From the IMG/VR virus record IMGVR_UViG_3300034198_013268, positions 1 through 64,000 of that record: a DNA stretch of 64,000 nucleotides, one strand, 5' to 3'. The notes beneath the pieces were generated by a model that was not told the origin of the DNA, did no database searches, and was given only the letters and a program-made list of their open reading frames with translations. Shown here in pieces: positions 1 to 64,000 of the stretch; within the stretch, counting starts at the first letter, position 1; each line of letters opens with the position of its first letter. The translations under genes were made by a program, and so were the position numbers. This stretch comes from a virus.

Positions 1-168
1 ATAACCATAGTCTTCTGCGGTGACTGTGCTGTCACCAAGATAAATTACTCCAGTTTCATCAATATTCTGAATAGACATAGTCATGGAATATTGGACCATA
101 TCAATATCGTCAACAAGCACCTCCGACCTCGTGGTATTAATTGTTAAAATTCCATGTCTAAGAGGCAT
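1..168 (-). CDS. Hypothetical phage protein, truncated by the window edge
   Basis: Open frame from ATG at 168 (MPLRHGILTINTTRSEV...GVIYLGDSTVTAEDYGY) with AAGGA RBS upstream; absent from the ORF track. Confidence 0.7.
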   Translation of the reverse strand, partial: MPLRHGILTINTTRSEVLVDDIDMVQYSMTMSIQNIDETGVIYLGDSTVTAEDYGY

Positions 169-220
169 ATTGTTTTCCTTCCGTTTCCAATAGGGTGCTT
201 TTAATGTATTGTACGGTTTA

Positions 221-583
221 TTAGTCGGCAATGCCGACATAGGAGATTGCGATGAGGATGCCTGCGCCTGCAACGCTTGAGCCAATTTGGGTTACGTCAA
301 GGTCAATAACGTTACCCTTGCGGAATACGAAACCATCCGTTGCAACTGTTCCTGTTGCTGTTGCAGCATATTCGGCTGCTGGGATTGTGAAAGTTCCAAT
401 GGTGGTAGCGCCTGCTTGAATTCTTGCAATCAGAGATGCACCGGTAGGCGCGGTCTTGAGGCCGGCAGTTGCGTTGGTCATTTTTCCATCACATGGCATA
501 ACAATGCGAAGAACGTTTGCGGATACGGTAAGCGTACCTTCTGTCTGGATGGTGAATATTGATTGTGGGATAATGCCTGACAT
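221..583 (-). CDS. Small beta-rich putative virion/tail-associated protein
   Basis: 120 aa, AGGAG RBS; TAPTGASL...G..IDLDVTQIGS..AGAG pattern resembles actinophage minor structural domains (from memory). Confidence 0.55.
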   Translation of the reverse strand: MSGIIPQSIFTIQTEGTLTVSANVLRIVMPCDGKMTNATAGLKTAPTGASLIARIQAGATTIGTFTIPAAEYAATATGTVATDGFVFRKGNVIDLDVTQIGSSVAGAGILIAISYVGIAD

Positions 584-637
584 TTTTTCTCCTGTTGTTA
601 GATGGTACTTACATTATGCCATATCCAGAATCTGGAT

Positions 638-904
638 TTAGTCAGGTATTTCTGAGGCTTTCATCAAGATGTCGCGTAAAGCAAACGCCAACATATTATT
701 AGTCTCGAATGAAGTCCATAATTCGCTACTGTTTGCTACGTCACGATTGCTGCTATAGGCATCGTTGATTGACTTTATTGCTAGATTAGACATTTCTTCG
801 TGGAATACAAAAGCCTCCACTACCAGGTCAAGGACTTTATATACGTCCAAGTCCGAGCGGTCGATACCCATGTGCGTTATTAGCTGGTTGTCTATATTTG
901 ACAC
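638..904 (-). CDS. Hypothetical protein
   Basis: GTG at 904 has an AAGGA RBS; the track start at 940 lies inside a hairpin. Confidence 0.6.
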   Translation of the reverse strand: MSNIDNQLITHMGIDRSDLDVYKVLDLVVEAFVFHEEMSNLAIKSINDAYSSNRDVANSSELWTSFETNNMLAFALRDILMKASEIPD

Positions 905-926
905 AAAATTCCTTCTGTAGGGGGAA

Positions 927-956
927 CTGCCCGCCCCCATTTAAGGAGGCAGGCAG
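927..956 (-). terminator. GC-rich hairpin, probable terminator
   Basis: Minus strand CTGCCTGCCTCC-TTAAAT-GGGGGCGGGCAG, 12-bp stem with G-U pairs; weak U tail. Confidence 0.45.
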
Positions 957-1004
957 AACCTAATATGATGGTTCGTCAATTACGGTTGCAGAGCCCGAAC
1001 ACTT

Positions 1005-1457
1005 TTACTCTGCATCGTACTTCTCGCTTAACACCAGGTCTGACACATGTGCTGGAAGGAGCAAGAACCCTTTGGAAGGGTTATCGCTCGATGAAGCAAA
1101 GGTCACCTTACTGAGTGTGGAGTAGTTCTTACGAAGATAGCGCTTGATGCGGTCGACTGCAACCACTAAAAAAGCTCCATCTAGATGATATTGATAGACC
1201 CACCATTTGGCGGTTGTTACGTTTATTCCACTAACAACCCAGTCTTCCGTGCCGTCTTCTTTGAGACGTTGTCTTGGCCATTGCTCGGTTTCTATGACCA
1301 TTTTGCCGTTGCGATAGCGGTCGGTTTTTACTTCTATATCGCCAGAAGCAATATCTTCAATAAATTTACGGACAACATCCTCGCCGGCCTCGCCAAAAGC
1401 CAAGTCTTTAAGGAAATTTGGGGCCTGTATGTCAAAACGGTTAGTCATTAGGGACAA
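1005..1457 (-). CDS. Putative PD-(D/E)XK-like nuclease-fold protein
   Basis: DL..GE.GE helix, then IEVKTD and SGINVTTAKWW; real start may be ATG 1448. Confidence 0.5.
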   Translation of the reverse strand: MSLMTNRFDIQAPNFLKDLAFGEAGEDVVRKFIEDIASGDIEVKTDRYRNGKMVIETEQWPRQRLKEDGTEDWVVSGINVTTAKWWVYQYHLDGAFLVVAVDRIKRYLRKNYSTLSKVTFASSSDNPSKGFLLLPAHVSDLVLSEKYDAE

Positions 1458-1506
1458 GACTACACAGTTATGTAATTTTCCGCAACCTTAAAAATAAACT
1501 TACAGG

Positions 1507-1535
1507 TTGTGCTTTGCGGAAGTGAGGTGTATAGT
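1507..1535 (+). promoter_or_regulatory. Sigma70-type promoter
   Basis: TTGTGC-N17-TATAGT upstream of AAGGAG RBS and ORF 1568. Confidence 0.55.
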
Positions 1536-1567
1536 CATACTTCACATACCTATCAAAGGAGTCACTC

Positions 1568-1810
1568 ATGGCGCGTAAGCCTCGTACTTATCAGGAATTA
1601 AAAGACTCGGGAATCGTTCGTCGTGGACGTATTGCTCCCAAGCTTTCTAAGAAAGAAATTCAGGAGCGCCAAGAGCGTGAGCGTATAGCTAATCGTCAGC
1701 GTCAAGAGGCTCGCCGTCGCGCAGCTATGGTTCTGCAGCATAATTACCGTGATGAATTTAGTGAGTTGTACAAGCACGAGCTTGCAAACATACAGTCCGA
1801 AGATATCTAA
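1568..1810 (+). CDS. Small basic hypothetical protein
   Basis: 80 aa, Arg/Lys/Glu-rich, AAGGAG RBS. Confidence 0.75.
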   Translation: MARKPRTYQELKDSGIVRRGRIAPKLSKKEIQERQERERIANRQRQEARRRAAMVLQHNYRDEFSELYKHELANIQSEDI

Positions 1811-1816
1811 TATCTA

Positions 1817-1893
1817 ACGGGCGTATCCCCTCACTCTTATAAGGTGTAGAAAGGGTAGCTGGTGGCACGTGGGTTCAAATCCCACCGCCCGTA
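1817..1893 (+). tRNA. Non-canonical tRNA-like RNA, anticodon TAT (Ile), no standard D-arm
   Basis: Acceptor stem ACGGGCG/CGCCCGT, T-arm GTGGG-TTCAAAT-CCCAC, anticodon loop CTTATAA closed by CACT/GGTG; CCA not encoded. Confidence 0.7.
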
Positions 1894-1916
1894 CTACTTT
1901 TCACAGGAAAGAAATT

Positions 1917-2009
1917 ATGAATCCATTTATTGCTTACACTGCAGGAATAATTGTCGGTATATCCATCGGCATTTTTTTAGGTGTTTTTATCTCGAGGAAG
2001 TGGGACTAA
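1917..2009 (+). CDS. 30-aa single-TM peptide
   Basis: MNPFIAYTAGIIVGISIGIFLGVFISRKWD, AGGA RBS, abuts next ATG. Confidence 0.6.
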   Translation: MNPFIAYTAGIIVGISIGIFLGVFISRKWD

Positions 2010-2010
2010 A

Positions 2011-2271
2011 ATGACCGAATCAACATGGACTTGGGTTTTATTTTTCATGGAGTTTATTGGTGTTTTTGGCTCCTATATAGTGGGTAACCAAAAATGGCAG
2101 GGTCATCTAATCGTCGCTCTCCACTCTTATCCTTGGCTTATTTATGCGCTTATTTTTGATAAACCAGGGTTTATAGCGATGTGGGGTTTATGGCAATGTG
2201 TTCATATTCGCAATATGATTAAATGGCGAAATGCTTACAAAAAACGCCAAAGCTACGAGGAGGCTTTTTAA
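2011..2271 (+). CDS. Small multi-pass membrane protein (loosely PnuC-like)
   Basis: Three hydrophobic Trp-rich segments; TAATG coupling to next gene. Confidence 0.65.
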   Translation: MTESTWTWVLFFMEFIGVFGSYIVGNQKWQGHLIVALHSYPWLIYALIFDKPGFIAMWGLWQCVHIRNMIKWRNAYKKRQSYEEAF

Positions 2272-2471
2272 TGATGGCTGCATTAACTTTTGTAATTATT
2301 GCCGTTTCATTTATTCTGGGACGAATTACAAATTTCAAAGATGACAACAAGATAAAAAAACTTGAATTAGATTTGTCTATAATGACGAACGCACGAGATG
2401 ATTGGCGAACACGCCATATTGAACGCATAACAAAAGACCGCATAGAAAAGGAATCATCCGATGAGGCGTAA
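2271..2471 (+). CDS. Hypothetical membrane-anchored protein
   Basis: N-terminal hydrophobic segment, GGAGG RBS, TAATG overlap. Confidence 0.6.
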   Translation: MMAALTFVIIAVSFILGRITNFKDDNKIKKLELDLSIMTNARDDWRTRHIERITKDRIEKESSDEA

Positions 2472-2574
2472 GATTTTAAAAATTACGGCACTTGTAGTCA
2501 CTGCTCTTTTTGCAGGAATTGTGGCCTGGGGTGCAAATGTTCTAACCAAAAAAAATAACGAAATGTGGGAATAA
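2461..2574 (+). CDS. 37-aa single-TM peptide
   Basis: MRRKILKITALVVTALFAGIVAWGANVLTKKNNEMWE, AAGGA RBS, TAATG overlap with next gene. Confidence 0.6.
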   Translation: MRRKILKITALVVTALFAGIVAWGANVLTKKNNEMWE

Positions 2575-2855
2575 TGAAAAACATTGAAAAGCAAATACGT
2601 GCTGTAGCCGCTGTATTGCGCGATAAACAAAAAGGCACCCTACCGGACGCAGTTACTGTAGAAATAACTCCTGAATTTTTGGAAAATATTGCAGATGAAC
2701 TAGAGTCTCTTAAAAAACAACTAGCCAATAATAAGTACCGCGAGACTTTTGGTATTGAAAAAATTAAGAAACAACAGGGGCCTCACGACCCTTCCGGTGA
2801 TTCTATCTGGAAGCACGTACGCGGCAAGGGTCTGTACGACAAGCCCGATTTTTAA
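2574..2855 (+). CDS. Hypothetical protein
   Basis: Coupled ATG at 2574; 93-aa open frame. Confidence 0.65.
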   Translation: MKNIEKQIRAVAAVLRDKQKGTLPDAVTVEITPEFLENIADELESLKKQLANNKYRETFGIEKIKKQQGPHDPSGDSIWKHVRGKGLYDKPDF

Positions 2856-3631
2856 TAATCGGCGTGAGCCTGGGTAAAACTTATCAATCTCTCTGCGGTT
2901 GTAGAACCATCATATGCTGGAGAAGATTTAAGGTACCGAATAAACGTATACCATTCACGCTGTTGTTCAGGAGAGTCAAATACCAGCGTGTATTGAACAA
3001 CAGATTTATTACTCCCGCTTGAATTGATAGCAGTGCTGCCCATTGTTGCAGCTGCTTTAGTGTCTATTCCTTCATTTGCGGTGATGACCGTATCCCCTGT
3101 AGCTGCATCAAAAGAAGTAGTTGCATTTGGCATTAAATTTAACGGCTCATCCGGGAAAGAAATCATTATTGGCGGGATGTAACCGTTGTCTATTTCTTCA
3201 TCTGGAAATTTTTGCACGTGTTCAGTTAACGCGGCAATTTCAAATTCATCCCATTGCAATTCTTGCATAAGACTGGCGTAACTTGAGTTAATTTGTCCGA
3301 GCATGTCCAGAACTAACGAGTCTTCTGTTTGACCTAGTTCCATAGTCCTGTTATCAGCGAGAGCAAACGCTATTGCTCTTTGGTCGTCCGACTCAAGCTG
3401 GACAGCGGCAATGCTTTCCCATCCAAGGAGTTTTGCTGCCATCATCTGGTGGTTTCCGGCAATGACAGTAAATGTTCCATCATCATTTGGCCTTACTACT
3501 ATCGGCTTGACTTGACCAAACTCCGTGTAAGAGGCAGCGATAGCATTTACGTCACCACGTCGTGGGTTGTTCTCGAGATGTAACAAAGAACTAATAGGCA
3601 GTGCTAGATGAGCAATGCTTTCGTGAATCAT
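2852..3631 (-). CDS. ParB/Sulfiredoxin N-terminal domain protein
   Basis: NNPRRG..AIAASY.EFGQVKPIVV...VIAGNH..AAK.LGW...LADNR. Confidence 0.85.
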   Translation of the reverse strand: MIHESIAHLALPISSLLHLENNPRRGDVNAIAASYTEFGQVKPIVVRPNDDGTFTVIAGNHQMMAAKLLGWESIAAVQLESDDQRAIAFALADNRTMELGQTEDSLVLDMLGQINSSYASLMQELQWDEFEIAALTEHVQKFPDEEIDNGYIPPIMISFPDEPLNLMPNATTSFDAATGDTVITANEGIDTKAAATMGSTAINSSGSNKSVVQYTLVFDSPEQQREWYTFIRYLKSSPAYDGSTTAERLISFTQAHADY

Positions 3632-3864
3632 ATGTCTTCCGATGATTCCAGGCTTAGTGTTGCTTGAATCTTCCCATCAGATACTGCAGTTATTTGGATT
3701 CCCAGGATATGCATGACTATGCGAGCAGTCTCGCCCATGCTGCTATCTAGCTCTACTAGCTCCGCGTCTGTTAGCTCGCCGTTATCGGCAAGGTCCATAA
3801 ACTCTTCTTTTATGTGCCGCCAGATTGACAATCTAGTATCTTCAAAATTTTCCTCTTTTGCCAT
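3628..3864 (-). CDS. Hypothetical protein, probably leaderless
   Basis: 78 aa, ATGA coupling to the ParB-like gene; TG-A-TAGGGT 6 nt before ATG. Confidence 0.7.
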   Translation of the reverse strand: MAKEENFEDTRLSIWRHIKEEFMDLADNGELTDAELVELDSSMGETARIVMHILGIQITAVSDGKIQATLSLESSEDI

Positions 3865-3932
3865 TGCAATACCCTATCACCCTGGCTATACTCGTTCAAG
3901 AGAGGCTACGGCCATTAACCAAGGAGATAGTA

Positions 3933-4412
3933 ATGACTACCACCACAACAATGATTGGGAACGCTACGGCAGACCCGGAACTCCGCTACTTTGAGAGCGG
4001 CACAGCAAAGGCAACTTTCAGTATTGCGGTAAATCGCTACTGGAAAGACGACAGCGGTGAAAAGAAGGAACAGACTTCCTACTTCAATGTTCATGCTTGG
4101 GGATACCAGGCTGAGGACGTTGCTCGCGTAGTTTCAAAAGGAACACGCGTAATGATTGTCGGCCGTCTTGAGCAGCAGACATGGGAAGATAAGACATCTG
4201 GAGAAAAGAAGAGCCAGATTGTCGTCATCGCCGACCAGGTTGGTGTAGGACTTATCTCAATCGAGTCATTTGAACGCCGTACTGGCGGAGGTGGCACTGG
4301 AGTCGCCAGCGACAAGGTAAGCACGGCCACACGCTCTGCTGCGCCAAAGAAGCCAGCTCGTCCAGCAGCTCGTCGTTCAGACATGTTCGAGAGCGAAGAA
4401 GAGCCCTTTTAG
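3933..4412 (+). CDS. ssb: Single-stranded DNA-binding protein
   Basis: IGNATADPELRY...F.IAVNR...KG.RV.IVGRL..W, Gly linker, acidic EEEPF tail; AAGGAG RBS. Confidence 0.95.
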   Translation: MTTTTTMIGNATADPELRYFESGTAKATFSIAVNRYWKDDSGEKKEQTSYFNVHAWGYQAEDVARVVSKGTRVMIVGRLEQQTWEDKTSGEKKSQIVVIADQVGVGLISIESFERRTGGGGTGVASDKVSTATRSAAPKKPARPAARRSDMFESEEEPF

Positions 4413-4419
4413 TCGCTTT

Positions 4420-4462
4420 GCCCGCTAGGATTTAGTGTGACTTTCGTCACGTCCTAGCGGGC
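4420..4462 (+). terminator. Strong nested hairpin after ssb
   Basis: GCCCGCTAGGA/TCCTAGCGGGC 11-bp stem enclosing GTGAC-TTTC-GTCAC; no clear U tract. Confidence 0.5.
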
Positions 4463-4535
4463 TAGCAACCCCTTTAAAATAAGGCCCTAACCATCCACAT
4501 GCTGTGGATAACCCTCAGTCAAGAGGTTCCGTGAG

Positions 4536-4564
4536 TTGCGGTCTGCTTTTATGGGGGGTATAAT
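4536..4564 (+). promoter_or_regulatory. Sigma70-type promoter for the Rpf-like gene
   Basis: TTGCGG-N17-TATAAT. Confidence 0.65.
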
Positions 4565-4636
4565 TAAATTACTAACTATTACATAGGGACGACGTACATT
4601 CCGTCCAGCACTTATTCCCCTATCAAGGATAAAACA

Positions 4637-5662
4637 TTGAAAAAAGTCATTCGCTCATTAGTTTTCGTTACCCTACTGCCATTGTTTGTAAGCAACATGG
4701 CAAAAGCAGAAGAGGAGGCTAGTTTGACAATGGCTACTACTCCATCTGTGCAGGTTGTTGCACCGGCCGTTCAGGCCAAGGTAAAAGCAATGGCGCAAGA
4801 GTACGTTAATCCTTTGCTTGTTGCCCAGCTTAAGACCGGCAAAGCTGGTTCTATAGAGTTTTGGGAAGCGGTATCTTGGTGTGAGACAAATCACGACTGG
4901 AAAAATAGCGGATATTATGCCGGCGGCTTGGGCATTGCCCAGTCGGCTTGGCAGGGGTACGGAGGTTGGGATTTTGCCAAGTCACCAAAGAACGCCACCA
5001 AAGAAGAGCAAATTATTGTTGCCAATCGTCTGTCTTTCTTGGGTTATCAAACAAAAAATGTATTTCTTACCCTTGATGACAAGTTGCAGGGTAAGCCTTT
5101 CTTTCGTCCAGCAGTAGGCTGGCGTAGTTCCAAAAATTGGGGCAAAACTTGTGTTAACTGGAAAACGCGCAAGCCAAATAACTATCGTTTTACGGAACAG
5201 GGTATGGCCAAGTTTGAAGTTACAAATCCAAATAATGTAGCCAGGAGTAAGCCTCATTCCGCCAGTGTTCACAAGTCTTCTGTGTCTACAAATTCGTGTC
5301 CACAATGGGAAGGCAAGTTAAAAAAGTATGGCCTTCCTGTAAAAGAGTTCTCGCGTATTATGTATCGAGAATCTAGGTGTCAACCAAACGTTATTGGGTG
5401 GAACTATTATAAAGGCACCTCATACAAAGACTGCAAGTTGTCCCCGGCGGATGTCTATAAACGGTGCAAGGCGGTGCGCTCGTACGACTCAGGACTTCTA
5501 CAGATAAATTCTTCGTGGGTCACTGTGGTCCAAGAAGTTTGCCATTCAAAGCGTGGAAACATGAAAGTTCTCCTAGACTACAAGTGCAACTTACAGGTGG
5601 CAAAATACCTTCTTGACAATGGCGGTATGGGGCACTGGAGTGGAACGTCAGGAGCGAAATGA
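4637..5662 (+). CDS. Secreted muralytic enzyme: Rpf-type transglycosylase domain plus SLT/lysozyme-like domain
   Basis: Signal peptide; W..V..CET..W...YYAGGLGI.QS.W..YGG..FA..P..ATKEEQI.VA (Rpf); YRESRC...DSGLLQIN..W...NL..AKYL (SLT). Confidence 0.85.
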   Translation: MKKVIRSLVFVTLLPLFVSNMAKAEEEASLTMATTPSVQVVAPAVQAKVKAMAQEYVNPLLVAQLKTGKAGSIEFWEAVSWCETNHDWKNSGYYAGGLGIAQSAWQGYGGWDFAKSPKNATKEEQIIVANRLSFLGYQTKNVFLTLDDKLQGKPFFRPAVGWRSSKNWGKTCVNWKTRKPNNYRFTEQGMAKFEVTNPNNVARSKPHSASVHKSSVSTNSCPQWEGKLKKYGLPVKEFSRIMYRESRCQPNVIGWNYYKGTSYKDCKLSPADVYKRCKAVRSYDSGLLQINSSWVTVVQEVCHSKRGNMKVLLDYKCNLQVAKYLLDNGGMGHWSGTSGAK

Positions 5663-5859
5663 CATATAAGTACCCAATAGAAGAAGCTAAAGAAAAACCA
5701 CACGACATACACCTTAAATTTGGTGAAAAAATGGACGTTCGCGGTTCTTATTTTGTTGTAGTGCCAGTTACTGCCTGTGCTTGGGTTGGCGCAACTGAGA
5801 GTGAAATAACCTTAGATGTAGAACTTGTTACTTGTCCGCACTGTTTAAAGAGGAAATAA
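5659..5859 (+). CDS. Small putative Zn-binding protein
   Basis: His...TAC...VTCPHC; ATGA coupling. Confidence 0.6.
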   Translation: MTYKYPIEEAKEKPHDIHLKFGEKMDVRGSYFVVVPVTACAWVGATESEITLDVELVTCPHCLKRK

Positions 5860-5861
5860 CA

Positions 5862-6158
5862 GTGGTAGGAAAAGATGCTTGGGGATTTGACCCTTCCGGC
5901 ATGATGGCTAGGTTAAGAGAAGGAGAAAAAATGACGTTTGATGAGTGGATGAAAATAGGTCTTGAGTCTGGATGGTGCGGGCCCCCAGTGTGTTACACCC
6001 ATGATGGACTTCCTATGTCCGAAGAGGAAGAAGAAGAGTTTCAAGAAGGAGACCCGTGCATACACGTGATTCGTATGTATGAAAGCGAAGAGCACAAGCA
6101 ATCGGTAGAGGTAGAGCACTCACCGTCACAATGGCGTAACCAGTGGAAACCTACTTAA
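5862..6158 (+). CDS. Hypothetical protein with Cys/His motif
   Basis: GWCGPPVCYTHDG...DPCIH; GAGG RBS before GTG 5862. Confidence 0.65.
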   Translation: MVGKDAWGFDPSGMMARLREGEKMTFDEWMKIGLESGWCGPPVCYTHDGLPMSEEEEEEFQEGDPCIHVIRMYESEEHKQSVEVEHSPSQWRNQWKPT

Positions 6159-6384
6159 AGGTAATCTGACCGAGTGTTGGGACTATTGTTCCCAGTGTTC
6201 CTGAGCCACGCTCATTAACTATAGACTTCGTCTCCAATGAATGTACTCTGGTTTCATAAACCTGAATGACGCCTTGCATTCGTTTTATTTCGTTGGCAAG
6301 CATTGCCATTTCCGTACGCATTGCCTCGATGTCTTGTTCATTTTCATAGGAGTCATCGTTGTTTGATTTATTACGCTTAGCCAT
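6151..6384 (-). CDS. Hypothetical coiled-coil protein, probably leaderless
   Basis: 77 aa; TACACT 6 nt before ATG. Confidence 0.65.
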   Translation of the reverse strand: MAKRNKSNNDDSYENEQDIEAMRTEMAMLANEIKRMQGVIQVYETRVHSLETKSIVNERGSGTLGTIVPTLGQITFK

Positions 6385-6400
6385 AAGTTAAGTGTATCGC

Positions 6401-6856
6401 CTATTTGCGGGTTTTTTCTTTTACTGTTGGTCCGCCAACGACCCATGCATCACAAGTTCTTGCTGAGTGACACTTGAAGTCAAAAGCTTCACAGTACCCA
6501 ATGTCTCCTGAGTCTATAATCTCCCATGCGTCGTTTCCTTTTTCGTTACCAAGCGCATCGGCTATACAGTTAAGCATTCGTGGCGAGCGGATAAACATAA
6601 TACAGTTACCGCATTTTTGCTTTTTTGCAGAGGCGACACTGACGCTCCATCTGTCTGCTTTTTTCTGCCAAAACTGACCATTTGGTTCTTTAGGATTAAG
6701 CGGTCCGTAGTCCGCATCTTTAATAGCTTTTTGACGATTGCGGATATTAACCTTAATATCTTGCGTGGCTGGAGGGCATCCTTTTTCGTCCCCGTCTTTT
6801 GTTTCGAACACAATTCCGGAAATAGAACCCGAGTATTCTCCCCATGTTGTTTTCAT
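6401..6856 (-). CDS. Protein with HiPIP-like four-Cys domain
   Basis: QKCGNCIMF...GYCEAF...RTCDAW; ATGA coupling to upstream nuclease gene. Confidence 0.55.
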   Translation of the reverse strand: MKTTWGEYSGSISGIVFETKDGDEKGCPPATQDIKVNIRNRQKAIKDADYGPLNPKEPNGQFWQKKADRWSVSVASAKKQKCGNCIMFIRSPRMLNCIADALGNEKGNDAWEIIDSGDIGYCEAFDFKCHSARTCDAWVVGGPTVKEKTRK

Positions 6857-7248
6857 TTGAACTCCGTCCATGTTTTGTCACCAACACCAAAGTATTCACG
6901 AGCAAAACCGGATTCAATAATGTCTTTATTCAGACAAGCTGTGGTTGGGTCGTCGATTTTGTCGGAAGAATATATTCGAGCTAAAATACGGCCGTACTTA
7001 TCGTTCTTGTCGGGGATAGTGTTAACAAATACCCACTTGTGGTTTGTGAGCCAGTCTTCTGTGTAGTGTTTGGCTTTTAGGCCCATTTCTTTTTCGGCTA
7101 AATCTTTGGTTCTTGACTCTGGCGTATTTACTCCATAAAGTCTTACACGAATTTTGTGATGGATGTTAAACCCTAGGTCAATCATCAGTTCGACTGTATC
7201 TCCGTCTATGACCTTTAGAAGGGTCGCTCCGTACCAGTATCTGTCCAT
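6853..7248 (-). CDS. Staphylococcal nuclease (SNase)-like protein
   Basis: VIDGDT, RVRLYGVNTPES, DKYGRILA; TAATG coupling with dps. Confidence 0.9.
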   Translation of the reverse strand: MDRYWYGATLLKVIDGDTVELMIDLGFNIHHKIRVRLYGVNTPESRTKDLAEKEMGLKAKHYTEDWLTNHKWVFVNTIPDKNDKYGRILARIYSSDKIDDPTTACLNKDIIESGFAREYFGVGDKTWTEFK

Positions 7249-7781
7249 TAGAAGCGGTTTGGCTTTTGTAGTCCGAGTGATGCGCGTAACTGCCATTGCC
7301 ATTTTTGACACATATCGATTCGCTCCGATATGAAGTTAGCAATACCTTGTTCATTCATGTCGTTAGCGACAGTGAATACCGCTTTGAGCTCTCCTGTTAG
7401 TTGCGTAATGCTCTTGAGAAGTTCCATAGACATCGACGATGGGGTATCTTCTGGTTCTGATTCAGCTATCGTGCGCATCTCTACAAGACGAGACAGGTGG
7501 AATGGAGCGTCATATCCGAGCTTGAGTATCATCTCGGCGATGGTATCTACCGAGCTAAATAGGTCTTCATAGATATCACTAAACAGTTCGTGGTATTGAG
7601 CAAAGTCTGGACCCTTAACGTTCCAGTGAAACCCATGAGCTTCGTGGTAAACAGAAAAACTGTCAGCCAAAAGATAGCTAAGCGCCCTAGCAAGAGGGTT
7701 ACCTACTGCTTCTCTGCGCGTAGGTGCCATTCTTTCTTGGAGTTCCTCAAGTCTGCTGTATAGCTCTTCTTCGTTTGCCAT
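7248..7781 (-). CDS. dps: Dps-family ferritin-like DNA protection protein
   Basis: HGFHWNVKGPDF..YHELF..IYE....D.IAE; KWQWQL near C-terminus; GAGG RBS. Confidence 0.92.
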   Translation of the reverse strand: MANEEELYSRLEELQERMAPTRREAVGNPLARALSYLLADSFSVYHEAHGFHWNVKGPDFAQYHELFSDIYEDLFSSVDTIAEMILKLGYDAPFHLSRLVEMRTIAESEPEDTPSSMSMELLKSITQLTGELKAVFTVANDMNEQGIANFISERIDMCQKWQWQLRASLGLQKPNRF

Positions 7782-7842
7782 TGTTGTCCTCACAATTGTT
7801 GTTAGCTGCAGTATATATCAACTGCAAGCACGTATTAACAAG

Positions 7843-7867
7843 AAAACCCCACCCGTTAAGGATGGGG
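7843..7867 (-). terminator. Intrinsic terminator
   Basis: Minus strand CCCCATCC-TTAAC-GGGTGGGG-TTTT. Confidence 0.7.
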
Positions 7868-7908
7868 CATTCCTGGCCCTAAGGTAGGCATGTACTAATT
7901 ATCTCACA

Positions 7909-8442
7909 CTATATGGCATCTACAATTAAGTGAACCCTGTCGGTGATGCCTTTGTTTTCAATACTATGGTATCTATTTACATTATCTATAAGCCATATTT
8001 CGCCTGGCTGCATATTCTTTACTTCGTCTTCTATCTTAAATATGCAGTCTTTGTTGGTAACCACTGGTACGTGGATTCTGTGAGTTTTTGCAGTTAATGG
8101 GCCTTTATCTTTATGCCTGGGTATAGCCGCACCGGCTTTTAGTCTTGTCAACATTGCTTGTTGAACTACTACTAATCCCAGTTTCTCTGTCACAGCAATG
8201 GTAATTTCCTCTACGTATTTACCAAAGCGTGCATAGGCCTCATGTATCTGATGCGAATTAAGTCGATGCAAAGCGTCGTACATTAAAGGGATGGTGTCTG
8301 TGTTGTAGGACGCAACTCCACCACTTTTCTTGCGTTCTTTGTATTTTAACCAGTCTTTTGGAGTTATGGACAAGACATCATTAAGAAGGTCATCAAATAA
8401 GGGCATTTTGCCTATAAATAAAAATGCTTCGTTTTCTTTCAT
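7909..8442 (-). CDS. Aspartyl/asparaginyl beta-hydroxylase-like 2OG-Fe(II) oxygenase
   Basis: L.AG..IPRHKD, RIHVPVVTN, GEIW.IDN..YHSIEN.G..DRVHLIVD. Confidence 0.88.
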   Translation of the reverse strand: MKENEAFLFIGKMPLFDDLLNDVLSITPKDWLKYKERKKSGGVASYNTDTIPLMYDALHRLNSHQIHEAYARFGKYVEEITIAVTEKLGLVVVQQAMLTRLKAGAAIPRHKDKGPLTAKTHRIHVPVVTNKDCIFKIEDEVKNMQPGEIWLIDNVNRYHSIENKGITDRVHLIVDAI

Positions 8443-8464
8443 GCACAATCTTCCCATATATAGC

Positions 8465-8504
8465 AAAAACCCCGCCCACACCGTTCAAAGGTGTAGGCGG
8501 GGTT
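8465..8504 (-). terminator. Intrinsic terminator after the major capsid gene
   Basis: Minus strand CCCCGCCTACACC-loop-GGTGTGGGCGGGG-TTTTT. Confidence 0.85.
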
Positions 8505-8518
8505 CCGCTTAGTGCTTA

Positions 8519-9868
8519 TTAGGCTTCTGGAGCGCCGTCGAAGGTTACCTTGACGAATGCTTCCGGACGCTTAACTGCAAGTGCGAGACGCTGTTCAGCG
8601 AGAACGACGATTGCGTTACGTACGAAAAAGTCTGCATGCTGTTCCGAAATGCGGATGCTTGCTTGTTCACGGTCGTAAAGCTGTGCGCCTGTTCCGAATG
8701 CTCCAACAAGGCAAGTACCTTCTGCAATTGCAGGGGTATCGATTGCTGGGATTCTCCAAAGCTTTGGCTCACCGCCCATTGCGATAGAAACCGCAACGAG
8801 GTACTGACCGAAGGAGTCCTTGGTCAATTCGATGTCTTCCCAGTCGTTCGGGTGCATAACGACGCCGGTTGGCTCGTAGTATGACAAGAACGAAAGAGTC
8901 GCAGCACGACGGATTGCGTCAGCCTTGTTGTCTGGAACTGGTGTTGTTGCACCTTCTGACCAGCTGTACTCTTGGATACCAGGAGTCTCAAGGACACCGA
9001 GCAAGTTTTCACCCGAACCATCACCGTTGAGGATTTGAGAATCCTCAAGAAGACGCAAACCGTACATGAGCTCGTTGTCGATGATGCTACGAAGTTGTGG
9101 CTCATCGGCGAGGACGTTACGGTGTGCAGCTTCCCAGTGGGCCAGTGTGCGAACTGGAGCCTGGTGGCCTTCAAAGACCATGCTTGATTGTGGCTTGGCG
9201 GCAAATGAGCTTCCTGAACGCTCAGCTACAGGAGCAGCTGCGTTTGTACCACCACCAACGCTTGTGAAACCAAGCTGACGGAAGTATTCAATAACTGCAG
9301 CAGTCGTTGTACGCGATGGGAACAAGTCACGAACACGCTTTGTACGTGTTGGAGGAGTTACGATTGCGTCACGCTGGATTGTACCGAACTGTGCATCTGC
9401 ACCGCGACCCATTGTGCCACTTGGCAATGCTGAGTATACGTCCTTGTAGTTGGTCAACGAGAAGTTGCCCTGCCAAGGTGAAGGCATGTTTGCGCCGTTC
9501 TGGCCACCCTGAAGGTGCTTAAATTCTGGTGAGTCAAGGAACATCTGACCGATGCTCTTGTAACCGAAGTCACGTGCTGCTGAGTTTAACTGAGCTTCTG
9601 CGCTCTTTGCATTGTACTCAACTGCTACGGATGAGCCACTCTGTGAAGAGCCCCATGCGTCAACTGACTTCATTGATTCAAGACCTTCGATGAGGCTCTT
9701 GATTTCACGGATATCGGCCATATTGCGGTCGAAAGCTGACTTCTGCTCAGTAGAAACAACAACGGTGCCGTCCTCTACCTTGAATGAGTCTGCAATCGCT
9801 TTGTTATCAGCCATTTTGGTTCTGAGTGCGGTTTGAAGTTCGCGCACTCTTGATTCGTCATAAGACAT
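8519..9868 (-). CDS. Major capsid protein, HK97 family
   Basis: N-terminal coiled coil; LLEDSQILNGDGSGENLLG, VMHPNDW, F.RNAIVVLAEQRLALAVKRPEAFV; AAGGAG RBS. Confidence 0.97.
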   Translation of the reverse strand: MSYDESRVRELQTALRTKMADNKAIADSFKVEDGTVVVSTEQKSAFDRNMADIREIKSLIEGLESMKSVDAWGSSQSGSSVAVEYNAKSAEAQLNSAARDFGYKSIGQMFLDSPEFKHLQGGQNGANMPSPWQGNFSLTNYKDVYSALPSGTMGRGADAQFGTIQRDAIVTPPTRTKRVRDLFPSRTTTAAVIEYFRQLGFTSVGGGTNAAAPVAERSGSSFAAKPQSSMVFEGHQAPVRTLAHWEAAHRNVLADEPQLRSIIDNELMYGLRLLEDSQILNGDGSGENLLGVLETPGIQEYSWSEGATTPVPDNKADAIRRAATLSFLSYYEPTGVVMHPNDWEDIELTKDSFGQYLVAVSIAMGGEPKLWRIPAIDTPAIAEGTCLVGAFGTGAQLYDREQASIRISEQHADFFVRNAIVVLAEQRLALAVKRPEAFVKVTFDGAPEA

Positions 9869-10007
9869 TTTTTCTGCTCCTTTAAAGCAACGAAATTTGG
9901 ATTTTTTTCAGATACGTCGTCTTAGGTAAGCACCCAGCACCTGTGTCCTCTACCTAATGTACCAAACCTTTTATCTCTGTAGTGGCAGTACCGTTGTAAT
10001 ACAAGGA

Positions 10008-10190
10008 TTAAATTGGTATATGTAAAGATTTACCAGATTTAATTATCTGCGCAATTTCTGACGCAAGACGCCAGTAAAGGTCTAAGTTTTCTGGTGATTC
10101 ATTTACGCCAACATCAGATAGGTCTAAATTTCTGTAAGCGGCTATGAATATCTTCTCAGTGTCACTAGCGGCATTGTTAATTTCAAACAT
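10008..10190 (-). CDS. 60-aa hypothetical protein directly after the giant ORF
   Basis: ATG 2 nt after the giant gene stop; AAGGAAA RBS. Confidence 0.6.
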   Translation of the reverse strand: MFEINNAASDTEKIFIAAYRNLDLSDVGVNESPENLDLYWRLASEIAQIIKSGKSLHIPI

Positions 10191-10192
10191 TG

Positions 10193-13100
10193 TTATTTCC
10201 CTTTGTTTTCAGGCATATTACGTACAAAATTGTTAATAAAAGCTGCGCCTTCTGCGGAGTATCTCTGTTGGCGTAGGTCTATGTTGTAGCGCTTTATTGC
10301 TTCCGCAACGAGCTTGCTGGCGATACCCTGACGTTTTGAATCTGGTGAAATAAAGACGTTCATGTTTCCTTTTTTCTCAAGAGGAAGGTCTTGAGGGTAG
10401 TGATAAACAATTCCTTTTAATATTCCTGAATCATCTCTCCAGAGAAGGCAATCAACCCATTGATTTGGTTTTAAACCATTCCCAGTTCCTTTAAAATAGG
10501 AAAGACCAGGAGGGCCTATTTTTTCAAATTGCTCAGCCTGGCTTTTGAATGGCCACGGCATGCCATTAAGGCTTTCTTCGACATCTTTCCAGGGCTTGCC
10601 TTTGAACGTCGGCATCTTGGCCTTTTCTTCCGAAGACCTGTACTTCTTAAAAGACCCTCCCATAGAAGGGTTGGGAGCAGCCATGTTGCCGGAAATGTTG
10701 CCCGTGTTGCTAGCAGAAGACGCAGGTTCAATAACACGTCTGTAGCGAATCTGTGTAGAACGAAGTGCTCTGTTTTCTTTGTCCCATGCCAACAGTTCCT
10801 CGGGGGTAACGCCTTCACCAAACTTGTCTTTGCGCGACTTCTTAATTAGTGCCCTTATTCCGCTCCGTATCTTTTTGTCAGAATCATTTAAATTTCCGTC
10901 AAAAATATCGCTCACAGATTCAGATAGTTTGTTTAAGAATTTGTTTTTTTCATTTTCATCGTACCAGTAGTAACCGTTGCGCGGCCAGTGCGATGCGCCA
11001 ATTCTTCCTTCGTCGCCCATACTATTTCCGTACAGGGATATTTCTGATATTCCTAACTCTCTGTATATTTCTTCGTTGCGTGCGTTTAGTGCAGTTGCTA
11101 TTCCCAGTCTTTGTGCTCCCGTTCCAAATCCTTTAACCTCCATCCATTTGTGTTCTGCTTCTGCCGTATCTTTGTCAAAGTACATAACCCTGATAAAGGA
11201 CCCAACACTATTTTCGTCGTTAACTCCGCTAGAAGATTTTCCTAAATATTTAGGCAGAATCTGTCCAGATATTTCTATGCGTTTTTTGTTTGGGGGAATA
11301 GGGTAGGCTGCGTCATCCCACCCTCCATCTCCAGTATCGGTTACTGTCACGGTTAGGGGAACTATATCGAACTTGTTCCCTCTGTTGATTTTTTCCCGGT
11401 CTATATAGTCTTTCTGTCCAACTATTACGCCAGCAAAAGCCTCTCTCATGGCAGCTTCTATATCTTTATTACTTCCGCCGTCCGCAATGAGTTTTTTTGC
11501 TTTTCTAGCTGCAGACCTCTCGTTTTTTGAGACAGTTTGATTCTCTGCAGATTTTTGTACACCGGAACTTGACATTTTTCCAGTAATGTCGTTTTGCGAT
11601 GCCCAAATCAAAAGGTCCAATGGAAGGTCTTTATCATTGAACTTGTCCATTGCTCCCGGCTGTTTACCTATAACGTCTCTAACTAGTTGCTTATCGGGGT
11701 CTGACAAAGCGTCAAAGGTGTTTTTTAAATCGTCGTCTTCTACGAATTTCTCTGGTTTTCTAACGGTGGGTTCAGCCGGTCTTGCTACGGGTGGTACGTA
11801 GTCTTTGATTGATGGGTCTATTCTGCGTTTGACCACTGCATCAAAGACTGTTCTGCGTGGAAGCTTCATATCTTCAGCTATCTTTTCAATACTTTTTCCA
11901 GCTTCAAAACTTGTCAAAATCTGACCATCTCGGCTTCCTTTTGAAACCGGTTTTGGGTCTACTTTGATAGTGGGTCGTCCAGCCATTTTAACCGTTTGAT
12001 TAGTGTCGTCAAAGTCGGCATGAACGTACGCAAGCGGGTCGAGTATTTTTAGGGTTCCGCCCTTTTTCTTCTCTGCAAGCAGTTTTCTAGTTGTTATGTC
12101 TTCAGAGTCCCAAAGGTAAAACTCATCTGCAAATTCAGCCACCTTAGGCATAATCCTGTAGTTGGTATTCATGACTGCCGGAATAAAGCTTGACGGAAGT
12201 CTTCTTGGGTCTGTTTGTTGACGTGCTTCTACGTTTGAGGTTAAAGCAGATTCTGGAGCAACGTTGTAGTGGGCAACAATGTCATAGCCTTTGGCTCTTG
12301 CTGCCGTTAGTGTTCCAAAGCCTGCGTTGTATTGCCCTGTTGAGTCGTACACAATGTCGAGGCCTTCTTCCAACGCCTTCACAATGGTCATATCAGCTAC
12401 CGTTTTAGATTCTTCATGAACGGCACTAGCCCAGTGAGGGTTACCGGCTGCGTGAAGCTGTCTAGCTTCAGGGAATAATGTTTTTATTTCATCAGCATCA
12501 ACATGGACTGCCGCATCAGCCTTAGGAATCCCATGTACCCCAAGGCGTCTGTCTGTTGATTTTCCTGAACCAGCTGAACCACCAACGGAAATAAATTGCT
12601 TAGGCCCAGTTTTTTTGCGTTTTGTGACCGTGGCAATTATCGCATTAACCATTGGCGTATAGGTGTTGTCAAAGCGCTCTTTCCAGATTTTTCGTGTCCC
12701 ACCAAAAGTGGCCGTCACGTCTACGGATTCTTCTCCCTGAAGAGGAGCGTAAAACCAAGACGTGTCTAAGGCTCTGGGGTCATTTATTTCTTTATCAGTC
12801 AAGTAGCTGGGTGTGTCTAGTTTTCCAACACGTTTTTGCATTGTGTCATCTATCGGCTGCAGGGGTCCTGCTGACATCTTTCCAGAAATACTAGAACTAA
12901 TCAGTTTTTTTTTAGAAGCTTTAGGGCCTCGTCCTCTCGGACTGTTATTAAAACCGCCATCTAGGTAGTCGTCGTCTATTGCTTGCCGTATTGCAGCTTC
13001 GTCTTCTGGAGATATTGGAGTATCACCGAATCCACTTGCTGGTCCTGGAAAACCACCAGGGCCAGGACGTTTTGGTCTTACACCAAATCCACCAGTGTTT

Positions 13101-16100
13101 TCACCTGGACCATTCGGTTCATCTGGTTTATCTGGACGTTTTGGCGGAGCACTTCCGGGTGGTCGCTTAGGTTGCGTACCGTACCTAACCCAATCGTCGT
13201 ACTCGTCAAATTCTTCAGAACTCCATGTTCTATTTCGTGGAAATTGTGTGTCTACGGTAAAAGGGGTGTCTGGCCAATCATCGGTCGCAAGTCTTCGATT
13301 TCGAGTGCTTGAAACGGTTGTGTCGGTAGGGTCGTATTGAGGGCTTGCGTCGCTGTCCGATGTAGAGGCAGGACGTCTTGCGGCGTTTGGTTGTGTTCCT
13401 CTATATCTATCGTATTGGTTTCTGGTAGAGGAATTGCTTAAAACCTCGTAAGCTTCGGATAGTTTTTTAAACTCTTCTTCAGCTTTTGGGTTGTCAGGGT
13501 TTACGTCCGGATGTGTCTCTGCGGCTTTTTTTCTGTAAGCTTTTTTAATAACATCATCAGAAGAATCTGGAGCTACGCCTAGGTCGGCATAATAATCTTT
13601 ATCCTTCCACTGTCGCGGCCCAGATGTTGCCATTTTACCCGTGATGCTGCCGTTGTTGTTCCATTGTGGAATATTGGGGTAGATGACATTGTTTTCATAC
13701 GTTACACCGCCAGTTGGAGACTCCCTGCCAGCTACTTCATCTATCGCATCAAGGAAAGCTTTATCTTCCTCTTCGGTTATACCCATATAAAAACCATGGC
13801 TCTTGTAGCGCGCTCTACCTGCTGGGTGGTCAAGACTGTAAGAATGGAAATGCTTACTTATTGGTTCGTGACGCTTCCACTCTTCATTATTTTTATCCCA
13901 GCCACGCCATGGCCACCGATGACGGTCATAGAATTGAGCCAAGCTCATTAAGCGAGTTAACTGCATTGGTCGTACACCGAGTTCGTCTGCTATTTCACCA
14001 GTAACTTTGGCTTCGTTTATCTGAAAACCTACCGGCGCTTCCCTTCTTGCTTTTGCTATGCGCCTATGTGCATACCAGCCTGCATGAAGAGCAAATTCTT
14101 CAACATCAGCATCATTTATATCTAAAGTTCCTTTTTTGTTTATTTTTTTTGACAACTTTATAGCCCTAGAAGACAACTCATCTAACGGCATGTTTATGTA
14201 TGCACGTTTTTTATCGTTCCAGTCGTGAGCTTCTTCTCCAGTATTTACCGGAGGTATTCCCATTTTCCCGGAAATAGATTTTGCTGTAACCCGTCCAAGG
14301 TCACGCGCAATTACCGGATTCATCCACTGTTCAGGCATTGCGTTGAGAATATTATTTTCTTTAGATTTTGACCCGACCGTAGCATTTGAAGCAACAGCCA
14401 TTTTTTGTATTGCATGTGACTGTATGTCTTGCGCGGTACGAATTGGCATGTTGTTTCTTTTAGCAAAACGTATTGTTGATTCGCCATCACTGAGGCGTCT
14501 CATCATAGACAATTCTGATGGCGTCAAAACAGCGTCTCCATAATTTGCTAATGCACGCTTGAAAGCCTGACGACGCTCTTTGTCAAAAGAGCTAATAAAT
14601 GCCCTGTGGTTTCGAACATGTGCATTTACCATCGATTCTGGTATGTTTAAGCGCTTTGATGCACGAGATGCTCCGCCGGCCTGATGTGCAGCCATCATGT
14701 ACGTGTTTTCTTTGGCAAACATTGAGTCTATATTGTCAAGATTAAAATTTGCACCGCTACGTTTTGTCAATCGTTCATCAGCGTTTCTTACTTTTGAAAA
14801 CAGTTTGTCTTCAAAAGAAGAATAATCTTGCTCAGACATTCCCATCATGCTGCGCATTTCATCAAACGAAGCGCCGTCAAGTCTACGCAATAGTACTTGC
14901 CTATCACCAGCAGATATGCCAGGAATATTGTGTCTGCTTAAGGCATCGCGATATATTGAGTTAATAGCAGGTTCTGAGGATTCAACAACTTTTGAGTATC
15001 TTTCTTGAGCTTTTTGAAGCTCTTCAGAAGTCATATTAAAAGTTTTTTTAGCTTTAGACATAGGAACTCTGTCATGGGTGAGAGCCATAAAAACTGACCT
15101 ATCACTATCTTCAAGTTTTTGACTAGCTTTGTTAGCCTTGTATCCCATTGATTCCAATAATGTTTTTACGTTATCTGCTGGAACATCGAACTGTTTAGCA
15201 ATGTCTTCGTAAGATTCGCCGTTTGTATGCATGAATGCAGTTTTGCGCATGGCGTCGCCGGCTGTCATAAACCCACCAACGCCTTGCCAATTTTGGCCTG
15301 GTTTACCTTGCCATTCTGCATCTATGGTGGCTTTGCTTCTTCTGTTCATTTCGCTTACACCGGCTTCAGTGAATGGCTTATTAAATAGCGAAGTTCTAGC
15401 TTTTTCAGCACGTCTTGATTGGAACATATTGGGGTCGTCAATTTCAGTAGGTCTATCAACCGGAGGAAGAGACTCAAGGTCAAAAAACTTAATATCTTTT
15501 CTACCTGATTCTTTAGCTTTTTCACGACGAAGAACATTCGCTCTTTTCATTACCTCGCGGTTTCTAAATTTTTGCATCTTTTCTGCGTGAACTAGCCCGT
15601 TCCGAATAAACATAGAATCGTTTTCATAGTCGAGCTCGTCATCTACGGCATCGCGTATCCACGCAACGTGACCAAAACCAGTGGTTATATTTCCATTTGC
15701 AATGTCTCGCACTGGAATCCATCTTGCACCGACCGCATCATCGGCTGCCTTAAATTCGGCATCAGGACTTACAACAAATTTTGTTGCGTTAACCTCTACG
15801 CCACCACTGAATCTTACGTCCCAGTCTTTTGACTTTATTGTCCCAAGTTCTCTAGTGGAAACGTCAGTCAGATTAGTAGTATCTATTCCTACTTCTTCTA
15901 GCAGTTCTCTGCGCGCTGCATCGGAGCCCGTTTCTCCTTTGTCTACAAATCCTCCAGGGAGAACCCACATATCGGTGGTGCTAGCTCTATGTGGACCAAA
16001 CCCGCGTTGAACCATCATCACTTCGAGTTCGTTTGTTTCTGGGTTGCGGCGCAGCACTACTGAGTCTGCGGCTCTTTGCATTTGACCTTGGTCTTTGCCT

Positions 16101-19100
16101 ATTACCCAATCGTCAGCGGCGTCAGAAGCATCGTAACCAATATGGGCATCGCTCTGATAGGGAATCAGGGCACGACGGCTCCAGCCCATGTTATTTCTTG
16201 ATTCCGCAACAAGTTCATGTGTCTCCCACGGTAACGGCCATCCTGCTTTTTGAACCCCAAGCATTTCAGCCGTTGCTGTTCTCATGTCCCTATGAGGGCC
16301 ACTTAGTGTATTTCCGGTATTGCGGTCAACAACATAAAGACCCTCAGCCTGCCCGGTAATTGAGTCAAATGTGTTTCTGACCTCGACGTCCAGTGCGACT
16401 GGTTTTTCTCCTGTGCGCGGCTTATATTTTCCAGTGCGCCATGCTCGAGCATTGTCTTTTCTGTTTCTAAGATAATCTGTTTTACGCTTACCCATTAATC
16501 CAGTGATGCCAAATGGGTCAATTTGAATATCTTCTACTGGAGCACGGTTAAGATAATTGACTATATTGCTGTCCGCAGACTCGGATAAGCCTCTTATTTT
16601 TCTTTTTGATGAGCGTACTGCTGTCGGAACATCTTCTATGCCGCCAGGTATTTTGTCAAGCTCACGAAACATATGACGCATTTCAGGGCTTGCATACCTA
16701 AAGGCAACTGTATCTTGATAGCGTTTTTGACGCCGACCACGCGATGAAGAAATTGCTTCTTTCAGATTCTTGTTGAGACCAGCAAAGTTACTACGCATGC
16801 GTTTGTAGATTGAAAAGTTATCACCATCAAAATCTCGTAAAATATTTGGGTCACGAGGAACGGACAAACCTAGAGCAGCATTTTTTCCAGCTTGACGCGC
16901 TCTATTTTCTGACATATTGGGGACGGAACTATCGTTACCGCGCATAAACCCGCTAACTCCAAGATTGCGAGCAGTAGAAAGAGCGGAGTCTATTTCTGAT
17001 TCTATTGCTCTAAGGTCTGATATTTTTTGGTCTGCTGCTTTTGTAATGCGCGCAGTTACTCTTGATGCCCCATCTCCACCTGTTCTGCGAGTCAAAAGCT
17101 GGTCGTGCTGCATGAACCAATACAGTGGTCCTCTTATGGATTCTCCAGTATCTGGGTCGTCATATCCAATAAACTGTCTATCAAACCTACGTTGACGATT
17201 AAGGTATCTAGCAAAGCTCTCTTTGTCCGGACGCCATCCCCGCGTCCAAATATCGTTACCATTTTCATCTTGCCGTCCAGTTTTGCGTGCTACTAAACTT
17301 GGTGGTCTTTGAATGAGCATGTTTTTTATGGCATTGCGTATGTTTTTTTGTTCTCTACGTATAGAGTCATACTCAAGGCCAGATTTAGCTTTAACTTCTT
17401 CTAGACGGGTTATCTCTTCACGAATTTGTCTTTTTACAGTACTGCTATCTGTTCTTTTACGACCAAATTCGTTTCTGATTTTATCAAGTCTTTTTTTCTG
17501 ATAATCGCCAAATCTCTGACTAACTCCAGCATCTGCAGTTTGACGTATCCGCGCAAAATCTTGGTTAGAAATGCCGTTGTCAACTGCGTGCATCTTTAAA
17601 GCATCGGCAACAATTTTTTCATCAAGAATGTTTTCATCTTGTGCTATTTCTGAAAAACTAAGTCCTTGTGATTCAAACAAACTCCAGAAACGAGCTCTTT
17701 CTTTTTTAGCTTTTGCACCCTTGTCAAGCAGTTGAGTTTTTTGTTCTGCTATTTTTTCTTCTACGGCTTTTCTTAGCTCTGCTCCGCTACGTCGCGCGCT
17801 TACGTCTACATCAAAATTTTCACCGTTTACAATACCCATTGTTGCTGCGCTATAAACGCCAGATGGAAGGGCGTTTATATCAATTGAACCATCAGAGCGA
17901 CGTGGCAGTGGTCCGCTCATTTCCTCCATTACAGCAATGAAATCATCCCATGCAAACGTTTCATCAGGACGAACAAGTTCTCCAAGCGGAAGACCATCAA
18001 TTCCCATGCCGCGAGATAATTCAGAAGTTCCTTCTCCATCAATAAGTTCGGGTTCTACGTTTTGATAACGCTGCATAATGTGACTATTTGTCATATCCCA
18101 CCACTCAGGTGAATTTAAATAGCGTTCAAATACGTCTCTTGGAAGCATTTGAGAATCTGCCTGCGGGTCGTACGGGAGCCCAGTATCAGGATTGATATTC
18201 ATTGGGTTGTTTCCCCATGTTGATGGGTCTTCTGGGTCTACGGCAGAAGGGTCATCGCTTCCGGCCCATACCCAGTCCTGGTCGAGATAACCAAAAGCAT
18301 CCTCAAATGGTTCTTCAGCATCCGGCATACCATCTTCTGGTTCCCCAAATTCATCTTCTTCTTGTGGTCGCTCCATCCATCCGGCTTGATACGCAACTTC
18401 AAGAAGAGCTTCTTGTTTGTAGTACCAGTCCTCAATGCGTTGTTGCAGCTCCATTTGTTCTTGTTGAAGCTTTTCACCCTCAGCTTGTATTTCAAGCATT
18501 GCTTCTTCCCAGTCTTTTTCCTGCCATGGCTTTCCGGTAGCTGGGTTGATTGGTGCTGGGTCGTTTACGTCTAGGGTGCCGTTAGCCATTGAATCGAGAT
18601 ATGCAAGGAATTCGTCCACTGACATATCGTCCGTGCTTTGTCTTTGACGAATAGCAGGAAGACTTGCACCTTGTGCGGGGTCGGGGACTAAACCATCAGG
18701 TCTATTGAGCATGTCCTGAACGGCCTGGTCAAAATTGGGGTCATTAGAATCAATGCCTATTTCGTTAATTCTTCGTTCGGCCAACTTGCGCTTAAAGGCC
18801 ATATCCATATATGTATCATCAACAGACTCAAGAATCTCATCAGCCAAAGAACGCCTATCGTTCATGTCTGCACTGGCTGCGGCTACTGTATCTATGACAC
18901 TTTGAGGGTTTGTCGTGGTTGGGTCAACTAGCTCTGGCAGAATAAATGTATCCCAAAAATCTGCTACGTCTTCATCTGACATGCCGTTTATATCAAGGCG
19001 TGCAAGATATCCATCAGGAGAATATTTTTTATATTCATCAAGGAAAGCACCAACAAGGGGGCGTTTAATTTGTGCTGCTTGAGCTAGTTCGTCAGGAGCA

Positions 19101-21235
19101 AGTGGTGATGTGTTTCTGCTCCACATTGGCATTGGTAATCCAGCATTTTTTCTGCCATTTAACGTAAACTCAAATAGTCCGTCAACTTCAGCATCATCCA
19201 TTGCTCTGATTGCTCTGAAACCATCTCGCGCATCGGCAAAATCGGTTAGTGCAAATAGTTCTGGCCCATATGTTGCTAGTTGTGGGTCTGTTGCCCATTC
19301 TTCCAGCAGATTTCTTTTCCACTTGCGAAGTTTCCACTGCTGCTTTTCTTTAGCAGACATTGGATTATTATTACCAGAAGGTGGCGTCCCAGCCATTCTT
19401 CCTGTAATCCCAGCTCCGTATACCTCGCCTGGAGTGCGCGATGTACGCTCTACTCTTGCTGCTCGACGAGTTGCGGCTCTTTCGTTAAATGAAGATTGAG
19501 AACCAGCAGATTCAATAGTGGAGCGCATTGCAGGACGTAGTTTTTGAAAGTCACGTGGTGTATTTGTGTTGTTTGCAATTGTACGCACCTTAAGGTTGGC
19601 GTCTCGTGAAGACGGCTTAAATCCAAGAACTAGGTCTGAATTGCCGTCTGGTGAAACACCTTCAGGGAACGCTCTAAACAGTTCCCTTTCGGCCCTATCG
19701 TCAGCGGGATTGCGACGGATGTCCTTGTCATTCAGTGCCCACTGAGCAAGGTCGTCCCATGATTTTATCTTTCCATCACGTATTGCATCGATAGCATCTT
19801 CACGAATAAACTTTAAGTCGTTTTTAATTCGTGAGTATGTTTCTGGACTTGAATTTTTAAAAGAATCTTCATTGCGCTTGCGCCGTAAGTTTTCCTTTTT
19901 AACAAAATCGGTAACTTCGTCTCTATAAACATTATATTTTTTGGCAAGAGCATCTACCGAACTCTCTCCATCTTGAAATTCGTTAAATAGTTTTTTCCAC
20001 GTATCGCCATCAAGTATTGAATGTGGTTCATTCTCTGGTTTTTGAACCGGTATTCTTGTTGCTTCAGGTTTTGGCTTAGGTACTTTTGTTTTGGAAAGGT
20101 CCTCACGAACGTTGCGAATTGCACGTTCTGCGCGAACTACCGACGGAGCTATTTCCGGAGTCTGTCCGCTTATTTTGCGTATTTTTGGTTCTTTTTCGCC
20201 AGGTTTTTTTGCAAATTGTGGAAGCCCCATGGCGCGACGACGAAGTTTGCCTGCAACTGTAAAATCAGAACCCGGAGTTGGGTCCGGCATTTCTCTCCAG
20301 GTGCCATCAAAAAGAACTCCGTCGCCGTCAGCATCAGGACGGGTCATTGGATTTGGGTCGCCAGGAATTGGCTTAAATGACCTCAGCGTTCGACGTCCAA
20401 GTCTACCGGTGCTTGGTTTTGTTCCAGCATTAGGTACTTTTTCTCGAGCAATAGCTCTTCCTAGTTTAGAACCTAAAGCTTTAACGTCTAGTTCTTCATA
20501 GAATTCAAGGTGCTTTACACCCCTGGTTGCTCTTTTGCTTGAGGTGTCTATGCTTCCGGTTCCCCAAGAGCCGCTTGATAATTCATTGACCGTTTTTGAA
20601 CCGGAAGAAATATCCCAAGCTTTTGCCGGCGAGTAATGGCGAGATTTTTTACCTCGTGAGGTGTCTCTATTTATTCTGTTGTTTAATTTAGAAATAGAAA
20701 CGCTTGAAAGCTTGCTGTGTTTGGAATTGGATTTTGAAACATATCCACCACCAATTTTTTTATATGCCATAGCAAGGAGTTGTGCTTTTCTTGCTGTCCA
20801 TTCGCCTGGCTTGCCCCCATTTGAGCTGGCCATAATGCGTGCTTTTAGGTTGTCTCTAGCCTCTGGCTTTGTGTAGTTGGAAGCTTTGTTTCTCTGCGGT
20901 GTGGCAGTTTCTTGTTTAGCAGTCTTCTTTTTGTTACGACCGTTAATGGCCCTAAGGTCGCTCTCCAACTGTTGACGCCTGAATCTTCTACCAGAAACAC
21001 CTTGACCGGTGTATTTTCTAAAATCAGACTCATTGGTACAGGGCATCCAAGATTCTTTTCCATCCCTATTGTTGTATCTGCGAATGCCAATACAACCAAT
21101 TTGGCGAGAACGTATTCTGGCTGAATCTGGGTCACTAAAGACGTCTGGGTCACTAGAACGAACTATTCTAGGGCCGCCAAGGATATCCTTTTTTTCGTCT
21201 TCTAGAGTATTTTGTGAGTCGTCCATTATTTCCAT
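10193..21235 (-). CDS. 3680-aa polyvalent protein: DUF5872-like, Nudix, HTH array, J-domain, zeta-toxin-like kinase, two GNAT-like domains
   Basis: Nudix box [23 protein letters not shown]; DYYADLGV...HPDVNP...AYEVLS; [10 protein letters not shown]...DADEIK...VYDSTG; QRLGIAT and KRQGIAS; nine [IV][STG]GxM linkers. Confidence 0.9.
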
Positions 21236-21341
21236 CGGCTACGTGGTGCGGAGGCGGGTTTTAGTGCTGCAATACCGGTCAATGCTGCTAACCAATAGTA
21301 GCCCACTTGCCTAACATGCGGGCAAACGTAGAAAGGCTTCA

Positions 21342-21536
21342 TTATTTTTTTGTGCCTTTTTCCAAAATCCATGTTGGATTATTTGAGAGAATTATTGACA
21401 AATTAAGTATTCTGCTTTTTTCTTTGGCTGACTCGATAAAACCCCAGTACACAGGATTGTCTTCGGTTCCCATATTTATGGTCGCGCGCATTTTTTCTGT
21501 GCCATCAGGGGTTCTCGCTATTACTTTAGGTCTCAT
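21342..21536 (-). CDS. 64-aa hypothetical protein coupled to the upstream giant ORF
   Basis: ATGA overlap, GAGG RBS. Confidence 0.65.
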   Translation of the reverse strand: MRPKVIARTPDGTEKMRATINMGTEDNPVYWGFIESAKEKSRILNLSIILSNNPTWILEKGTKK

Positions 21537-24500
21537 GGCTTGAATACCTCATCCTCTCCGGCTTCTATAACCTCAGAGGCACGAACAATTGGGATGTTTA
21601 AAGATTGAGCAATGCGGGAAATTTGAATATACGGACCGTAGTCCTCTAGGTTGTCGGGTTTTGTCCAGTCTGGGTCTTCTATGGACTGCCCGCCCTCATC
21701 GATGGCAGGCCACTCGGAAGCTCCACGCCATGGGTCATCGTAGAATCTGTCGTCTACAACTATGTAAGCTACATCACTAAGAGCTACTCCGCCATGAATC
21801 TGCGCCTCAGTGTAGTCAAACCTTTCGTAGTCACTGTCGCTCTTTGCAAAACTAAGAAGGTCACCCTTGAGTTCCTGACTAAACAGGGCGTGTTTAGTCG
21901 GGTTTAAAAAACTGGAAGCGGTAGAAGCCATAGACAATGAGTCCGACTCCGTCCAGGTCGAGCGACTATTGACATGAGGGTGCATGACTAACTTTATAGG
22001 ACCATAATGATGCGTGGCGTCAAGGTTGCTCTCGGTAAGCCCATCAGGAGCGGTGACTCCGTATATTGGGCGTTGCCCTGAAAAAGATGGCAAATACCCA
22101 AACAGTGTGAATTCCTGAACTCGTCGTATGTTGTCCATGCTGTTGCCGCGACTAGTGCCGCTCTCGAATAATGTTTTAAATTTTCCACTTTGAAGCATGT
22201 CTAATGTAGCTTGAATTGGCATAGCTACGGAAAGCTCAATTGGCAGCTCGTGCGGCTCTACATCGTTAAACTCTGGGGCATTAACAGATATTGCGCTTTG
22301 TATGCTTTTTTTCCATTGTTCTAGCGTTTGCTCTGTGGCCGTATCTCCTTGCCCGGATTTTGTACTTAAAAAATTTGTTTTAAACCCTGCGGTGGTTGCT
22401 CTTTGGATTAAACCAAGAGCTATCTGGTTTATTTCATTTGCGTGAGGATTTAGTTGAATAAAGTTTTTGACCATTGCGGCTCTTGAGCCTTCACCATCCA
22501 TTGGTACTTCAGAGAATAGTTTTGCTTTTACGCCAGTAAGGGCTTCTACGATTGATTGCTCTTCAACTGTTAGCTCCCTGTCTCTTCCTCCCCCAAAACC
22601 AAGACGTGACAGAATTGATTGAAGTTCGCCTGCTTTTTCTCCTACTAGAGCTTTAAAAGCGCTTACGTCTTCGGGCTTTCCAGTGCCCATTTCTCTCACG
22701 TCCTCAATAGACGTATATCCTTTACTAATTACGTAACCGGTCAAATCATTTAGTACGTCTTCAATTTCTGTCGGATAGTTTCCCGGCATTAGCCACTCAA
22801 GTGGGGCACCAGTGTCTCTTGCTTCCTGTACGGACTGAACTGGTTTTGGTCTAACGTCATATGATGACTCAGGCGAGAGCATATGGTTAGATATGCTTTC
22901 CGGATTGTCTGGGTTGTATCCAATATATTCCGCTTCGGTGACTTCGTTTGAGGCTGACATTTTTCCAGTAATATTGCTGCGGGAAACGGCGTCATTTATT
23001 GCTTTGGTTGTTTGTTCGATTGTTATGTCAGGCGATGTCATTGACACAAAGTCGCCATACATCGAATCCGGAGAAAGAAGTGGTGCTCTTTTTTCTTTTA
23101 CTGCGTCAGATAGCTCTTCTGCTACGGCTATGTCAGCCCAGTCGTTAATATTTTGCAATTCATTATCATCATAGTTTGCAAAAATATCTTCATCAAAAAA
23201 CAAAGGATTTTTACTGGTCATAGAAGTCTCAAATTTTGCATCTAGGGCGCTTGCCATTTCTCGTATCATCTCAGGAGTCACCATTTTTGAATCAGCAGGA
23301 GAGGTTCGGATTTGAAGCTGAGCTTTCACTGCAATAGCCATTCTGTCCATTGACCTATGTGGATTAGACATTTCCTGTCCAATTACAAGATTTACCGTAG
23401 TGGCAAGGCGAGGGCTTTCGTCTTCTAGCTTTTTTACCGCCTCTTTTGGTGAAACGCTCATAGACAACTCTTCGTCGTATTGCCATGGCATGCCTGTGAA
23501 ATGTTGACTAAGTGCTTCTTGTAATTCGGAAATACGGGCCCTGTACTCCTTGAGCATTTTCTCTCTGTCGTTTCCAAGTACGTAACGAATTCCTTTTTGT
23601 TTTCCGTCTACAGGGTCGCGCATGGTTACGTACGGGTTGCGTATAAACGCCTCAAAGTTAGTCCAAAACTGATACGGATTTGTTTGTTCTGAAAATTGTC
23701 CCAGTAAATCTCTGGCAATATTTGCTTCTGCTGGACCCGCTACACTGGGGCTTTCTGAGTGGCTAAACAAGGAGCCGTATGGGTTTGTTATTACGGGGTA
23801 CCCCTTGCCACGTTTTCCCTGCGCCAACCCCAAGGCGCTCACTTGAGCCCATGTTTTCTTCAGGAAACTTGGAGCCGTCGACCCCTGCATTCCCGGTGAA
23901 ATATTACCAAATTTTGCATAATTTACCGGTTTTCCTTTTTTGTTTTTACTAGGAAATTTAATTCTTGCATGCATTGCTATGTAATGAAGTCGTGATTCTT
24001 CGTCGCGCCAGTCGAAAGTTACGTCGTTTCCAGCCAGCTCAGTATTGACTTCATCTCTTTTAGCCCAAAGTTCCTTGAACTCGTCATCATATGCAGCTTT
24101 GCCGGCTGGAGGTTCTAATTTTTTGGGTCTTAAACTTACTCCGGATGACCCGCCAAAGCCCGCGTCGAGCTGCGCCTGTGTGCTCGAAGAAAAGCCAGGC
24201 AGGGGTTTTTTAATTTCTTCTGGTTTTTCATTTGGCTCGTCAGGTTTGTCAAGCTCGTCAGGCTCGTCGGCCGACATTTTTCCAGAAATAATACCGTATT
24301 TATTCCAATAGTCTTCGTTGCCTACGCGTATACCGCTAGCCCTAATACTGTTGACCATTTCAGCAAGGGAATCTCTTTCATCGTACATTTGATGAGCTTC
24401 AGCTGATTGAGCAATCTTATATAGTCTTGGACTATTTATGTTTCCCCTAGGGGTTTGACCATTTATTATTTCTGGATTATCTACCCATTTTTTGTTTTCT

Positions 24501-25249
24501 AAATCCCATCCAAGCGAAAGTGAATACTGCCTGATAGCATTTCTAAGGGTGCTCATATATTTATCATTAGTTTTAAGCTCGTCTAATGATTCACCGGCAA
24601 TGTTGTACTTATCTCTATAAGTGTTACTACCACGAGGGATTGGGAACATCCACCAATCAAAATGATTTCTATGAAATGCGTTCCAGTTTCTAGATTTTTC
24701 CCATGAGTCAAACAATCTTGCTTGAGCGTAATGTTCCGATAGGAGTTTATCTATTCCAACAAACTCGGCAGCATTTCTTTCCCTAGCCATTGCCCCCGTT
24801 ATGGAGCCGGCAACATTTGTTGGTGTTGGGTCTGGCATTTCACGCCAAGTTCCGTCAAACAATAAACCGTTGTTATTTGCATCAACTCTTGTCATCGGGT
24901 TTTGGTCGCCCGTTATTTCAGCGCTATTTATTGTTCTTCTACCAATTCGACCAAGACGAGGTAGGGCTTTTGTAAAAGAAGGGGCCGGATTGCCGAGACC
25001 ACCGTTGGTTATTCCCGGAATTATTCCTCCACTAATACCGCTAACGGTGTGACCAGCCTCTCCTGGGCTAGAAGAAGGTTTTGCTATGTTTCCGTCTGGT
25101 ATACCAGCCGAAGCGAGGCTTCCATCACCTAAAGTATCTATCCCAAGCACACGACGTTCTCTTAGTTTTTCCCAAGATACACGAGTGTTTCCGCGTTTAT
25201 TTCGCCGTTTTTTTCTTTTGTCTGATGGCTTAATAAAATCTTCCGACAT
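21533..25249 (-). CDS. About 1240-aa polyvalent protein with OGFr/DUF1810-like and C-terminal DUF3626-like domains
   Basis: NHFDWWMFP motif; FKTLFESGTS.G...RPIYG...HYG...STWT..DSL...YTEAQIHGGV; start placed at ATG 25249 (track start 25285). Confidence 0.8.
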   Translation of the reverse strand: MSEDFIKPSDKRKKRRNKRGNTRVSWEKLRERRVLGIDTLGDGSLASAGIPDGNIAKPSSSPGEAGHTVSGISGGIIPGITNGGLGNPAPSFTKALPRLGRIGRRTINSAEITGDQNPMTRVDANNNGLLFDGTWREMPDPTPTNVAGSITGAMARERNAAEFVGIDKLLSEHYAQARLFDSWEKSRNWNAFHRNHFDWWMFPIPRGSNTYRDKYNIAGESLDELKTNDKYMSTLRNAIRQYSLSLGWDLENKKWVDNPEIINGQTPRGNINSPRLYKIAQSAEAHQMYDERDSLAEMVNSIRASGIRVGNEDYWNKYGIISGKMSADEPDELDKPDEPNEKPEEIKKPLPGFSSSTQAQLDAGFGGSSGVSLRPKKLEPPAGKAAYDDEFKELWAKRDEVNTELAGNDVTFDWRDEESRLHYIAMHARIKFPSKNKKGKPVNYAKFGNISPGMQGSTAPSFLKKTWAQVSALGLAQGKRGKGYPVITNPYGSLFSHSESPSVAGPAEANIARDLLGQFSEQTNPYQFWTNFEAFIRNPYVTMRDPVDGKQKGIRYVLGNDREKMLKEYRARISELQEALSQHFTGMPWQYDEELSMSVSPKEAVKKLEDESPRLATTVNLVIGQEMSNPHRSMDRMAIAVKAQLQIRTSPADSKMVTPEMIREMASALDAKFETSMTSKNPLFFDEDIFANYDDNELQNINDWADIAVAEELSDAVKEKRAPLLSPDSMYGDFVSMTSPDITIEQTTKAINDAVSRSNITGKMSASNEVTEAEYIGYNPDNPESISNHMLSPESSYDVRPKPVQSVQEARDTGAPLEWLMPGNYPTEIEDVLNDLTGYVISKGYTSIEDVREMGTGKPEDVSAFKALVGEKAGELQSILSRLGFGGGRDRELTVEEQSIVEALTGVKAKLFSEVPMDGEGSRAAMVKNFIQLNPHANEINQIALGLIQRATTAGFKTNFLSTKSGQGDTATEQTLEQWKKSIQSAISVNAPEFNDVEPHELPIELSVAMPIQATLDMLQSGKFKTLFESGTSRGNSMDNIRRVQEFTLFGYLPSFSGQRPIYGVTAPDGLTESNLDATHHYGPIKLVMHPHVNSRSTWTESDSLSMASTASSFLNPTKHALFSQELKGDLLSFAKSDSDYERFDYTEAQIHGGVALSDVAYIVVDDRFYDDPWRGASEWPAIDEGGQSIEDPDWTKPDNLEDYGPYIQISRIAQSLNIPIVRASEVIEAGEDEVFKP

Positions 25250-25254
25250 AAGCC

Positions 25255-25644
25255 CTACTTCATGCCAAAGTGATATGTATCCCAATCGCTAAGCTCAATT
25301 TTGTGTTTAGCGCAATAGTCTTGGATGGCTTCATTACGGGTCATTGGTGACTGCTTGTAATCTTGTGCTTCCATTATTTCTTTGGTGTATTCGGGCAGTA
25401 TTTTAACTACATTGAATACCATTTTTTTTTCAAGAAAATCTTCTTCATTTTCTGGTGTGCCGCGCATGTTTAGCGCATCAAGATAGTCAATCATTAATTC
25501 TTTTTTTGAAGACAAGCAGAAAGGTGGATATTCGGCCAGAATTTGAGCATCCTGGAACCCAGCGTTCCATGTTTTTTTTGCTTTAAAAAAAGCGGCTTTA
25601 TTTGCAGCGCTTAATGTTTCTGGGTTTACAAGTTTTCTTGCCAT
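25255..25644 (-). CDS. 129-aa hypothetical protein directly after the giant ORF
   Basis: ATG 2 nt after the 2228-aa gene stop. Confidence 0.75.
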   Translation of the reverse strand: MARKLVNPETLSAANKAAFFKAKKTWNAGFQDAQILAEYPPFCLSSKKELMIDYLDALNMRGTPENEEDFLEKKMVFNVVKILPEYTKEIMEAQDYKQSPMTRNEAIQDYCAKHKIELSDWDTYHFGMK

Positions 25645-25646
25645 TT

Positions 25647-28600
25647 TTATTGCCAGTCCCTATTTCTAATGTGTGGGATTTGCTGACCGTCAGGCATTCT
25701 CCAGTTTCGCAGTGCATCACGGGCACTTCCAAGGTTCCATGTATGGTTTGATTGGGCGATGCCGCTTCTATTGAGTACTCTCACAACGTTACCATTTCCC
25801 TTTCCAGTATTTGGATTATTTGGATTTACTCCAATCAAGCTCTTCCACAGCTGACTTGGAATTATATCTCTTTTATCTAGACCGTCGCTGGATAATCCCT
25901 TAGGGGTAATGATTGCATCAACCCCCATCATTAGTGCCCAGTTTTCTGGAGCCAAATATGTCAGTGTATGAATTGCTCTATCCAGTTTTTTGTTATGTTC
26001 AATTGCGTCTTTGCCCGCTTGGCCTGGTTGCGAAATGTCTTGTCTTTGTGACGCAATCTGAACCACATAATTGAGTGTTTGCTCAATCCATGCGTTAAGT
26101 TTTTGTCTGTATTGAGCGTATTCCACTTGCTCAGCTGGCGATGCTCCAGAAGGGGGAAATAAGCCGGACATTATGGAGGAAGGAACTGACCATCCTCCGC
26201 TAGTTATTCCTTCTACTGTCATCGGTCCATCAGTGGTTGTAAGCCTGTCTATTTCACTTTGCAGACCGTTGGTATCTATCAAACCAGTTACTGGGTCAGG
26301 GGCAAATGAATTGGGTGCAATGTTAAAAACTCTTGTATCACCATGTCTACTATTTACGCCACCAGGAAAACCTGGAGCTCCAATTGCGTTGACAATAGAC
26401 CAAATTCCTTCATAAGTAGCGGAGTTTTGTCCAAATAATCCATCAAGAACTTCTGCTGACATTATGCTTTCTTGAGATATTAAACCAAGCGTCGTACCAT
26501 CAGTTCCATGCATTTGACTCCAGCTTACTGGTACGAGAGACCAGTATTCTCCGCGCCCGTGTTGTGACATTCCTTGACCAGGAATAAAACGCTCTCCATT
26601 AAGACTTTCTTGAGCCAGCTGTCCAGCAGTGTATTGAACACCTCTCGACCAACTATCGTTTACTCCTCGAGCTATGATTAGGTGAGTTGGGTTTCCATCG
26701 CTATCAACATTGGTAGCCATTTCTTCTAATTCTTTGTCTGAAAGAAGAACTGGTTTAGAGTTAAATCCACCCCATTCCCACATGCTTCCCATCATCATTG
26801 CGTCAGTGTCATGAAACTCTCTACCAACAAGGTCTGGATGTCCTGCTACCGAACGATTGCCGGCCTTGTACTCCTTATATGCTTCATCCATTAAAGCAAG
26901 CGCATCGACATGTTCGTCAGATATTTCGTCAATAATTACAGCACCCGTTGTCGGGTCTACTTCTGGAGCATTAGGAAACCCATCAGCACGATGCTGCTGG
27001 ACAAGTTCTGTTATTTCTTGTGGACTTCTATTGGGTTGGTTGCTTATTGGAAGTCCGCCATGAGGGTCAAGAACAAACGGGGCATCATCAAAAAACCCAA
27101 AGTCTTGCCGTGTGCTTGTTCCCGACGCTTGTCTGGCACGACGAGCAAGTATCTGCCTATTGAGTCTTTTTGCAACTGATTCTAGGTCTTGTCTCTCTGC
27201 TAAAGTAACCGCATCTCTTACGTCCGGGTCGTGGACAATGTGAGTATTTAACAAATTCTCCATCTGTTCCATCACGTTTCCGTTTGCCACATACCTCAGA
27301 AGAGCAACCCTATTGCCAGGCGACATCATGTACGTTGCAAGGTCTTGTTCCATTTTATTGGCAGTATAAGAATGAACACCCCTAATTGTTTCAAGGGTTA
27401 TCTTCCATTGTTTGTCGGCTTGTGCTCGAAGAGAGTTTAGTTTAGCTTGGTCAATAGGCCCAATCCAGCCTTGTAGGACACCTATTGCTTTAGTGTCGTT
27501 ATTTTGAAGTGCTTCGGCTACGGCGCGTGTTACGTCTTCTAGTTGAAGTGCGGCATTCATGCTTTTTATTGCATCAAGATGTAATTGTCCAAGCCCAGTT
27601 TGTCCGTTATCTACAAACATGTCGCCATCAGGAGTGTAGAATCTTCTATGCGGCATAAAAGGGTCCATGCCTAGTTCTCTTATGTCTTGAAGGGACAGGT
27701 TGTCATTAACGGTTGGACGTGATGACCCACTTGACGTATCAATGCGCGAAGGGTTTGCCTCATTAGTTGGGTCCATCGGGTAAGGACGGAAAAACCCATT
27801 ATCCATACGAGAATCACCGGCTGCTGCAATTACGTCAGCATAGTTACGGTCTACCGATAAACCAGCAAGCGTTCCGCCATTTGGGTCAGAGAAGTCAACT
27901 TTTACAAGTCGTGGAAATTCCTCATTTCTTCCTCCTTGAGCGGTTTTAGTTGCATCAACGGCTTCGTTAAATGTGGGGATTACATCAGTTATTTGTTTCA
28001 CCGCACGGGGGTCAGTCGTGATTTCTAACGCCGGGTTGTCTGCAGAAAGGTCTACACCTGCAGTAATGCGCACATACTGCTTGGGTCTTATGGCCGGGTT
28101 GACCGTGATTTGCAATTCCGGAAAATCTCTGTATCGCCCAGTGGAGGGGTCTACTTCTGGAATAATACTTCTGTCGTAAACGTCAAGAGCAGATGGTTCA
28201 AGACCTGATAGGTCCTCAACGTATAGTCCAGTATTGTTGTCAATGTAGCCGTTTGGCATATAACTAATATTTAACGCTTTGTTTCCTACGCCCGGGTCTA
28301 GCGATGGCCCTGTAATTACTCGCGTTGCTACTCCAGGTGCTTGTGGTTTAATGTCATTAGGACGTACCCATCCTGGTGTACGTACTGTTGCTACTGGTTG
28401 GTCATATATGCCAAGACTTTGCGCAAGACCACCAGAAGAAGACGGTGTGGGCTTATGAGGAGTAAAATTACGTTTTTTCTTTCTATCCACTCCGGTCGGT
28501 ATTCCAACATCATCTATGATTGAGTTTCTTAGTGATGGTTTTAAGTTGTTTACCAAAAAGAAATCGTTACTGTTTTCCCATTCGGATAAAACAAGTAGGT

Positions 28601-31600
28601 TATGCAAGCTTCCAGACCTAATTCCAGAAAGTCTTGGATTTGATTTTTTTAAGTCTTCAAGATAATCAAGAGCTGCATCTTCACTTATTGGGTCATTGGG
28701 TCCAATTTTGAGATGACTTCTCCACTCTGCTCTAAGTGAATCTAGGCTGGTATGGAGGTTTCTGTTTATTCCATCTACAACATGCGCGGGATAGGTCTTG
28801 CTTGGGTCAAGGAAATCACCAGTTGTTGTCTGTGGATACGTTAGTCCGCTTCTTGCCTTGGACCTTTGCACTCCACGCGATGCCATTCTTTGAGGCTGTC
28901 TAGAGGCTGGAGCTTTCTTTAGTCCGCGTTTTCTAAATTTTCCAGTGAGTCTTTCTGTAAATGTAGACTTTTTAGGCTCGTTTATTATCTTTTCCCGCGT
29001 TGACTCTCCAGCAATAAGCATCATTAGCCTGTCGCCTTTGTTGTCTACGCGTTCAACTACAGACAGAAGGTGCTGACCATCTTCTCCTATTATGTGGGAT
29101 GACCCACTTACGTTATCAATAACCATAACTAGGGGTTTATGGTCTTGCCTGTCGTCGTATACGTAAACTTTATCGTCCATTTCGCGGACAATTGCATGGC
29201 CAAGGTTTGATGGAGAACCAGGAACATCAGGTTTAGAAGGGTCGTTCAGGTCGCGTAGCGCACTGTTATATACCTCGCGCAAGTCATCCTGATGTTCGTT
29301 ATCAAAGTCCGTTAAGTAAGGAGTGAATCCTCCAATATTCCTTAAGGCATTATTAAGGTCAAGAATTCTTCCATAGTTATCTGGGTTATCCCGCCATTCA
29401 TTTTGGTCAACTATTCCAGGAGTTGGTACAAATCTTAATTGTTCCAGTATGTTGCTCGGGTAAAGTTTCCATATATCGCGAGGGGATGTTGCTTCTTCCG
29501 CTCTTGAACTAATCATTGGCAACTCGGACAACGATTGAGGAATTGTTATTTTCATTCCCTCTGGAACGCCCTCGTTTCTAATGTCATAACCAACACGGGC
29601 TATTCTTTTAGCCAATCTTATTCTTAAGTTGTCTGTGGGCTTTGGCATTCTTCCTTGTTCAAGGCGTTTTGCTGCAGCAGATTCACGTGCCCATTGGCGA
29701 CCTTCGCCGCTCATCCAGCGAGAAATTATCCCTGGAACTTCTGGTTGGTCACCTCTAATATCACGTCTTATCGGACGCGTATTTTTTCTTTTTGATTTAT
29801 TACTCCACCAGTTCCCGTTGCCGGTATTGATGAATTCATCAAGGTATTCTCTGCCCTTAGGAGAGACAAACTGTCCATCAGTATGACGGCCCAAACTCAT
29901 TTGCCCGGTTATGCCAGTAGAAGTTTTACCGGTAACAACGTTATGTTCTATGTCTTTTCCGCCGGAGTACGGAGCTTGGCCGTTCATCTCCATGGCCAAC
30001 ATGTCTCCGTCACTATCTAAGACCATTGCAAGATGAGAGGCCACACCAGTACTGTATGGGGACGTTACTGGTTCAAGCAAATCATCACGACCGACCAAGG
30101 GTCCCACCATTCGGTCGTCTAATGCCGTGACCGTTGTCGAGTTGTAACGCTTAGGGTCTACCCAGTATTGCGCCATATCAATTGAAACAACATGTTTTTT
30201 GCCGTCTGTGCCAGTCACTATGCGCAGAGACATTTCTTCACGTAAGATTCTTTGTTCTTCAGTTTTACCGTCAGACAGCGTGACTACCCTGTAGTTGCTT
30301 AGTTCTATGCTTGTATCCGCAGGAGAAGGTAGGTCACCCGACGGAAAATGTCTATACAAACTGACGTAAGCCCCCCTATCAGGTGCGGTTGGGTTTCCGG
30401 AAAGACCATACCCCTCTATCCCGTTAGCCAATCCTCGTTCGGCAGACACCACGACGTCTTCACCGGGGTCAAACCCGGAATCCAGTATTATCTGGTCGAC
30501 TAGACCTTTAAACATCTCCCACTCTGGAGTTGGTTCTCCTATTTTTGAAGGGGAATAAAATCTTACGTTAGCGGATATGTTTTGCTCTATATTGGAAATA
30601 GCATCAGACTCATCAACATTAATGTTTTTGAAAAAATCGTGAAGGTTTGCAATTTCGCCAGCAACTTTATTTTCTTTTTTTGATTTTTTATCAACGCGGC
30701 GTCTGCTTCTTCTTGTTTCGCCATCAGCAAGAGGGTCAAGAGAAAGGATGCGCCCTGCCCAGCCCTTTCTTTTTTGTTTGACCGTATTGCTTAACGGGTC
30801 AAATGTCAAAATAGTCTTTGCAATATTTCTACGTCTTGACGGTTTTAGTGAGCCCCCATTGAACGCGTCGTCAATGAGGACGTCCTCGAATGCGTAGTCA
30901 ACCCAAGCATCTGCAAACTCTTTATTATCTCCGCTTACACGACGTATGAATTTTTCTGCTTTTCTACGATTTTTAAGAGTGTCGTCTGCGTGGTCGTATT
31001 TGCCATTAACTTCCAGGCCAAGAGCATGTAATTCTTCCCAATCGGATGGGTAAAACCGAACACCCGTATCCATGTCGGCCCAGTCCCCTGTGCCGTTGAG
31101 AATATCTTGCCAAGTATATGAGCGAGTCGCGGCACTAAGTCCTGCAAGCATTTCTTCTTGAGTAAGAAACTTAAATTTTTCTTGTTCTCCAGATGGTGTA
31201 CCGTTGTGTTTTTTGGGCGACCCAAACCAAGGGTTGAGCGTCATTGCTCCGGTTTCGTACAGTTGTCCGGCCATAGGATTAAAGTAGATGGGAAGGTTTT
31301 CGTCCCACACGCCACCCTTATCACGAAGCTCTTGAGAAATTGTAATTTCTGGTTTTACTTTGCGTGCTCTTCTGCCGCCTTCGGACATGTCAATAAAACC
31401 ACGCTGTGCAATATCTTGCCCAACGCGCGACATGCGTAATCCTGCTGCCGTTCTTGCCCGTGCAACCATTGGGGCATTTGGATTAAGTGCGCTATACGTA
31501 TTTCTAAAAGAAGGATTTAATTGGCGGTCGGTCGCTTTTCTTACTCTTCTTTCAGAACGTTTTGTAAATTTTTCAACTCTCCCGGCCCGCACATTGTCAG

Positions 31601-32333
31601 CGGTTCTTTCGGTAAGTCTTCCAGCACGATACAGCGCTCCACGAGGCTCAATGCCTGCGTTGAGTTCGTTCTGACTTCTATCATCTATGGATTGAAGGAA
31701 TTGACCAAGTCGACGAACCGCACCCATAGAGCAGCCGAGACCGAGCCTGTTAGTAAACTGTCCACCATTTAACGTATCTTCAGGGCACCGCCAACCCTGC
31801 AGGTCAGTGTCCCATATTGCCCGCATTCCTTTGACTTGAAGCGTAAGGCTAGATAGTTGCTGCTCGAGCTTAAAGGCTTTTGCCTTGTAAGTTACAGCAT
31901 GCTGCTTATAAGCCACATCCATTGATGCAATCAAAACATCCGTTACTGGAAATGAATAAACTGGTTCAAAGTCTTCAACATCGTCTGGCTCCCCATAGAC
32001 GTCTTCTGGCGTATCAGATTTTGTTTCCACAATCTGCAGGAATGATTTTTTTTCAAATTCTTCACTTAGTCTCAGGGCCTCCTCTGGGGAAACAAGCTGA
32101 GACAATTCACCCAAATCTACAGCATTTGCTTTTTTGGGTGATTCGACAAATAGGCTTATATCAAGAGAATTAAAAAGTTCTTCATTTGTGAACTTGGAAG
32201 AGTTAGCCCATGTAGCCCATCGCTCGCCCTGTCCATGTGCGCCAAAAGCACGCATATCACCATTGGGGCTTGTTACTAAAAGAGCAAAGGGCTTACCGTC
32301 TATTTTGTCTTTTACGACTGAAATAGTTTTCAT
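25647..32333 (-). CDS. 2228-aa protein with possible C-terminal ADP-ribosyltransferase-like domain
   Basis: Long ORF with ATGA coupling; WRCPEDTLNGGQFT motif; C-terminal GFNSKP...IIARGV...GQG..HGRGEYW (function tentative). Confidence 0.75.
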   Translation of the reverse strand: MKTISVVKDKIDGKPFALLVTSPNGDMRAFGAHGQGERWATWANSSKFTNEELFNSLDISLFVESPKKANAVDLGELSQLVSPEEALRLSEEFEKKSFLQIVETKSDTPEDVYGEPDDVEDFEPVYSFPVTDVLIASMDVAYKQHAVTYKAKAFKLEQQLSSLTLQVKGMRAIWDTDLQGWRCPEDTLNGGQFTNRLGLGCSMGAVRRLGQFLQSIDDRSQNELNAGIEPRGALYRAGRLTERTADNVRAGRVEKFTKRSERRVRKATDRQLNPSFRNTYSALNPNAPMVARARTAAGLRMSRVGQDIAQRGFIDMSEGGRRARKVKPEITISQELRDKGGVWDENLPIYFNPMAGQLYETGAMTLNPWFGSPKKHNGTPSGEQEKFKFLTQEEMLAGLSAATRSYTWQDILNGTGDWADMDTGVRFYPSDWEELHALGLEVNGKYDHADDTLKNRRKAEKFIRRVSGDNKEFADAWVDYAFEDVLIDDAFNGGSLKPSRRRNIAKTILTFDPLSNTVKQKRKGWAGRILSLDPLADGETRRSRRRVDKKSKKENKVAGEIANLHDFFKNINVDESDAISNIEQNISANVRFYSPSKIGEPTPEWEMFKGLVDQIILDSGFDPGEDVVVSAERGLANGIEGYGLSGNPTAPDRGAYVSLYRHFPSGDLPSPADTSIELSNYRVVTLSDGKTEEQRILREEMSLRIVTGTDGKKHVVSIDMAQYWVDPKRYNSTTVTALDDRMVGPLVGRDDLLEPVTSPYSTGVASHLAMVLDSDGDMLAMEMNGQAPYSGGKDIEHNVVTGKTSTGITGQMSLGRHTDGQFVSPKGREYLDEFINTGNGNWWSNKSKRKNTRPIRRDIRGDQPEVPGIISRWMSGEGRQWARESAAAKRLEQGRMPKPTDNLRIRLAKRIARVGYDIRNEGVPEGMKITIPQSLSELPMISSRAEEATSPRDIWKLYPSNILEQLRFVPTPGIVDQNEWRDNPDNYGRILDLNNALRNIGGFTPYLTDFDNEHQDDLREVYNSALRDLNDPSKPDVPGSPSNLGHAIVREMDDKVYVYDDRQDHKPLVMVIDNVSGSSHIIGEDGQHLLSVVERVDNKGDRLMMLIAGESTREKIINEPKKSTFTERLTGKFRKRGLKKAPASRQPQRMASRGVQRSKARSGLTYPQTTTGDFLDPSKTYPAHVVDGINRNLHTSLDSLRAEWRSHLKIGPNDPISEDAALDYLEDLKKSNPRLSGIRSGSLHNLLVLSEWENSNDFFLVNNLKPSLRNSIIDDVGIPTGVDRKKKRNFTPHKPTPSSSGGLAQSLGIYDQPVATVRTPGWVRPNDIKPQAPGVATRVITGPSLDPGVGNKALNISYMPNGYIDNNTGLYVEDLSGLEPSALDVYDRSIIPEVDPSTGRYRDFPELQITVNPAIRPKQYVRITAGVDLSADNPALEITTDPRAVKQITDVIPTFNEAVDATKTAQGGRNEEFPRLVKVDFSDPNGGTLAGLSVDRNYADVIAAAGDSRMDNGFFRPYPMDPTNEANPSRIDTSSGSSRPTVNDNLSLQDIRELGMDPFMPHRRFYTPDGDMFVDNGQTGLGQLHLDAIKSMNAALQLEDVTRAVAEALQNNDTKAIGVLQGWIGPIDQAKLNSLRAQADKQWKITLETIRGVHSYTANKMEQDLATYMMSPGNRVALLRYVANGNVMEQMENLLNTHIVHDPDVRDAVTLAERQDLESVAKRLNRQILARRARQASGTSTRQDFGFFDDAPFVLDPHGGLPISNQPNRSPQEITELVQQHRADGFPNAPEVDPTTGAVIIDEISDEHVDALALMDEAYKEYKAGNRSVAGHPDLVGREFHDTDAMMMGSMWEWGGFNSKPVLLSDKELEEMATNVDSDGNPTHLIIARGVNDSWSRGVQYTAGQLAQESLNGERFIPGQGMSQHGRGEYWSLVPVSWSQMHGTDGTTLGLISQESIMSAEVLDGLFGQNSATYEGIWSIVNAIGAPGFPGGVNSRHGDTRVFNIAPNSFAPDPVTGLIDTNGLQSEIDRLTTTDGPMTVEGITSGGWSVPSSIMSGLFPPSGASPAEQVEYAQYRQKLNAWIEQTLNYVVQIASQRQDISQPGQAGKDAIEHNKKLDRAIHTLTYLAPENWALMMGVDAIITPKGLSSDGLDKRDIIPSQLWKSLIGVNPNNPNTGKGNGNVVRVLNRSGIAQSNHTWNLGSARDALRNWRMPDGQQIPHIRNRDWQ

Positions 32334-34393
32334 TTACCCAATCCTAGTATCTTTAAGAACGTAGCGCGAGAAGACGAAAGCATATCGAGTCTATTTTTAA
32401 ACATGCTTCCAACTATCTGTAGGTGAACCTTGTCAGAACCGCTCAGCGCGCCATCTATGACTAGTCTTTGACGCATTTCTTCAAAGTCAAATTCTTTAGC
32501 CCTGCTGATTAACTTGTCAAACATTAGTACAGCTTGTTTTCTTTGCTCGAGTTTTAACTTTTCAAAATGCTGTCTATACATATTTCTGAGGTCATCCTCA
32601 AAAAAATCTTGCATTTCTCTTCTGATTCTAGCCCTGTTAGACGATGCCGTTCCTTCTGCAAGTCCAGCCATAGGATTTATGGAAGCAATGGCGTGCATCT
32701 TGCCACGTACGTTTACGGGCGCAATAGTTGAAGGGTTTCTTTTGTATGTGTCAAGAAGCCAGTCTGACATTGCTATTCCAAGAACTTCTCCAGCTGGTAT
32801 CTGTGTGGCGTCAATAATTCTATTCTGAGAACCTGACTGAATTGCGTCTTGAGCTTCAGAAATCAAGTAAGAACGACGAGCTCCAGTTCCTGTAACTCTA
32901 ACTTTTGGAGCTATTAAACCCATATATCTTTGCAGCTCTGAAGAAACGGATGCGCCTATGTGGTCATATTGATGTGTTGGGGCTATTTCAAATATTGTTT
33001 GACCATCAGCTCTTTCATGAAGAGTGACGCCGTTTTTAATTTTTCCTGTTTTGTACAGCTTGCTGCGCTTTAAAGCTTCGGCTCTTATTCCGGGAGCAAC
33101 AAACTCTATAGACCCATTATTGTTCAAGTGCCTTACGGCACCGGACAAATCATCTATTTTTTCTACTGGTGTAGGGGTATTGGATGATTCTGCACGTCCT
33201 TCTACGTGACGATTTTTAGGGTTTTTAAGGTAAAAAGATTCGTAGTGCCAACGGCGTATGCGTGTTTTTGTATTGCTGCCTGGAAGCTTTACTTCAATTA
33301 CCTCATTAGGGTCATCAATGTTAGGGAAGTTTTCGGAGTACCTAATGGCATCTTCCATCTCCGAGGCTACGTATCTAAGACGTGCAGCGGGGTCTCTGCT
33401 GTTGTTTATTTCAGCAGCAACATTTACCGTCTTGCCAAGCTTGCGTCTTTCACCAACGGTAAGCGGTCTAGCTTTTTCTATATTTAGTGTTCCGCCGCCT
33501 TTAAGTACGTAGCTTATTTTATTAATACCAGTATTGGACAAGAGACCGAGTTCTTCAACGCCTATATTTTTTGCATCAAATGCTGTCGTTACGTACGTAG
33601 CCCCCTCCATGTCCCTGTTGTCAGGGATTGTTCTCAGAACGCCAGCCGAAACTACTGGTTCCAAAACAAAACCATCTCGTCTAATCATTCTTGTGGTCGG
33701 AACGTCTATCCCAGACATAGCTTCAAGAATTGTTTTAGTAGCAGAAAGATTTGCATTTCTATTAAATGCTGAAACTTTTGGAATTTGCGGCGCTCTTGAT
33801 TGAATAACTTCACCCGATATATTGAGCGGTTTTACAAGTTCTCCACCTGGTGTTCCATTGCCGCCTCTACCGCCCGCGTTACGCAGGGCATTTCCTATTG
33901 CCTGCCCAATTATGTGAGGGAAATCAAAAAGCTGTTTTCCACAAGTTGAATAAGTTGCGTCAGTAAATCTTCCGCCAAATTGAAAGCCTTCTGGGCATCT
34001 AAAACCACGAGTGGGTTTGCCTGAAAAAAAATGCGGAGTTGGGTGCCTTGGTATTCCGTTGGGTGTTACGGCCTGCCATCCAACGGAACGCGCGGGGTTT
34101 CTTGCTACCGAGGCGTTTCCAGGGGTTATTATACTTCCAGCGGACTGAAGACCTTGCAATATTCCGCTATCAGAAGTAATTGTTCCAACTTTTACGTCGT
34201 AGTTTCTTGTTCCACCATTTCTCTGCATTGCGCATTTAAAAGCTACGGCGTTTGCGCTGTTGTCAAGAGCACGCATAGGAGCATAGAAAGCATTTGGATG
34301 CTGTATTGCAAGCGTCGGCGAAAAGAACCTAGTTCTATAAAATGAAATTTCTGATTTTTGCTCGCAGCAATTAGAAAGAGATACTGTCTTCAT
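32330..34393 (-). CDS. 687-aa protein with degenerate HipA/PI3-PI4-kinase-like C-terminus
   Basis: FRCPEGFQFGGRFT motif; MGLIAPKVR...SDWLLDTYKRNPSTI resembles D.L..N.DR...N with the Asp replaced. Confidence 0.6.
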   Translation of the reverse strand: MKTVSLSNCCEQKSEISFYRTRFFSPTLAIQHPNAFYAPMRALDNSANAVAFKCAMQRNGGTRNYDVKVGTITSDSGILQGLQSAGSIITPGNASVARNPARSVGWQAVTPNGIPRHPTPHFFSGKPTRGFRCPEGFQFGGRFTDATYSTCGKQLFDFPHIIGQAIGNALRNAGGRGGNGTPGGELVKPLNISGEVIQSRAPQIPKVSAFNRNANLSATKTILEAMSGIDVPTTRMIRRDGFVLEPVVSAGVLRTIPDNRDMEGATYVTTAFDAKNIGVEELGLLSNTGINKISYVLKGGGTLNIEKARPLTVGERRKLGKTVNVAAEINNSRDPAARLRYVASEMEDAIRYSENFPNIDDPNEVIEVKLPGSNTKTRIRRWHYESFYLKNPKNRHVEGRAESSNTPTPVEKIDDLSGAVRHLNNNGSIEFVAPGIRAEALKRSKLYKTGKIKNGVTLHERADGQTIFEIAPTHQYDHIGASVSSELQRYMGLIAPKVRVTGTGARRSYLISEAQDAIQSGSQNRIIDATQIPAGEVLGIAMSDWLLDTYKRNPSTIAPVNVRGKMHAIASINPMAGLAEGTASSNRARIRREMQDFFEDDLRNMYRQHFEKLKLEQRKQAVLMFDKLISRAKEFDFEEMRQRLVIDGALSGSDKVHLQIVGSMFKNRLDMLSSSRATFLKILGLGK

Positions 34394-35069
34394 CCAATGG
34401 TACCATTCTTGTTTTTTCTACTTCGTATCCATGTTCATGTTCCCAGTTGTCATCATCACAGATGTTTTTGACAAATGCTGGTTCCATAGCTATAAAATCT
34501 GAAAGCACCGTATATGCATGTTCCCAGTCTGCTTCTGTCACAACAGGGCTAAAAGTTTCATCAGGAGACTCAATGCCCATAAAAGCTAATGACTTTTTTC
34601 CTTCTCTAGATGTAAGTTTTCTGAGTCTATTATCAAAATCTTTATCCGACCAAAGACTACCATGTATGCCTTTTTTTAGTTTCTTACGGCAGTTCTTCAT
34701 ACCTGGATGATGACATCCTTCATTAGGCCACAACCCGGTGGTTTCATGGTGCAACCAAGCACAAATATTATTCAACGGGTAAAGCTCAGGATGGTCAGCC
34801 AAAATTACGCGACACCTACGGAAGCCGCCTTCCTTGCGCATGATTGGACGCCAATAACGGAGAAGGCGCTCAAGGTTGCCACGGCGAGGACCATAGCCAT
34901 GCAATACGTCTCCGGAGACCCGTTCCTGAGGAAGAGTATCTGGTACAGCGTTGCTTCCAGTGGGGATTCTGTCACCCATTGCGTTCATTAGGTTCTGGAC
35001 TCTATCTCCGGCTTTTTCCTCATTAGTAATAACTATTTTTGAGTTCATCAGAGTATTGATGATGTCCAT
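34371..35069 (-). CDS. Head-module hypothetical protein
   Basis: GNLERLLRYW...GGFRRC...ICAWLHHETTGLWP resembles a small domain of actinophage head/protease proteins (from memory). Confidence 0.7.
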   Translation of the reverse strand: MDIINTLMNSKIVITNEEKAGDRVQNLMNAMGDRIPTGSNAVPDTLPQERVSGDVLHGYGPRRGNLERLLRYWRPIMRKEGGFRRCRVILADHPELYPLNNICAWLHHETTGLWPNEGCHHPGMKNCRKKLKKGIHGSLWSDKDFDNRLRKLTSREGKKSLAFMGIESPDETFSPVVTEADWEHAYTVLSDFIAMEPAFVKNICDDDNWEHEHGYEVEKTRMVPLDEDSISF

Positions 35070-35143
35070 AAAATTGGCCTTTGCTGGATTGTTTCTTTTA
35101 TTAATTGTACGCGCTTATATGTGCGTACTGTAAGTGTCAATAG

Positions 35144-35491
35144 TTAAATTGAGGAATTGCGGAATATGTCTTTCACCCCAAGGTGTAGTCCATTTATAGC
35201 AACGTGTACCTTTTCATTATAGGGGTTGTACTCTTCCTCAGGCATACCATCGAGTCCTGTACCAAAGTATTTATCTCTCCACTTTTGGTCATCCCAGCGT
35301 TCCGACCATAACTCCTGCTGAGTGGTTGTAACTTCTAGTTTTTCAAGGTCCGACCTGTTGTGGGCAAAATCCCAGAAAGGAACTACGGTTTCTTTTGAAC
35401 CTATTTTTACTACTCCATTGTAGTCAATGGCTCCTGGAACAAAATAGAGGGTTGAGCCATCTCCAAATTTGCCAACAAGTACTTTTTTCAT
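35144..35491 (-). CDS. 115-aa hypothetical protein coupled to the upstream giant ORF
   Basis: ATGA overlap with the 1731-aa gene. Confidence 0.75.
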   Translation of the reverse strand: MKKVLVGKFGDGSTLYFVPGAIDYNGVVKIGSKETVVPFWDFAHNRSDLEKLEVTTTQQELWSERWDDQKWRDKYFGTGLDGMPEEEYNPYNEKVHVAINGLHLGVKDIFRNSSI

Positions 35492-38400
35492 GCTGAAGTA
35501 CTCGATTTCCTTGAGTTGAGTACTCTTTCCATCTCTTGAGCAATTTTTTCTTTTATTTCATCCTGAAGATTAAGACGGATTGCTTTTTCCGCATCCGCAG
35601 ATTTTGGCGCTCTTGAATTATGTGTGCTTGGGGAAAATACGTCTAAGCCGGCCTGGTTTTTAACGGTTAGTCCAATCCCCTTGCCGTCAAGATATTCTTT
35701 AAAATTCTTTGCAGCCATGAATGTTTCTAGTCTTTTCATGTTTTCGGGGATGTAATTAGCTTCACGGAGGTTTTTTACAGCATCTAGTTTTGCCGAAGAT
35801 GTAATGCCCATTTTGAGTATTGCATCATCAGAAAGAGGGTCTTCTTTAAAATTGGCAAAAGACTTAGGTATAGCGTTGTAATCTATAGCTACGTGTTCTA
35901 TTTCTTCTGGTTTTACACCGCCGAGGGTTAAGGACTCCATGGGTGCGTGTGTTCTCTCTGTAATTTCCGAACCGTCCGTGTTTCTGCCAGGACGAGTTCT
36001 GTGCGCAGAGAAGTCTTTTTTCCATTTTCCGTAAAGCATTTCAAGCGGGCTTATGTTCCATGTGTCATCGGATTTAACGCCATCGTGCCCGGAATGTATC
36101 AATGCTTGCTGTATCAGCTCAGAGTTATCTGAGTTCATCCCAACAGGTCTAATGTGGTCATTTACGGCATCTCCGTACCCATAAGAGGTTCTAGCAGATA
36201 CCTCTGGTCTTAATGTTAACTCAACGTCTCCGTATGTATCTACTCGGCCGCGAACACCATTGGTAGAGGGGGCAAATTCTGGGCTATACCTCTGCGGGTC
36301 AGTTCGTCCTGTTTGTGTCAATCGGTCAGCAGAGTCTTTCAACTCACTTTCAAGCCAGTCTTGATGAACTACATGACCGGAGATTGGACGCATTTCTTCT
36401 GGGGTGTCTGGGTGGATACCAATCCAGGCTTCATATTTTTTGCGAATGTTGTTTCCTGTAGCGTTTTTTCTAGCAACTCCAGAATCAATAACGTTTTTTA
36501 TAGATGCGGAAGGAACTTGTATGCGCACGCGAGGGTCTATGCCGGCGTGAAACTCATTTGCTGCAATTCGAACATCCCTAGCTAATGCTTCTTCGCTTGA
36601 GTTGGCTATGTACTTCATGAAATCAGGGTCGAGTCCGCTTAGTTCGTTTAACATCCCACGGTCAGGGCCGTCTATGTTTGGATATCTATCGCTTGGGTGA
36701 ATGGGTGAAACATTTTCACCATTTGCTAAAGCCTTGATGTGAGATATTCTCTTTGTCAAGCTGTCTGCATAAGGAGTTCTGCGTGTCTGTAGTGTCTGAA
36801 CTGGGAGGGTTGAAGCACCACGCAAAGGACCGTTTATCTCATCTGCATACTTTGTACCTACGTCAGTTCCAAATGAACCACCTTTTTTAACGATGGCTTC
36901 TTTGGCATTTTCATTTCTTTGTGCAACCGACGATGCTGACATTTTCCCAGAAATATTCGAAGAAATTGGCTCGTTTTCGACAGAATCAATTTTACTCCCG
37001 GCGTGAAAACGACGTAAATCATTGTTCCATTCAAATACGTTTAACCCCACTTGCGGCGTGCGCATAATGCTGGATTCAGGTATTTCATATTCAGTTATTT
37101 TTCCGCCAGCCTCTGTGTAAGCTTCGTCAAATGACTTCTTTTTATCTGTATTTCTAAGCTTTAAGAATTTTTTAACATCAAGAGTTGAGTCGTCATGTTT
37201 TACCCCTACTAAACGGCCATTTTTATTAACGTGCTTGCCACGTTCTGCTGCTACCTTGAGGTCGTCTACTGTTTCTCTTGAGACAAATACGGTGTTGTCA
37301 AAAATTGATTCAGCACCTTTTTCTCCATCATTGGTTATTGTCGTTCCAGTAACTGGGTTTTTTTGACGATGCAGTTTTCCGTCAGGCATTAGAGAGTATT
37401 TTGAACCATTCTCCGTAGTGAATGACTTCATTTTTCCAGAAACGCCTTGTTCGTAATTGGCCATTTCTTTTTCATAGCGCTGCATATCGTCTTGATATTG
37501 TTTGCGTTTTTGTTCAACTATTCTTGGAATAGAATCAACATCAAGTAAACCTTGAGGAGTGTCCGGGTTAGTAGCGGCTCGTTCAAGTATGCGCTGGACA
37601 ACCTCTGCGGAAGCAAGTGCATCGGCGTCTGCCGTATGCCAACCACTTCCAAGGTTTACATCAAGATATTCAGCTAAAGGACCCAGGGAACTTGAGGCTT
37701 TTTTGGTCCCATCTTTTGCTACCTGTACGGGTCCGTCGGGGTTTTCTGGAGTCCATCTTGGCAGTAGCTCATCTGAAAGCGCTTTGCTGTCTATGACTCC
37801 AGCAGGAGTAAAACTCATGCCTTCTTGTGCAAGTACCCTATTGAGAACTTCTAGGTCAAATGGAGTGTACTGACCGCCAAGAATAGGGTTTTCGCCCATG
37901 AATGCAATAAGTTCTTCGTGTGCTTGTTTTATAGTTTTTTGCTGTGCAAGGTAAGCATCCGTAAGTGGTTCTTGAAGGTCGTTTTTAAGATTTCCTTGAG
38001 CCCATTCTCCCAATGGGATACCTGGATTCATAAAGACATTAAATCTATCTATGACTTTCCCACCACGCATACGAACAGCGCCAAGCTGTACAGGCATGTT
38101 TCCATCGGCACCAAATCCTGTAGTTTCGTAATCAAAGTAAATAATGTCTAGCTTGTTATATCTATCGAGCATCTCTTGATAGCTTTTACACCCTCTAAAA
38201 ATGTCAATTAGAGAACCCGTCATTGGGCCATTATCAGGCTCTCTTGGGCGCGTTGGCTTTGATGCCATCTTCCCAACTATCCCACTAGAAGCGGTCCTGC
38301 GTTTCTGTTGGCTATTTCTGTTTACGGCACTTCTGACCCTATTTGCGTGCAGTGAGTCTCTTTGAAGTTGTTGACCGGTACCCATATGCCCGGAAATATT

Positions 38401-40683
38401 CCATTGACCTGGTGATATGCCATTCATCCGCTGGCCGATGTCGTTTATTTCCCCGCGTATGCGTGGTTCTTCTGCGGCAACATGTGCCAGCCATTGACCG
38501 TGCAATGCATGTGCTGGGCTCATTGGTACAAAATTTTCGCTTGGGTATTTTTTTCTGTAGCTTGCTTGTAATTTTGCATCAATAAAAGAATCAACAATGT
38601 TTTTTGTTCCAGCTTTTTGAGGAACTGGAACTACTGGTTGACTACCGCCAAGCTGCCCTCTCAAAAGTCTACTGATACCCATGCTTGTTTTTGGTCCAGT
38701 GCTTGGGTCCATGGTTGACTCGCCAAAAAGTCTCATAGTTGCAAAGTACTCTGCTCTTGCTTCTACGTTATTTGATTTTGCATAATCGCCACCGGCAAGT
38801 TCTGCCATTACTGCATGTTCTTCAGGAGTTACGTTAATGTTGTTAACAAAAGCATCGGTGAAGTTATTATGAAAATTAGCAAGGTCTGTTTCTAGGTCTA
38901 TTCTTCTATGACCAACTCTTCCTCCTGTATAATTGCCAGTTTGAAGATTAAATGCAGCCTGCCTAATGGCATCAATACTTGGATGATTCATCGGATTTTG
39001 TATTTTTGACAAATCGATTTGCCATCCTCCAACTTCTACGTTGGGCCTTCTTGAAGTAGCAGGACCTGCTGGGTTTAATGTTCTGAAAGCTGGGTTAATT
39101 CCACCATTTGGCAAGATTCCGTACCTGGTAAGTTGTTGATTATCTAGACCAAGAGCATTTAGTTTATTGCCAAAATCCAGCAAGTGTCCAAACTCGTGAG
39201 TTGCTAGATAATGAGCTTTCCCTTCAAATGAGTGAAGTCTGCCGCTGGCATTGTGAAACTGATTATACGCACTGTTTTCACCTCTGCAAAAAGCAAGCAG
39301 AGCGGCTGGGTTTATCTCCATCGTTACATGGACTCCGCCTTGGGCTGCCGAGTTGGCTTTTTTTGCTGCTGCTGTTGCGGCTACACCCGCAGACCTTCCG
39401 CCAGAAAGAATGCTCGGGGCAAAAGGTTTGACGCTTATTGCAACTGCAGTAGAAGAATCACCATCTATTTTATCAACGATGCTTAATCTTGTCATCCATC
39501 TGGCTGCATCTGGATTATTGAGCATTTCATTAATTTGCCCTTCCCAGAATGTTGTCATTATTTTTTTAGCTTGTCGGTGTTCAAAAAAACTTAACCCGCC
39601 AGGGAGGGCATTTTCAAATGCTTCGTCTATTTCGTTTGGGTCGACATTGGGCAAAAGTTGCGTCATGATATTCATGAAGTTCTCTTTTATTGATATGTCG
39701 CCAATCTCATGATAAGTACCGCTAGCATCAGGAAAAAGCTGTTTTAAACGTTGTCTGCTAATTCCGCCTTTGGGAGCGTCTCTAGCATCTCCAGTAAATT
39801 GATAGTGTAGGTGTTGCGCCTGGGAAGTCAGGATTCTCCCGCGTAGTATTCTTTCTTGTTCCGACAATTTATGGCTAGTTACGCCAATTACGGAACCCTT
39901 AATGTTTTTTCTTTGTTCCCTTGAACTCCCTTGCATTGCTCCAACAATGCCGTACTCGCCCAGTGCTGTTCTGATTCTACTTCCAACAGGCATCGAAGCC
40001 ATTATTGATTCAAGTTCTTCTGGAGCAGCTATCCTTTCGCCCGAAGCGCTATAACGTGTAACGTTTGGCCCCCCATTTTCTATTCTGTCTCCGATTTGCC
40101 CTGACATTTGAGCAGAAGCGGTCATGCCTCTACGAACTGCTCTTCTTGCTGAACCTGCGGCTGTTTGTGGTGTAACAATAAAGCAGTTACTGCCCGTTAT
40201 GTCGGTGAACTGGTTTGCTGCTGGAGTCCCTGGAGGGCAGCGCAATTTATTCTTGTCATCAACCCATAGTCCTCGTCCTTGCGCTACTCGGCTAAGTAGC
40301 GTGGGCATGCTTTCTTTTAGCTTGGGGCCAAGTGATTTAAAATCAAATTCATCGAGACTTTTAAATGATGGCGATTTTCTATTGCGCCAAAACTCATCAG
40401 TAACATAGTTTTCATATTCATGAAGTTCGTTTGTACCAGCTTTGCAAAGAAATAGGTTCTTGCCTGGCGGTACAAGCGGTATCGGGTCGCCTTGTTCCCA
40501 CGTTTTTATGTACTCTTCGTATGGATTGGCAAAATTGGATTCTTTTTCAGCACCTTCTTCTTTTTTGGAAGACGGTGGAGAATCTTTTTTTATTTCATCA
40601 GGCACGCTCTTGACTAACGACCCATTATTGGCCGCAAATCTTTTTAGTGCTTTATTAGCAAATGAATCTTTGTCCCAGCTCAC
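35488..40683 (-). CDS. 1731-aa polyvalent protein: zincin metallopeptidase, DEDDh (DnaQ-like) exonuclease, DUF3626-like domain
   Basis: THEFGHLLD plus YAKSNNVEARAEYF; FDYETTG...PFDL...HTADADA; RPISG...YGDVEL.LRPEV..RTSY..GD; five linkers. Confidence 0.88.
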   Translation of the reverse strand: MSWDKDSFANKALKRFAANNGSLVKSVPDEIKKDSPPSSKKEEGAEKESNFANPYEEYIKTWEQGDPIPLVPPGKNLFLCKAGTNELHEYENYVTDEFWRNRKSPSFKSLDEFDFKSLGPKLKESMPTLLSRVAQGRGLWVDDKNKLRCPPGTPAANQFTDITGSNCFIVTPQTAAGSARRAVRRGMTASAQMSGQIGDRIENGGPNVTRYSASGERIAAPEELESIMASMPVGSRIRTALGEYGIVGAMQGSSREQRKNIKGSVIGVTSHKLSEQERILRGRILTSQAQHLHYQFTGDARDAPKGGISRQRLKQLFPDASGTYHEIGDISIKENFMNIMTQLLPNVDPNEIDEAFENALPGGLSFFEHRQAKKIMTTFWEGQINEMLNNPDAARWMTRLSIVDKIDGDSSTAVAISVKPFAPSILSGGRSAGVAATAAAKKANSAAQGGVHVTMEINPAALLAFCRGENSAYNQFHNASGRLHSFEGKAHYLATHEFGHLLDFGNKLNALGLDNQQLTRYGILPNGGINPAFRTLNPAGPATSRRPNVEVGGWQIDLSKIQNPMNHPSIDAIRQAAFNLQTGNYTGGRVGHRRIDLETDLANFHNNFTDAFVNNINVTPEEHAVMAELAGGDYAKSNNVEARAEYFATMRLFGESTMDPSTGPKTSMGISRLLRGQLGGSQPVVPVPQKAGTKNIVDSFIDAKLQASYRKKYPSENFVPMSPAHALHGQWLAHVAAEEPRIRGEINDIGQRMNGISPGQWNISGHMGTGQQLQRDSLHANRVRSAVNRNSQQKRRTASSGIVGKMASKPTRPREPDNGPMTGSLIDIFRGCKSYQEMLDRYNKLDIIYFDYETTGFGADGNMPVQLGAVRMRGGKVIDRFNVFMNPGIPLGEWAQGNLKNDLQEPLTDAYLAQQKTIKQAHEELIAFMGENPILGGQYTPFDLEVLNRVLAQEGMSFTPAGVIDSKALSDELLPRWTPENPDGPVQVAKDGTKKASSSLGPLAEYLDVNLGSGWHTADADALASAEVVQRILERAATNPDTPQGLLDVDSIPRIVEQKRKQYQDDMQRYEKEMANYEQGVSGKMKSFTTENGSKYSLMPDGKLHRQKNPVTGTTITNDGEKGAESIFDNTVFVSRETVDDLKVAAERGKHVNKNGRLVGVKHDDSTLDVKKFLKLRNTDKKKSFDEAYTEAGGKITEYEIPESSIMRTPQVGLNVFEWNNDLRRFHAGSKIDSVENEPISSNISGKMSASSVAQRNENAKEAIVKKGGSFGTDVGTKYADEINGPLRGASTLPVQTLQTRRTPYADSLTKRISHIKALANGENVSPIHPSDRYPNIDGPDRGMLNELSGLDPDFMKYIANSSEEALARDVRIAANEFHAGIDPRVRIQVPSASIKNVIDSGVARKNATGNNIRKKYEAWIGIHPDTPEEMRPISGHVVHQDWLESELKDSADRLTQTGRTDPQRYSPEFAPSTNGVRGRVDTYGDVELTLRPEVSARTSYGYGDAVNDHIRPVGMNSDNSELIQQALIHSGHDGVKSDDTWNISPLEMLYGKWKKDFSAHRTRPGRNTDGSEITERTHAPMESLTLGGVKPEEIEHVAIDYNAIPKSFANFKEDPLSDDAILKMGITSSAKLDAVKNLREANYIPENMKRLETFMAAKNFKEYLDGKGIGLTVKNQAGLDVFSPSTHNSRAPKSADAEKAIRLNLQDEIKEKIAQEMERVLNSRKSSTSA

Positions 40684-40701
40684 CGGAATTCCTCCAGATG
40701 A

Positions 40702-40947
40702 CTAGACTGCCGGCTCTGTGCTGTTGTCCTCTGGCGCTGTGTTTGCTTCAGCTACTACAACTTCTTCGACTGCGGCCTCTACGACCACAACCTCTTCAGC
40801 TACGGCAGAAACAGCTTCTTCCACTACTGCAACAACAACTTCTTGAGTTTCGGCTTTTTTACGCTTTTGTTTTTCTACTGGAGCAGCTTGGGCTACGGCC
40901 TGTGATGCCTTTTTAGCTTCGCGTTCTTCAGGGGTGAGTTTTCTCAT
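40702..40947 (-). CDS. Small Ala/Glu/Val-rich protein
   Basis: GGAGG RBS, TAATG coupling, low complexity. Confidence 0.7.
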   Translation of the reverse strand: MRKLTPEEREAKKASQAVAQAAPVEKQKRKKAETQEVVVAVVEEAVSAVAEEVVVVEAAVEEVVVAEANTAPEDNSTEPAV

Positions 40948-42431
40948 TATTCCTCCGTTGTGAGTTCTGATTCGGCAGAAAGAATTTCAAATTCCATCAG
41001 TGTGGAAACAAAATTATCCTCTGCTGATTTTTCGCTATTCTTAGGCATTGCTGAACCGGTTGCCCAACTTCCTGGAATTAGTTCTTCCAACCCGAGGTCA
41101 ACTGCACGCTTCATGATGTGAGCTTTTGCTGCTTCTGGGTCTTTTGCTCTACCGAACGCCTGAACAGCATTGCGGAGGTCGTTTTCATCCGCGATTGGAT
41201 ACGAGCCGTCTGGAAGTGCAGAGCCCTTGCTGGCCATCGAACCACGAGTTTCTTCGCTGTACGCTCGCTTGAGTGCAATCTCTGCAGCTTCTGCTTCGAT
41301 AGCGCTGGCTTCTTCTTGGGTGTACTCGTCGTATCCAAGAACTTCACCATCAAGAGAAACAAAAACGTCGTAAGACTTTCCGTTCATTCCCTCAATTTCA
41401 ACAGCGTAAACATCGTAGCCTTCAAATACATCGGGCTCTACTGCAACAATATCGCCTTCGACGCTCTTTGTTGCAATCTCTGCTGCTTCTCCAAAACCAA
41501 TCATGACCTTGTTTTCCAAAGCTGATTTAACTTGCATCACGTCGTTATTAAGCATGTGCCAGCCCATGACTTCACCGGTAGAACCATCAAAGAAGATTTC
41601 TACAGGCTTGCCATCTTTACGCTCAACGTCAACAACAAAAAGGTCTGCCTCATCTGAGTAGCCAGAGTCAAGAACTTTGCCGCGGAACATATCCTCGGCC
41701 ATTCCCTCAACTTCGATTAGCGCCGGCATTCCCTTTTCGGAAACACATCCACCAGGGCATGAATCACAAACTTGCGTTCCGCCTGGGTAAACCTTACGGT
41801 CATATGAACAGATAAATGCGTTCTTGTCAAACTCTGAAGACTTATAACCCATGCTCATGAGGCGACGCTTTTTCATTTGTTCACGTGTTGCCTGAAGCGG
41901 GTTGCCCTGAGCATCCTCTTCTTCCTCGTCCATGCCGTTGTCCATTTCGTCTTCAGCATCCCACTCAGCATCTTCCATAGCAATTGGCGTACGCTTCTTT
42001 TTTGGAGCGGAACGACTGACATACATATCGCCTTCATCAACCATGTCGTCATCTTCGTGCATCATCTTCATGTCTTCGTCTGCCATCATTGTGCCGTCTG
42101 GCATCATGTGTGTTCTCTTTTTCTTGATAGGCATCCCATTTTCGTCTTCAAGCTCCTCGTCGACTCCGCCGTCGGTGACGTCTTCTGCATCGTATAGGTC
42201 ATCATTCATTCCAGCATCAAGAGCCGTGCCCTTGGGTTTCATCACTGGTTTTTTCGAAACAGGAATTTCTGGATTACCAACCATCCCCATTTTTACTTGC
42301 TGAGCCAAGGCTCCACATTTTCCGCAGACCTTAGCGCCTGGCTGATAGCCACATTCGCCCAGGTCTAATCCTTTGGCACAAACAGAAATTTCTCCATCTG
42401 CGTTTAACTTAGCTATCGGTGCGTCAGCCAT
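40947..42431 (-). CDS. Acidic protein with Cys clusters, two PepSY-like repeats and a DUF6582-like C-terminus; possible scaffold or protease regulator
   Basis: VEIFFDGSTGEV and AAEIA..VEGDIVAVE...YAVEI...DVFVSLDGEVL; ALPDGSYPI...DLRNAVQAFGRA. Confidence 0.7.
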   Translation of the reverse strand: MADAPIAKLNADGEISVCAKGLDLGECGYQPGAKVCGKCGALAQQVKMGMVGNPEIPVSKKPVMKPKGTALDAGMNDDLYDAEDVTDGGVDEELEDENGMPIKKKRTHMMPDGTMMADEDMKMMHEDDDMVDEGDMYVSRSAPKKKRTPIAMEDAEWDAEDEMDNGMDEEEEDAQGNPLQATREQMKKRRLMSMGYKSSEFDKNAFICSYDRKVYPGGTQVCDSCPGGCVSEKGMPALIEVEGMAEDMFRGKVLDSGYSDEADLFVVDVERKDGKPVEIFFDGSTGEVMGWHMLNNDVMQVKSALENKVMIGFGEAAEIATKSVEGDIVAVEPDVFEGYDVYAVEIEGMNGKSYDVFVSLDGEVLGYDEYTQEEASAIEAEAAEIALKRAYSEETRGSMASKGSALPDGSYPIADENDLRNAVQAFGRAKDPEAAKAHIMKRAVDLGLEELIPGSWATGSAMPKNSEKSAEDNFVSTLMEFEILSAESELTTEE

Positions 42432-42835
42432 TAGAATTTCTCCTTATATTGCATAGAACCGGACAGGCAACCTTTTGGGTTGGAACATCCTCCACATGGA
42501 GACGTTCGTGATTCTCCCGAGACCATGCAGCGATACTTATGCGAATTTTTGTGTTGTTGTATAGGTTTAGCATAACCTATAACTGGCTTGCTCTGGCTGA
42601 CGTCAACACGTTTTTTGGGTCGCGTAAACCTGGTTGACTTCTCTTCCAGCAAGGTTTTTTTATCTATTAATAAAGTGTCAACTGTTCCAGTTTTTTCAAG
42701 CGAGATTAAGCTCTTGTGGAGACAGTCAAGTAATTCCCCAAAATGTGCTGCTTCTGTTTTTTGACCACTGATGAGTGCAGTTTTGAAAAGCTCAGCAATG
42801 TCGTCTATTTCACTGATGATTGACTCTTCTGTCAT
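42431..42835 (-). CDS. Hypothetical protein with C-terminal Cys cluster
   Basis: RCMVSG...CGGC..PKGC, similar to a Cys cluster in the next gene; TAATG coupling. Confidence 0.7.
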   Translation of the reverse strand: MTEESIISEIDDIAELFKTALISGQKTEAAHFGELLDCLHKSLISLEKTGTVDTLLIDKKTLLEEKSTRFTRPKKRVDVSQSKPVIGYAKPIQQHKNSHKYRCMVSGESRTSPCGGCSNPKGCLSGSMQYKEKF

Positions 42836-42840
42836 GTGGG

Positions 42841-45171
42841 TTATTCTGCCCAGTTTGACAATAAGTTGGTAGTTGCATCAATCGCGGCATTGCTCATCTG
42901 AGATACTCCAAGAATTTTGATTCCGTCTTCTGTGACGAGAGACTTAATGGAGTGGTATCTTGCCACTTCTTCTAGACACGACTTTGCTTCAAATAGGTTC
43001 TGTATGTCAATCGGGAAAAGAAAAGCATCTAAATCCTGAGTTTCAAATTGAAACCCCGACTTGACGTGAAGGTCAGCAGACTCAGAAATAGAAACATAAA
43101 TCTCTGATTTTCTACCATGTAGTTTTTTGGGCGACATAGGCGGCATGCGGTTATTTTTGTATTTTTCAAACGGGTCATCGGGTGGTTCACCGCCACTGCC
43201 GCCAGCGGCCGCCATTGGACGTGGTTTTTCCACAAACGAGGCCGGAAGTCTTTGCGGAACACGCTCAGGAACTGGCCTTGACGGTGCTGGAGCTGGTGTA
43301 CTAGGACGAGACGGCACAGGGCGCGGGATTGGTGTTTTCTCTGGCACTTTCTCCGGAACCTCAATTGGCTCATCTGTCTTAGGCATGCGAGGAGCAATTT
43401 TTCTTGGAGCAGGAAGATTGTCGAGACCAGTGGGTCCTGTAACAAAACCGTCACTATCTCCGTCGTATTTTGCTGGTTCCACTCGTACGGCGGCTCTAGC
43501 ACCACCAATTGTTTGTCTTGCTTGTCGAGGTAGCGCTTTCTCTAAGGCGTCCAGGGCACTAACTACCGCGTTAGATGCTTCATTTCCATACCAGTCAATG
43601 TTAGGGATAGCAAAGCCATCACTAAGAAGCTCTACAGTGAATCCGTGATGAAAGCCTATTTCATTAGCCGCCTCAAATGACTCAATATCATCAGATTTAA
43701 TAAACATATGGATTCCAGGGTTTTCAGACTTAAAATCATTCCAGGAAGCCATTGGCGTTGAAATGCCGCATGAGCCGCCGCATTCTCCACCACAAGCACA
43801 GTCCGACTTTTGCCCACCACATGCGCCGCCACAGCCACATGAACCATGGCTTTCTTCGTGCTCTTCGTGGTGGGAGTCATTTATTGGCATGTATACAACT
43901 TCAGCCCTAACTGGAGTTGCTGCCCCAAACATAAAATCAACACCATTGGGAGTGTGATAGCTGCCGCGAAGTGTTTCCGTGTGCCCATCTCTGGTTAAAT
44001 CAAATACAACAATATTTTCTTCAGCGCTTCTGATTACTATTTCTCCACCAAAATGAATGCTGATATTTTTAGCAAGAGCACCCATTCTGCCCGCTATAGG
44101 GTTTTGCCCCACTTCACCAGGACTATAAATAATTTCGTCAGTTTTTTTAAAGATTCTTCTGCCCATACCCCAAAAAAACTTTTCTTCTTCGTTGTCGGGA
44201 AATTCTTTAGCATTGCTGTATTTTTTTAAAAGGTTTCTTCCTTTTTGTGCCAGCTTTGCTGCATCTTGAGCGTTTTTGGGTACTGGCTCTCCCCATGCTG
44301 CGGCAGATAGCGCCAGTCTTGTCGGTTTGCCATCGTCGCCAACCATTGGTCCTGATGGGTTTGTAAAAAACCGAGTCAGGAACGAACCCTTGCGACGCAT
44401 TTTCTCAGGGGTGTTTGCAGGCCCCTTTACGCCTGGCTTAAGATTTGCTCCCTCAGTTCGTTTAAAATACTTTCTTCCGGCTGCCGTGAGGCCGCCATCT
44501 GGGTCCTTGAGTGGTTCGTCGGCGCTCTTTTGGCTGCCGTCAATAGGAATGCAATTAGGAACCATCTTGCCATCTTTGCCTGGCTTCATGCCCAACTGTT
44601 CGTAGCCGGGCCAGCATGGTCCAGAATCTGCAGCTTTCTGCTCGTCAGATTTGATTGATAGCGTGGCTGTTAGTTGATTTGCTCCATGCAGAACTGGAGA
44701 AACTTCGTATAGCTCAACTTCTTTAAGGAGATTGGCTTGTTGACTTGAGTCAAAAACGGCATCAAGTGTTTTGTACCCAATTGACCACTCTTGCTCTTCC
44801 CCAAAGAAAGCAACGTTTGCAAAAGCTTCGCGCCCTTTCTCGGCAGCAAGGTTAAATTGTACTCTTGCAAAAAGTCCGCCAACGCGCTTTTCTCTCATTT
44901 TTGCTGGAAGACGAGGGTCGTTTGGACCAACCTCGTATATCTCAAGAACTTTACCAATTGGCTCATTCCAGTTATGTCCCCAGACAACGCGAGGCTTACG
45001 GCGCTTAAGCGATGAACTAAAGCATCCAGGCAAACAAATGTCACCAACGCTGTCTTTGTTTCCCAATGCTGCCACAAAACATTCAACTAAACCCTGGGCT
45101 TGATTTACGTTTACTTGGCCAGGGATGGACTTGTACAGAGTTTCAGTAAAGTTTGATGTCTGAAATGACAT
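42841..45171 (-). CDS. HK97-family prohead protease with about 590-aa C-terminal extension
   Basis: N.DS.GD...PG.F, WGHNWNEPIG, EWSIGY, LKEVELYEVSPV..GAN; then CWPGY..VPNC, DUF6321-like GGLTAAGRKYF, His/Cys cluster and Pro-rich tract. Confidence 0.92.
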   Translation of the reverse strand: MSFQTSNFTETLYKSIPGQVNVNQAQGLVECFVAALGNKDSVGDICLPGCFSSSLKRRKPRVVWGHNWNEPIGKVLEIYEVGPNDPRLPAKMREKRVGGLFARVQFNLAAEKGREAFANVAFFGEEQEWSIGYKTLDAVFDSSQQANLLKEVELYEVSPVLHGANQLTATLSIKSDEQKAADSGPCWPGYEQLGMKPGKDGKMVPNCIPIDGSQKSADEPLKDPDGGLTAAGRKYFKRTEGANLKPGVKGPANTPEKMRRKGSFLTRFFTNPSGPMVGDDGKPTRLALSAAAWGEPVPKNAQDAAKLAQKGRNLLKKYSNAKEFPDNEEEKFFWGMGRRIFKKTDEIIYSPGEVGQNPIAGRMGALAKNISIHFGGEIVIRSAEENIVVFDLTRDGHTETLRGSYHTPNGVDFMFGAATPVRAEVVYMPINDSHHEEHEESHGSCGCGGACGGQKSDCACGGECGGSCGISTPMASWNDFKSENPGIHMFIKSDDIESFEAANEIGFHHGFTVELLSDGFAIPNIDWYGNEASNAVVSALDALEKALPRQARQTIGGARAAVRVEPAKYDGDSDGFVTGPTGLDNLPAPRKIAPRMPKTDEPIEVPEKVPEKTPIPRPVPSRPSTPAPAPSRPVPERVPQRLPASFVEKPRPMAAAGGSGGEPPDDPFEKYKNNRMPPMSPKKLHGRKSEIYVSISESADLHVKSGFQFETQDLDAFLFPIDIQNLFEAKSCLEEVARYHSIKSLVTEDGIKILGVSQMSNAAIDATTNLLSNWAE

Positions 45172-45277
45172 GCGTCTACCTTTCGAGCGAACTCTTTTAA
45201 TGATAAACCGTCAGAACCCTCTTCAGGTATAACAATTTAAAGGTATTAGTGCCTTTTAGTAAACTGTAGGACTTTTA

Positions 45278-47551
45278 TTAATCTACGCTAAAACGAAGTT
45301 TACAGCGGCAGTTCATAGCCAGGTGAGGCGGAGCTAACGGGTCGCCAGGAAAACGAAGTTCTCCATCATCGAACGTAAATGCACCAGATACAGGAATACT
45401 CTTTCCTTCAAGAAGTCTATGCTCCCCACGTACTTTTGCGTCTTTACGAGTTGCCCATGTTTTAGACGATGCTCCCACTTGTTTTGCGCCAAAGTAAAGG
45501 CCGGCGTTATATGAGCTTTGACCTTCGTGTTCCGCCATTACTCTTTTCTTTTTGGAAAGAAGATTGATAAAAATTGCCGCAAGAGCAGCTTTCAGCATCC
45601 CAATCTTGTCTTCTTCGCTAGACAGCGCAGAAGAAATTAATATTGCCGAAGCAACCTCATTGCGGGTTGTGTCGTTTGCTTTGCGTGTTCGCTCTATTTG
45701 AGCATCAAGAAATTCTTTAACTTCTTCTTCGTCCATCTCTATTGGCATAGATGTCTGCTGATTAACCAAACCAGAAGCGTCCTTAACTATCCCTGAATAC
45801 ACAGGACGAAGGTCTTCTTCTATTTGCTTATTCCAAACATTGATATCAAAAATAGAATCAACTTCAAGATTTCCGGCTTCTATAGCTTTGCGAGATTTTG
45901 CTCCACTGGCTTTTTCCATAACAACGCGTTGCTGTCTTTCAAAAAAACGCTCTAGGTTTCTATCGAGTATTTCTGTCCAGCTATCGGCACTTTGGTCTGC
46001 TTTTGTTTCCCACTCCGATATTTGTGACCATTCTGCAGTTTTGGTACTCATACCGCCCTGGTCTGCTGAAAGGGCACTAGGAGACCCCTGAGGCATGTTT
46101 GCTGCAACACTTTGCTGTTGTGTGGCCTGTTCTGCCATTAAAGCTGCGGTCATTCCTTCCGCTGGAGATGCTTGTCCTGTGGCGTCAATCATTTGAGGCA
46201 CGGCTGGAGGCTGCTCTCCCGGTGGCGGCACTGCACCTTCGGGTCCTGCTGGCATTGCTCCGGCAGCTGCTACGCCAGGCATTCCTGGTTGCGGTGGGGG
46301 CTGTGCAGTTGAATCAAATTTCTTATCCGTATAACCAATTGGAGTCAAGTTAGGGTTGGCTAACATTGCTTGCATTAAATCAGAATCAATATGCTTACGA
46401 CCTGTTTGCATTCTGTATTCATTGCCGCTAATTAAACCGTTTTGGAATTCATCAAGCAAATAGCGTTCGCGCTCCTGCTTGTACAAAATGAGGATAGGGA
46501 CTTCAGATGTGTCAAAGTCAATGTAGTACTCGTCGTCCAACTCATCAAGGGCACGACCAATCAATTCCATGTGGGGAAGCATTGTTTCGTTCCAGAAGAC
46601 GCGATGTTCTTCTGCGGCGTTTGAGAATGTTCGTCCTGAAGCATTGCCGATTACTGATTCTGGGACACCAAACGAAGCAAGGATTTCTTCTTTTGTAATC
46701 TGGCGCATTTGGATGTAATTTGCGTCGCGAGGGCTAGCACCGGTATCTACGTAATCAACGCCTTCATCTGAAGAAACAACAGTAATTGAACCAGCACGGT
46801 TTACGTTTCCTCTAAACCTGGCGCGAAGTTCATCCTTATCATCGTCATCAATTTCACCGCGAACAACAATCATTCCACCCGGACGACCATCATTTAAAAG
46901 GAAGTTGCGGTTGTATGTCTTGGATAAGTTTTCAATTTCTATTGCTATTCCAGCAGACTCCAAGGGGGTCAGGGAGAGGTAGGGGTCAAGGGGGTGAGGC
47001 TTGCGAACCCAAATAACGTCTTCCGGTTTTAGGTATATTTTTGTCCCATTGCGCATATCGACCTCAAAGCCGGATACAAATGTTTTTGGGTCAGGGATGG
47101 GTGCCGTATGTTGGGGCGGTAGAAGCTGCAACGCAATAATAGAGCCATCTCGGCCTCGCACTTTCTCTATGAATGCTCCACGGGAAGACATGAGTAACTG
47201 GGAAGATAGTCGATAACGGAATATGAATGAGTTCTCAGCCATATTGGCTTTGGAGTTCAAAATGTCAAGGATTTTATTGTCCTTATTATCTTTGACAATT
47301 TTTCCGTGGGGGGAGTTGTCGGCACGCAAGATAGCTGGAAGACGACTCTGGTTGCCAGCAATAGCATCGATGCATCGGTTTACCCATGTGACCTTTGCCA
47401 TTCCCTCTCTGTAGGCGCGTTCTATGTCCCAAGAATCTTTGTACGGGCGTCCAACCATGCCTGTATTGAAGGCAACAGGCGCACCAGGCGTCATGATAGA
47501 TTTAGCTTCCGAGTTACCTAAAGACTTATTGCTACTTGAGTTCCATGCCAT
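45278..47551 (-). CDS. HK97-family portal protein fused to a MuF (SPP1 gp7-like) domain
   Basis: GAFIE.VR...LQLLPP, NFLLNDGRPGG, EILASFGVP..IG...TFSNA; C-terminal K.W....D.KVR..H...FPGDP...NCRC. Confidence 0.93.
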   Translation of the reverse strand: MAWNSSSNKSLGNSEAKSIMTPGAPVAFNTGMVGRPYKDSWDIERAYREGMAKVTWVNRCIDAIAGNQSRLPAILRADNSPHGKIVKDNKDNKILDILNSKANMAENSFIFRYRLSSQLLMSSRGAFIEKVRGRDGSIIALQLLPPQHTAPIPDPKTFVSGFEVDMRNGTKIYLKPEDVIWVRKPHPLDPYLSLTPLESAGIAIEIENLSKTYNRNFLLNDGRPGGMIVVRGEIDDDDKDELRARFRGNVNRAGSITVVSSDEGVDYVDTGASPRDANYIQMRQITKEEILASFGVPESVIGNASGRTFSNAAEEHRVFWNETMLPHMELIGRALDELDDEYYIDFDTSEVPILILYKQERERYLLDEFQNGLISGNEYRMQTGRKHIDSDLMQAMLANPNLTPIGYTDKKFDSTAQPPPQPGMPGVAAAGAMPAGPEGAVPPPGEQPPAVPQMIDATGQASPAEGMTAALMAEQATQQQSVAANMPQGSPSALSADQGGMSTKTAEWSQISEWETKADQSADSWTEILDRNLERFFERQQRVVMEKASGAKSRKAIEAGNLEVDSIFDINVWNKQIEEDLRPVYSGIVKDASGLVNQQTSMPIEMDEEEVKEFLDAQIERTRKANDTTRNEVASAILISSALSSEEDKIGMLKAALAAIFINLLSKKKRVMAEHEGQSSYNAGLYFGAKQVGASSKTWATRKDAKVRGEHRLLEGKSIPVSGAFTFDDGELRFPGDPLAPPHLAMNCRCKLRFSVD

Positions 47552-47561
47552 ATTTATTTAC

Positions 47562-47729
47562 TTATTCCAGTCCTAGGAGGAGCCCAACTATGCCACAGGC
47601 GATTCCTGCAGATATAAAGCCAACAGACACGTCAATTAAAAACGCGCCGATAGATGTCATAATTATAAATGACCCTATGAGTATATTGGCGCTTGTAGCG
47701 CGGGTTAGTCGTTTGAGGACGTTTTTCAC
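47562..47729 (-). CDS. 55-aa two-TM membrane protein upstream of portal
   Basis: GTG start, MKNVLKRLTRATSANILIGSFIIMTSIGAFLIDVSVGFISAGIACGIVGLLLGLE; absent from the track. Confidence 0.65.
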   Translation of the reverse strand: MKNVLKRLTRATSANILIGSFIIMTSIGAFLIDVSVGFISAGIACGIVGLLLGLE

Positions 47730-47802
47730 CGGTGTACCCTGTTTTCCGAATGATTATGTATGGTTTAATACTAGTAGGAAAAATGCTGAACAATAGGATG
47801 AT

Positions 47803-49107
47803 ATGACAAATTGGCAAGAAGTTTTAGAGTACCTAGAACCCAAGAAACCGTCTTTCTGTCCAGAAGAAGCGTCACTAACCCAAAAAGTTTTTTTGAGGAC
47901 TTACTCAATGGAAGCTCTTTTTGGCGGAGCGGCTGGTGGTGGAAAAAGTTCCGCGCTACTGATGGCTGCCCTTCAGTATGTAGATATCCCAGGATATTCA
48001 GCTATTTTATTTCGTCGTACGTATGCCGACTTGGCTCTTCCTGGAGCTTTGATGGACCGTTTTAGGTCTTGGATTTCTAATTATGACGATGTTCATTGGA
48101 ACGCTAATAGCTATGTAGCTACGTTTCCATCGGGGGCCAGAATTTCGTTTGGTTACCTAAACAATACAAATGACTACCTTCGTTATAAGGGTTCGGAATT
48201 TCAATTTATAGGCATGGACGAGGTCACCGAAATTAGAGAAGCCGACTATAGATATCTCTTCTCCCGACTACGCCGGCCAAGCACAGGTGAGCTCTCTAAG
48301 GTTCCGTTGCGTATGCGCGCCGCCTCAAACCCTGCTCCCAATTGGGTTAGACAAAGATTTATTGTTGAAGGCGATACCGCTGGTCGTATATTTGTGCCTT
48401 CAATGCTTACTGACAACCCGGGAATTGATGCCGAGTCTTACAGACAGTCTCTCTCTGCCCTGGACCCCATAGAACGCCGCAGACTAGAGATGGGAGACTG
48501 GTGGGCTACCAGTCTTGGTACACTCTTTGATAGAACCTCGTTCGTCATAGTCGACCATACCGAAGTGCCGCATGTCACATCAGCCGCAAGAGCAGTTCGT
48601 TTCTGGGACCTTGCCGCCACGGAACCATCTCACTCAAACCCGAACCCTGACTGGACAGTTGGGACACTGATGTTATTTGACCAAGGGATAGCTTACGTCC
48701 TGGACATTAAACGAGCCAGGGTAAAAAACGAGAAAGTAGAACAGCTGGTTGCTCAAACCGCTATTGAGGATGGTCATGCTGTCTCAATTAGAATGGAGCA
48801 AGAACCCGGTTCTTCCGGTAAAGCACTGGTTGACCAATACGCAAGGTACGTTGTACCTGGGTATGACCTGATTGGAATACGACCAACCGGAGACAAAGTG
48901 ACTCGAGCCAGACCTTTTGCTGCAGCCGCAGCCAATGGAAACGTACGGCTCGTTAGGGGTCCTTGGCTTTCTGACTGGCTCGATGAATTCTCTTCTTTTC
49001 CTGAAGCGGGAGACCATGACGACCAAGTTGACTCCGCCGTGGGAGCTTTTACACATTTAGCAGGTTTGGGGTTGCCACAACGACGACCAACCCATATACT
49101 CATCTAG
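47803..49107 (+). CDS. terL: Terminase large subunit
   Basis: Walker A FGGAAGGGKS, Walker B IGMDE, motif III ASNP, nuclease WDLA and HDDQVD. Confidence 0.96.
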   Translation: MTNWQEVLEYLEPKKPSFCPEEASLTQKVFLRTYSMEALFGGAAGGGKSSALLMAALQYVDIPGYSAILFRRTYADLALPGALMDRFRSWISNYDDVHWNANSYVATFPSGARISFGYLNNTNDYLRYKGSEFQFIGMDEVTEIREADYRYLFSRLRRPSTGELSKVPLRMRAASNPAPNWVRQRFIVEGDTAGRIFVPSMLTDNPGIDAESYRQSLSALDPIERRRLEMGDWWATSLGTLFDRTSFVIVDHTEVPHVTSAARAVRFWDLAATEPSHSNPNPDWTVGTLMLFDQGIAYVLDIKRARVKNEKVEQLVAQTAIEDGHAVSIRMEQEPGSSGKALVDQYARYVVPGYDLIGIRPTGDKVTRARPFAAAAANGNVRLVRGPWLSDWLDEFSSFPEAGDHDDQVDSAVGAFTHLAGLGLPQRRPTHILI

Positions 49108-49135
49108 GTAAACCTACTACCTACCTAGGAGACTC

Positions 49136-49666
49136 ATGAAAAATGAGGACACCCCTAATAGCAATGCGCTATTAGAAAACTGGCAAAATGCCGTTGATAC
49201 CGTCAATCAAGCAATTATCCAAATGGATTCGCTATTTAAAGAGATAGCCGATACTCAAGCTATTGAAGAAGTATGCATTCGCATGTCTGACCTGCACTCA
49301 ATAAAAGCATCAATCGCAATGGTGTATGACACCGGCGCAAAATTTACAACAGATGCTATGGGCAACCTCGGTGAAGTCAATCTTCCTAATGGAGTAAAGA
49401 TTGAAAAGAAAACTGGTGCTGACCGTAAGACATGGCAGCACGTAGATTTGGCCAAAAATATTGCTAGTCGATTGAGCGACATGTCGGTAGATATGGAAAC
49501 TGGCGAAGTAATAATGAGTCCTCAAGAAATGGTTGTTAAACTTCTTGAGTATTGCGCTCCTTCCTATTGGCGCGTAAAAGAACTTGCAAAGATTGGCATT
49601 AGCGCGGACCGCTTTTGCGAAGTATCAGAACCTAAAACAAACATAATTATCCGAAAGGCTAAATAA
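49136..49666 (+). CDS. Hypothetical protein of the recombination module
   Basis: 176 aa, AGGAG RBS. Confidence 0.75.
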   Translation: MKNEDTPNSNALLENWQNAVDTVNQAIIQMDSLFKEIADTQAIEEVCIRMSDLHSIKASIAMVYDTGAKFTTDAMGNLGEVNLPNGVKIEKKTGADRKTWQHVDLAKNIASRLSDMSVDMETGEVIMSPQEMVVKLLEYCAPSYWRVKELAKIGISADRFCEVSEPKTNIIIRKAK

Positions 49667-49667
49667 C

Positions 49668-50339
49668 ATGAGCAACCTATATAACGAATTATCTAATCCG
49701 TTTCCACCCGAGATGGAACGTGAATTACGTAAAGGCGGTACCGCTCTTACCTATATTCCAGTAAGCGAAGTAATCACCCGTCTTAACAAGGTTCTCGGCG
49801 TTGAAAATTGGTCATTTGAAATTGTTTCATGCAATCGTGATTCCATTGACCCTGATTACATTGTTGCCCATGCGCGCATTACGTGGTGGACAGGAGAGCC
49901 TTCGGGGGTGGTCATTCGTGACGGCTTCGGAGGTCAAAAGATTAAGCGCACCAAAGCAGGAGACATTGTAGACCTTGGTGACGAGATGAAAGGTGCCGTA
50001 TCTGATGCTCTCAAAAAAGCCGCTCAAACATTTGGAGTAGCTCTTTACCTTGCGCGCTCAGAAGAAGCCATGTATGCAGAAGTCGAACAAGACACAGTAG
50101 CAACCCCTCCTACGCCTGCTATAAAAGTAGACTCCGAAATAGAGGGTATCTGGGAAGCTTTTATGAGTTTTACAAAGAAATTTAGTCCAGAACAAAAATC
50201 AAAATTGCGCGACATGTGGAGCGAATATAGCGACGGAGCACCAATTCCAAAGCTCAACACCGTAACTATTGAAGAAGCAGAATTCTTGCATGCTAGTGCT
50301 GTAGAAATCTCACTGGCAGAAAACTTCAAAAATGAGTGA
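49668..50339 (+). CDS. Rad52/22-family (Sak-like) ssDNA annealing protein
   Basis: LTYI...VITRLNKVLG..NWS, KGAVSDALKKAA..FGVALYL. Confidence 0.9.
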   Translation: MSNLYNELSNPFPPEMERELRKGGTALTYIPVSEVITRLNKVLGVENWSFEIVSCNRDSIDPDYIVAHARITWWTGEPSGVVIRDGFGGQKIKRTKAGDIVDLGDEMKGAVSDALKKAAQTFGVALYLARSEEAMYAEVEQDTVATPPTPAIKVDSEIEGIWEAFMSFTKKFSPEQKSKLRDMWSEYSDGAPIPKLNTVTIEEAEFLHASAVEISLAENFKNE

Positions 50340-51102
50340 GCCCGGCCAGCTCCCAGAGTACTTATCAGCGTCATCTATTGGCACTTTCCAACAATGCCCA
50401 TTGAAGTACAAGCTTTCACGTATTGACCAAATATCAGAACCTCCAACAATGCAGACGCTAATGGGCAACTTTGTCCATGAGGTCTTGGAAGAGATGTATT
50501 CAAACTTTGAGCCCGATGAACGCACTATTCAATTAGCTCGTACTATCTGTACGACAATGTGGGAATCAGGGAACTGGGCAGAACGTGTTACACCTTATCT
50601 TGGGCGTACCACAATGAATGAACTTCGATGGATGTGCTGGTGGTGCATTGAAAACCTTTTTGGAATGGAAGACCCTAAAATAGTAACTCCATCTGGAGTT
50701 GAGTGTGAAGTCAACGGTGAATTAAATGGCGTTAACATAAAAGGCTTTATTGACCGCTGGAGCGTAGAAAACGGTATTGCAAAAATAACCGACTACAAAA
50801 CTGGTAAAACACCCAGCAAGCGATACATGGACGGTAAGTTTTTTCAGCTTACCCTTTATGCCGCAATGCTCGCTAAAGATGAAGAATTTAGTTCATTTAA
50901 CCTAGAGCTTCTTTATCTAAAAGATGGAGTACGCCTAGAGGGATATGCCTCTCCTGAGGATATAAATGAAGTAATAACTGTTGTCACAAACGTAAAGGAA
51001 CAAATAAATAAATCTTATGACAATAACGACTGGACAGCAATACCAAGCAAATTATGCGACTGGTGCATATACAAAAAAACAATCTGTACGCATTGGAACT
51101 GA
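50332..51102 (+). CDS. PD-(D/E)XK RecB-like exonuclease with four-Cys cluster
   Basis: LSASSI..F.QCP, GN.VH, KGFIDR, ITDYKTG, QL.LYA, CDWC.YK..C. Confidence 0.9.
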   Translation: MSEPGQLPEYLSASSIGTFQQCPLKYKLSRIDQISEPPTMQTLMGNFVHEVLEEMYSNFEPDERTIQLARTICTTMWESGNWAERVTPYLGRTTMNELRWMCWWCIENLFGMEDPKIVTPSGVECEVNGELNGVNIKGFIDRWSVENGIAKITDYKTGKTPSKRYMDGKFFQLTLYAAMLAKDEEFSSFNLELLYLKDGVRLEGYASPEDINEVITVVTNVKEQINKSYDNNDWTAIPSKLCDWCIYKKTICTHWN

Positions 51103-51103
51103 A

Positions 51104-51583
51104 ATGAATGACGAGACATTTGCTCGTATTGTTGCTGAAGAAGTAAAAAACAAAGCTACGCCTAGTCAGCGTGAATACCTAGAGCAACCGCAAAACCGCG
51201 ATAGGTGGAGACGTGCTCTTATCGCTCTTGTGTCAAACCTTCAACAACAAATAGACGACATAGAAGCTGACGAAAAAGAAGATATAGCAAGATACACGGC
51301 TATGGGTCGCTCCGGCCTGGCTCTTTTGTCAGAAACAACATCTTCTTACTCTGAGCGCAAAAACAAGATTGAACGTTTTAAATTTTATGTTAGTTCAAGG
51401 CTTGACAAAGTGATGGAAATGTCTGAAACGTCAGATTTTATTTCACGGACCGAATTATTTGAAAAAGCAATCCGCGAGCACAAATACCTTATGGAACAAA
51501 ACGATATGGAAGTAACCCCTGCAGATGAGGCACTTTGGGCAACGCTTGACGGTCGTTGGGAGTTCGATGACATTACTATGTAG
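51104..51583 (+). CDS. Hypothetical helical protein
   Basis: ATG 1 nt after the exonuclease stop; 159 aa. Confidence 0.75.
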   Translation: MNDETFARIVAEEVKNKATPSQREYLEQPQNRDRWRRALIALVSNLQQQIDDIEADEKEDIARYTAMGRSGLALLSETTSSYSERKNKIERFKFYVSSRLDKVMEMSETSDFISRTELFEKAIREHKYLMEQNDMEVTPADEALWATLDGRWEFDDITM

Positions 51584-51585
51584 TT

Positions 51586-51885
51586 ATGCGTCATAGGTCT
51601 AGTAAAAAAGAAGCTGAATACAGACTAAGAAGACCATTGGTGGCTCGCCTACTAAAAGAGCGTCCGCTCTGCGAGGCCTGCCCTATATTTGCAAAGCATG
51701 ACGAGCGCGGAGTCTACGGAAGAAGACAAAGCGTAGATATTCATGAATTAAAAAGGCGCTCTCAAGGCGGTTCTATTTTAGATGAAGATAATCTTATGGC
51801 TGTTTGCAGGCCATGTCATACAAGAATTGGAAATTATCCACAGCTTGCTTTTGACTTGGGTTTGTCAAGACATGGATACGAATGA
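51586..51885 (+). CDS. HNH endonuclease
   Basis: CEAC...DIHE...GG...NLMAVCRPCH. Confidence 0.88.
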   Translation: MRHRSSKKEAEYRLRRPLVARLLKERPLCEACPIFAKHDERGVYGRRQSVDIHELKRRSQGGSILDEDNLMAVCRPCHTRIGNYPQLAFDLGLSRHGYE

Positions 51886-51942
51886 CCACAAATAAAGATT
51901 AATTAACATGAGGTCATCATCGGCCAATGTTAGTATCAATAA

Positions 51943-52078
51943 AGCGCGCTAATCCTTCGATAAATAAGGGAGGCAGGTGGTCATAGGTCTAGCGAAACTA
52001 TTTCGCGGCACAGAGGTTGCAAATTATTGCCAAGCCCTCAAACACCCATCTGCGATGCCGGATGGGTGTTTGCTTTTG
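51943..52078 (+). ncRNA. Candidate structured small RNA
   Basis: Extended -10 TGTTAGTAT at 51928-51936, several short hairpins, own terminator, no ATG ORF. Confidence 0.35.
52039..52078 (+). terminator. Intrinsic terminator
   Basis: CAAACACCCATC...GATGGGTGTTTG followed by CTTTTG. Confidence 0.75.
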
Positions 52079-52093
52079 TTGTAGTCTTTTCTC

Positions 52094-52624
52094 GTGTCTT
52101 CCCTTATTGGTCTTGATTTAAGCCTTACATCAACAGGGATTTCCATAAATGAGCAGACATTAACTGTTAATACAAAAACTCGAGGAGCCGAAAGGCTGCA
52201 TATCATATCCTCCGAGATAATAAACAAATGTCTTGAATTTGACGTTTACTGCGCGGTTATAGAGGGGTACTCCTTTGCTTCCCGGAACAGCCAAGCTCAT
52301 AGCATTGGGGAGCTAGGTGGAGCGGTAAGAATGAGACTCTGGGAAAATGGTATCCCCTTTGTTGACATACCTCCAACCTGTAGGGCAAAGTTTGCAACGG
52401 GCAAAGGTAACGCCGGCAAAGGCGAGGTAATTTCTTCAGTTTCAGCAAAGACGGGAATTGTTTTTTCAGGTGCTGGCGGGGATGATGAATGCGATGCTTG
52501 GTTGTTGGAACAGATGGCAATTAGTCATCTTGGTATTAGTAATTATTCATGGCCGGAGATGCATCTATCTGCATTAAGCAAGATAGATTGGGAAGCGTTA
52601 GACAATGCAAGGGAGCAAAAATAA
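52094..52624 (+). CDS. ruvC: RuvC-like Holliday junction resolvase
   Basis: GLDLSLTSTG, VIEGYSF, KFATGKGNA.K, DECDA. Confidence 0.88.
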   Translation: MSSLIGLDLSLTSTGISINEQTLTVNTKTRGAERLHIISSEIINKCLEFDVYCAVIEGYSFASRNSQAHSIGELGGAVRMRLWENGIPFVDIPPTCRAKFATGKGNAGKGEVISSVSAKTGIVFSGAGGDDECDAWLLEQMAISHLGISNYSWPEMHLSALSKIDWEALDNAREQK

Positions 52625-52965
52625 TGAAAAGAAGCGCACCTATAACACAGGTAGACGTAGAGAACGGGCTTCTATCGTTAATAGAAGATTTAGAAGAAGA
52701 AACCGAAGCATTTGAACGTTTAATTGAAGATGCGGCCAAGAAAGAAGCCCTCTACAAGACCAATTGGGCCAAGGAGTATTTATCTGCAAAGGGCTCAATT
52801 AAGGAACGTGAAGCATGGGCCGACTACAAACTTAGTGATGAAGTTTTTGATTATAAAATTTCTGAAGCGTTAGTAAAAGCAAAACGAGAAAAACTACTAT
52901 CCGTGCGTACTAGTATTGACGCTTTACGTACCCTTAACGCAAACGTAAGGTCTCAGGTAAATTGA
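52624..52965 (+). CDS. Hypothetical coiled-coil protein
   Basis: TAATG coupling, GGGAG RBS. Confidence 0.75.
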   Translation: MKRSAPITQVDVENGLLSLIEDLEEETEAFERLIEDAAKKEALYKTNWAKEYLSAKGSIKEREAWADYKLSDEVFDYKISEALVKAKREKLLSVRTSIDALRTLNANVRSQVN

Positions 52966-53522
52966 TGAGTTTTGTTTTTGAAAAATCTATTTTAGGTTTA
53001 AATGAAATACGACCTGCTCCGTGGCGGGCTGTGCATGTTTTGAAACCAGATTTAAAAGTTCTTGTTGAATCAATTCGCGAATATGGGTTAATTAACCCAA
53101 TAGTGGTTCATAAACAAACCGGGTTAATTATTGACGGCTTTCATAGGGCGGTGGCAATTCAGGGCGACAAGGAACTTTCTAAAATCTATAAAAAAGGAAT
53201 ACAGTCTTTAGTTGTTGAGTGTTCAGAAACCGATTCAATGCTTATGCATATTCGGCTTAATCGCGCTCGTGGAGGTGTAGTCCTTCACCACCTCTCTCGT
53301 CTTGTCAAGCAGATATATCAATCTGGAACGCAAAATCTCTACGAACTGGAAGAATCACTAGGCATGACAAGCATGGAGCTAGATGCTCTTTTGGACGGTT
53401 CTCTCATCAAGTCGCGAAAAGTATCGGAACATCAGTACTCTAAAGCTTGGGTCCCAGTTGAGGCACCGGCTGGAAAAGTGGACTCTATGGCTGTTGAGCG
53501 ACCTCCAAATCCAGACAGGTGA
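52962..53522 (+). CDS. ParB-like (IbrB-like) domain protein
   Basis: LVESIREYG..PIVV...IIDGFHR...IRLNRARG. Confidence 0.82.
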   Translation: MMSFVFEKSILGLNEIRPAPWRAVHVLKPDLKVLVESIREYGLINPIVVHKQTGLIIDGFHRAVAIQGDKELSKIYKKGIQSLVVECSETDSMLMHIRLNRARGGVVLHHLSRLVKQIYQSGTQNLYELEESLGMTSMELDALLDGSLIKSRKVSEHQYSKAWVPVEAPAGKVDSMAVERPPNPDR

Positions 53523-53567
53523 TAGTTGGTGTAAACTGTTGTCGTTGCACTAATTGCGAGGTTTCAT

Positions 53568-53789
53568 ATGGTTGCCCCAAATACGAGCGTTGACTCAGAA
53601 CTACCATCCCCCACACGTAGAGAAGCCAGAGGAACAAATTCTGTTGCCCCCTGGTGGAAGAGAGCTGCCTCATATGGCGTTAGACGTCTTGCAGATAGCG
53701 TTGGGGGTAGCGGAAGGCAGAATACTTCAGCAGGTGAAGGTCGTTCACTGTTGCGGGAGCGCAGAACTGCGCGCCTAAGAGCTATTTAG
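53568..53789 (+). CDS. Small Arg-rich protein
   Basis: GAGG RBS, TAAACT -10 upstream; first gene of the neck/tail block. Confidence 0.6.
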   Translation: MVAPNTSVDSELPSPTRREARGTNSVAPWWKRAASYGVRRLADSVGGSGRQNTSAGEGRSLLRERRTARLRAI

Positions 53790-53800
53790 TTAGTTGAACA

Positions 53801-54661
53801 ATGCTTGTTTCTGTTTCTGACTTAACAAACTACATGGATATTCGTTTTAGCTTGCGTCAGCAAGATGCCGCTGAAATGGTCCTTGAAGGCCTTCAAAGCG
53901 AACTTGAGTCGTTCTTGCGTCGACCCGTTGAAGTTCAAGAATATACTGAAACATACGTAATCCCAACATCGGAACAAGGTTACCCATCTTCTTCTTTCTT
54001 TTACGATAAGTCTATTGACACTACCGGTCTCTCAATGAACTACATCCAGCCGTCCGTGGTCTTCCCTTTACGAAATAGTCCTGTAATTCAAATTAAAAGT
54101 GTTTCAGTTCAAAACTTAGCTTTGAATAAAATTTACCTTGCTGAGGCAATGCAGAGAGATTCAATAGTAACCAACATAACGCGAAGCAACGATATTCTTA
54201 CTATAACTTCTCTAAACGATTTTACAAAAGGGCAGCACGTGACTATAAAAGGCGTGGTTCCTAATGACTACAACATTACGGTCAAAGAAATACTTTCAGT
54301 CACTCCAACATCATTTACGGTCAGTGCAACTAATGTCAATATAGACGCAGGTCCGTATGTTTCTGGTGGTACCTGTTTAACTGCGGGGACTGACTACACA
54401 ACTCAAAGATGGGGTGTTGAGCTTTATTACGGATTCCCTAATGACCTTGTAGAGGTTAACTATATTGCTGGTCTTGATGGCGAACAGATTAAAGTATTTA
54501 AATTAATGATTCTTCGCGCAGCCACAAGAGAAATGCAAAATATGCATGATGACGTAGTTGGAGTTAAAGACCTTAACTCTCGTAACGTTGCTCCGCTCGA
54601 AACTGGATTTACGGAAAAAGAACTAAACGCATTGAAGCGTTGGCGTAGAAGAAGAATATAG
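53801..54661 (+). CDS. Head-tail adaptor protein with inserted beta domain
   Basis: LVSV.DL..Y...LESFLRRP...TET, PV..I.SV, VEVNYIAG, L.RWRRRR; position. Confidence 0.75.
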   Translation: MLVSVSDLTNYMDIRFSLRQQDAAEMVLEGLQSELESFLRRPVEVQEYTETYVIPTSEQGYPSSSFFYDKSIDTTGLSMNYIQPSVVFPLRNSPVIQIKSVSVQNLALNKIYLAEAMQRDSIVTNITRSNDILTITSLNDFTKGQHVTIKGVVPNDYNITVKEILSVTPTSFTVSATNVNIDAGPYVSGGTCLTAGTDYTTQRWGVELYYGFPNDLVEVNYIAGLDGEQIKVFKLMILRAATREMQNMHDDVVGVKDLNSRNVAPLETGFTEKELNALKRWRRRRI

Positions 54662-55123
54662 ATGTCCGTTAAAGCGACGGTGAATATAAACGGTGTTCCG
54701 CCAATAGTGCGCAAACTAGGGGATATGCTGCTAAGAGGTAAGACCTTTACCCCTTTATTTGCTAAGCAAATAGCTGAAATAAAACTAGCGTGGGCAGGAA
54801 ATTTTACCACTGGTGGTTTTGCTTCTGGAGGATGGATGCCCCTGGATGCGGGTTATGCAGCATGGAAATTGGTTCGTTACCCTGGGTCTCCCCCGATGGT
54901 AAGAACAGGAAAACTTTTTCAAAGCCTCACGGCTGGAATGACAGAAAGCATCTTTAGCGCAACTCCAAATTCCTACAAAATGGGAACAACCGTTGAGTAC
55001 GCAAAGTTTCATCAATATGGAACTACAAAAATGCCAGCGCGTCAGATAGTATTTGTTCCTACTGAATTTGCCCAGAGGGCAGCAACAGATGCTGCCAATT
55101 GGGTAGTACGAGGGGAAATTTAA
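54662..55123 (+). CDS. Virion morphogenesis protein (Mu gpG-like)
   Basis: W.PL..Y...RTG.L..SL...GT.VEYAKFHQYGT.KMPAR. Confidence 0.85.
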   Translation: MSVKATVNINGVPPIVRKLGDMLLRGKTFTPLFAKQIAEIKLAWAGNFTTGGFASGGWMPLDAGYAAWKLVRYPGSPPMVRTGKLFQSLTAGMTESIFSATPNSYKMGTTVEYAKFHQYGTTKMPARQIVFVPTEFAQRAATDAANWVVRGEI

Positions 55124-55737
55124 TGGCCGGCAACTTAATGTTCGGCGCTCAGTTTGCAAAAAGTTTTGTGAGCCAATACCTGAGTGCAGATATTCCACAA
55201 AGACTCATTAGGTACAGAAATGGGTGGAACCTCGATGACTTAACCCTTCCTGTACCGGTCGACTATTTGACCTATGAGCCGCTTGCTTTAGATGCTTGGC
55301 CAATAATAATTACTGTTGCTATCAATGCCAAGTCTTTTGACAGATTAGGTTTTGATGGTTGGTCGATGGACCCTCGCTATAGAGTTAAGTACGGCATGCG
55401 CACGTACGTTTGGGTAAGAACCGAAGGTTCCGAAGAAGCAACGCTTATGCGCGACAGGCTTACAACCGTAGTGCGTTCTGCCCTTTTGGACTATCCATGC
55501 CTTCAGCGTGCTGACGACGGCAATCAGGCCCTAGTAGAAGAAACCTCAATGTCTGAAGAATACTCAGAATTGACTTTGCTCAAAGGTGACAGGGTGCTTG
55601 CTGGAGCTTACTTGGGTTATGACCTATTATTAGATGAAGTGATTAAGCGGGAAGACCTCGGACCTCCTGTCTCACATTACGATGTCGAAGTACAAGGAAC
55701 GGGCGACCCGACAGCCACATTACCGCTGGAGAACTAA
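55123..55737 (+). CDS. Putative tail completion/terminator protein
   Basis: TAATG coupling; position between neck and sheath genes. Confidence 0.6.
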   Translation: MAGNLMFGAQFAKSFVSQYLSADIPQRLIRYRNGWNLDDLTLPVPVDYLTYEPLALDAWPIIITVAINAKSFDRLGFDGWSMDPRYRVKYGMRTYVWVRTEGSEEATLMRDRLTTVVRSALLDYPCLQRADDGNQALVEETSMSEEYSELTLLKGDRVLAGAYLGYDLLLDEVIKREDLGPPVSHYDVEVQGTGDPTATLPLEN

Positions 55738-56241
55738 ATGGAACATAACGACGCAAATTTTTTTAAAGCACTGCCATCGGTACAAACAGTGCTCCCTAGT
55801 GAGTATTTTGGAACAATTCAAATACAAAATACTTCCGGTGCAACCCTGCTTGTAACTGATGAAACCTATATGTATCCTCGTTCTGTTGCGTTAGTGTCAA
55901 TAAATAATGTAAGAATTGAAAAACTTATAGCTGAAAAAAAAATAAAAGCTAAAATTTTTGAAACTGATGCAACTTTGTCAATAGATGATGCAGATGAAAC
56001 CGTAGTTGCTGCAAAAAAAAAGCAAAAGAAAAAAGTTCACCGAGAGTCTTCCTCCCCCCAATCAGCAGAAAGTGCTGCGGATAATGAGCTTCTTGCCGCT
56101 TTGATTTCCGGTGAAATAAAAGAAACAGAACCACAAGTCGATGAAGCGCCAGAAATGGTTGCCGAAGAAGAAAAAATAGATTCAATAGAAACGGTTGAAG
56201 GTCTGCCAGAAGACGACGCAAAAGCGTTACAATCTGAGTAG
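55738..56241 (+). CDS. Hypothetical protein with acidic tail
   Basis: 167 aa, GGAG RBS, abuts previous gene. Confidence 0.7.
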   Translation: MEHNDANFFKALPSVQTVLPSEYFGTIQIQNTSGATLLVTDETYMYPRSVALVSINNVRIEKLIAEKKIKAKIFETDATLSIDDADETVVAAKKKQKKKVHRESSSPQSAESAADNELLAALISGEIKETEPQVDEAPEMVAEEEKIDSIETVEGLPEDDAKALQSE

Positions 56242-56286
56242 TCTCAATTCAAATAGCCCTTGTAAAATACGGGGACGGAGGAAGCA

Positions 56287-57747
56287 ATGCCAGGTGTAAT
56301 CGTCACAACCGCAGTTCGTACTGGTCCGGTTAACGTTCAAACTGCCGCAACCGCAACGATGTTCGTTGCCGGTGTAACAGACCGCGGACCAGATGGCCCA
56401 AACAATGCATTTTTAGTTTCGAGTATCTCTGACTTTGAAGCAATATACGGTGGTTACACATCTTCAGGATGGGTTCATCAATCAGTTAATGCTTTCTTTG
56501 AAGAGGGTGGCTCACGTGCTTACATCTCGCGCGTAGCACCTGCTGACGCAACTGAGGCCGACTGCATCCTTCTTGATGGCGTATTGCCGGTAATAACCCT
56601 TACTGCTGCTGGCAAGGGCACATGGTCTCACTCAGGTGTTTTGACCGCAACCGTCACGCAGCCTACCATTACAACTTTCAAGATTCAAATCAAGCTTGAT
56701 GGTGAGCTTGTCTACTCAACGAAGACTCATACAACATCTATTGATGCTGTAGAAGAAATTAATAACAGCGAAGTTGCAGCCATTTACGTTACGGCTGCAG
56801 ATGAAGGCGAAGAGACTATTCCTGACGCTGTAGCTGCAAAAAACTTCAGCGGTGGAACTGACGGTGCTGCCGTTGCTGCTGCCGACGTTGTTGCTGCAAT
56901 TGCTTGTTTTAACCAGAATATGGGACCTGGGGCAGTTTGCGCTCCTGGATACACAACATCTGACGTTAGAAACGCACTTCTTGAGCATGCTCAAGAAAAT
57001 AACAGAGTAGCAATTCTTGGTTTTGACAAAGATATTAGCGTAGACGATGCGATTGCTGAAGCAACTGACTACACTGACCTGCCGGACCAGTCAGAGCGCG
57101 CAGCCTTCTTTTATCCTTGGGTAAAGGTTCCTAACGGTAACGTTACAATGACCATCCCGCCAGAAGGATACGTATGCGCCAAGCGTGCAGAAATCCACAA
57201 TGGCTACGGCAGCTGGACCCCATATGCCGGAGAGCGCACAGAAAGCCGTTACGTAACGGTTCCTGCAGTTGCTCTCAGCAAGACGGACGCACAAAAGCTT
57301 GACGATGGCTACATCAATGCAATTAAGTTGATTAACAACAAAGCAAGAATCTATGGTGCTCGTTCGGTTTCTTCTGATACCGACAACTTCCGTTTCATTA
57401 CTTCAAGAGAAGTATTGAATCAAATTGTTGCAGAAGCCGAAGCGGACCTTGAAAGAATGTTGTTCTTGCCAATTGATGGACGCCGCTCTACATTTGTAGC
57501 GGTTGAAGCTGCACTAACAGCAATAATGGGAAGAATCCGTACTGGTGGCGGGCTTTTTGAAGCCTATGACCAAAGCGGTAAGTTGATTGACCCTGGTTAT
57601 GTAGTCCAAGTCAACGATGCAATCAACCCTTTATCACAATTGGCCACTGGAGTCATCAAGGCAAAAGTAGCAGCTCGTGTTTCTTCTATCGGAGACAAGA
57701 TAGAAGTGACAATCACTAAATCAAATCTAACATCAAGCTTGGCATAA
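56287..57747 (+). CDS. Contractile tail sheath protein
   Basis: MPGV.V, FVAGVTDRGP, AFFEEGGSRAYISRV, FFYPWV.VP...PP.G, INAIK...IYGARS. Confidence 0.93.
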   Translation: MPGVIVTTAVRTGPVNVQTAATATMFVAGVTDRGPDGPNNAFLVSSISDFEAIYGGYTSSGWVHQSVNAFFEEGGSRAYISRVAPADATEADCILLDGVLPVITLTAAGKGTWSHSGVLTATVTQPTITTFKIQIKLDGELVYSTKTHTTSIDAVEEINNSEVAAIYVTAADEGEETIPDAVAAKNFSGGTDGAAVAAADVVAAIACFNQNMGPGAVCAPGYTTSDVRNALLEHAQENNRVAILGFDKDISVDDAIAEATDYTDLPDQSERAAFFYPWVKVPNGNVTMTIPPEGYVCAKRAEIHNGYGSWTPYAGERTESRYVTVPAVALSKTDAQKLDDGYINAIKLINNKARIYGARSVSSDTDNFRFITSREVLNQIVAEAEADLERMLFLPIDGRRSTFVAVEAALTAIMGRIRTGGGLFEAYDQSGKLIDPGYVVQVNDAINPLSQLATGVIKAKVAARVSSIGDKIEVTITKSNLTSSLA

Positions 57748-57759
57748 ACGGAGAAAAAA

Positions 57760-58206
57760 ATGGCATACTCAAGTTCACCCAGATACGCACAGAGACAAAT
57801 ACTGGCGAAATGTACCCCCATTGCTGGTGCTGGTGCTCCCACAATCAATGACTACTTTGCTCAAATATCTGGAGGCGAAATTACTGCCTCTGTTGAGAAG
57901 GTATATCTAGGAGGAGAACCATTCCCAACCACCCTTTGCGCTCCATCTGAGGTCGGGGACATCACCCTGACCAAACATTATGCTGACGACATGCAGGCGG
58001 TACTCAAGGCCCTGCGTCCACTGGTTGGGCGCGCTTACTATTCTATCTCAGTAACTGACGTAGACTGCGGTTTGGCAGCCCATCAAACGCAAAGAACCTA
58101 TTCGTCGGCCCTGCTTGTCGGAATGTCTGAGCCAGAAGGTGACGCATCTTCGGGTGCTCCAGTGACTTTTGCCCTTACATTTGCTGTAAACGGTCCTCCA
58201 GAATAA
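57760..58206 (+). CDS. Tail tube protein
   Basis: Follows sheath; F..ISGGEI...GDITLTK...EGDASS...FALTF. Confidence 0.8.
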   Translation: MAYSSSPRYAQRQILAKCTPIAGAGAPTINDYFAQISGGEITASVEKVYLGGEPFPTTLCAPSEVGDITLTKHYADDMQAVLKALRPLVGRAYYSISVTDVDCGLAAHQTQRTYSSALLVGMSEPEGDASSGAPVTFALTFAVNGPPE

Positions 58207-58261
58207 AAAAGTAATTCATTTACATTTGTATTGAGGGCACTAGTGTGCTATTGTTCACGCT

Positions 58262-58774
58262 ATGACAAACCTCTACGAAGATTCTGAATTCTCCAATCCC
58301 GCTCCGGTAGTAATCCCTGACGCGGATATTGATAATGTGTTAGACCAGCTAAAAGCTGTTATTGCCAAAAAGGTAAAACGTCCTGATGTTTTTATCAGCG
58401 TCCCTGAACGACCCGGTGTTACATTACTAATTAGCCCCAACATCACCCAACAGCAGATTAAGGCTTGGCAAAAAAATGCTGGTTCTGACTCTAAAAATGG
58501 AATTGACGCAACAAAGTTTGCGTGTCAAGTAATCGGACACACAACCGTTGGTGTTTTCCTTAATGACGAAGAAGTTTTTGAAGGCGGAAAACCACTTGGT
58601 TTTGCTTCTCCTTCAATTCTTAAGATGACGGGTGCATCACGAGCGCTTCCAGATGCAGTAATTGCATTCTTTGGTATTGACCCACACGTGGAGGCAGCAG
58701 CACTGGCAATCATCGACGCCGCTGGGTATGGCGACGTAATTGAGCAACAGGAAAACCCTACGAAACAATCCTAG
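58262..58774 (+). CDS. Tail assembly chaperone (short form)
   Basis: Between tube and tape measure; ends ENPTKQS. Confidence 0.75.
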   Translation: MTNLYEDSEFSNPAPVVIPDADIDNVLDQLKAVIAKKVKRPDVFISVPERPGVTLLISPNITQQQIKAWQKNAGSDSKNGIDATKFACQVIGHTTVGVFLNDEEVFEGGKPLGFASPSILKMTGASRALPDAVIAFFGIDPHVEAAALAIIDAAGYGDVIEQQENPTKQS

Positions 58775-58941
58775 AGGAATTAGTAGACGATTCTAGGATT
58801 GCGACTGCAGCCCGCCTTGGCGAGCTATTTGGTTCAGACCCAATAAAACTACTGGATTGCAGCCCTGATGAATGGGTGATACGCGTCGCTTGTGCTAAAG
58901 TTATAGAAGCGGACCGCGAGGCTGCGGAGCGTAAACGCTAA
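58753..58941 (+). other. Programmed -1 frameshift site and extension of the tail chaperone
   Basis: A AAC CCT (X XXY YYZ) at 58753-58759; -1 frame open for 61 codons (PYETILEELV...AAERKR) to TAA 58941. Confidence 0.75.
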
Positions 58942-58972
58942 TAGGCATTAACGCCTTTAAACTGGGGTTCTA

Positions 58973-64000: not shown

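Follow-up and report, generated by a model that had tools for sequence, protein, structure and literature searches.

Why should roughly 33 kb of giant open reading frames (ORFs) interrupt the usual adjacency of the prohead protease and capsid genes, and what holds together the unrelated enzymes that they encode? We addressed this in an uncultured phage genome of 73,421 bp, with coordinates given in the 64,000-nt window (positions 1-64,000 of IMGVR_UViG_3300034198_013268).

Candidate cargo genes within a head module

The locus contains a portal, an S78 protease and an HK97-fold capsid with a delta-like region, as in HK97-type head modules, together with a terminase. The protease protein matched Pfam Peptidase_S78 (E 5.2e-11) plus DUF6321, a family for which our literature search found no papers, and PHROG 80 head maturation protease (E 2.2e-25). 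The Pfam domain of the capsid protein begins at aa 166; the delta-like region N-terminal to it holds a conserved K-[ST]-[ILV]-G at aa 104-107. The distance between the protease and capsid genes was measured at 32,973 bp (9868 to 42841), in agreement with the approximately 33 kb of the initial annotation, and the four giant ORFs situated between them, all on the minus strand, sum to 8,889 aa. All four were present as described there, except that the ORF given as 1240 aa comprises 1250 aa from its TTG.

8519..9868, minus strand: HK97-type major capsid protein, 449 aa (Phage_capsid, E 2.6e-41)
10193..21235, minus strand: candidate cargo ORF A, 3680 aa; nine linker sites giving ten segments of 150-817 aa each; Nudix aa 1721-1846, HTH array, DnaJ 2547-2609, zeta-like kinase 2875-3028, weak GNAT 3602-3652
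21533..25285, minus strand: candidate cargo ORF B, 1250 aa; three sites; DUF3626 aa 1030-1119
25647..32333, minus strand: candidate cargo ORF C, 2228 aa; a single site, aa 808-812
35488..40683, minus strand: candidate cargo ORF F, 1731 aa; five sites; zincin-like module aa 251-767 (HEFGH at residue 496), RNase_T exonuclease aa 849-1028
40947..42431, minus strand: probable scaffold, acidic and Met-rich, 494 aa; kept directly after the protease in relatives
42841..45171, minus strand: 776-aa prohead protease protein with an extended C-terminal half; S78 domain at aa 28-171 and DUF6321 at aa 222-293
45278..47551, minus strand: portal protein with a fused MuF-like C-terminus (Pfam)
47803-49107: terminase

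Pfam searches bore out five of the modules named on first inspection (DnaJ 1.4e-22, Zeta_toxin 1.6e-20, NUDIX 2.1e-15, RNase_T 1.4e-8 and DUF3626 6.7e-8). The HTH modules and GNAT (E 0.0014, 19.4 bits vs a 27-bit cut-off) gave weak matches, and the zincin-like module had no match in Pfam and no sequence match in the PDB; its HEFGH is accompanied by a language-model (Atlas) lead, with features resembling zincin clusters at a score of 0.91. At least two unrelated effector-type domains per chain, as in polyvalent proteins, are present in ORF A (NUDIX, DnaJ, Zeta_toxin, HTH), and ORF F combines RNase_T with the HExxH module. Outside its site, ORF C belonged to no family found by Pfam or Atlas searches, the best Atlas score for aa 813-2228 being 0.77, below the usable level.

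Near their N-termini the giant ORFs carry one of two conserved segments, which we call leader A and leader B, and related segments occur in two further proteins.

20243..20416, minus strand: leader A in ORF A, aa 274-331; D-x-D-G-D-G...F-D-G-T core; 62% identical to the ORF B copy over 58 aa
24803..24961, minus strand: leader A in ORF B, aa 109-161
43381..43476, minus strand: segment resembling leader A (D-G-D-S-D-G) in the protease protein, aa 566-597, with a Pro-rich stretch behind it
31731..31793, minus strand: leader B (RCP...QFT...C) in ORF C, aa 181-201
33941..34003, minus strand: leader B in the 687-aa ORF D, aa 131-151
40183..40242, minus strand: leader B in ORF F, aa 148-167

When ORF F was compared with lineages devoid of the linker described below, only the block around leader B (aa 118-185) matched. 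Leader A would be a head-targeting element.

A recurrent linker at module borders

The initial annotation had counted 18 copies of [IV][STVG]GxM in the four giant ORFs, each located by the lowest base of its Met codon. All 18 were found at those positions, nine in ORF A, three in ORF B, one in ORF C and five in ORF F.

19394..19408, minus strand: ITGRM, ORF A aa 610-614
16943..16957, minus strand: VSGFM, ORF A aa 1427-1431
16493..16507, minus strand: ITGLM, ORF A aa 1577-1581
15266..15280, minus strand: VGGFM, ORF A aa 1986-1990; BLAST matches of relatives' HTH modules begin at aa 1994/1997
14261..14275, minus strand: ISGKM, ORF A aa 2321-2325
13631..13645, minus strand: ITGKM, ORF A aa 2531-2535; in a pLDDT<50 stretch ahead of the J domain
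12875..12889, minus strand: ISGKM, ORF A aa 2783-2787; closes a pLDDT<50 stretch, with the folded zeta-like domain about 2 residues on
11573..11587, minus strand: ITGKM, ORF A aa 3217-3221; edge of a pLDDT<50 stretch, borderline
10682..10696, minus strand: ISGNM, ORF A aa 3514-3518; precedes the GNAT-like end segment
24788..24802, minus strand: ITGAM, ORF B aa 162-166; immediately behind leader A
24275..24289, minus strand: ISGKM, ORF B aa 333-337
22958..22972, minus strand: ITGKM, ORF B aa 772-776
29898..29912, minus strand: ITGQM, ORF C aa 808-812
39934..39948, minus strand: IVGAM, ORF F aa 246-250
38383..38397, minus strand: ISGHM, ORF F aa 763-767; pLDDT<50; orthologous sites in relatives ISGRM or LTGAM
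38266..38280, minus strand: IVGKM, ORF F aa 802-806; pLDDT<50; start of the exonuclease module, which is placed elsewhere in relatives
37429..37443, minus strand: VSGKM, ORF F aa 1081-1085; brief low-confidence link from the exonuclease to the following module
36940..36954, minus strand: ISGKM, ORF F aa 1244-1248; pLDDT<50; orthologous site LTGAM in L046 and L048

The motif is enriched: against the 18 observed copies, 2000 shuffles of the 8,889 aa gave 0.496 on average and never more than 5, and the rest of the proteome (the genome's 111 remaining six-frame ORFs with 100 aa or more) held 2 copies in 21,806 aa. The fuller consensus is [GSN]-I-[ST]-G-K-M-[SAG], and the general form can be described as a hydrophobic residue or Pro, any residue, Gly/Ala, any residue, Met and a small residue. 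As the initial annotation had noted, all four Gly codons are used at the sites (GGA 8, GGG 8, GGT 1, GGC 1); the linker Ser codons similarly come from both families, AGC and TCC/TCT. Judged from these sequences, the linker is conserved at the protein level only. Polar and small residues make up 70% of the 15 upstream and 73% of the 15 downstream positions vs 63% overall, too slight a contrast for flank composition to be kept as a hallmark of the linker.

We then compared the sites with module borders, where they had been placed from the start. None of the 18 lies within a confirmed Pfam envelope, and all seven modelled sites lie within pLDDT<50 stretches or at their edges; such stretches account for 198/761 and 129/601 residues of the AlphaFold models. 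Orthologous sites appear as conserved islands amid linkers that vary in both length and sequence. Of 88 starts of internal BLAST matches to relatives, 24 are no more than 15 aa away from a site (7.0 expected), and match ends showed no enrichment near sites (10/106 vs 7.8 expected). A cruder endpoint test at +/-30 aa, blurred by end-cut and near-duplicate loci, gave 10/19 vs 2.9 expected for ORF B, 49/132 vs 22.4 for ORF F, 0/19 vs 0.5 for ORF C and, with no enrichment, 22/176 vs 26.7 for ORF A.

Furthermore, in relatives the exonuclease, the module at aa 1086-1248, zeta, DnaJ, GNAT and Nudix are differently ordered or sit in a different host protein, and the points of reordering coincide with sites. 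The suggestion that the motif marks module-swapping boundaries holds at the protein level, but the linker DNA is not conserved, and recombination through linker homology is therefore unsupported.

Lineage-specific linker forms and the candidate enzyme

Relatives came from public viromes, through the 80 best loci each, out of 227 for the protease and out of 326 for the capsid; locus counts include near-duplicates, and 23 chosen relatives entered the protease alignment. Each lineage proved to have its own form of the linker, uniform across non-orthologous sites: I[ST]GKM in the studied phage, ISGRM in L084/L085, ITGAM in L087, VVGxM in L041, L[ST]GxM in L046/L048/L057/L053/L078/L080, GPVGxM in L044/L055/G001 and PTASM in L063. 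In some relatives the prohead protease is itself fused to a cargo chain; a complete 174-kb relative has 12 sites in a 3190-aa ORF that starts with the protease and 10 in a 5347-aa ORF. Sixteen of the 23 aligned protease proteins have at least one site of their own lineage's form after the Pro-rich stretch, including a match in L060 that looks like chance; the protease protein of the studied phage has no linker site behind its Pro-rich stretch. Five lineages (L060, L067, L070, L075 and L079) encode the cargo as separate ORFs of 430-1300 aa, each with leader B, and the motif is absent from them. Separate cargo with a leader and without the motif ties the motif to the joining of modules, not to loading.

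Among the best 150 database matches, 21 proteins are at least 1500 aa long; 11 of these carry 6-15 copies of a single lineage-specific form and 10 have no motif excess. No homologue of ORF F was found in cultured phages, the search of 50,697 phage records returning seven weak matches, all to the exonuclease part.

Based on these observations, we put forward the following scheme. Each giant chain would be carried into the procapsid by its one N-terminal leader, of type A (D-x-D-G-D-G core) or type B (R-C-P...F-T...C), behind which unrelated enzyme modules are strung on the short linear linker peptide. A phage-encoded protease would then cut the chains at the linker inside the head, yielding approximately 20 separate proteins, and the freed modules would be delivered together with the DNA. 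The HK97-type (S78) prohead protease, whose gene heads the cluster, is the likeliest enzyme, and the likeliest scissile bond lies between the Met and the small residue that follows it, with a small residue at P3, any residue at P2 and a small residue at P1'. That the giant ORFs are head-targeted cargo polyproteins cut at the linker, most probably by this protease, is a proposition that we regard as evenly balanced.

The strict motif occurs 0 times in the protease, scaffold-like protein, portal and capsid of the studied phage. The capsid segment K-S-I-G-Q-M-F (aa 104-110, window 9539-9559) contains G-x-M; across 65 aligned capsids the Met position is M in 39, L in 19, A in 6 and V in 1, and G001 has Ala there though its cargo sites are PVGxM. 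Covariation between the capsid delta-domain border and the cargo motif was rejected, since Met is present in 39/65 and the cargo form is not followed. Similarly, IAGRM at aa 359-363 of the protease aligns with ITGKM/ISGRM in some relatives, but was not counted as a site, being part of a conserved G-R-[MA]-x-x-L block; this block has no Met in L055 and L063 and is weak evidence for a protease self-site. The S78 domain is 66-80% identical to that of the studied phage in 18/18 aligned relatives, including lineages with other motif forms and two without the motif (L075, L079); enzyme and site thus showed no co-variation. Presence or absence of the S78 domain or the zincin-like HExxH module was also rejected as a discriminator, both being found in motif-bearing and motif-less lineages. 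Predicting a complex between the S78 domain (aa 1-215) and a 45-aa segment holding the linker, without controls, gave a score of 0.00 against a mark of 0.32 and counts neither for nor against that pairing.

The linker might instead be cut, in the head or after injection, by the zincin-like metallopeptidase of ORF F (aa 251-767, HEFGH), in the way that Iyer et al. (PMC5512222) suggest for the MPTase domains of polyvalent proteins. Its HEFGHLLD has an Asp at +3 after HExxH, as in a widespread phage-type MPTase in the text of Iyer et al., its zincin-like features have the language-model score given above, and in most lineages it is the first module to follow leader B in the leading cargo protein; HEF[GA]H is present in 19 loci. 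Identity of the module between lineages is 26-38% vs 66-80% for the S78 domain; being far more divergent, it could track the lineage-specific site forms. We nevertheless consider this enzyme an unlikely, though still serious, candidate: neither Pfam nor PDB sequences match it, the HExxH module is also present in motif-less L060, L070 and L079, the site layout is like the rules of prohead proteases, and N4 vRNAP, ArdC and TraC1 are described as travelling uncut despite their MPTase domains (PMC5512222, main text). Alternatively, the peptide might stay uncut and serve as a docking or handling signal or a hinge, for example by tethering modules to the inner capsid, the scaffold-like protein or the portal. 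Its occurrence once per module in flexible segments would suit such a role, as would the HK97-fold shell, by analogy with encapsulin cargo-loading peptides, and the lack of a canonical site in the phage's own capsid, scaffold-like protein and protease; lineage-specific forms are expected of any co-evolving reader. Encapsulin loading peptides are short, lie at a cargo terminus and bind the inner face of an HK97-fold shell; the linker is internal and repeated. However, the chains already bear a dedicated conserved leader, separate cargo proteins have that leader without the motif, and protease-headed chains of 3,000-5,000 aa would be hard to eject uncut, making this role quite improbable in our estimation.

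Finally, each Met could be a former or active initiator, the motif then being a scar of gene fusion or an internal translation start. Met plus a small residue is like ordinary protein N-termini, conserved blocks begin right behind the Met (the 24/88 match starts), and a 94% identical database protein, P0001, starts exactly at the Met of the site ending at aa 2787, although P0001 may be a gene call truncated at a contig end. Real gene starts have GGAG 6-10 nt upstream, whereas the sites are without such a Shine-Dalgarno sequence; the four residues before the Met are kept at the protein level with varied codons, the PTASM form is entirely without GG, and lineage-wide uniform upstream residues would have no reason. 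These results leave an origin as start codons very hard to believe.

Implications and relation to known systems

Returning to cleavage at the linker, we would venture, with more hesitation than for this locus itself, that a widespread uncultured phage group, probably of low-GC freshwater Actinobacteria, uses polyprotein cargo in which one leader per chain loads up to a dozen enzymes and a Met-type linker read by S78 proteases frees them in the capsid. The linker would then be a portable tag for loading together and cutting apart, with a new S78 specificity class, and would explain the exchange of effector modules as cassettes, in some lineages within chains headed by the protease itself. If the linker is a cut site, the predicted processing of polyvalent proteins becomes a testable rule with exact sites, and an HK97-type head protease would for the first time have a consensus for its action on cargo. 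Approximately 20 injected proteins (J-domain, zeta-like kinase, Nudix, exonuclease, HTH and unknowns) could be delimited for expression. The leader-plus-linker grammar with its lineage-specific forms could annotate metagenomic phage cargo, and leader and linker together could be used in laboratory strains as a tool for loading phage heads with foreign proteins.

T4 internal proteins IPI-III and Alt have an N-terminal capsid-targeting sequence that is removed by gp21, and the cargo is injected with the DNA. This pairing of address peptide and protease site resembles the leader and linker here, but T4 has one Glu-type site per small protein and no multi-module chains. Herpesvirus assemblin, whose fold class is shared with prohead proteases, cuts at hydrophobic-x-Ala/Ser (the slash marks the cut); by that rule, cleavage here would follow the motif's Gly/Ala. 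RNA-virus polyproteins likewise combine one chain, an embedded protease and short lineage-specific sites. The RNA-virus and herpesvirus systems are eukaryotic, however, the polyproteins yield replication and structural proteins, and the substrates are not homologous.

Among the papers listed in our searches on polyvalent proteins, prohead proteases, HK97 cleavage, freshwater actinophages and phage polyproteins, we found no description of the linker, in line with the initial annotation, which knew of none. In MuF-fused toxins, as presented in the main texts of PMC5512222 and PMC9503650, an effector is tied to a head component, and the portal here has a MuF-like C-terminus; there the effector is fused to MuF, whereas the cargo chains here are separate from MuF and have their own leaders. 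Polyvalent proteins, as described in the main text of Iyer et al. 2017 (PMC5512222), likewise join unrelated effector domains in one chain beside portal, terminase and capsid genes, include GNAT, zeta-like kinase, Nudix neighbours and zincin MPTase in their repertoire, and are predicted to be packaged into the head and processed by a zincin MPTase or assemblin-like peptidases. That text names no linker or site ('linker' appears 0 times, and its 10 'cleav' passages hold no motif), places the assemblin-like peptidase always C-terminally, in contrast to its N-terminal position on chains in the relatives here, and has 0 occurrences of DnaJ, which is present in ORF A.

The prohead proteases of giant phages (phiKZ gp175, 201phi2-1, SPN3US gp245) are likewise head-module proteases with one short consensus and many internal or ejected substrates. 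SPN3US gp245 is described in PMC10052503 as cleaving A-x-E sites, which have Val at P4 and Ser at P1', in head and ejection proteins (14 sites in 9 proteins), and as cutting itself. This layout of a small residue, any residue, P1 and a small residue matches [GA]-x-M/[SAG] here, and the putative Met/small bond would mirror the A-x-E/S rule, with Met replacing Glu. Those enzymes are of the T4 gp21 type and require Glu at P1, whereas the protease here is of the HK97 type (Pfam S78) and the Met is invariant; and where giant phages mostly remove one N-terminal propeptide from each separate protein, up to nine sites here, and 12 in a relative, would split a single chain.

Layout of the head module

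The source is a single 73,421-bp virus contig, of which the window covers the first 64 kb, and the head module lies on the window's minus strand.

Features of the head module and its neighbour.
47803-49107, divergent orientation: large terminase
45278-47551, minus strand: portal with a fused MuF-like end
42841-45171, minus strand: prohead protease protein (776 aa; HK97-type S78 domain, DUF6321)
40947-42431, minus strand: protein of 494 aa, acidic and rich in Met; weak PepSY match
Between the 494-aa protein and the capsid gene, minus strand: ORFs of 1731 aa (ORF F, 35488-40683), 232 aa, 687 aa (ORF D), 2228 aa (ORF C, 25647-32333), 1250 aa (ORF B, 21533-25285) and 3680 aa (ORF A, 10193-21235)
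8519-9868, minus strand: HK97-type major capsid gene

Between the protease and capsid genes lie 32,973 bp, in agreement with the gap of about 33 kb in the initial annotation. In nearly all related loci an ORF of 480–560 aa directly follows the protease; its counterpart here, the 494-aa protein, is probably the scaffold, in which case the cargo genes would be flanked by those of the scaffold and the capsid. Immediately next to the major capsid gene, a gene at 7909-8481 (minus strand) encodes 190 aa that include an Asp/Asn beta-hydroxylase domain (E 7.2e-16). Positions 49668-51102 (plus strand) encode a phage recombination pair, a Rad52/22-family annealing protein next to a PD-(D/E)XK nuclease. 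ARAGORN detected no tRNA or tmRNA in the whole window, including positions 1817-1896.

A linker peptide joining unrelated modules

The giant ORFs are chains of unrelated modules, with one leader per chain and a conserved flexible peptide as the joint. The initial annotation had counted 18 copies of this peptide, [IV][STVG]GxM, in ORFs A, B, C and F, and we recovered each of them at its position (18/18). Shuffling the 8,889 residues (n = 2000) gave a mean of 0.496 copies and a maximum of 5, and 2 copies were present in the 111 remaining six-frame ORFs with a length of 100 aa or more (21,806 aa), confirming the enrichment. Alignment of the sites extended the consensus to [GSN]-I-[ST]-G-K-M-[SAG]-[AGS]-[SG]. 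The underlying DNA is variable, with all four Gly codons, ATT, ATC and ATA for Ile, and AGC as well as TCC/TCT for Ser, which bears out the earlier view that conservation is at the protein level. Real gene starts in this genome carry GGAG 6–10 nt upstream, and the motif sites do not. Together these observations place the signal in the protein, and not in a ribosome-binding site or in a hot spot of recombination maintained through DNA identity.

Pfam confirmed Nudix, DnaJ, zeta-toxin-like kinase, HTH, RNase_T exonuclease and DUF3626 domains, all of which fall between motif sites. The GNAT segment gave a weak match. A zincin-like module (ORF F aa 251-767) is proposed from HEFGH with an Asp three residues on and from a language-model lead; it had no Pfam match and no PDB sequence match. 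The sites divide ORF A into 10 segments (150–817 aa), ORF B into 4, ORF C into 2 and ORF F into 6. No other unexplained segment in the cluster is as long as ORF C aa 813-2228 (1416 aa; 25650-29897, minus strand), which matched no Pfam or PHROG family, reached a best Atlas score of 0.77 and has hardly any match in related loci.

We built two AlphaFold2 models with alignments, covering ORF A aa 2500-3260 and ORF F aa 700-1300. The three sites in the ORF A model (model residues 32-36, 284-288 and 718-722) compare with pLDDT < 50 stretches at 1-41, 259-289 and 722-734; the zeta-like domain is predicted to begin about 2 residues past the Met of the second site, and the third site is borderline, at the edge of its stretch. 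In the ORF F model, sites 64-68 and 103-107 lie within the low stretch 56-107, site 545-549 lies within 541-554, and site 382-386 coincides with a low stretch at 382-384, at the short joint between the last helix of the exonuclease and the beta-rich module that follows. All seven modelled sites are therefore in or beside low-confidence junctions, as expected from the initial annotation, although only about one residue in four of either model is of such low confidence.

Two kinds of shared block occur in these proteins. ORFs A and B have a common 58-aa block (62% identity; core D-x-D-G-D-G...F-D-G-T), directly followed in ORF B by the first motif site; similar segments are present at aa 566-597 of the protease protein and, in other lineages, at the N-terminal end of zeta-module proteins encoded as separate genes. 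R-C-P...[QR]-F-T...C is common to ORFs C, D and F; apart from the block surrounding this sequence, ORF F has no match in lineages lacking the motif. Both blocks are putative head-targeting leaders, one per chain.

Two further observations concern individual sites. In ORF D, which is conserved across lineages, VRGKM (aa 562-566; 32696-32710, minus strand) aligns with ISGAM/ISGSM of the orthologues in the context N-[IV]-x-G-x-M-[RH]-A...S-I-N, and could represent an additional site or belong to a fold; a strict match, IVGSM (aa 660-664), has atypical flanks. The database protein P0001 (891 aa, 94% identical, matching ORF A aa 2787-3241) has as its first residue the Met (aa 2787) of an ISGKM site, which may reflect a gene call clipped by a contig end or hint at an internal start.

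Lineage-specific forms and module mobility

The nearest cultured relatives by capsid are Brevibacterium phage Cantare and Gordonia Bendigovirus (46–47% identity), contractile-tailed phages of Actinobacteria. Their portal–protease interval holds separate genes (RNA ligase, ADP-ribosyltransferase, large hypothetical proteins), and no ORF F homologue was found in cultured phages except for the exonuclease part. A resuscitation-promoting-factor-type transglycosylase domain (PF06737, E 3.3e-13) is encoded at 4637-5662 (plus strand); this domain, the capsid relatives and a G+C content of 42–48% hint at a low-GC actinobacterial host.

Public virus contigs contained many closer relatives, 227 by protease and 326 by capsid, and we analysed the best 80 of each. 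With near-duplicates included, their ORFs of 900 aa or more (93,869 aa in total) held 125 copies of the strict motif, and their shorter six-frame ORFs (343,128 aa) held 55. The form differs by lineage: ISGRM-G in the closest relatives, and elsewhere ITGAM, VVGxM, G-L-[ST]-G-[AS]-M, G-P-V-G-x-M or [DG]-P-T-A-S-M. All share an invariant Met, which is preceded by Gly or Ala with one residue in between and followed by a small residue. At four orthologous ORF F positions the site is retained, written in each genome's own form, while the surrounding linker varies in length and sequence. A complete 174-kb relative with terminal repeats has 12 sites in a 3190-aa ORF that begins with the protease domain and a further 10 in a 5347-aa ORF; another lineage has a 3984-aa ORF headed by the protease. 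In a database search over 1.84 billion representatives, the best 150 matches included 21 proteins of at least 1500 aa, 11 with 6–15 copies of one lineage-type form and 10 without excess.

The motif was not enriched in lineages L060, L067, L070, L075 and L079. Cargo in the motif-less lineages consists of separate 430–1300-aa ORFs, each with an R-C-P-x-G leader, indicating that the motif accompanies multi-module chains and not cargo as such. Their protease protein lacks the D-G-D-x-D-G segment and the Pro-rich stretch in its C-terminal half. A Cys/Gly-rich run in the C-terminal half of this phage's protease protein (C-G-C-G-G-A-C-G-G ... C-G-G-S-C-G; aa 439-470; 43762-43857, minus strand) has similar counterparts in motif-less lineages.

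Modules also change position between phages; the initial annotation had suggested that the motif may mark module-swapping boundaries. In L008 the exonuclease module (ORF F aa 806-1106) sits at residue 2272 of an ORF of 2621 aa, in L018 at residue 1204 and in L092 at residue 319. The module at ORF F aa 1086-1248 is found again in L041, L046 and L048, and several lineages encode the C-terminal module of ORF F on its own, in a gene of about 340 aa. The order DnaJ, zeta, unknown, GNAT in this phage is DnaJ, GNAT, zeta in L087. Of 88 internal BLAST match starts, 24 lay no more than 15 aa from a site (7.0 expected), whereas ends were not enriched (10 of 106; 7.8 expected), indicating that conserved domains begin just past the Met and that the variable linker precedes it.

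Candidate linker-reading enzymes and comparison with known systems

The linker is probably a cleavage site of some kind, and the chances are about even that the S78 prohead protease is the enzyme that reads and cuts it. In 16 of 23 related protease proteins a site in the lineage's own form (one probably by chance) follows the Pro-rich stretch, the exceptions being this phage, L003, L005, L025 and three motif-less lineages, and in some lineages the protease is fused to a cargo chain. The small-x-Met|small layout parallels the A-x-E|S cleavage rule measured for SPN3US gp245 (PMC10052503), and Iyer et al. (PMC5512222) expected the assemblin-like peptidases in polyvalent proteins to process these proteins. 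However, the S78 domain is 66–80% identical in all 18 aligned relatives whatever their motif form, two motif-less lineages included. A strict site is also lacking in the capsid, scaffold-like protein, portal and protease of this phage, and a site-derived position matrix found nothing comparable in them; across 65 capsids, the Met of K-S-I-G-Q-M-F is present in only 39, and this sequence does not vary with the cargo form. The zincin-like module is a rival candidate for the reader. Most lineages carry it as the leading module of their first cargo protein, and it is divergent enough between lineages to track the site forms, but it is found in motif-less lineages too.

In the proposed mechanism, the leader would carry the chain into the procapsid along with the protease and the scaffold-like protein, and the activated protease would cleave after Met. 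The herpesvirus assemblin rule would, by analogy, place the scissile bond after the Gly/Ala of the motif instead. Released modules would remain in the head and later be delivered to the host along with the DNA; early action there would be expected of the J-domain, kinase, Nudix, exonuclease and HTH modules.

Searches of the literature on polyvalent proteins, prohead proteases, actinophages and phage polyproteins yielded no description of the linker, and the passages of PMC5512222 name none for such chains. Polyvalent proteins themselves (PMC5512222) and protease-processed head cargo (SPN3US gp245, PMC10052503) have both been described before.
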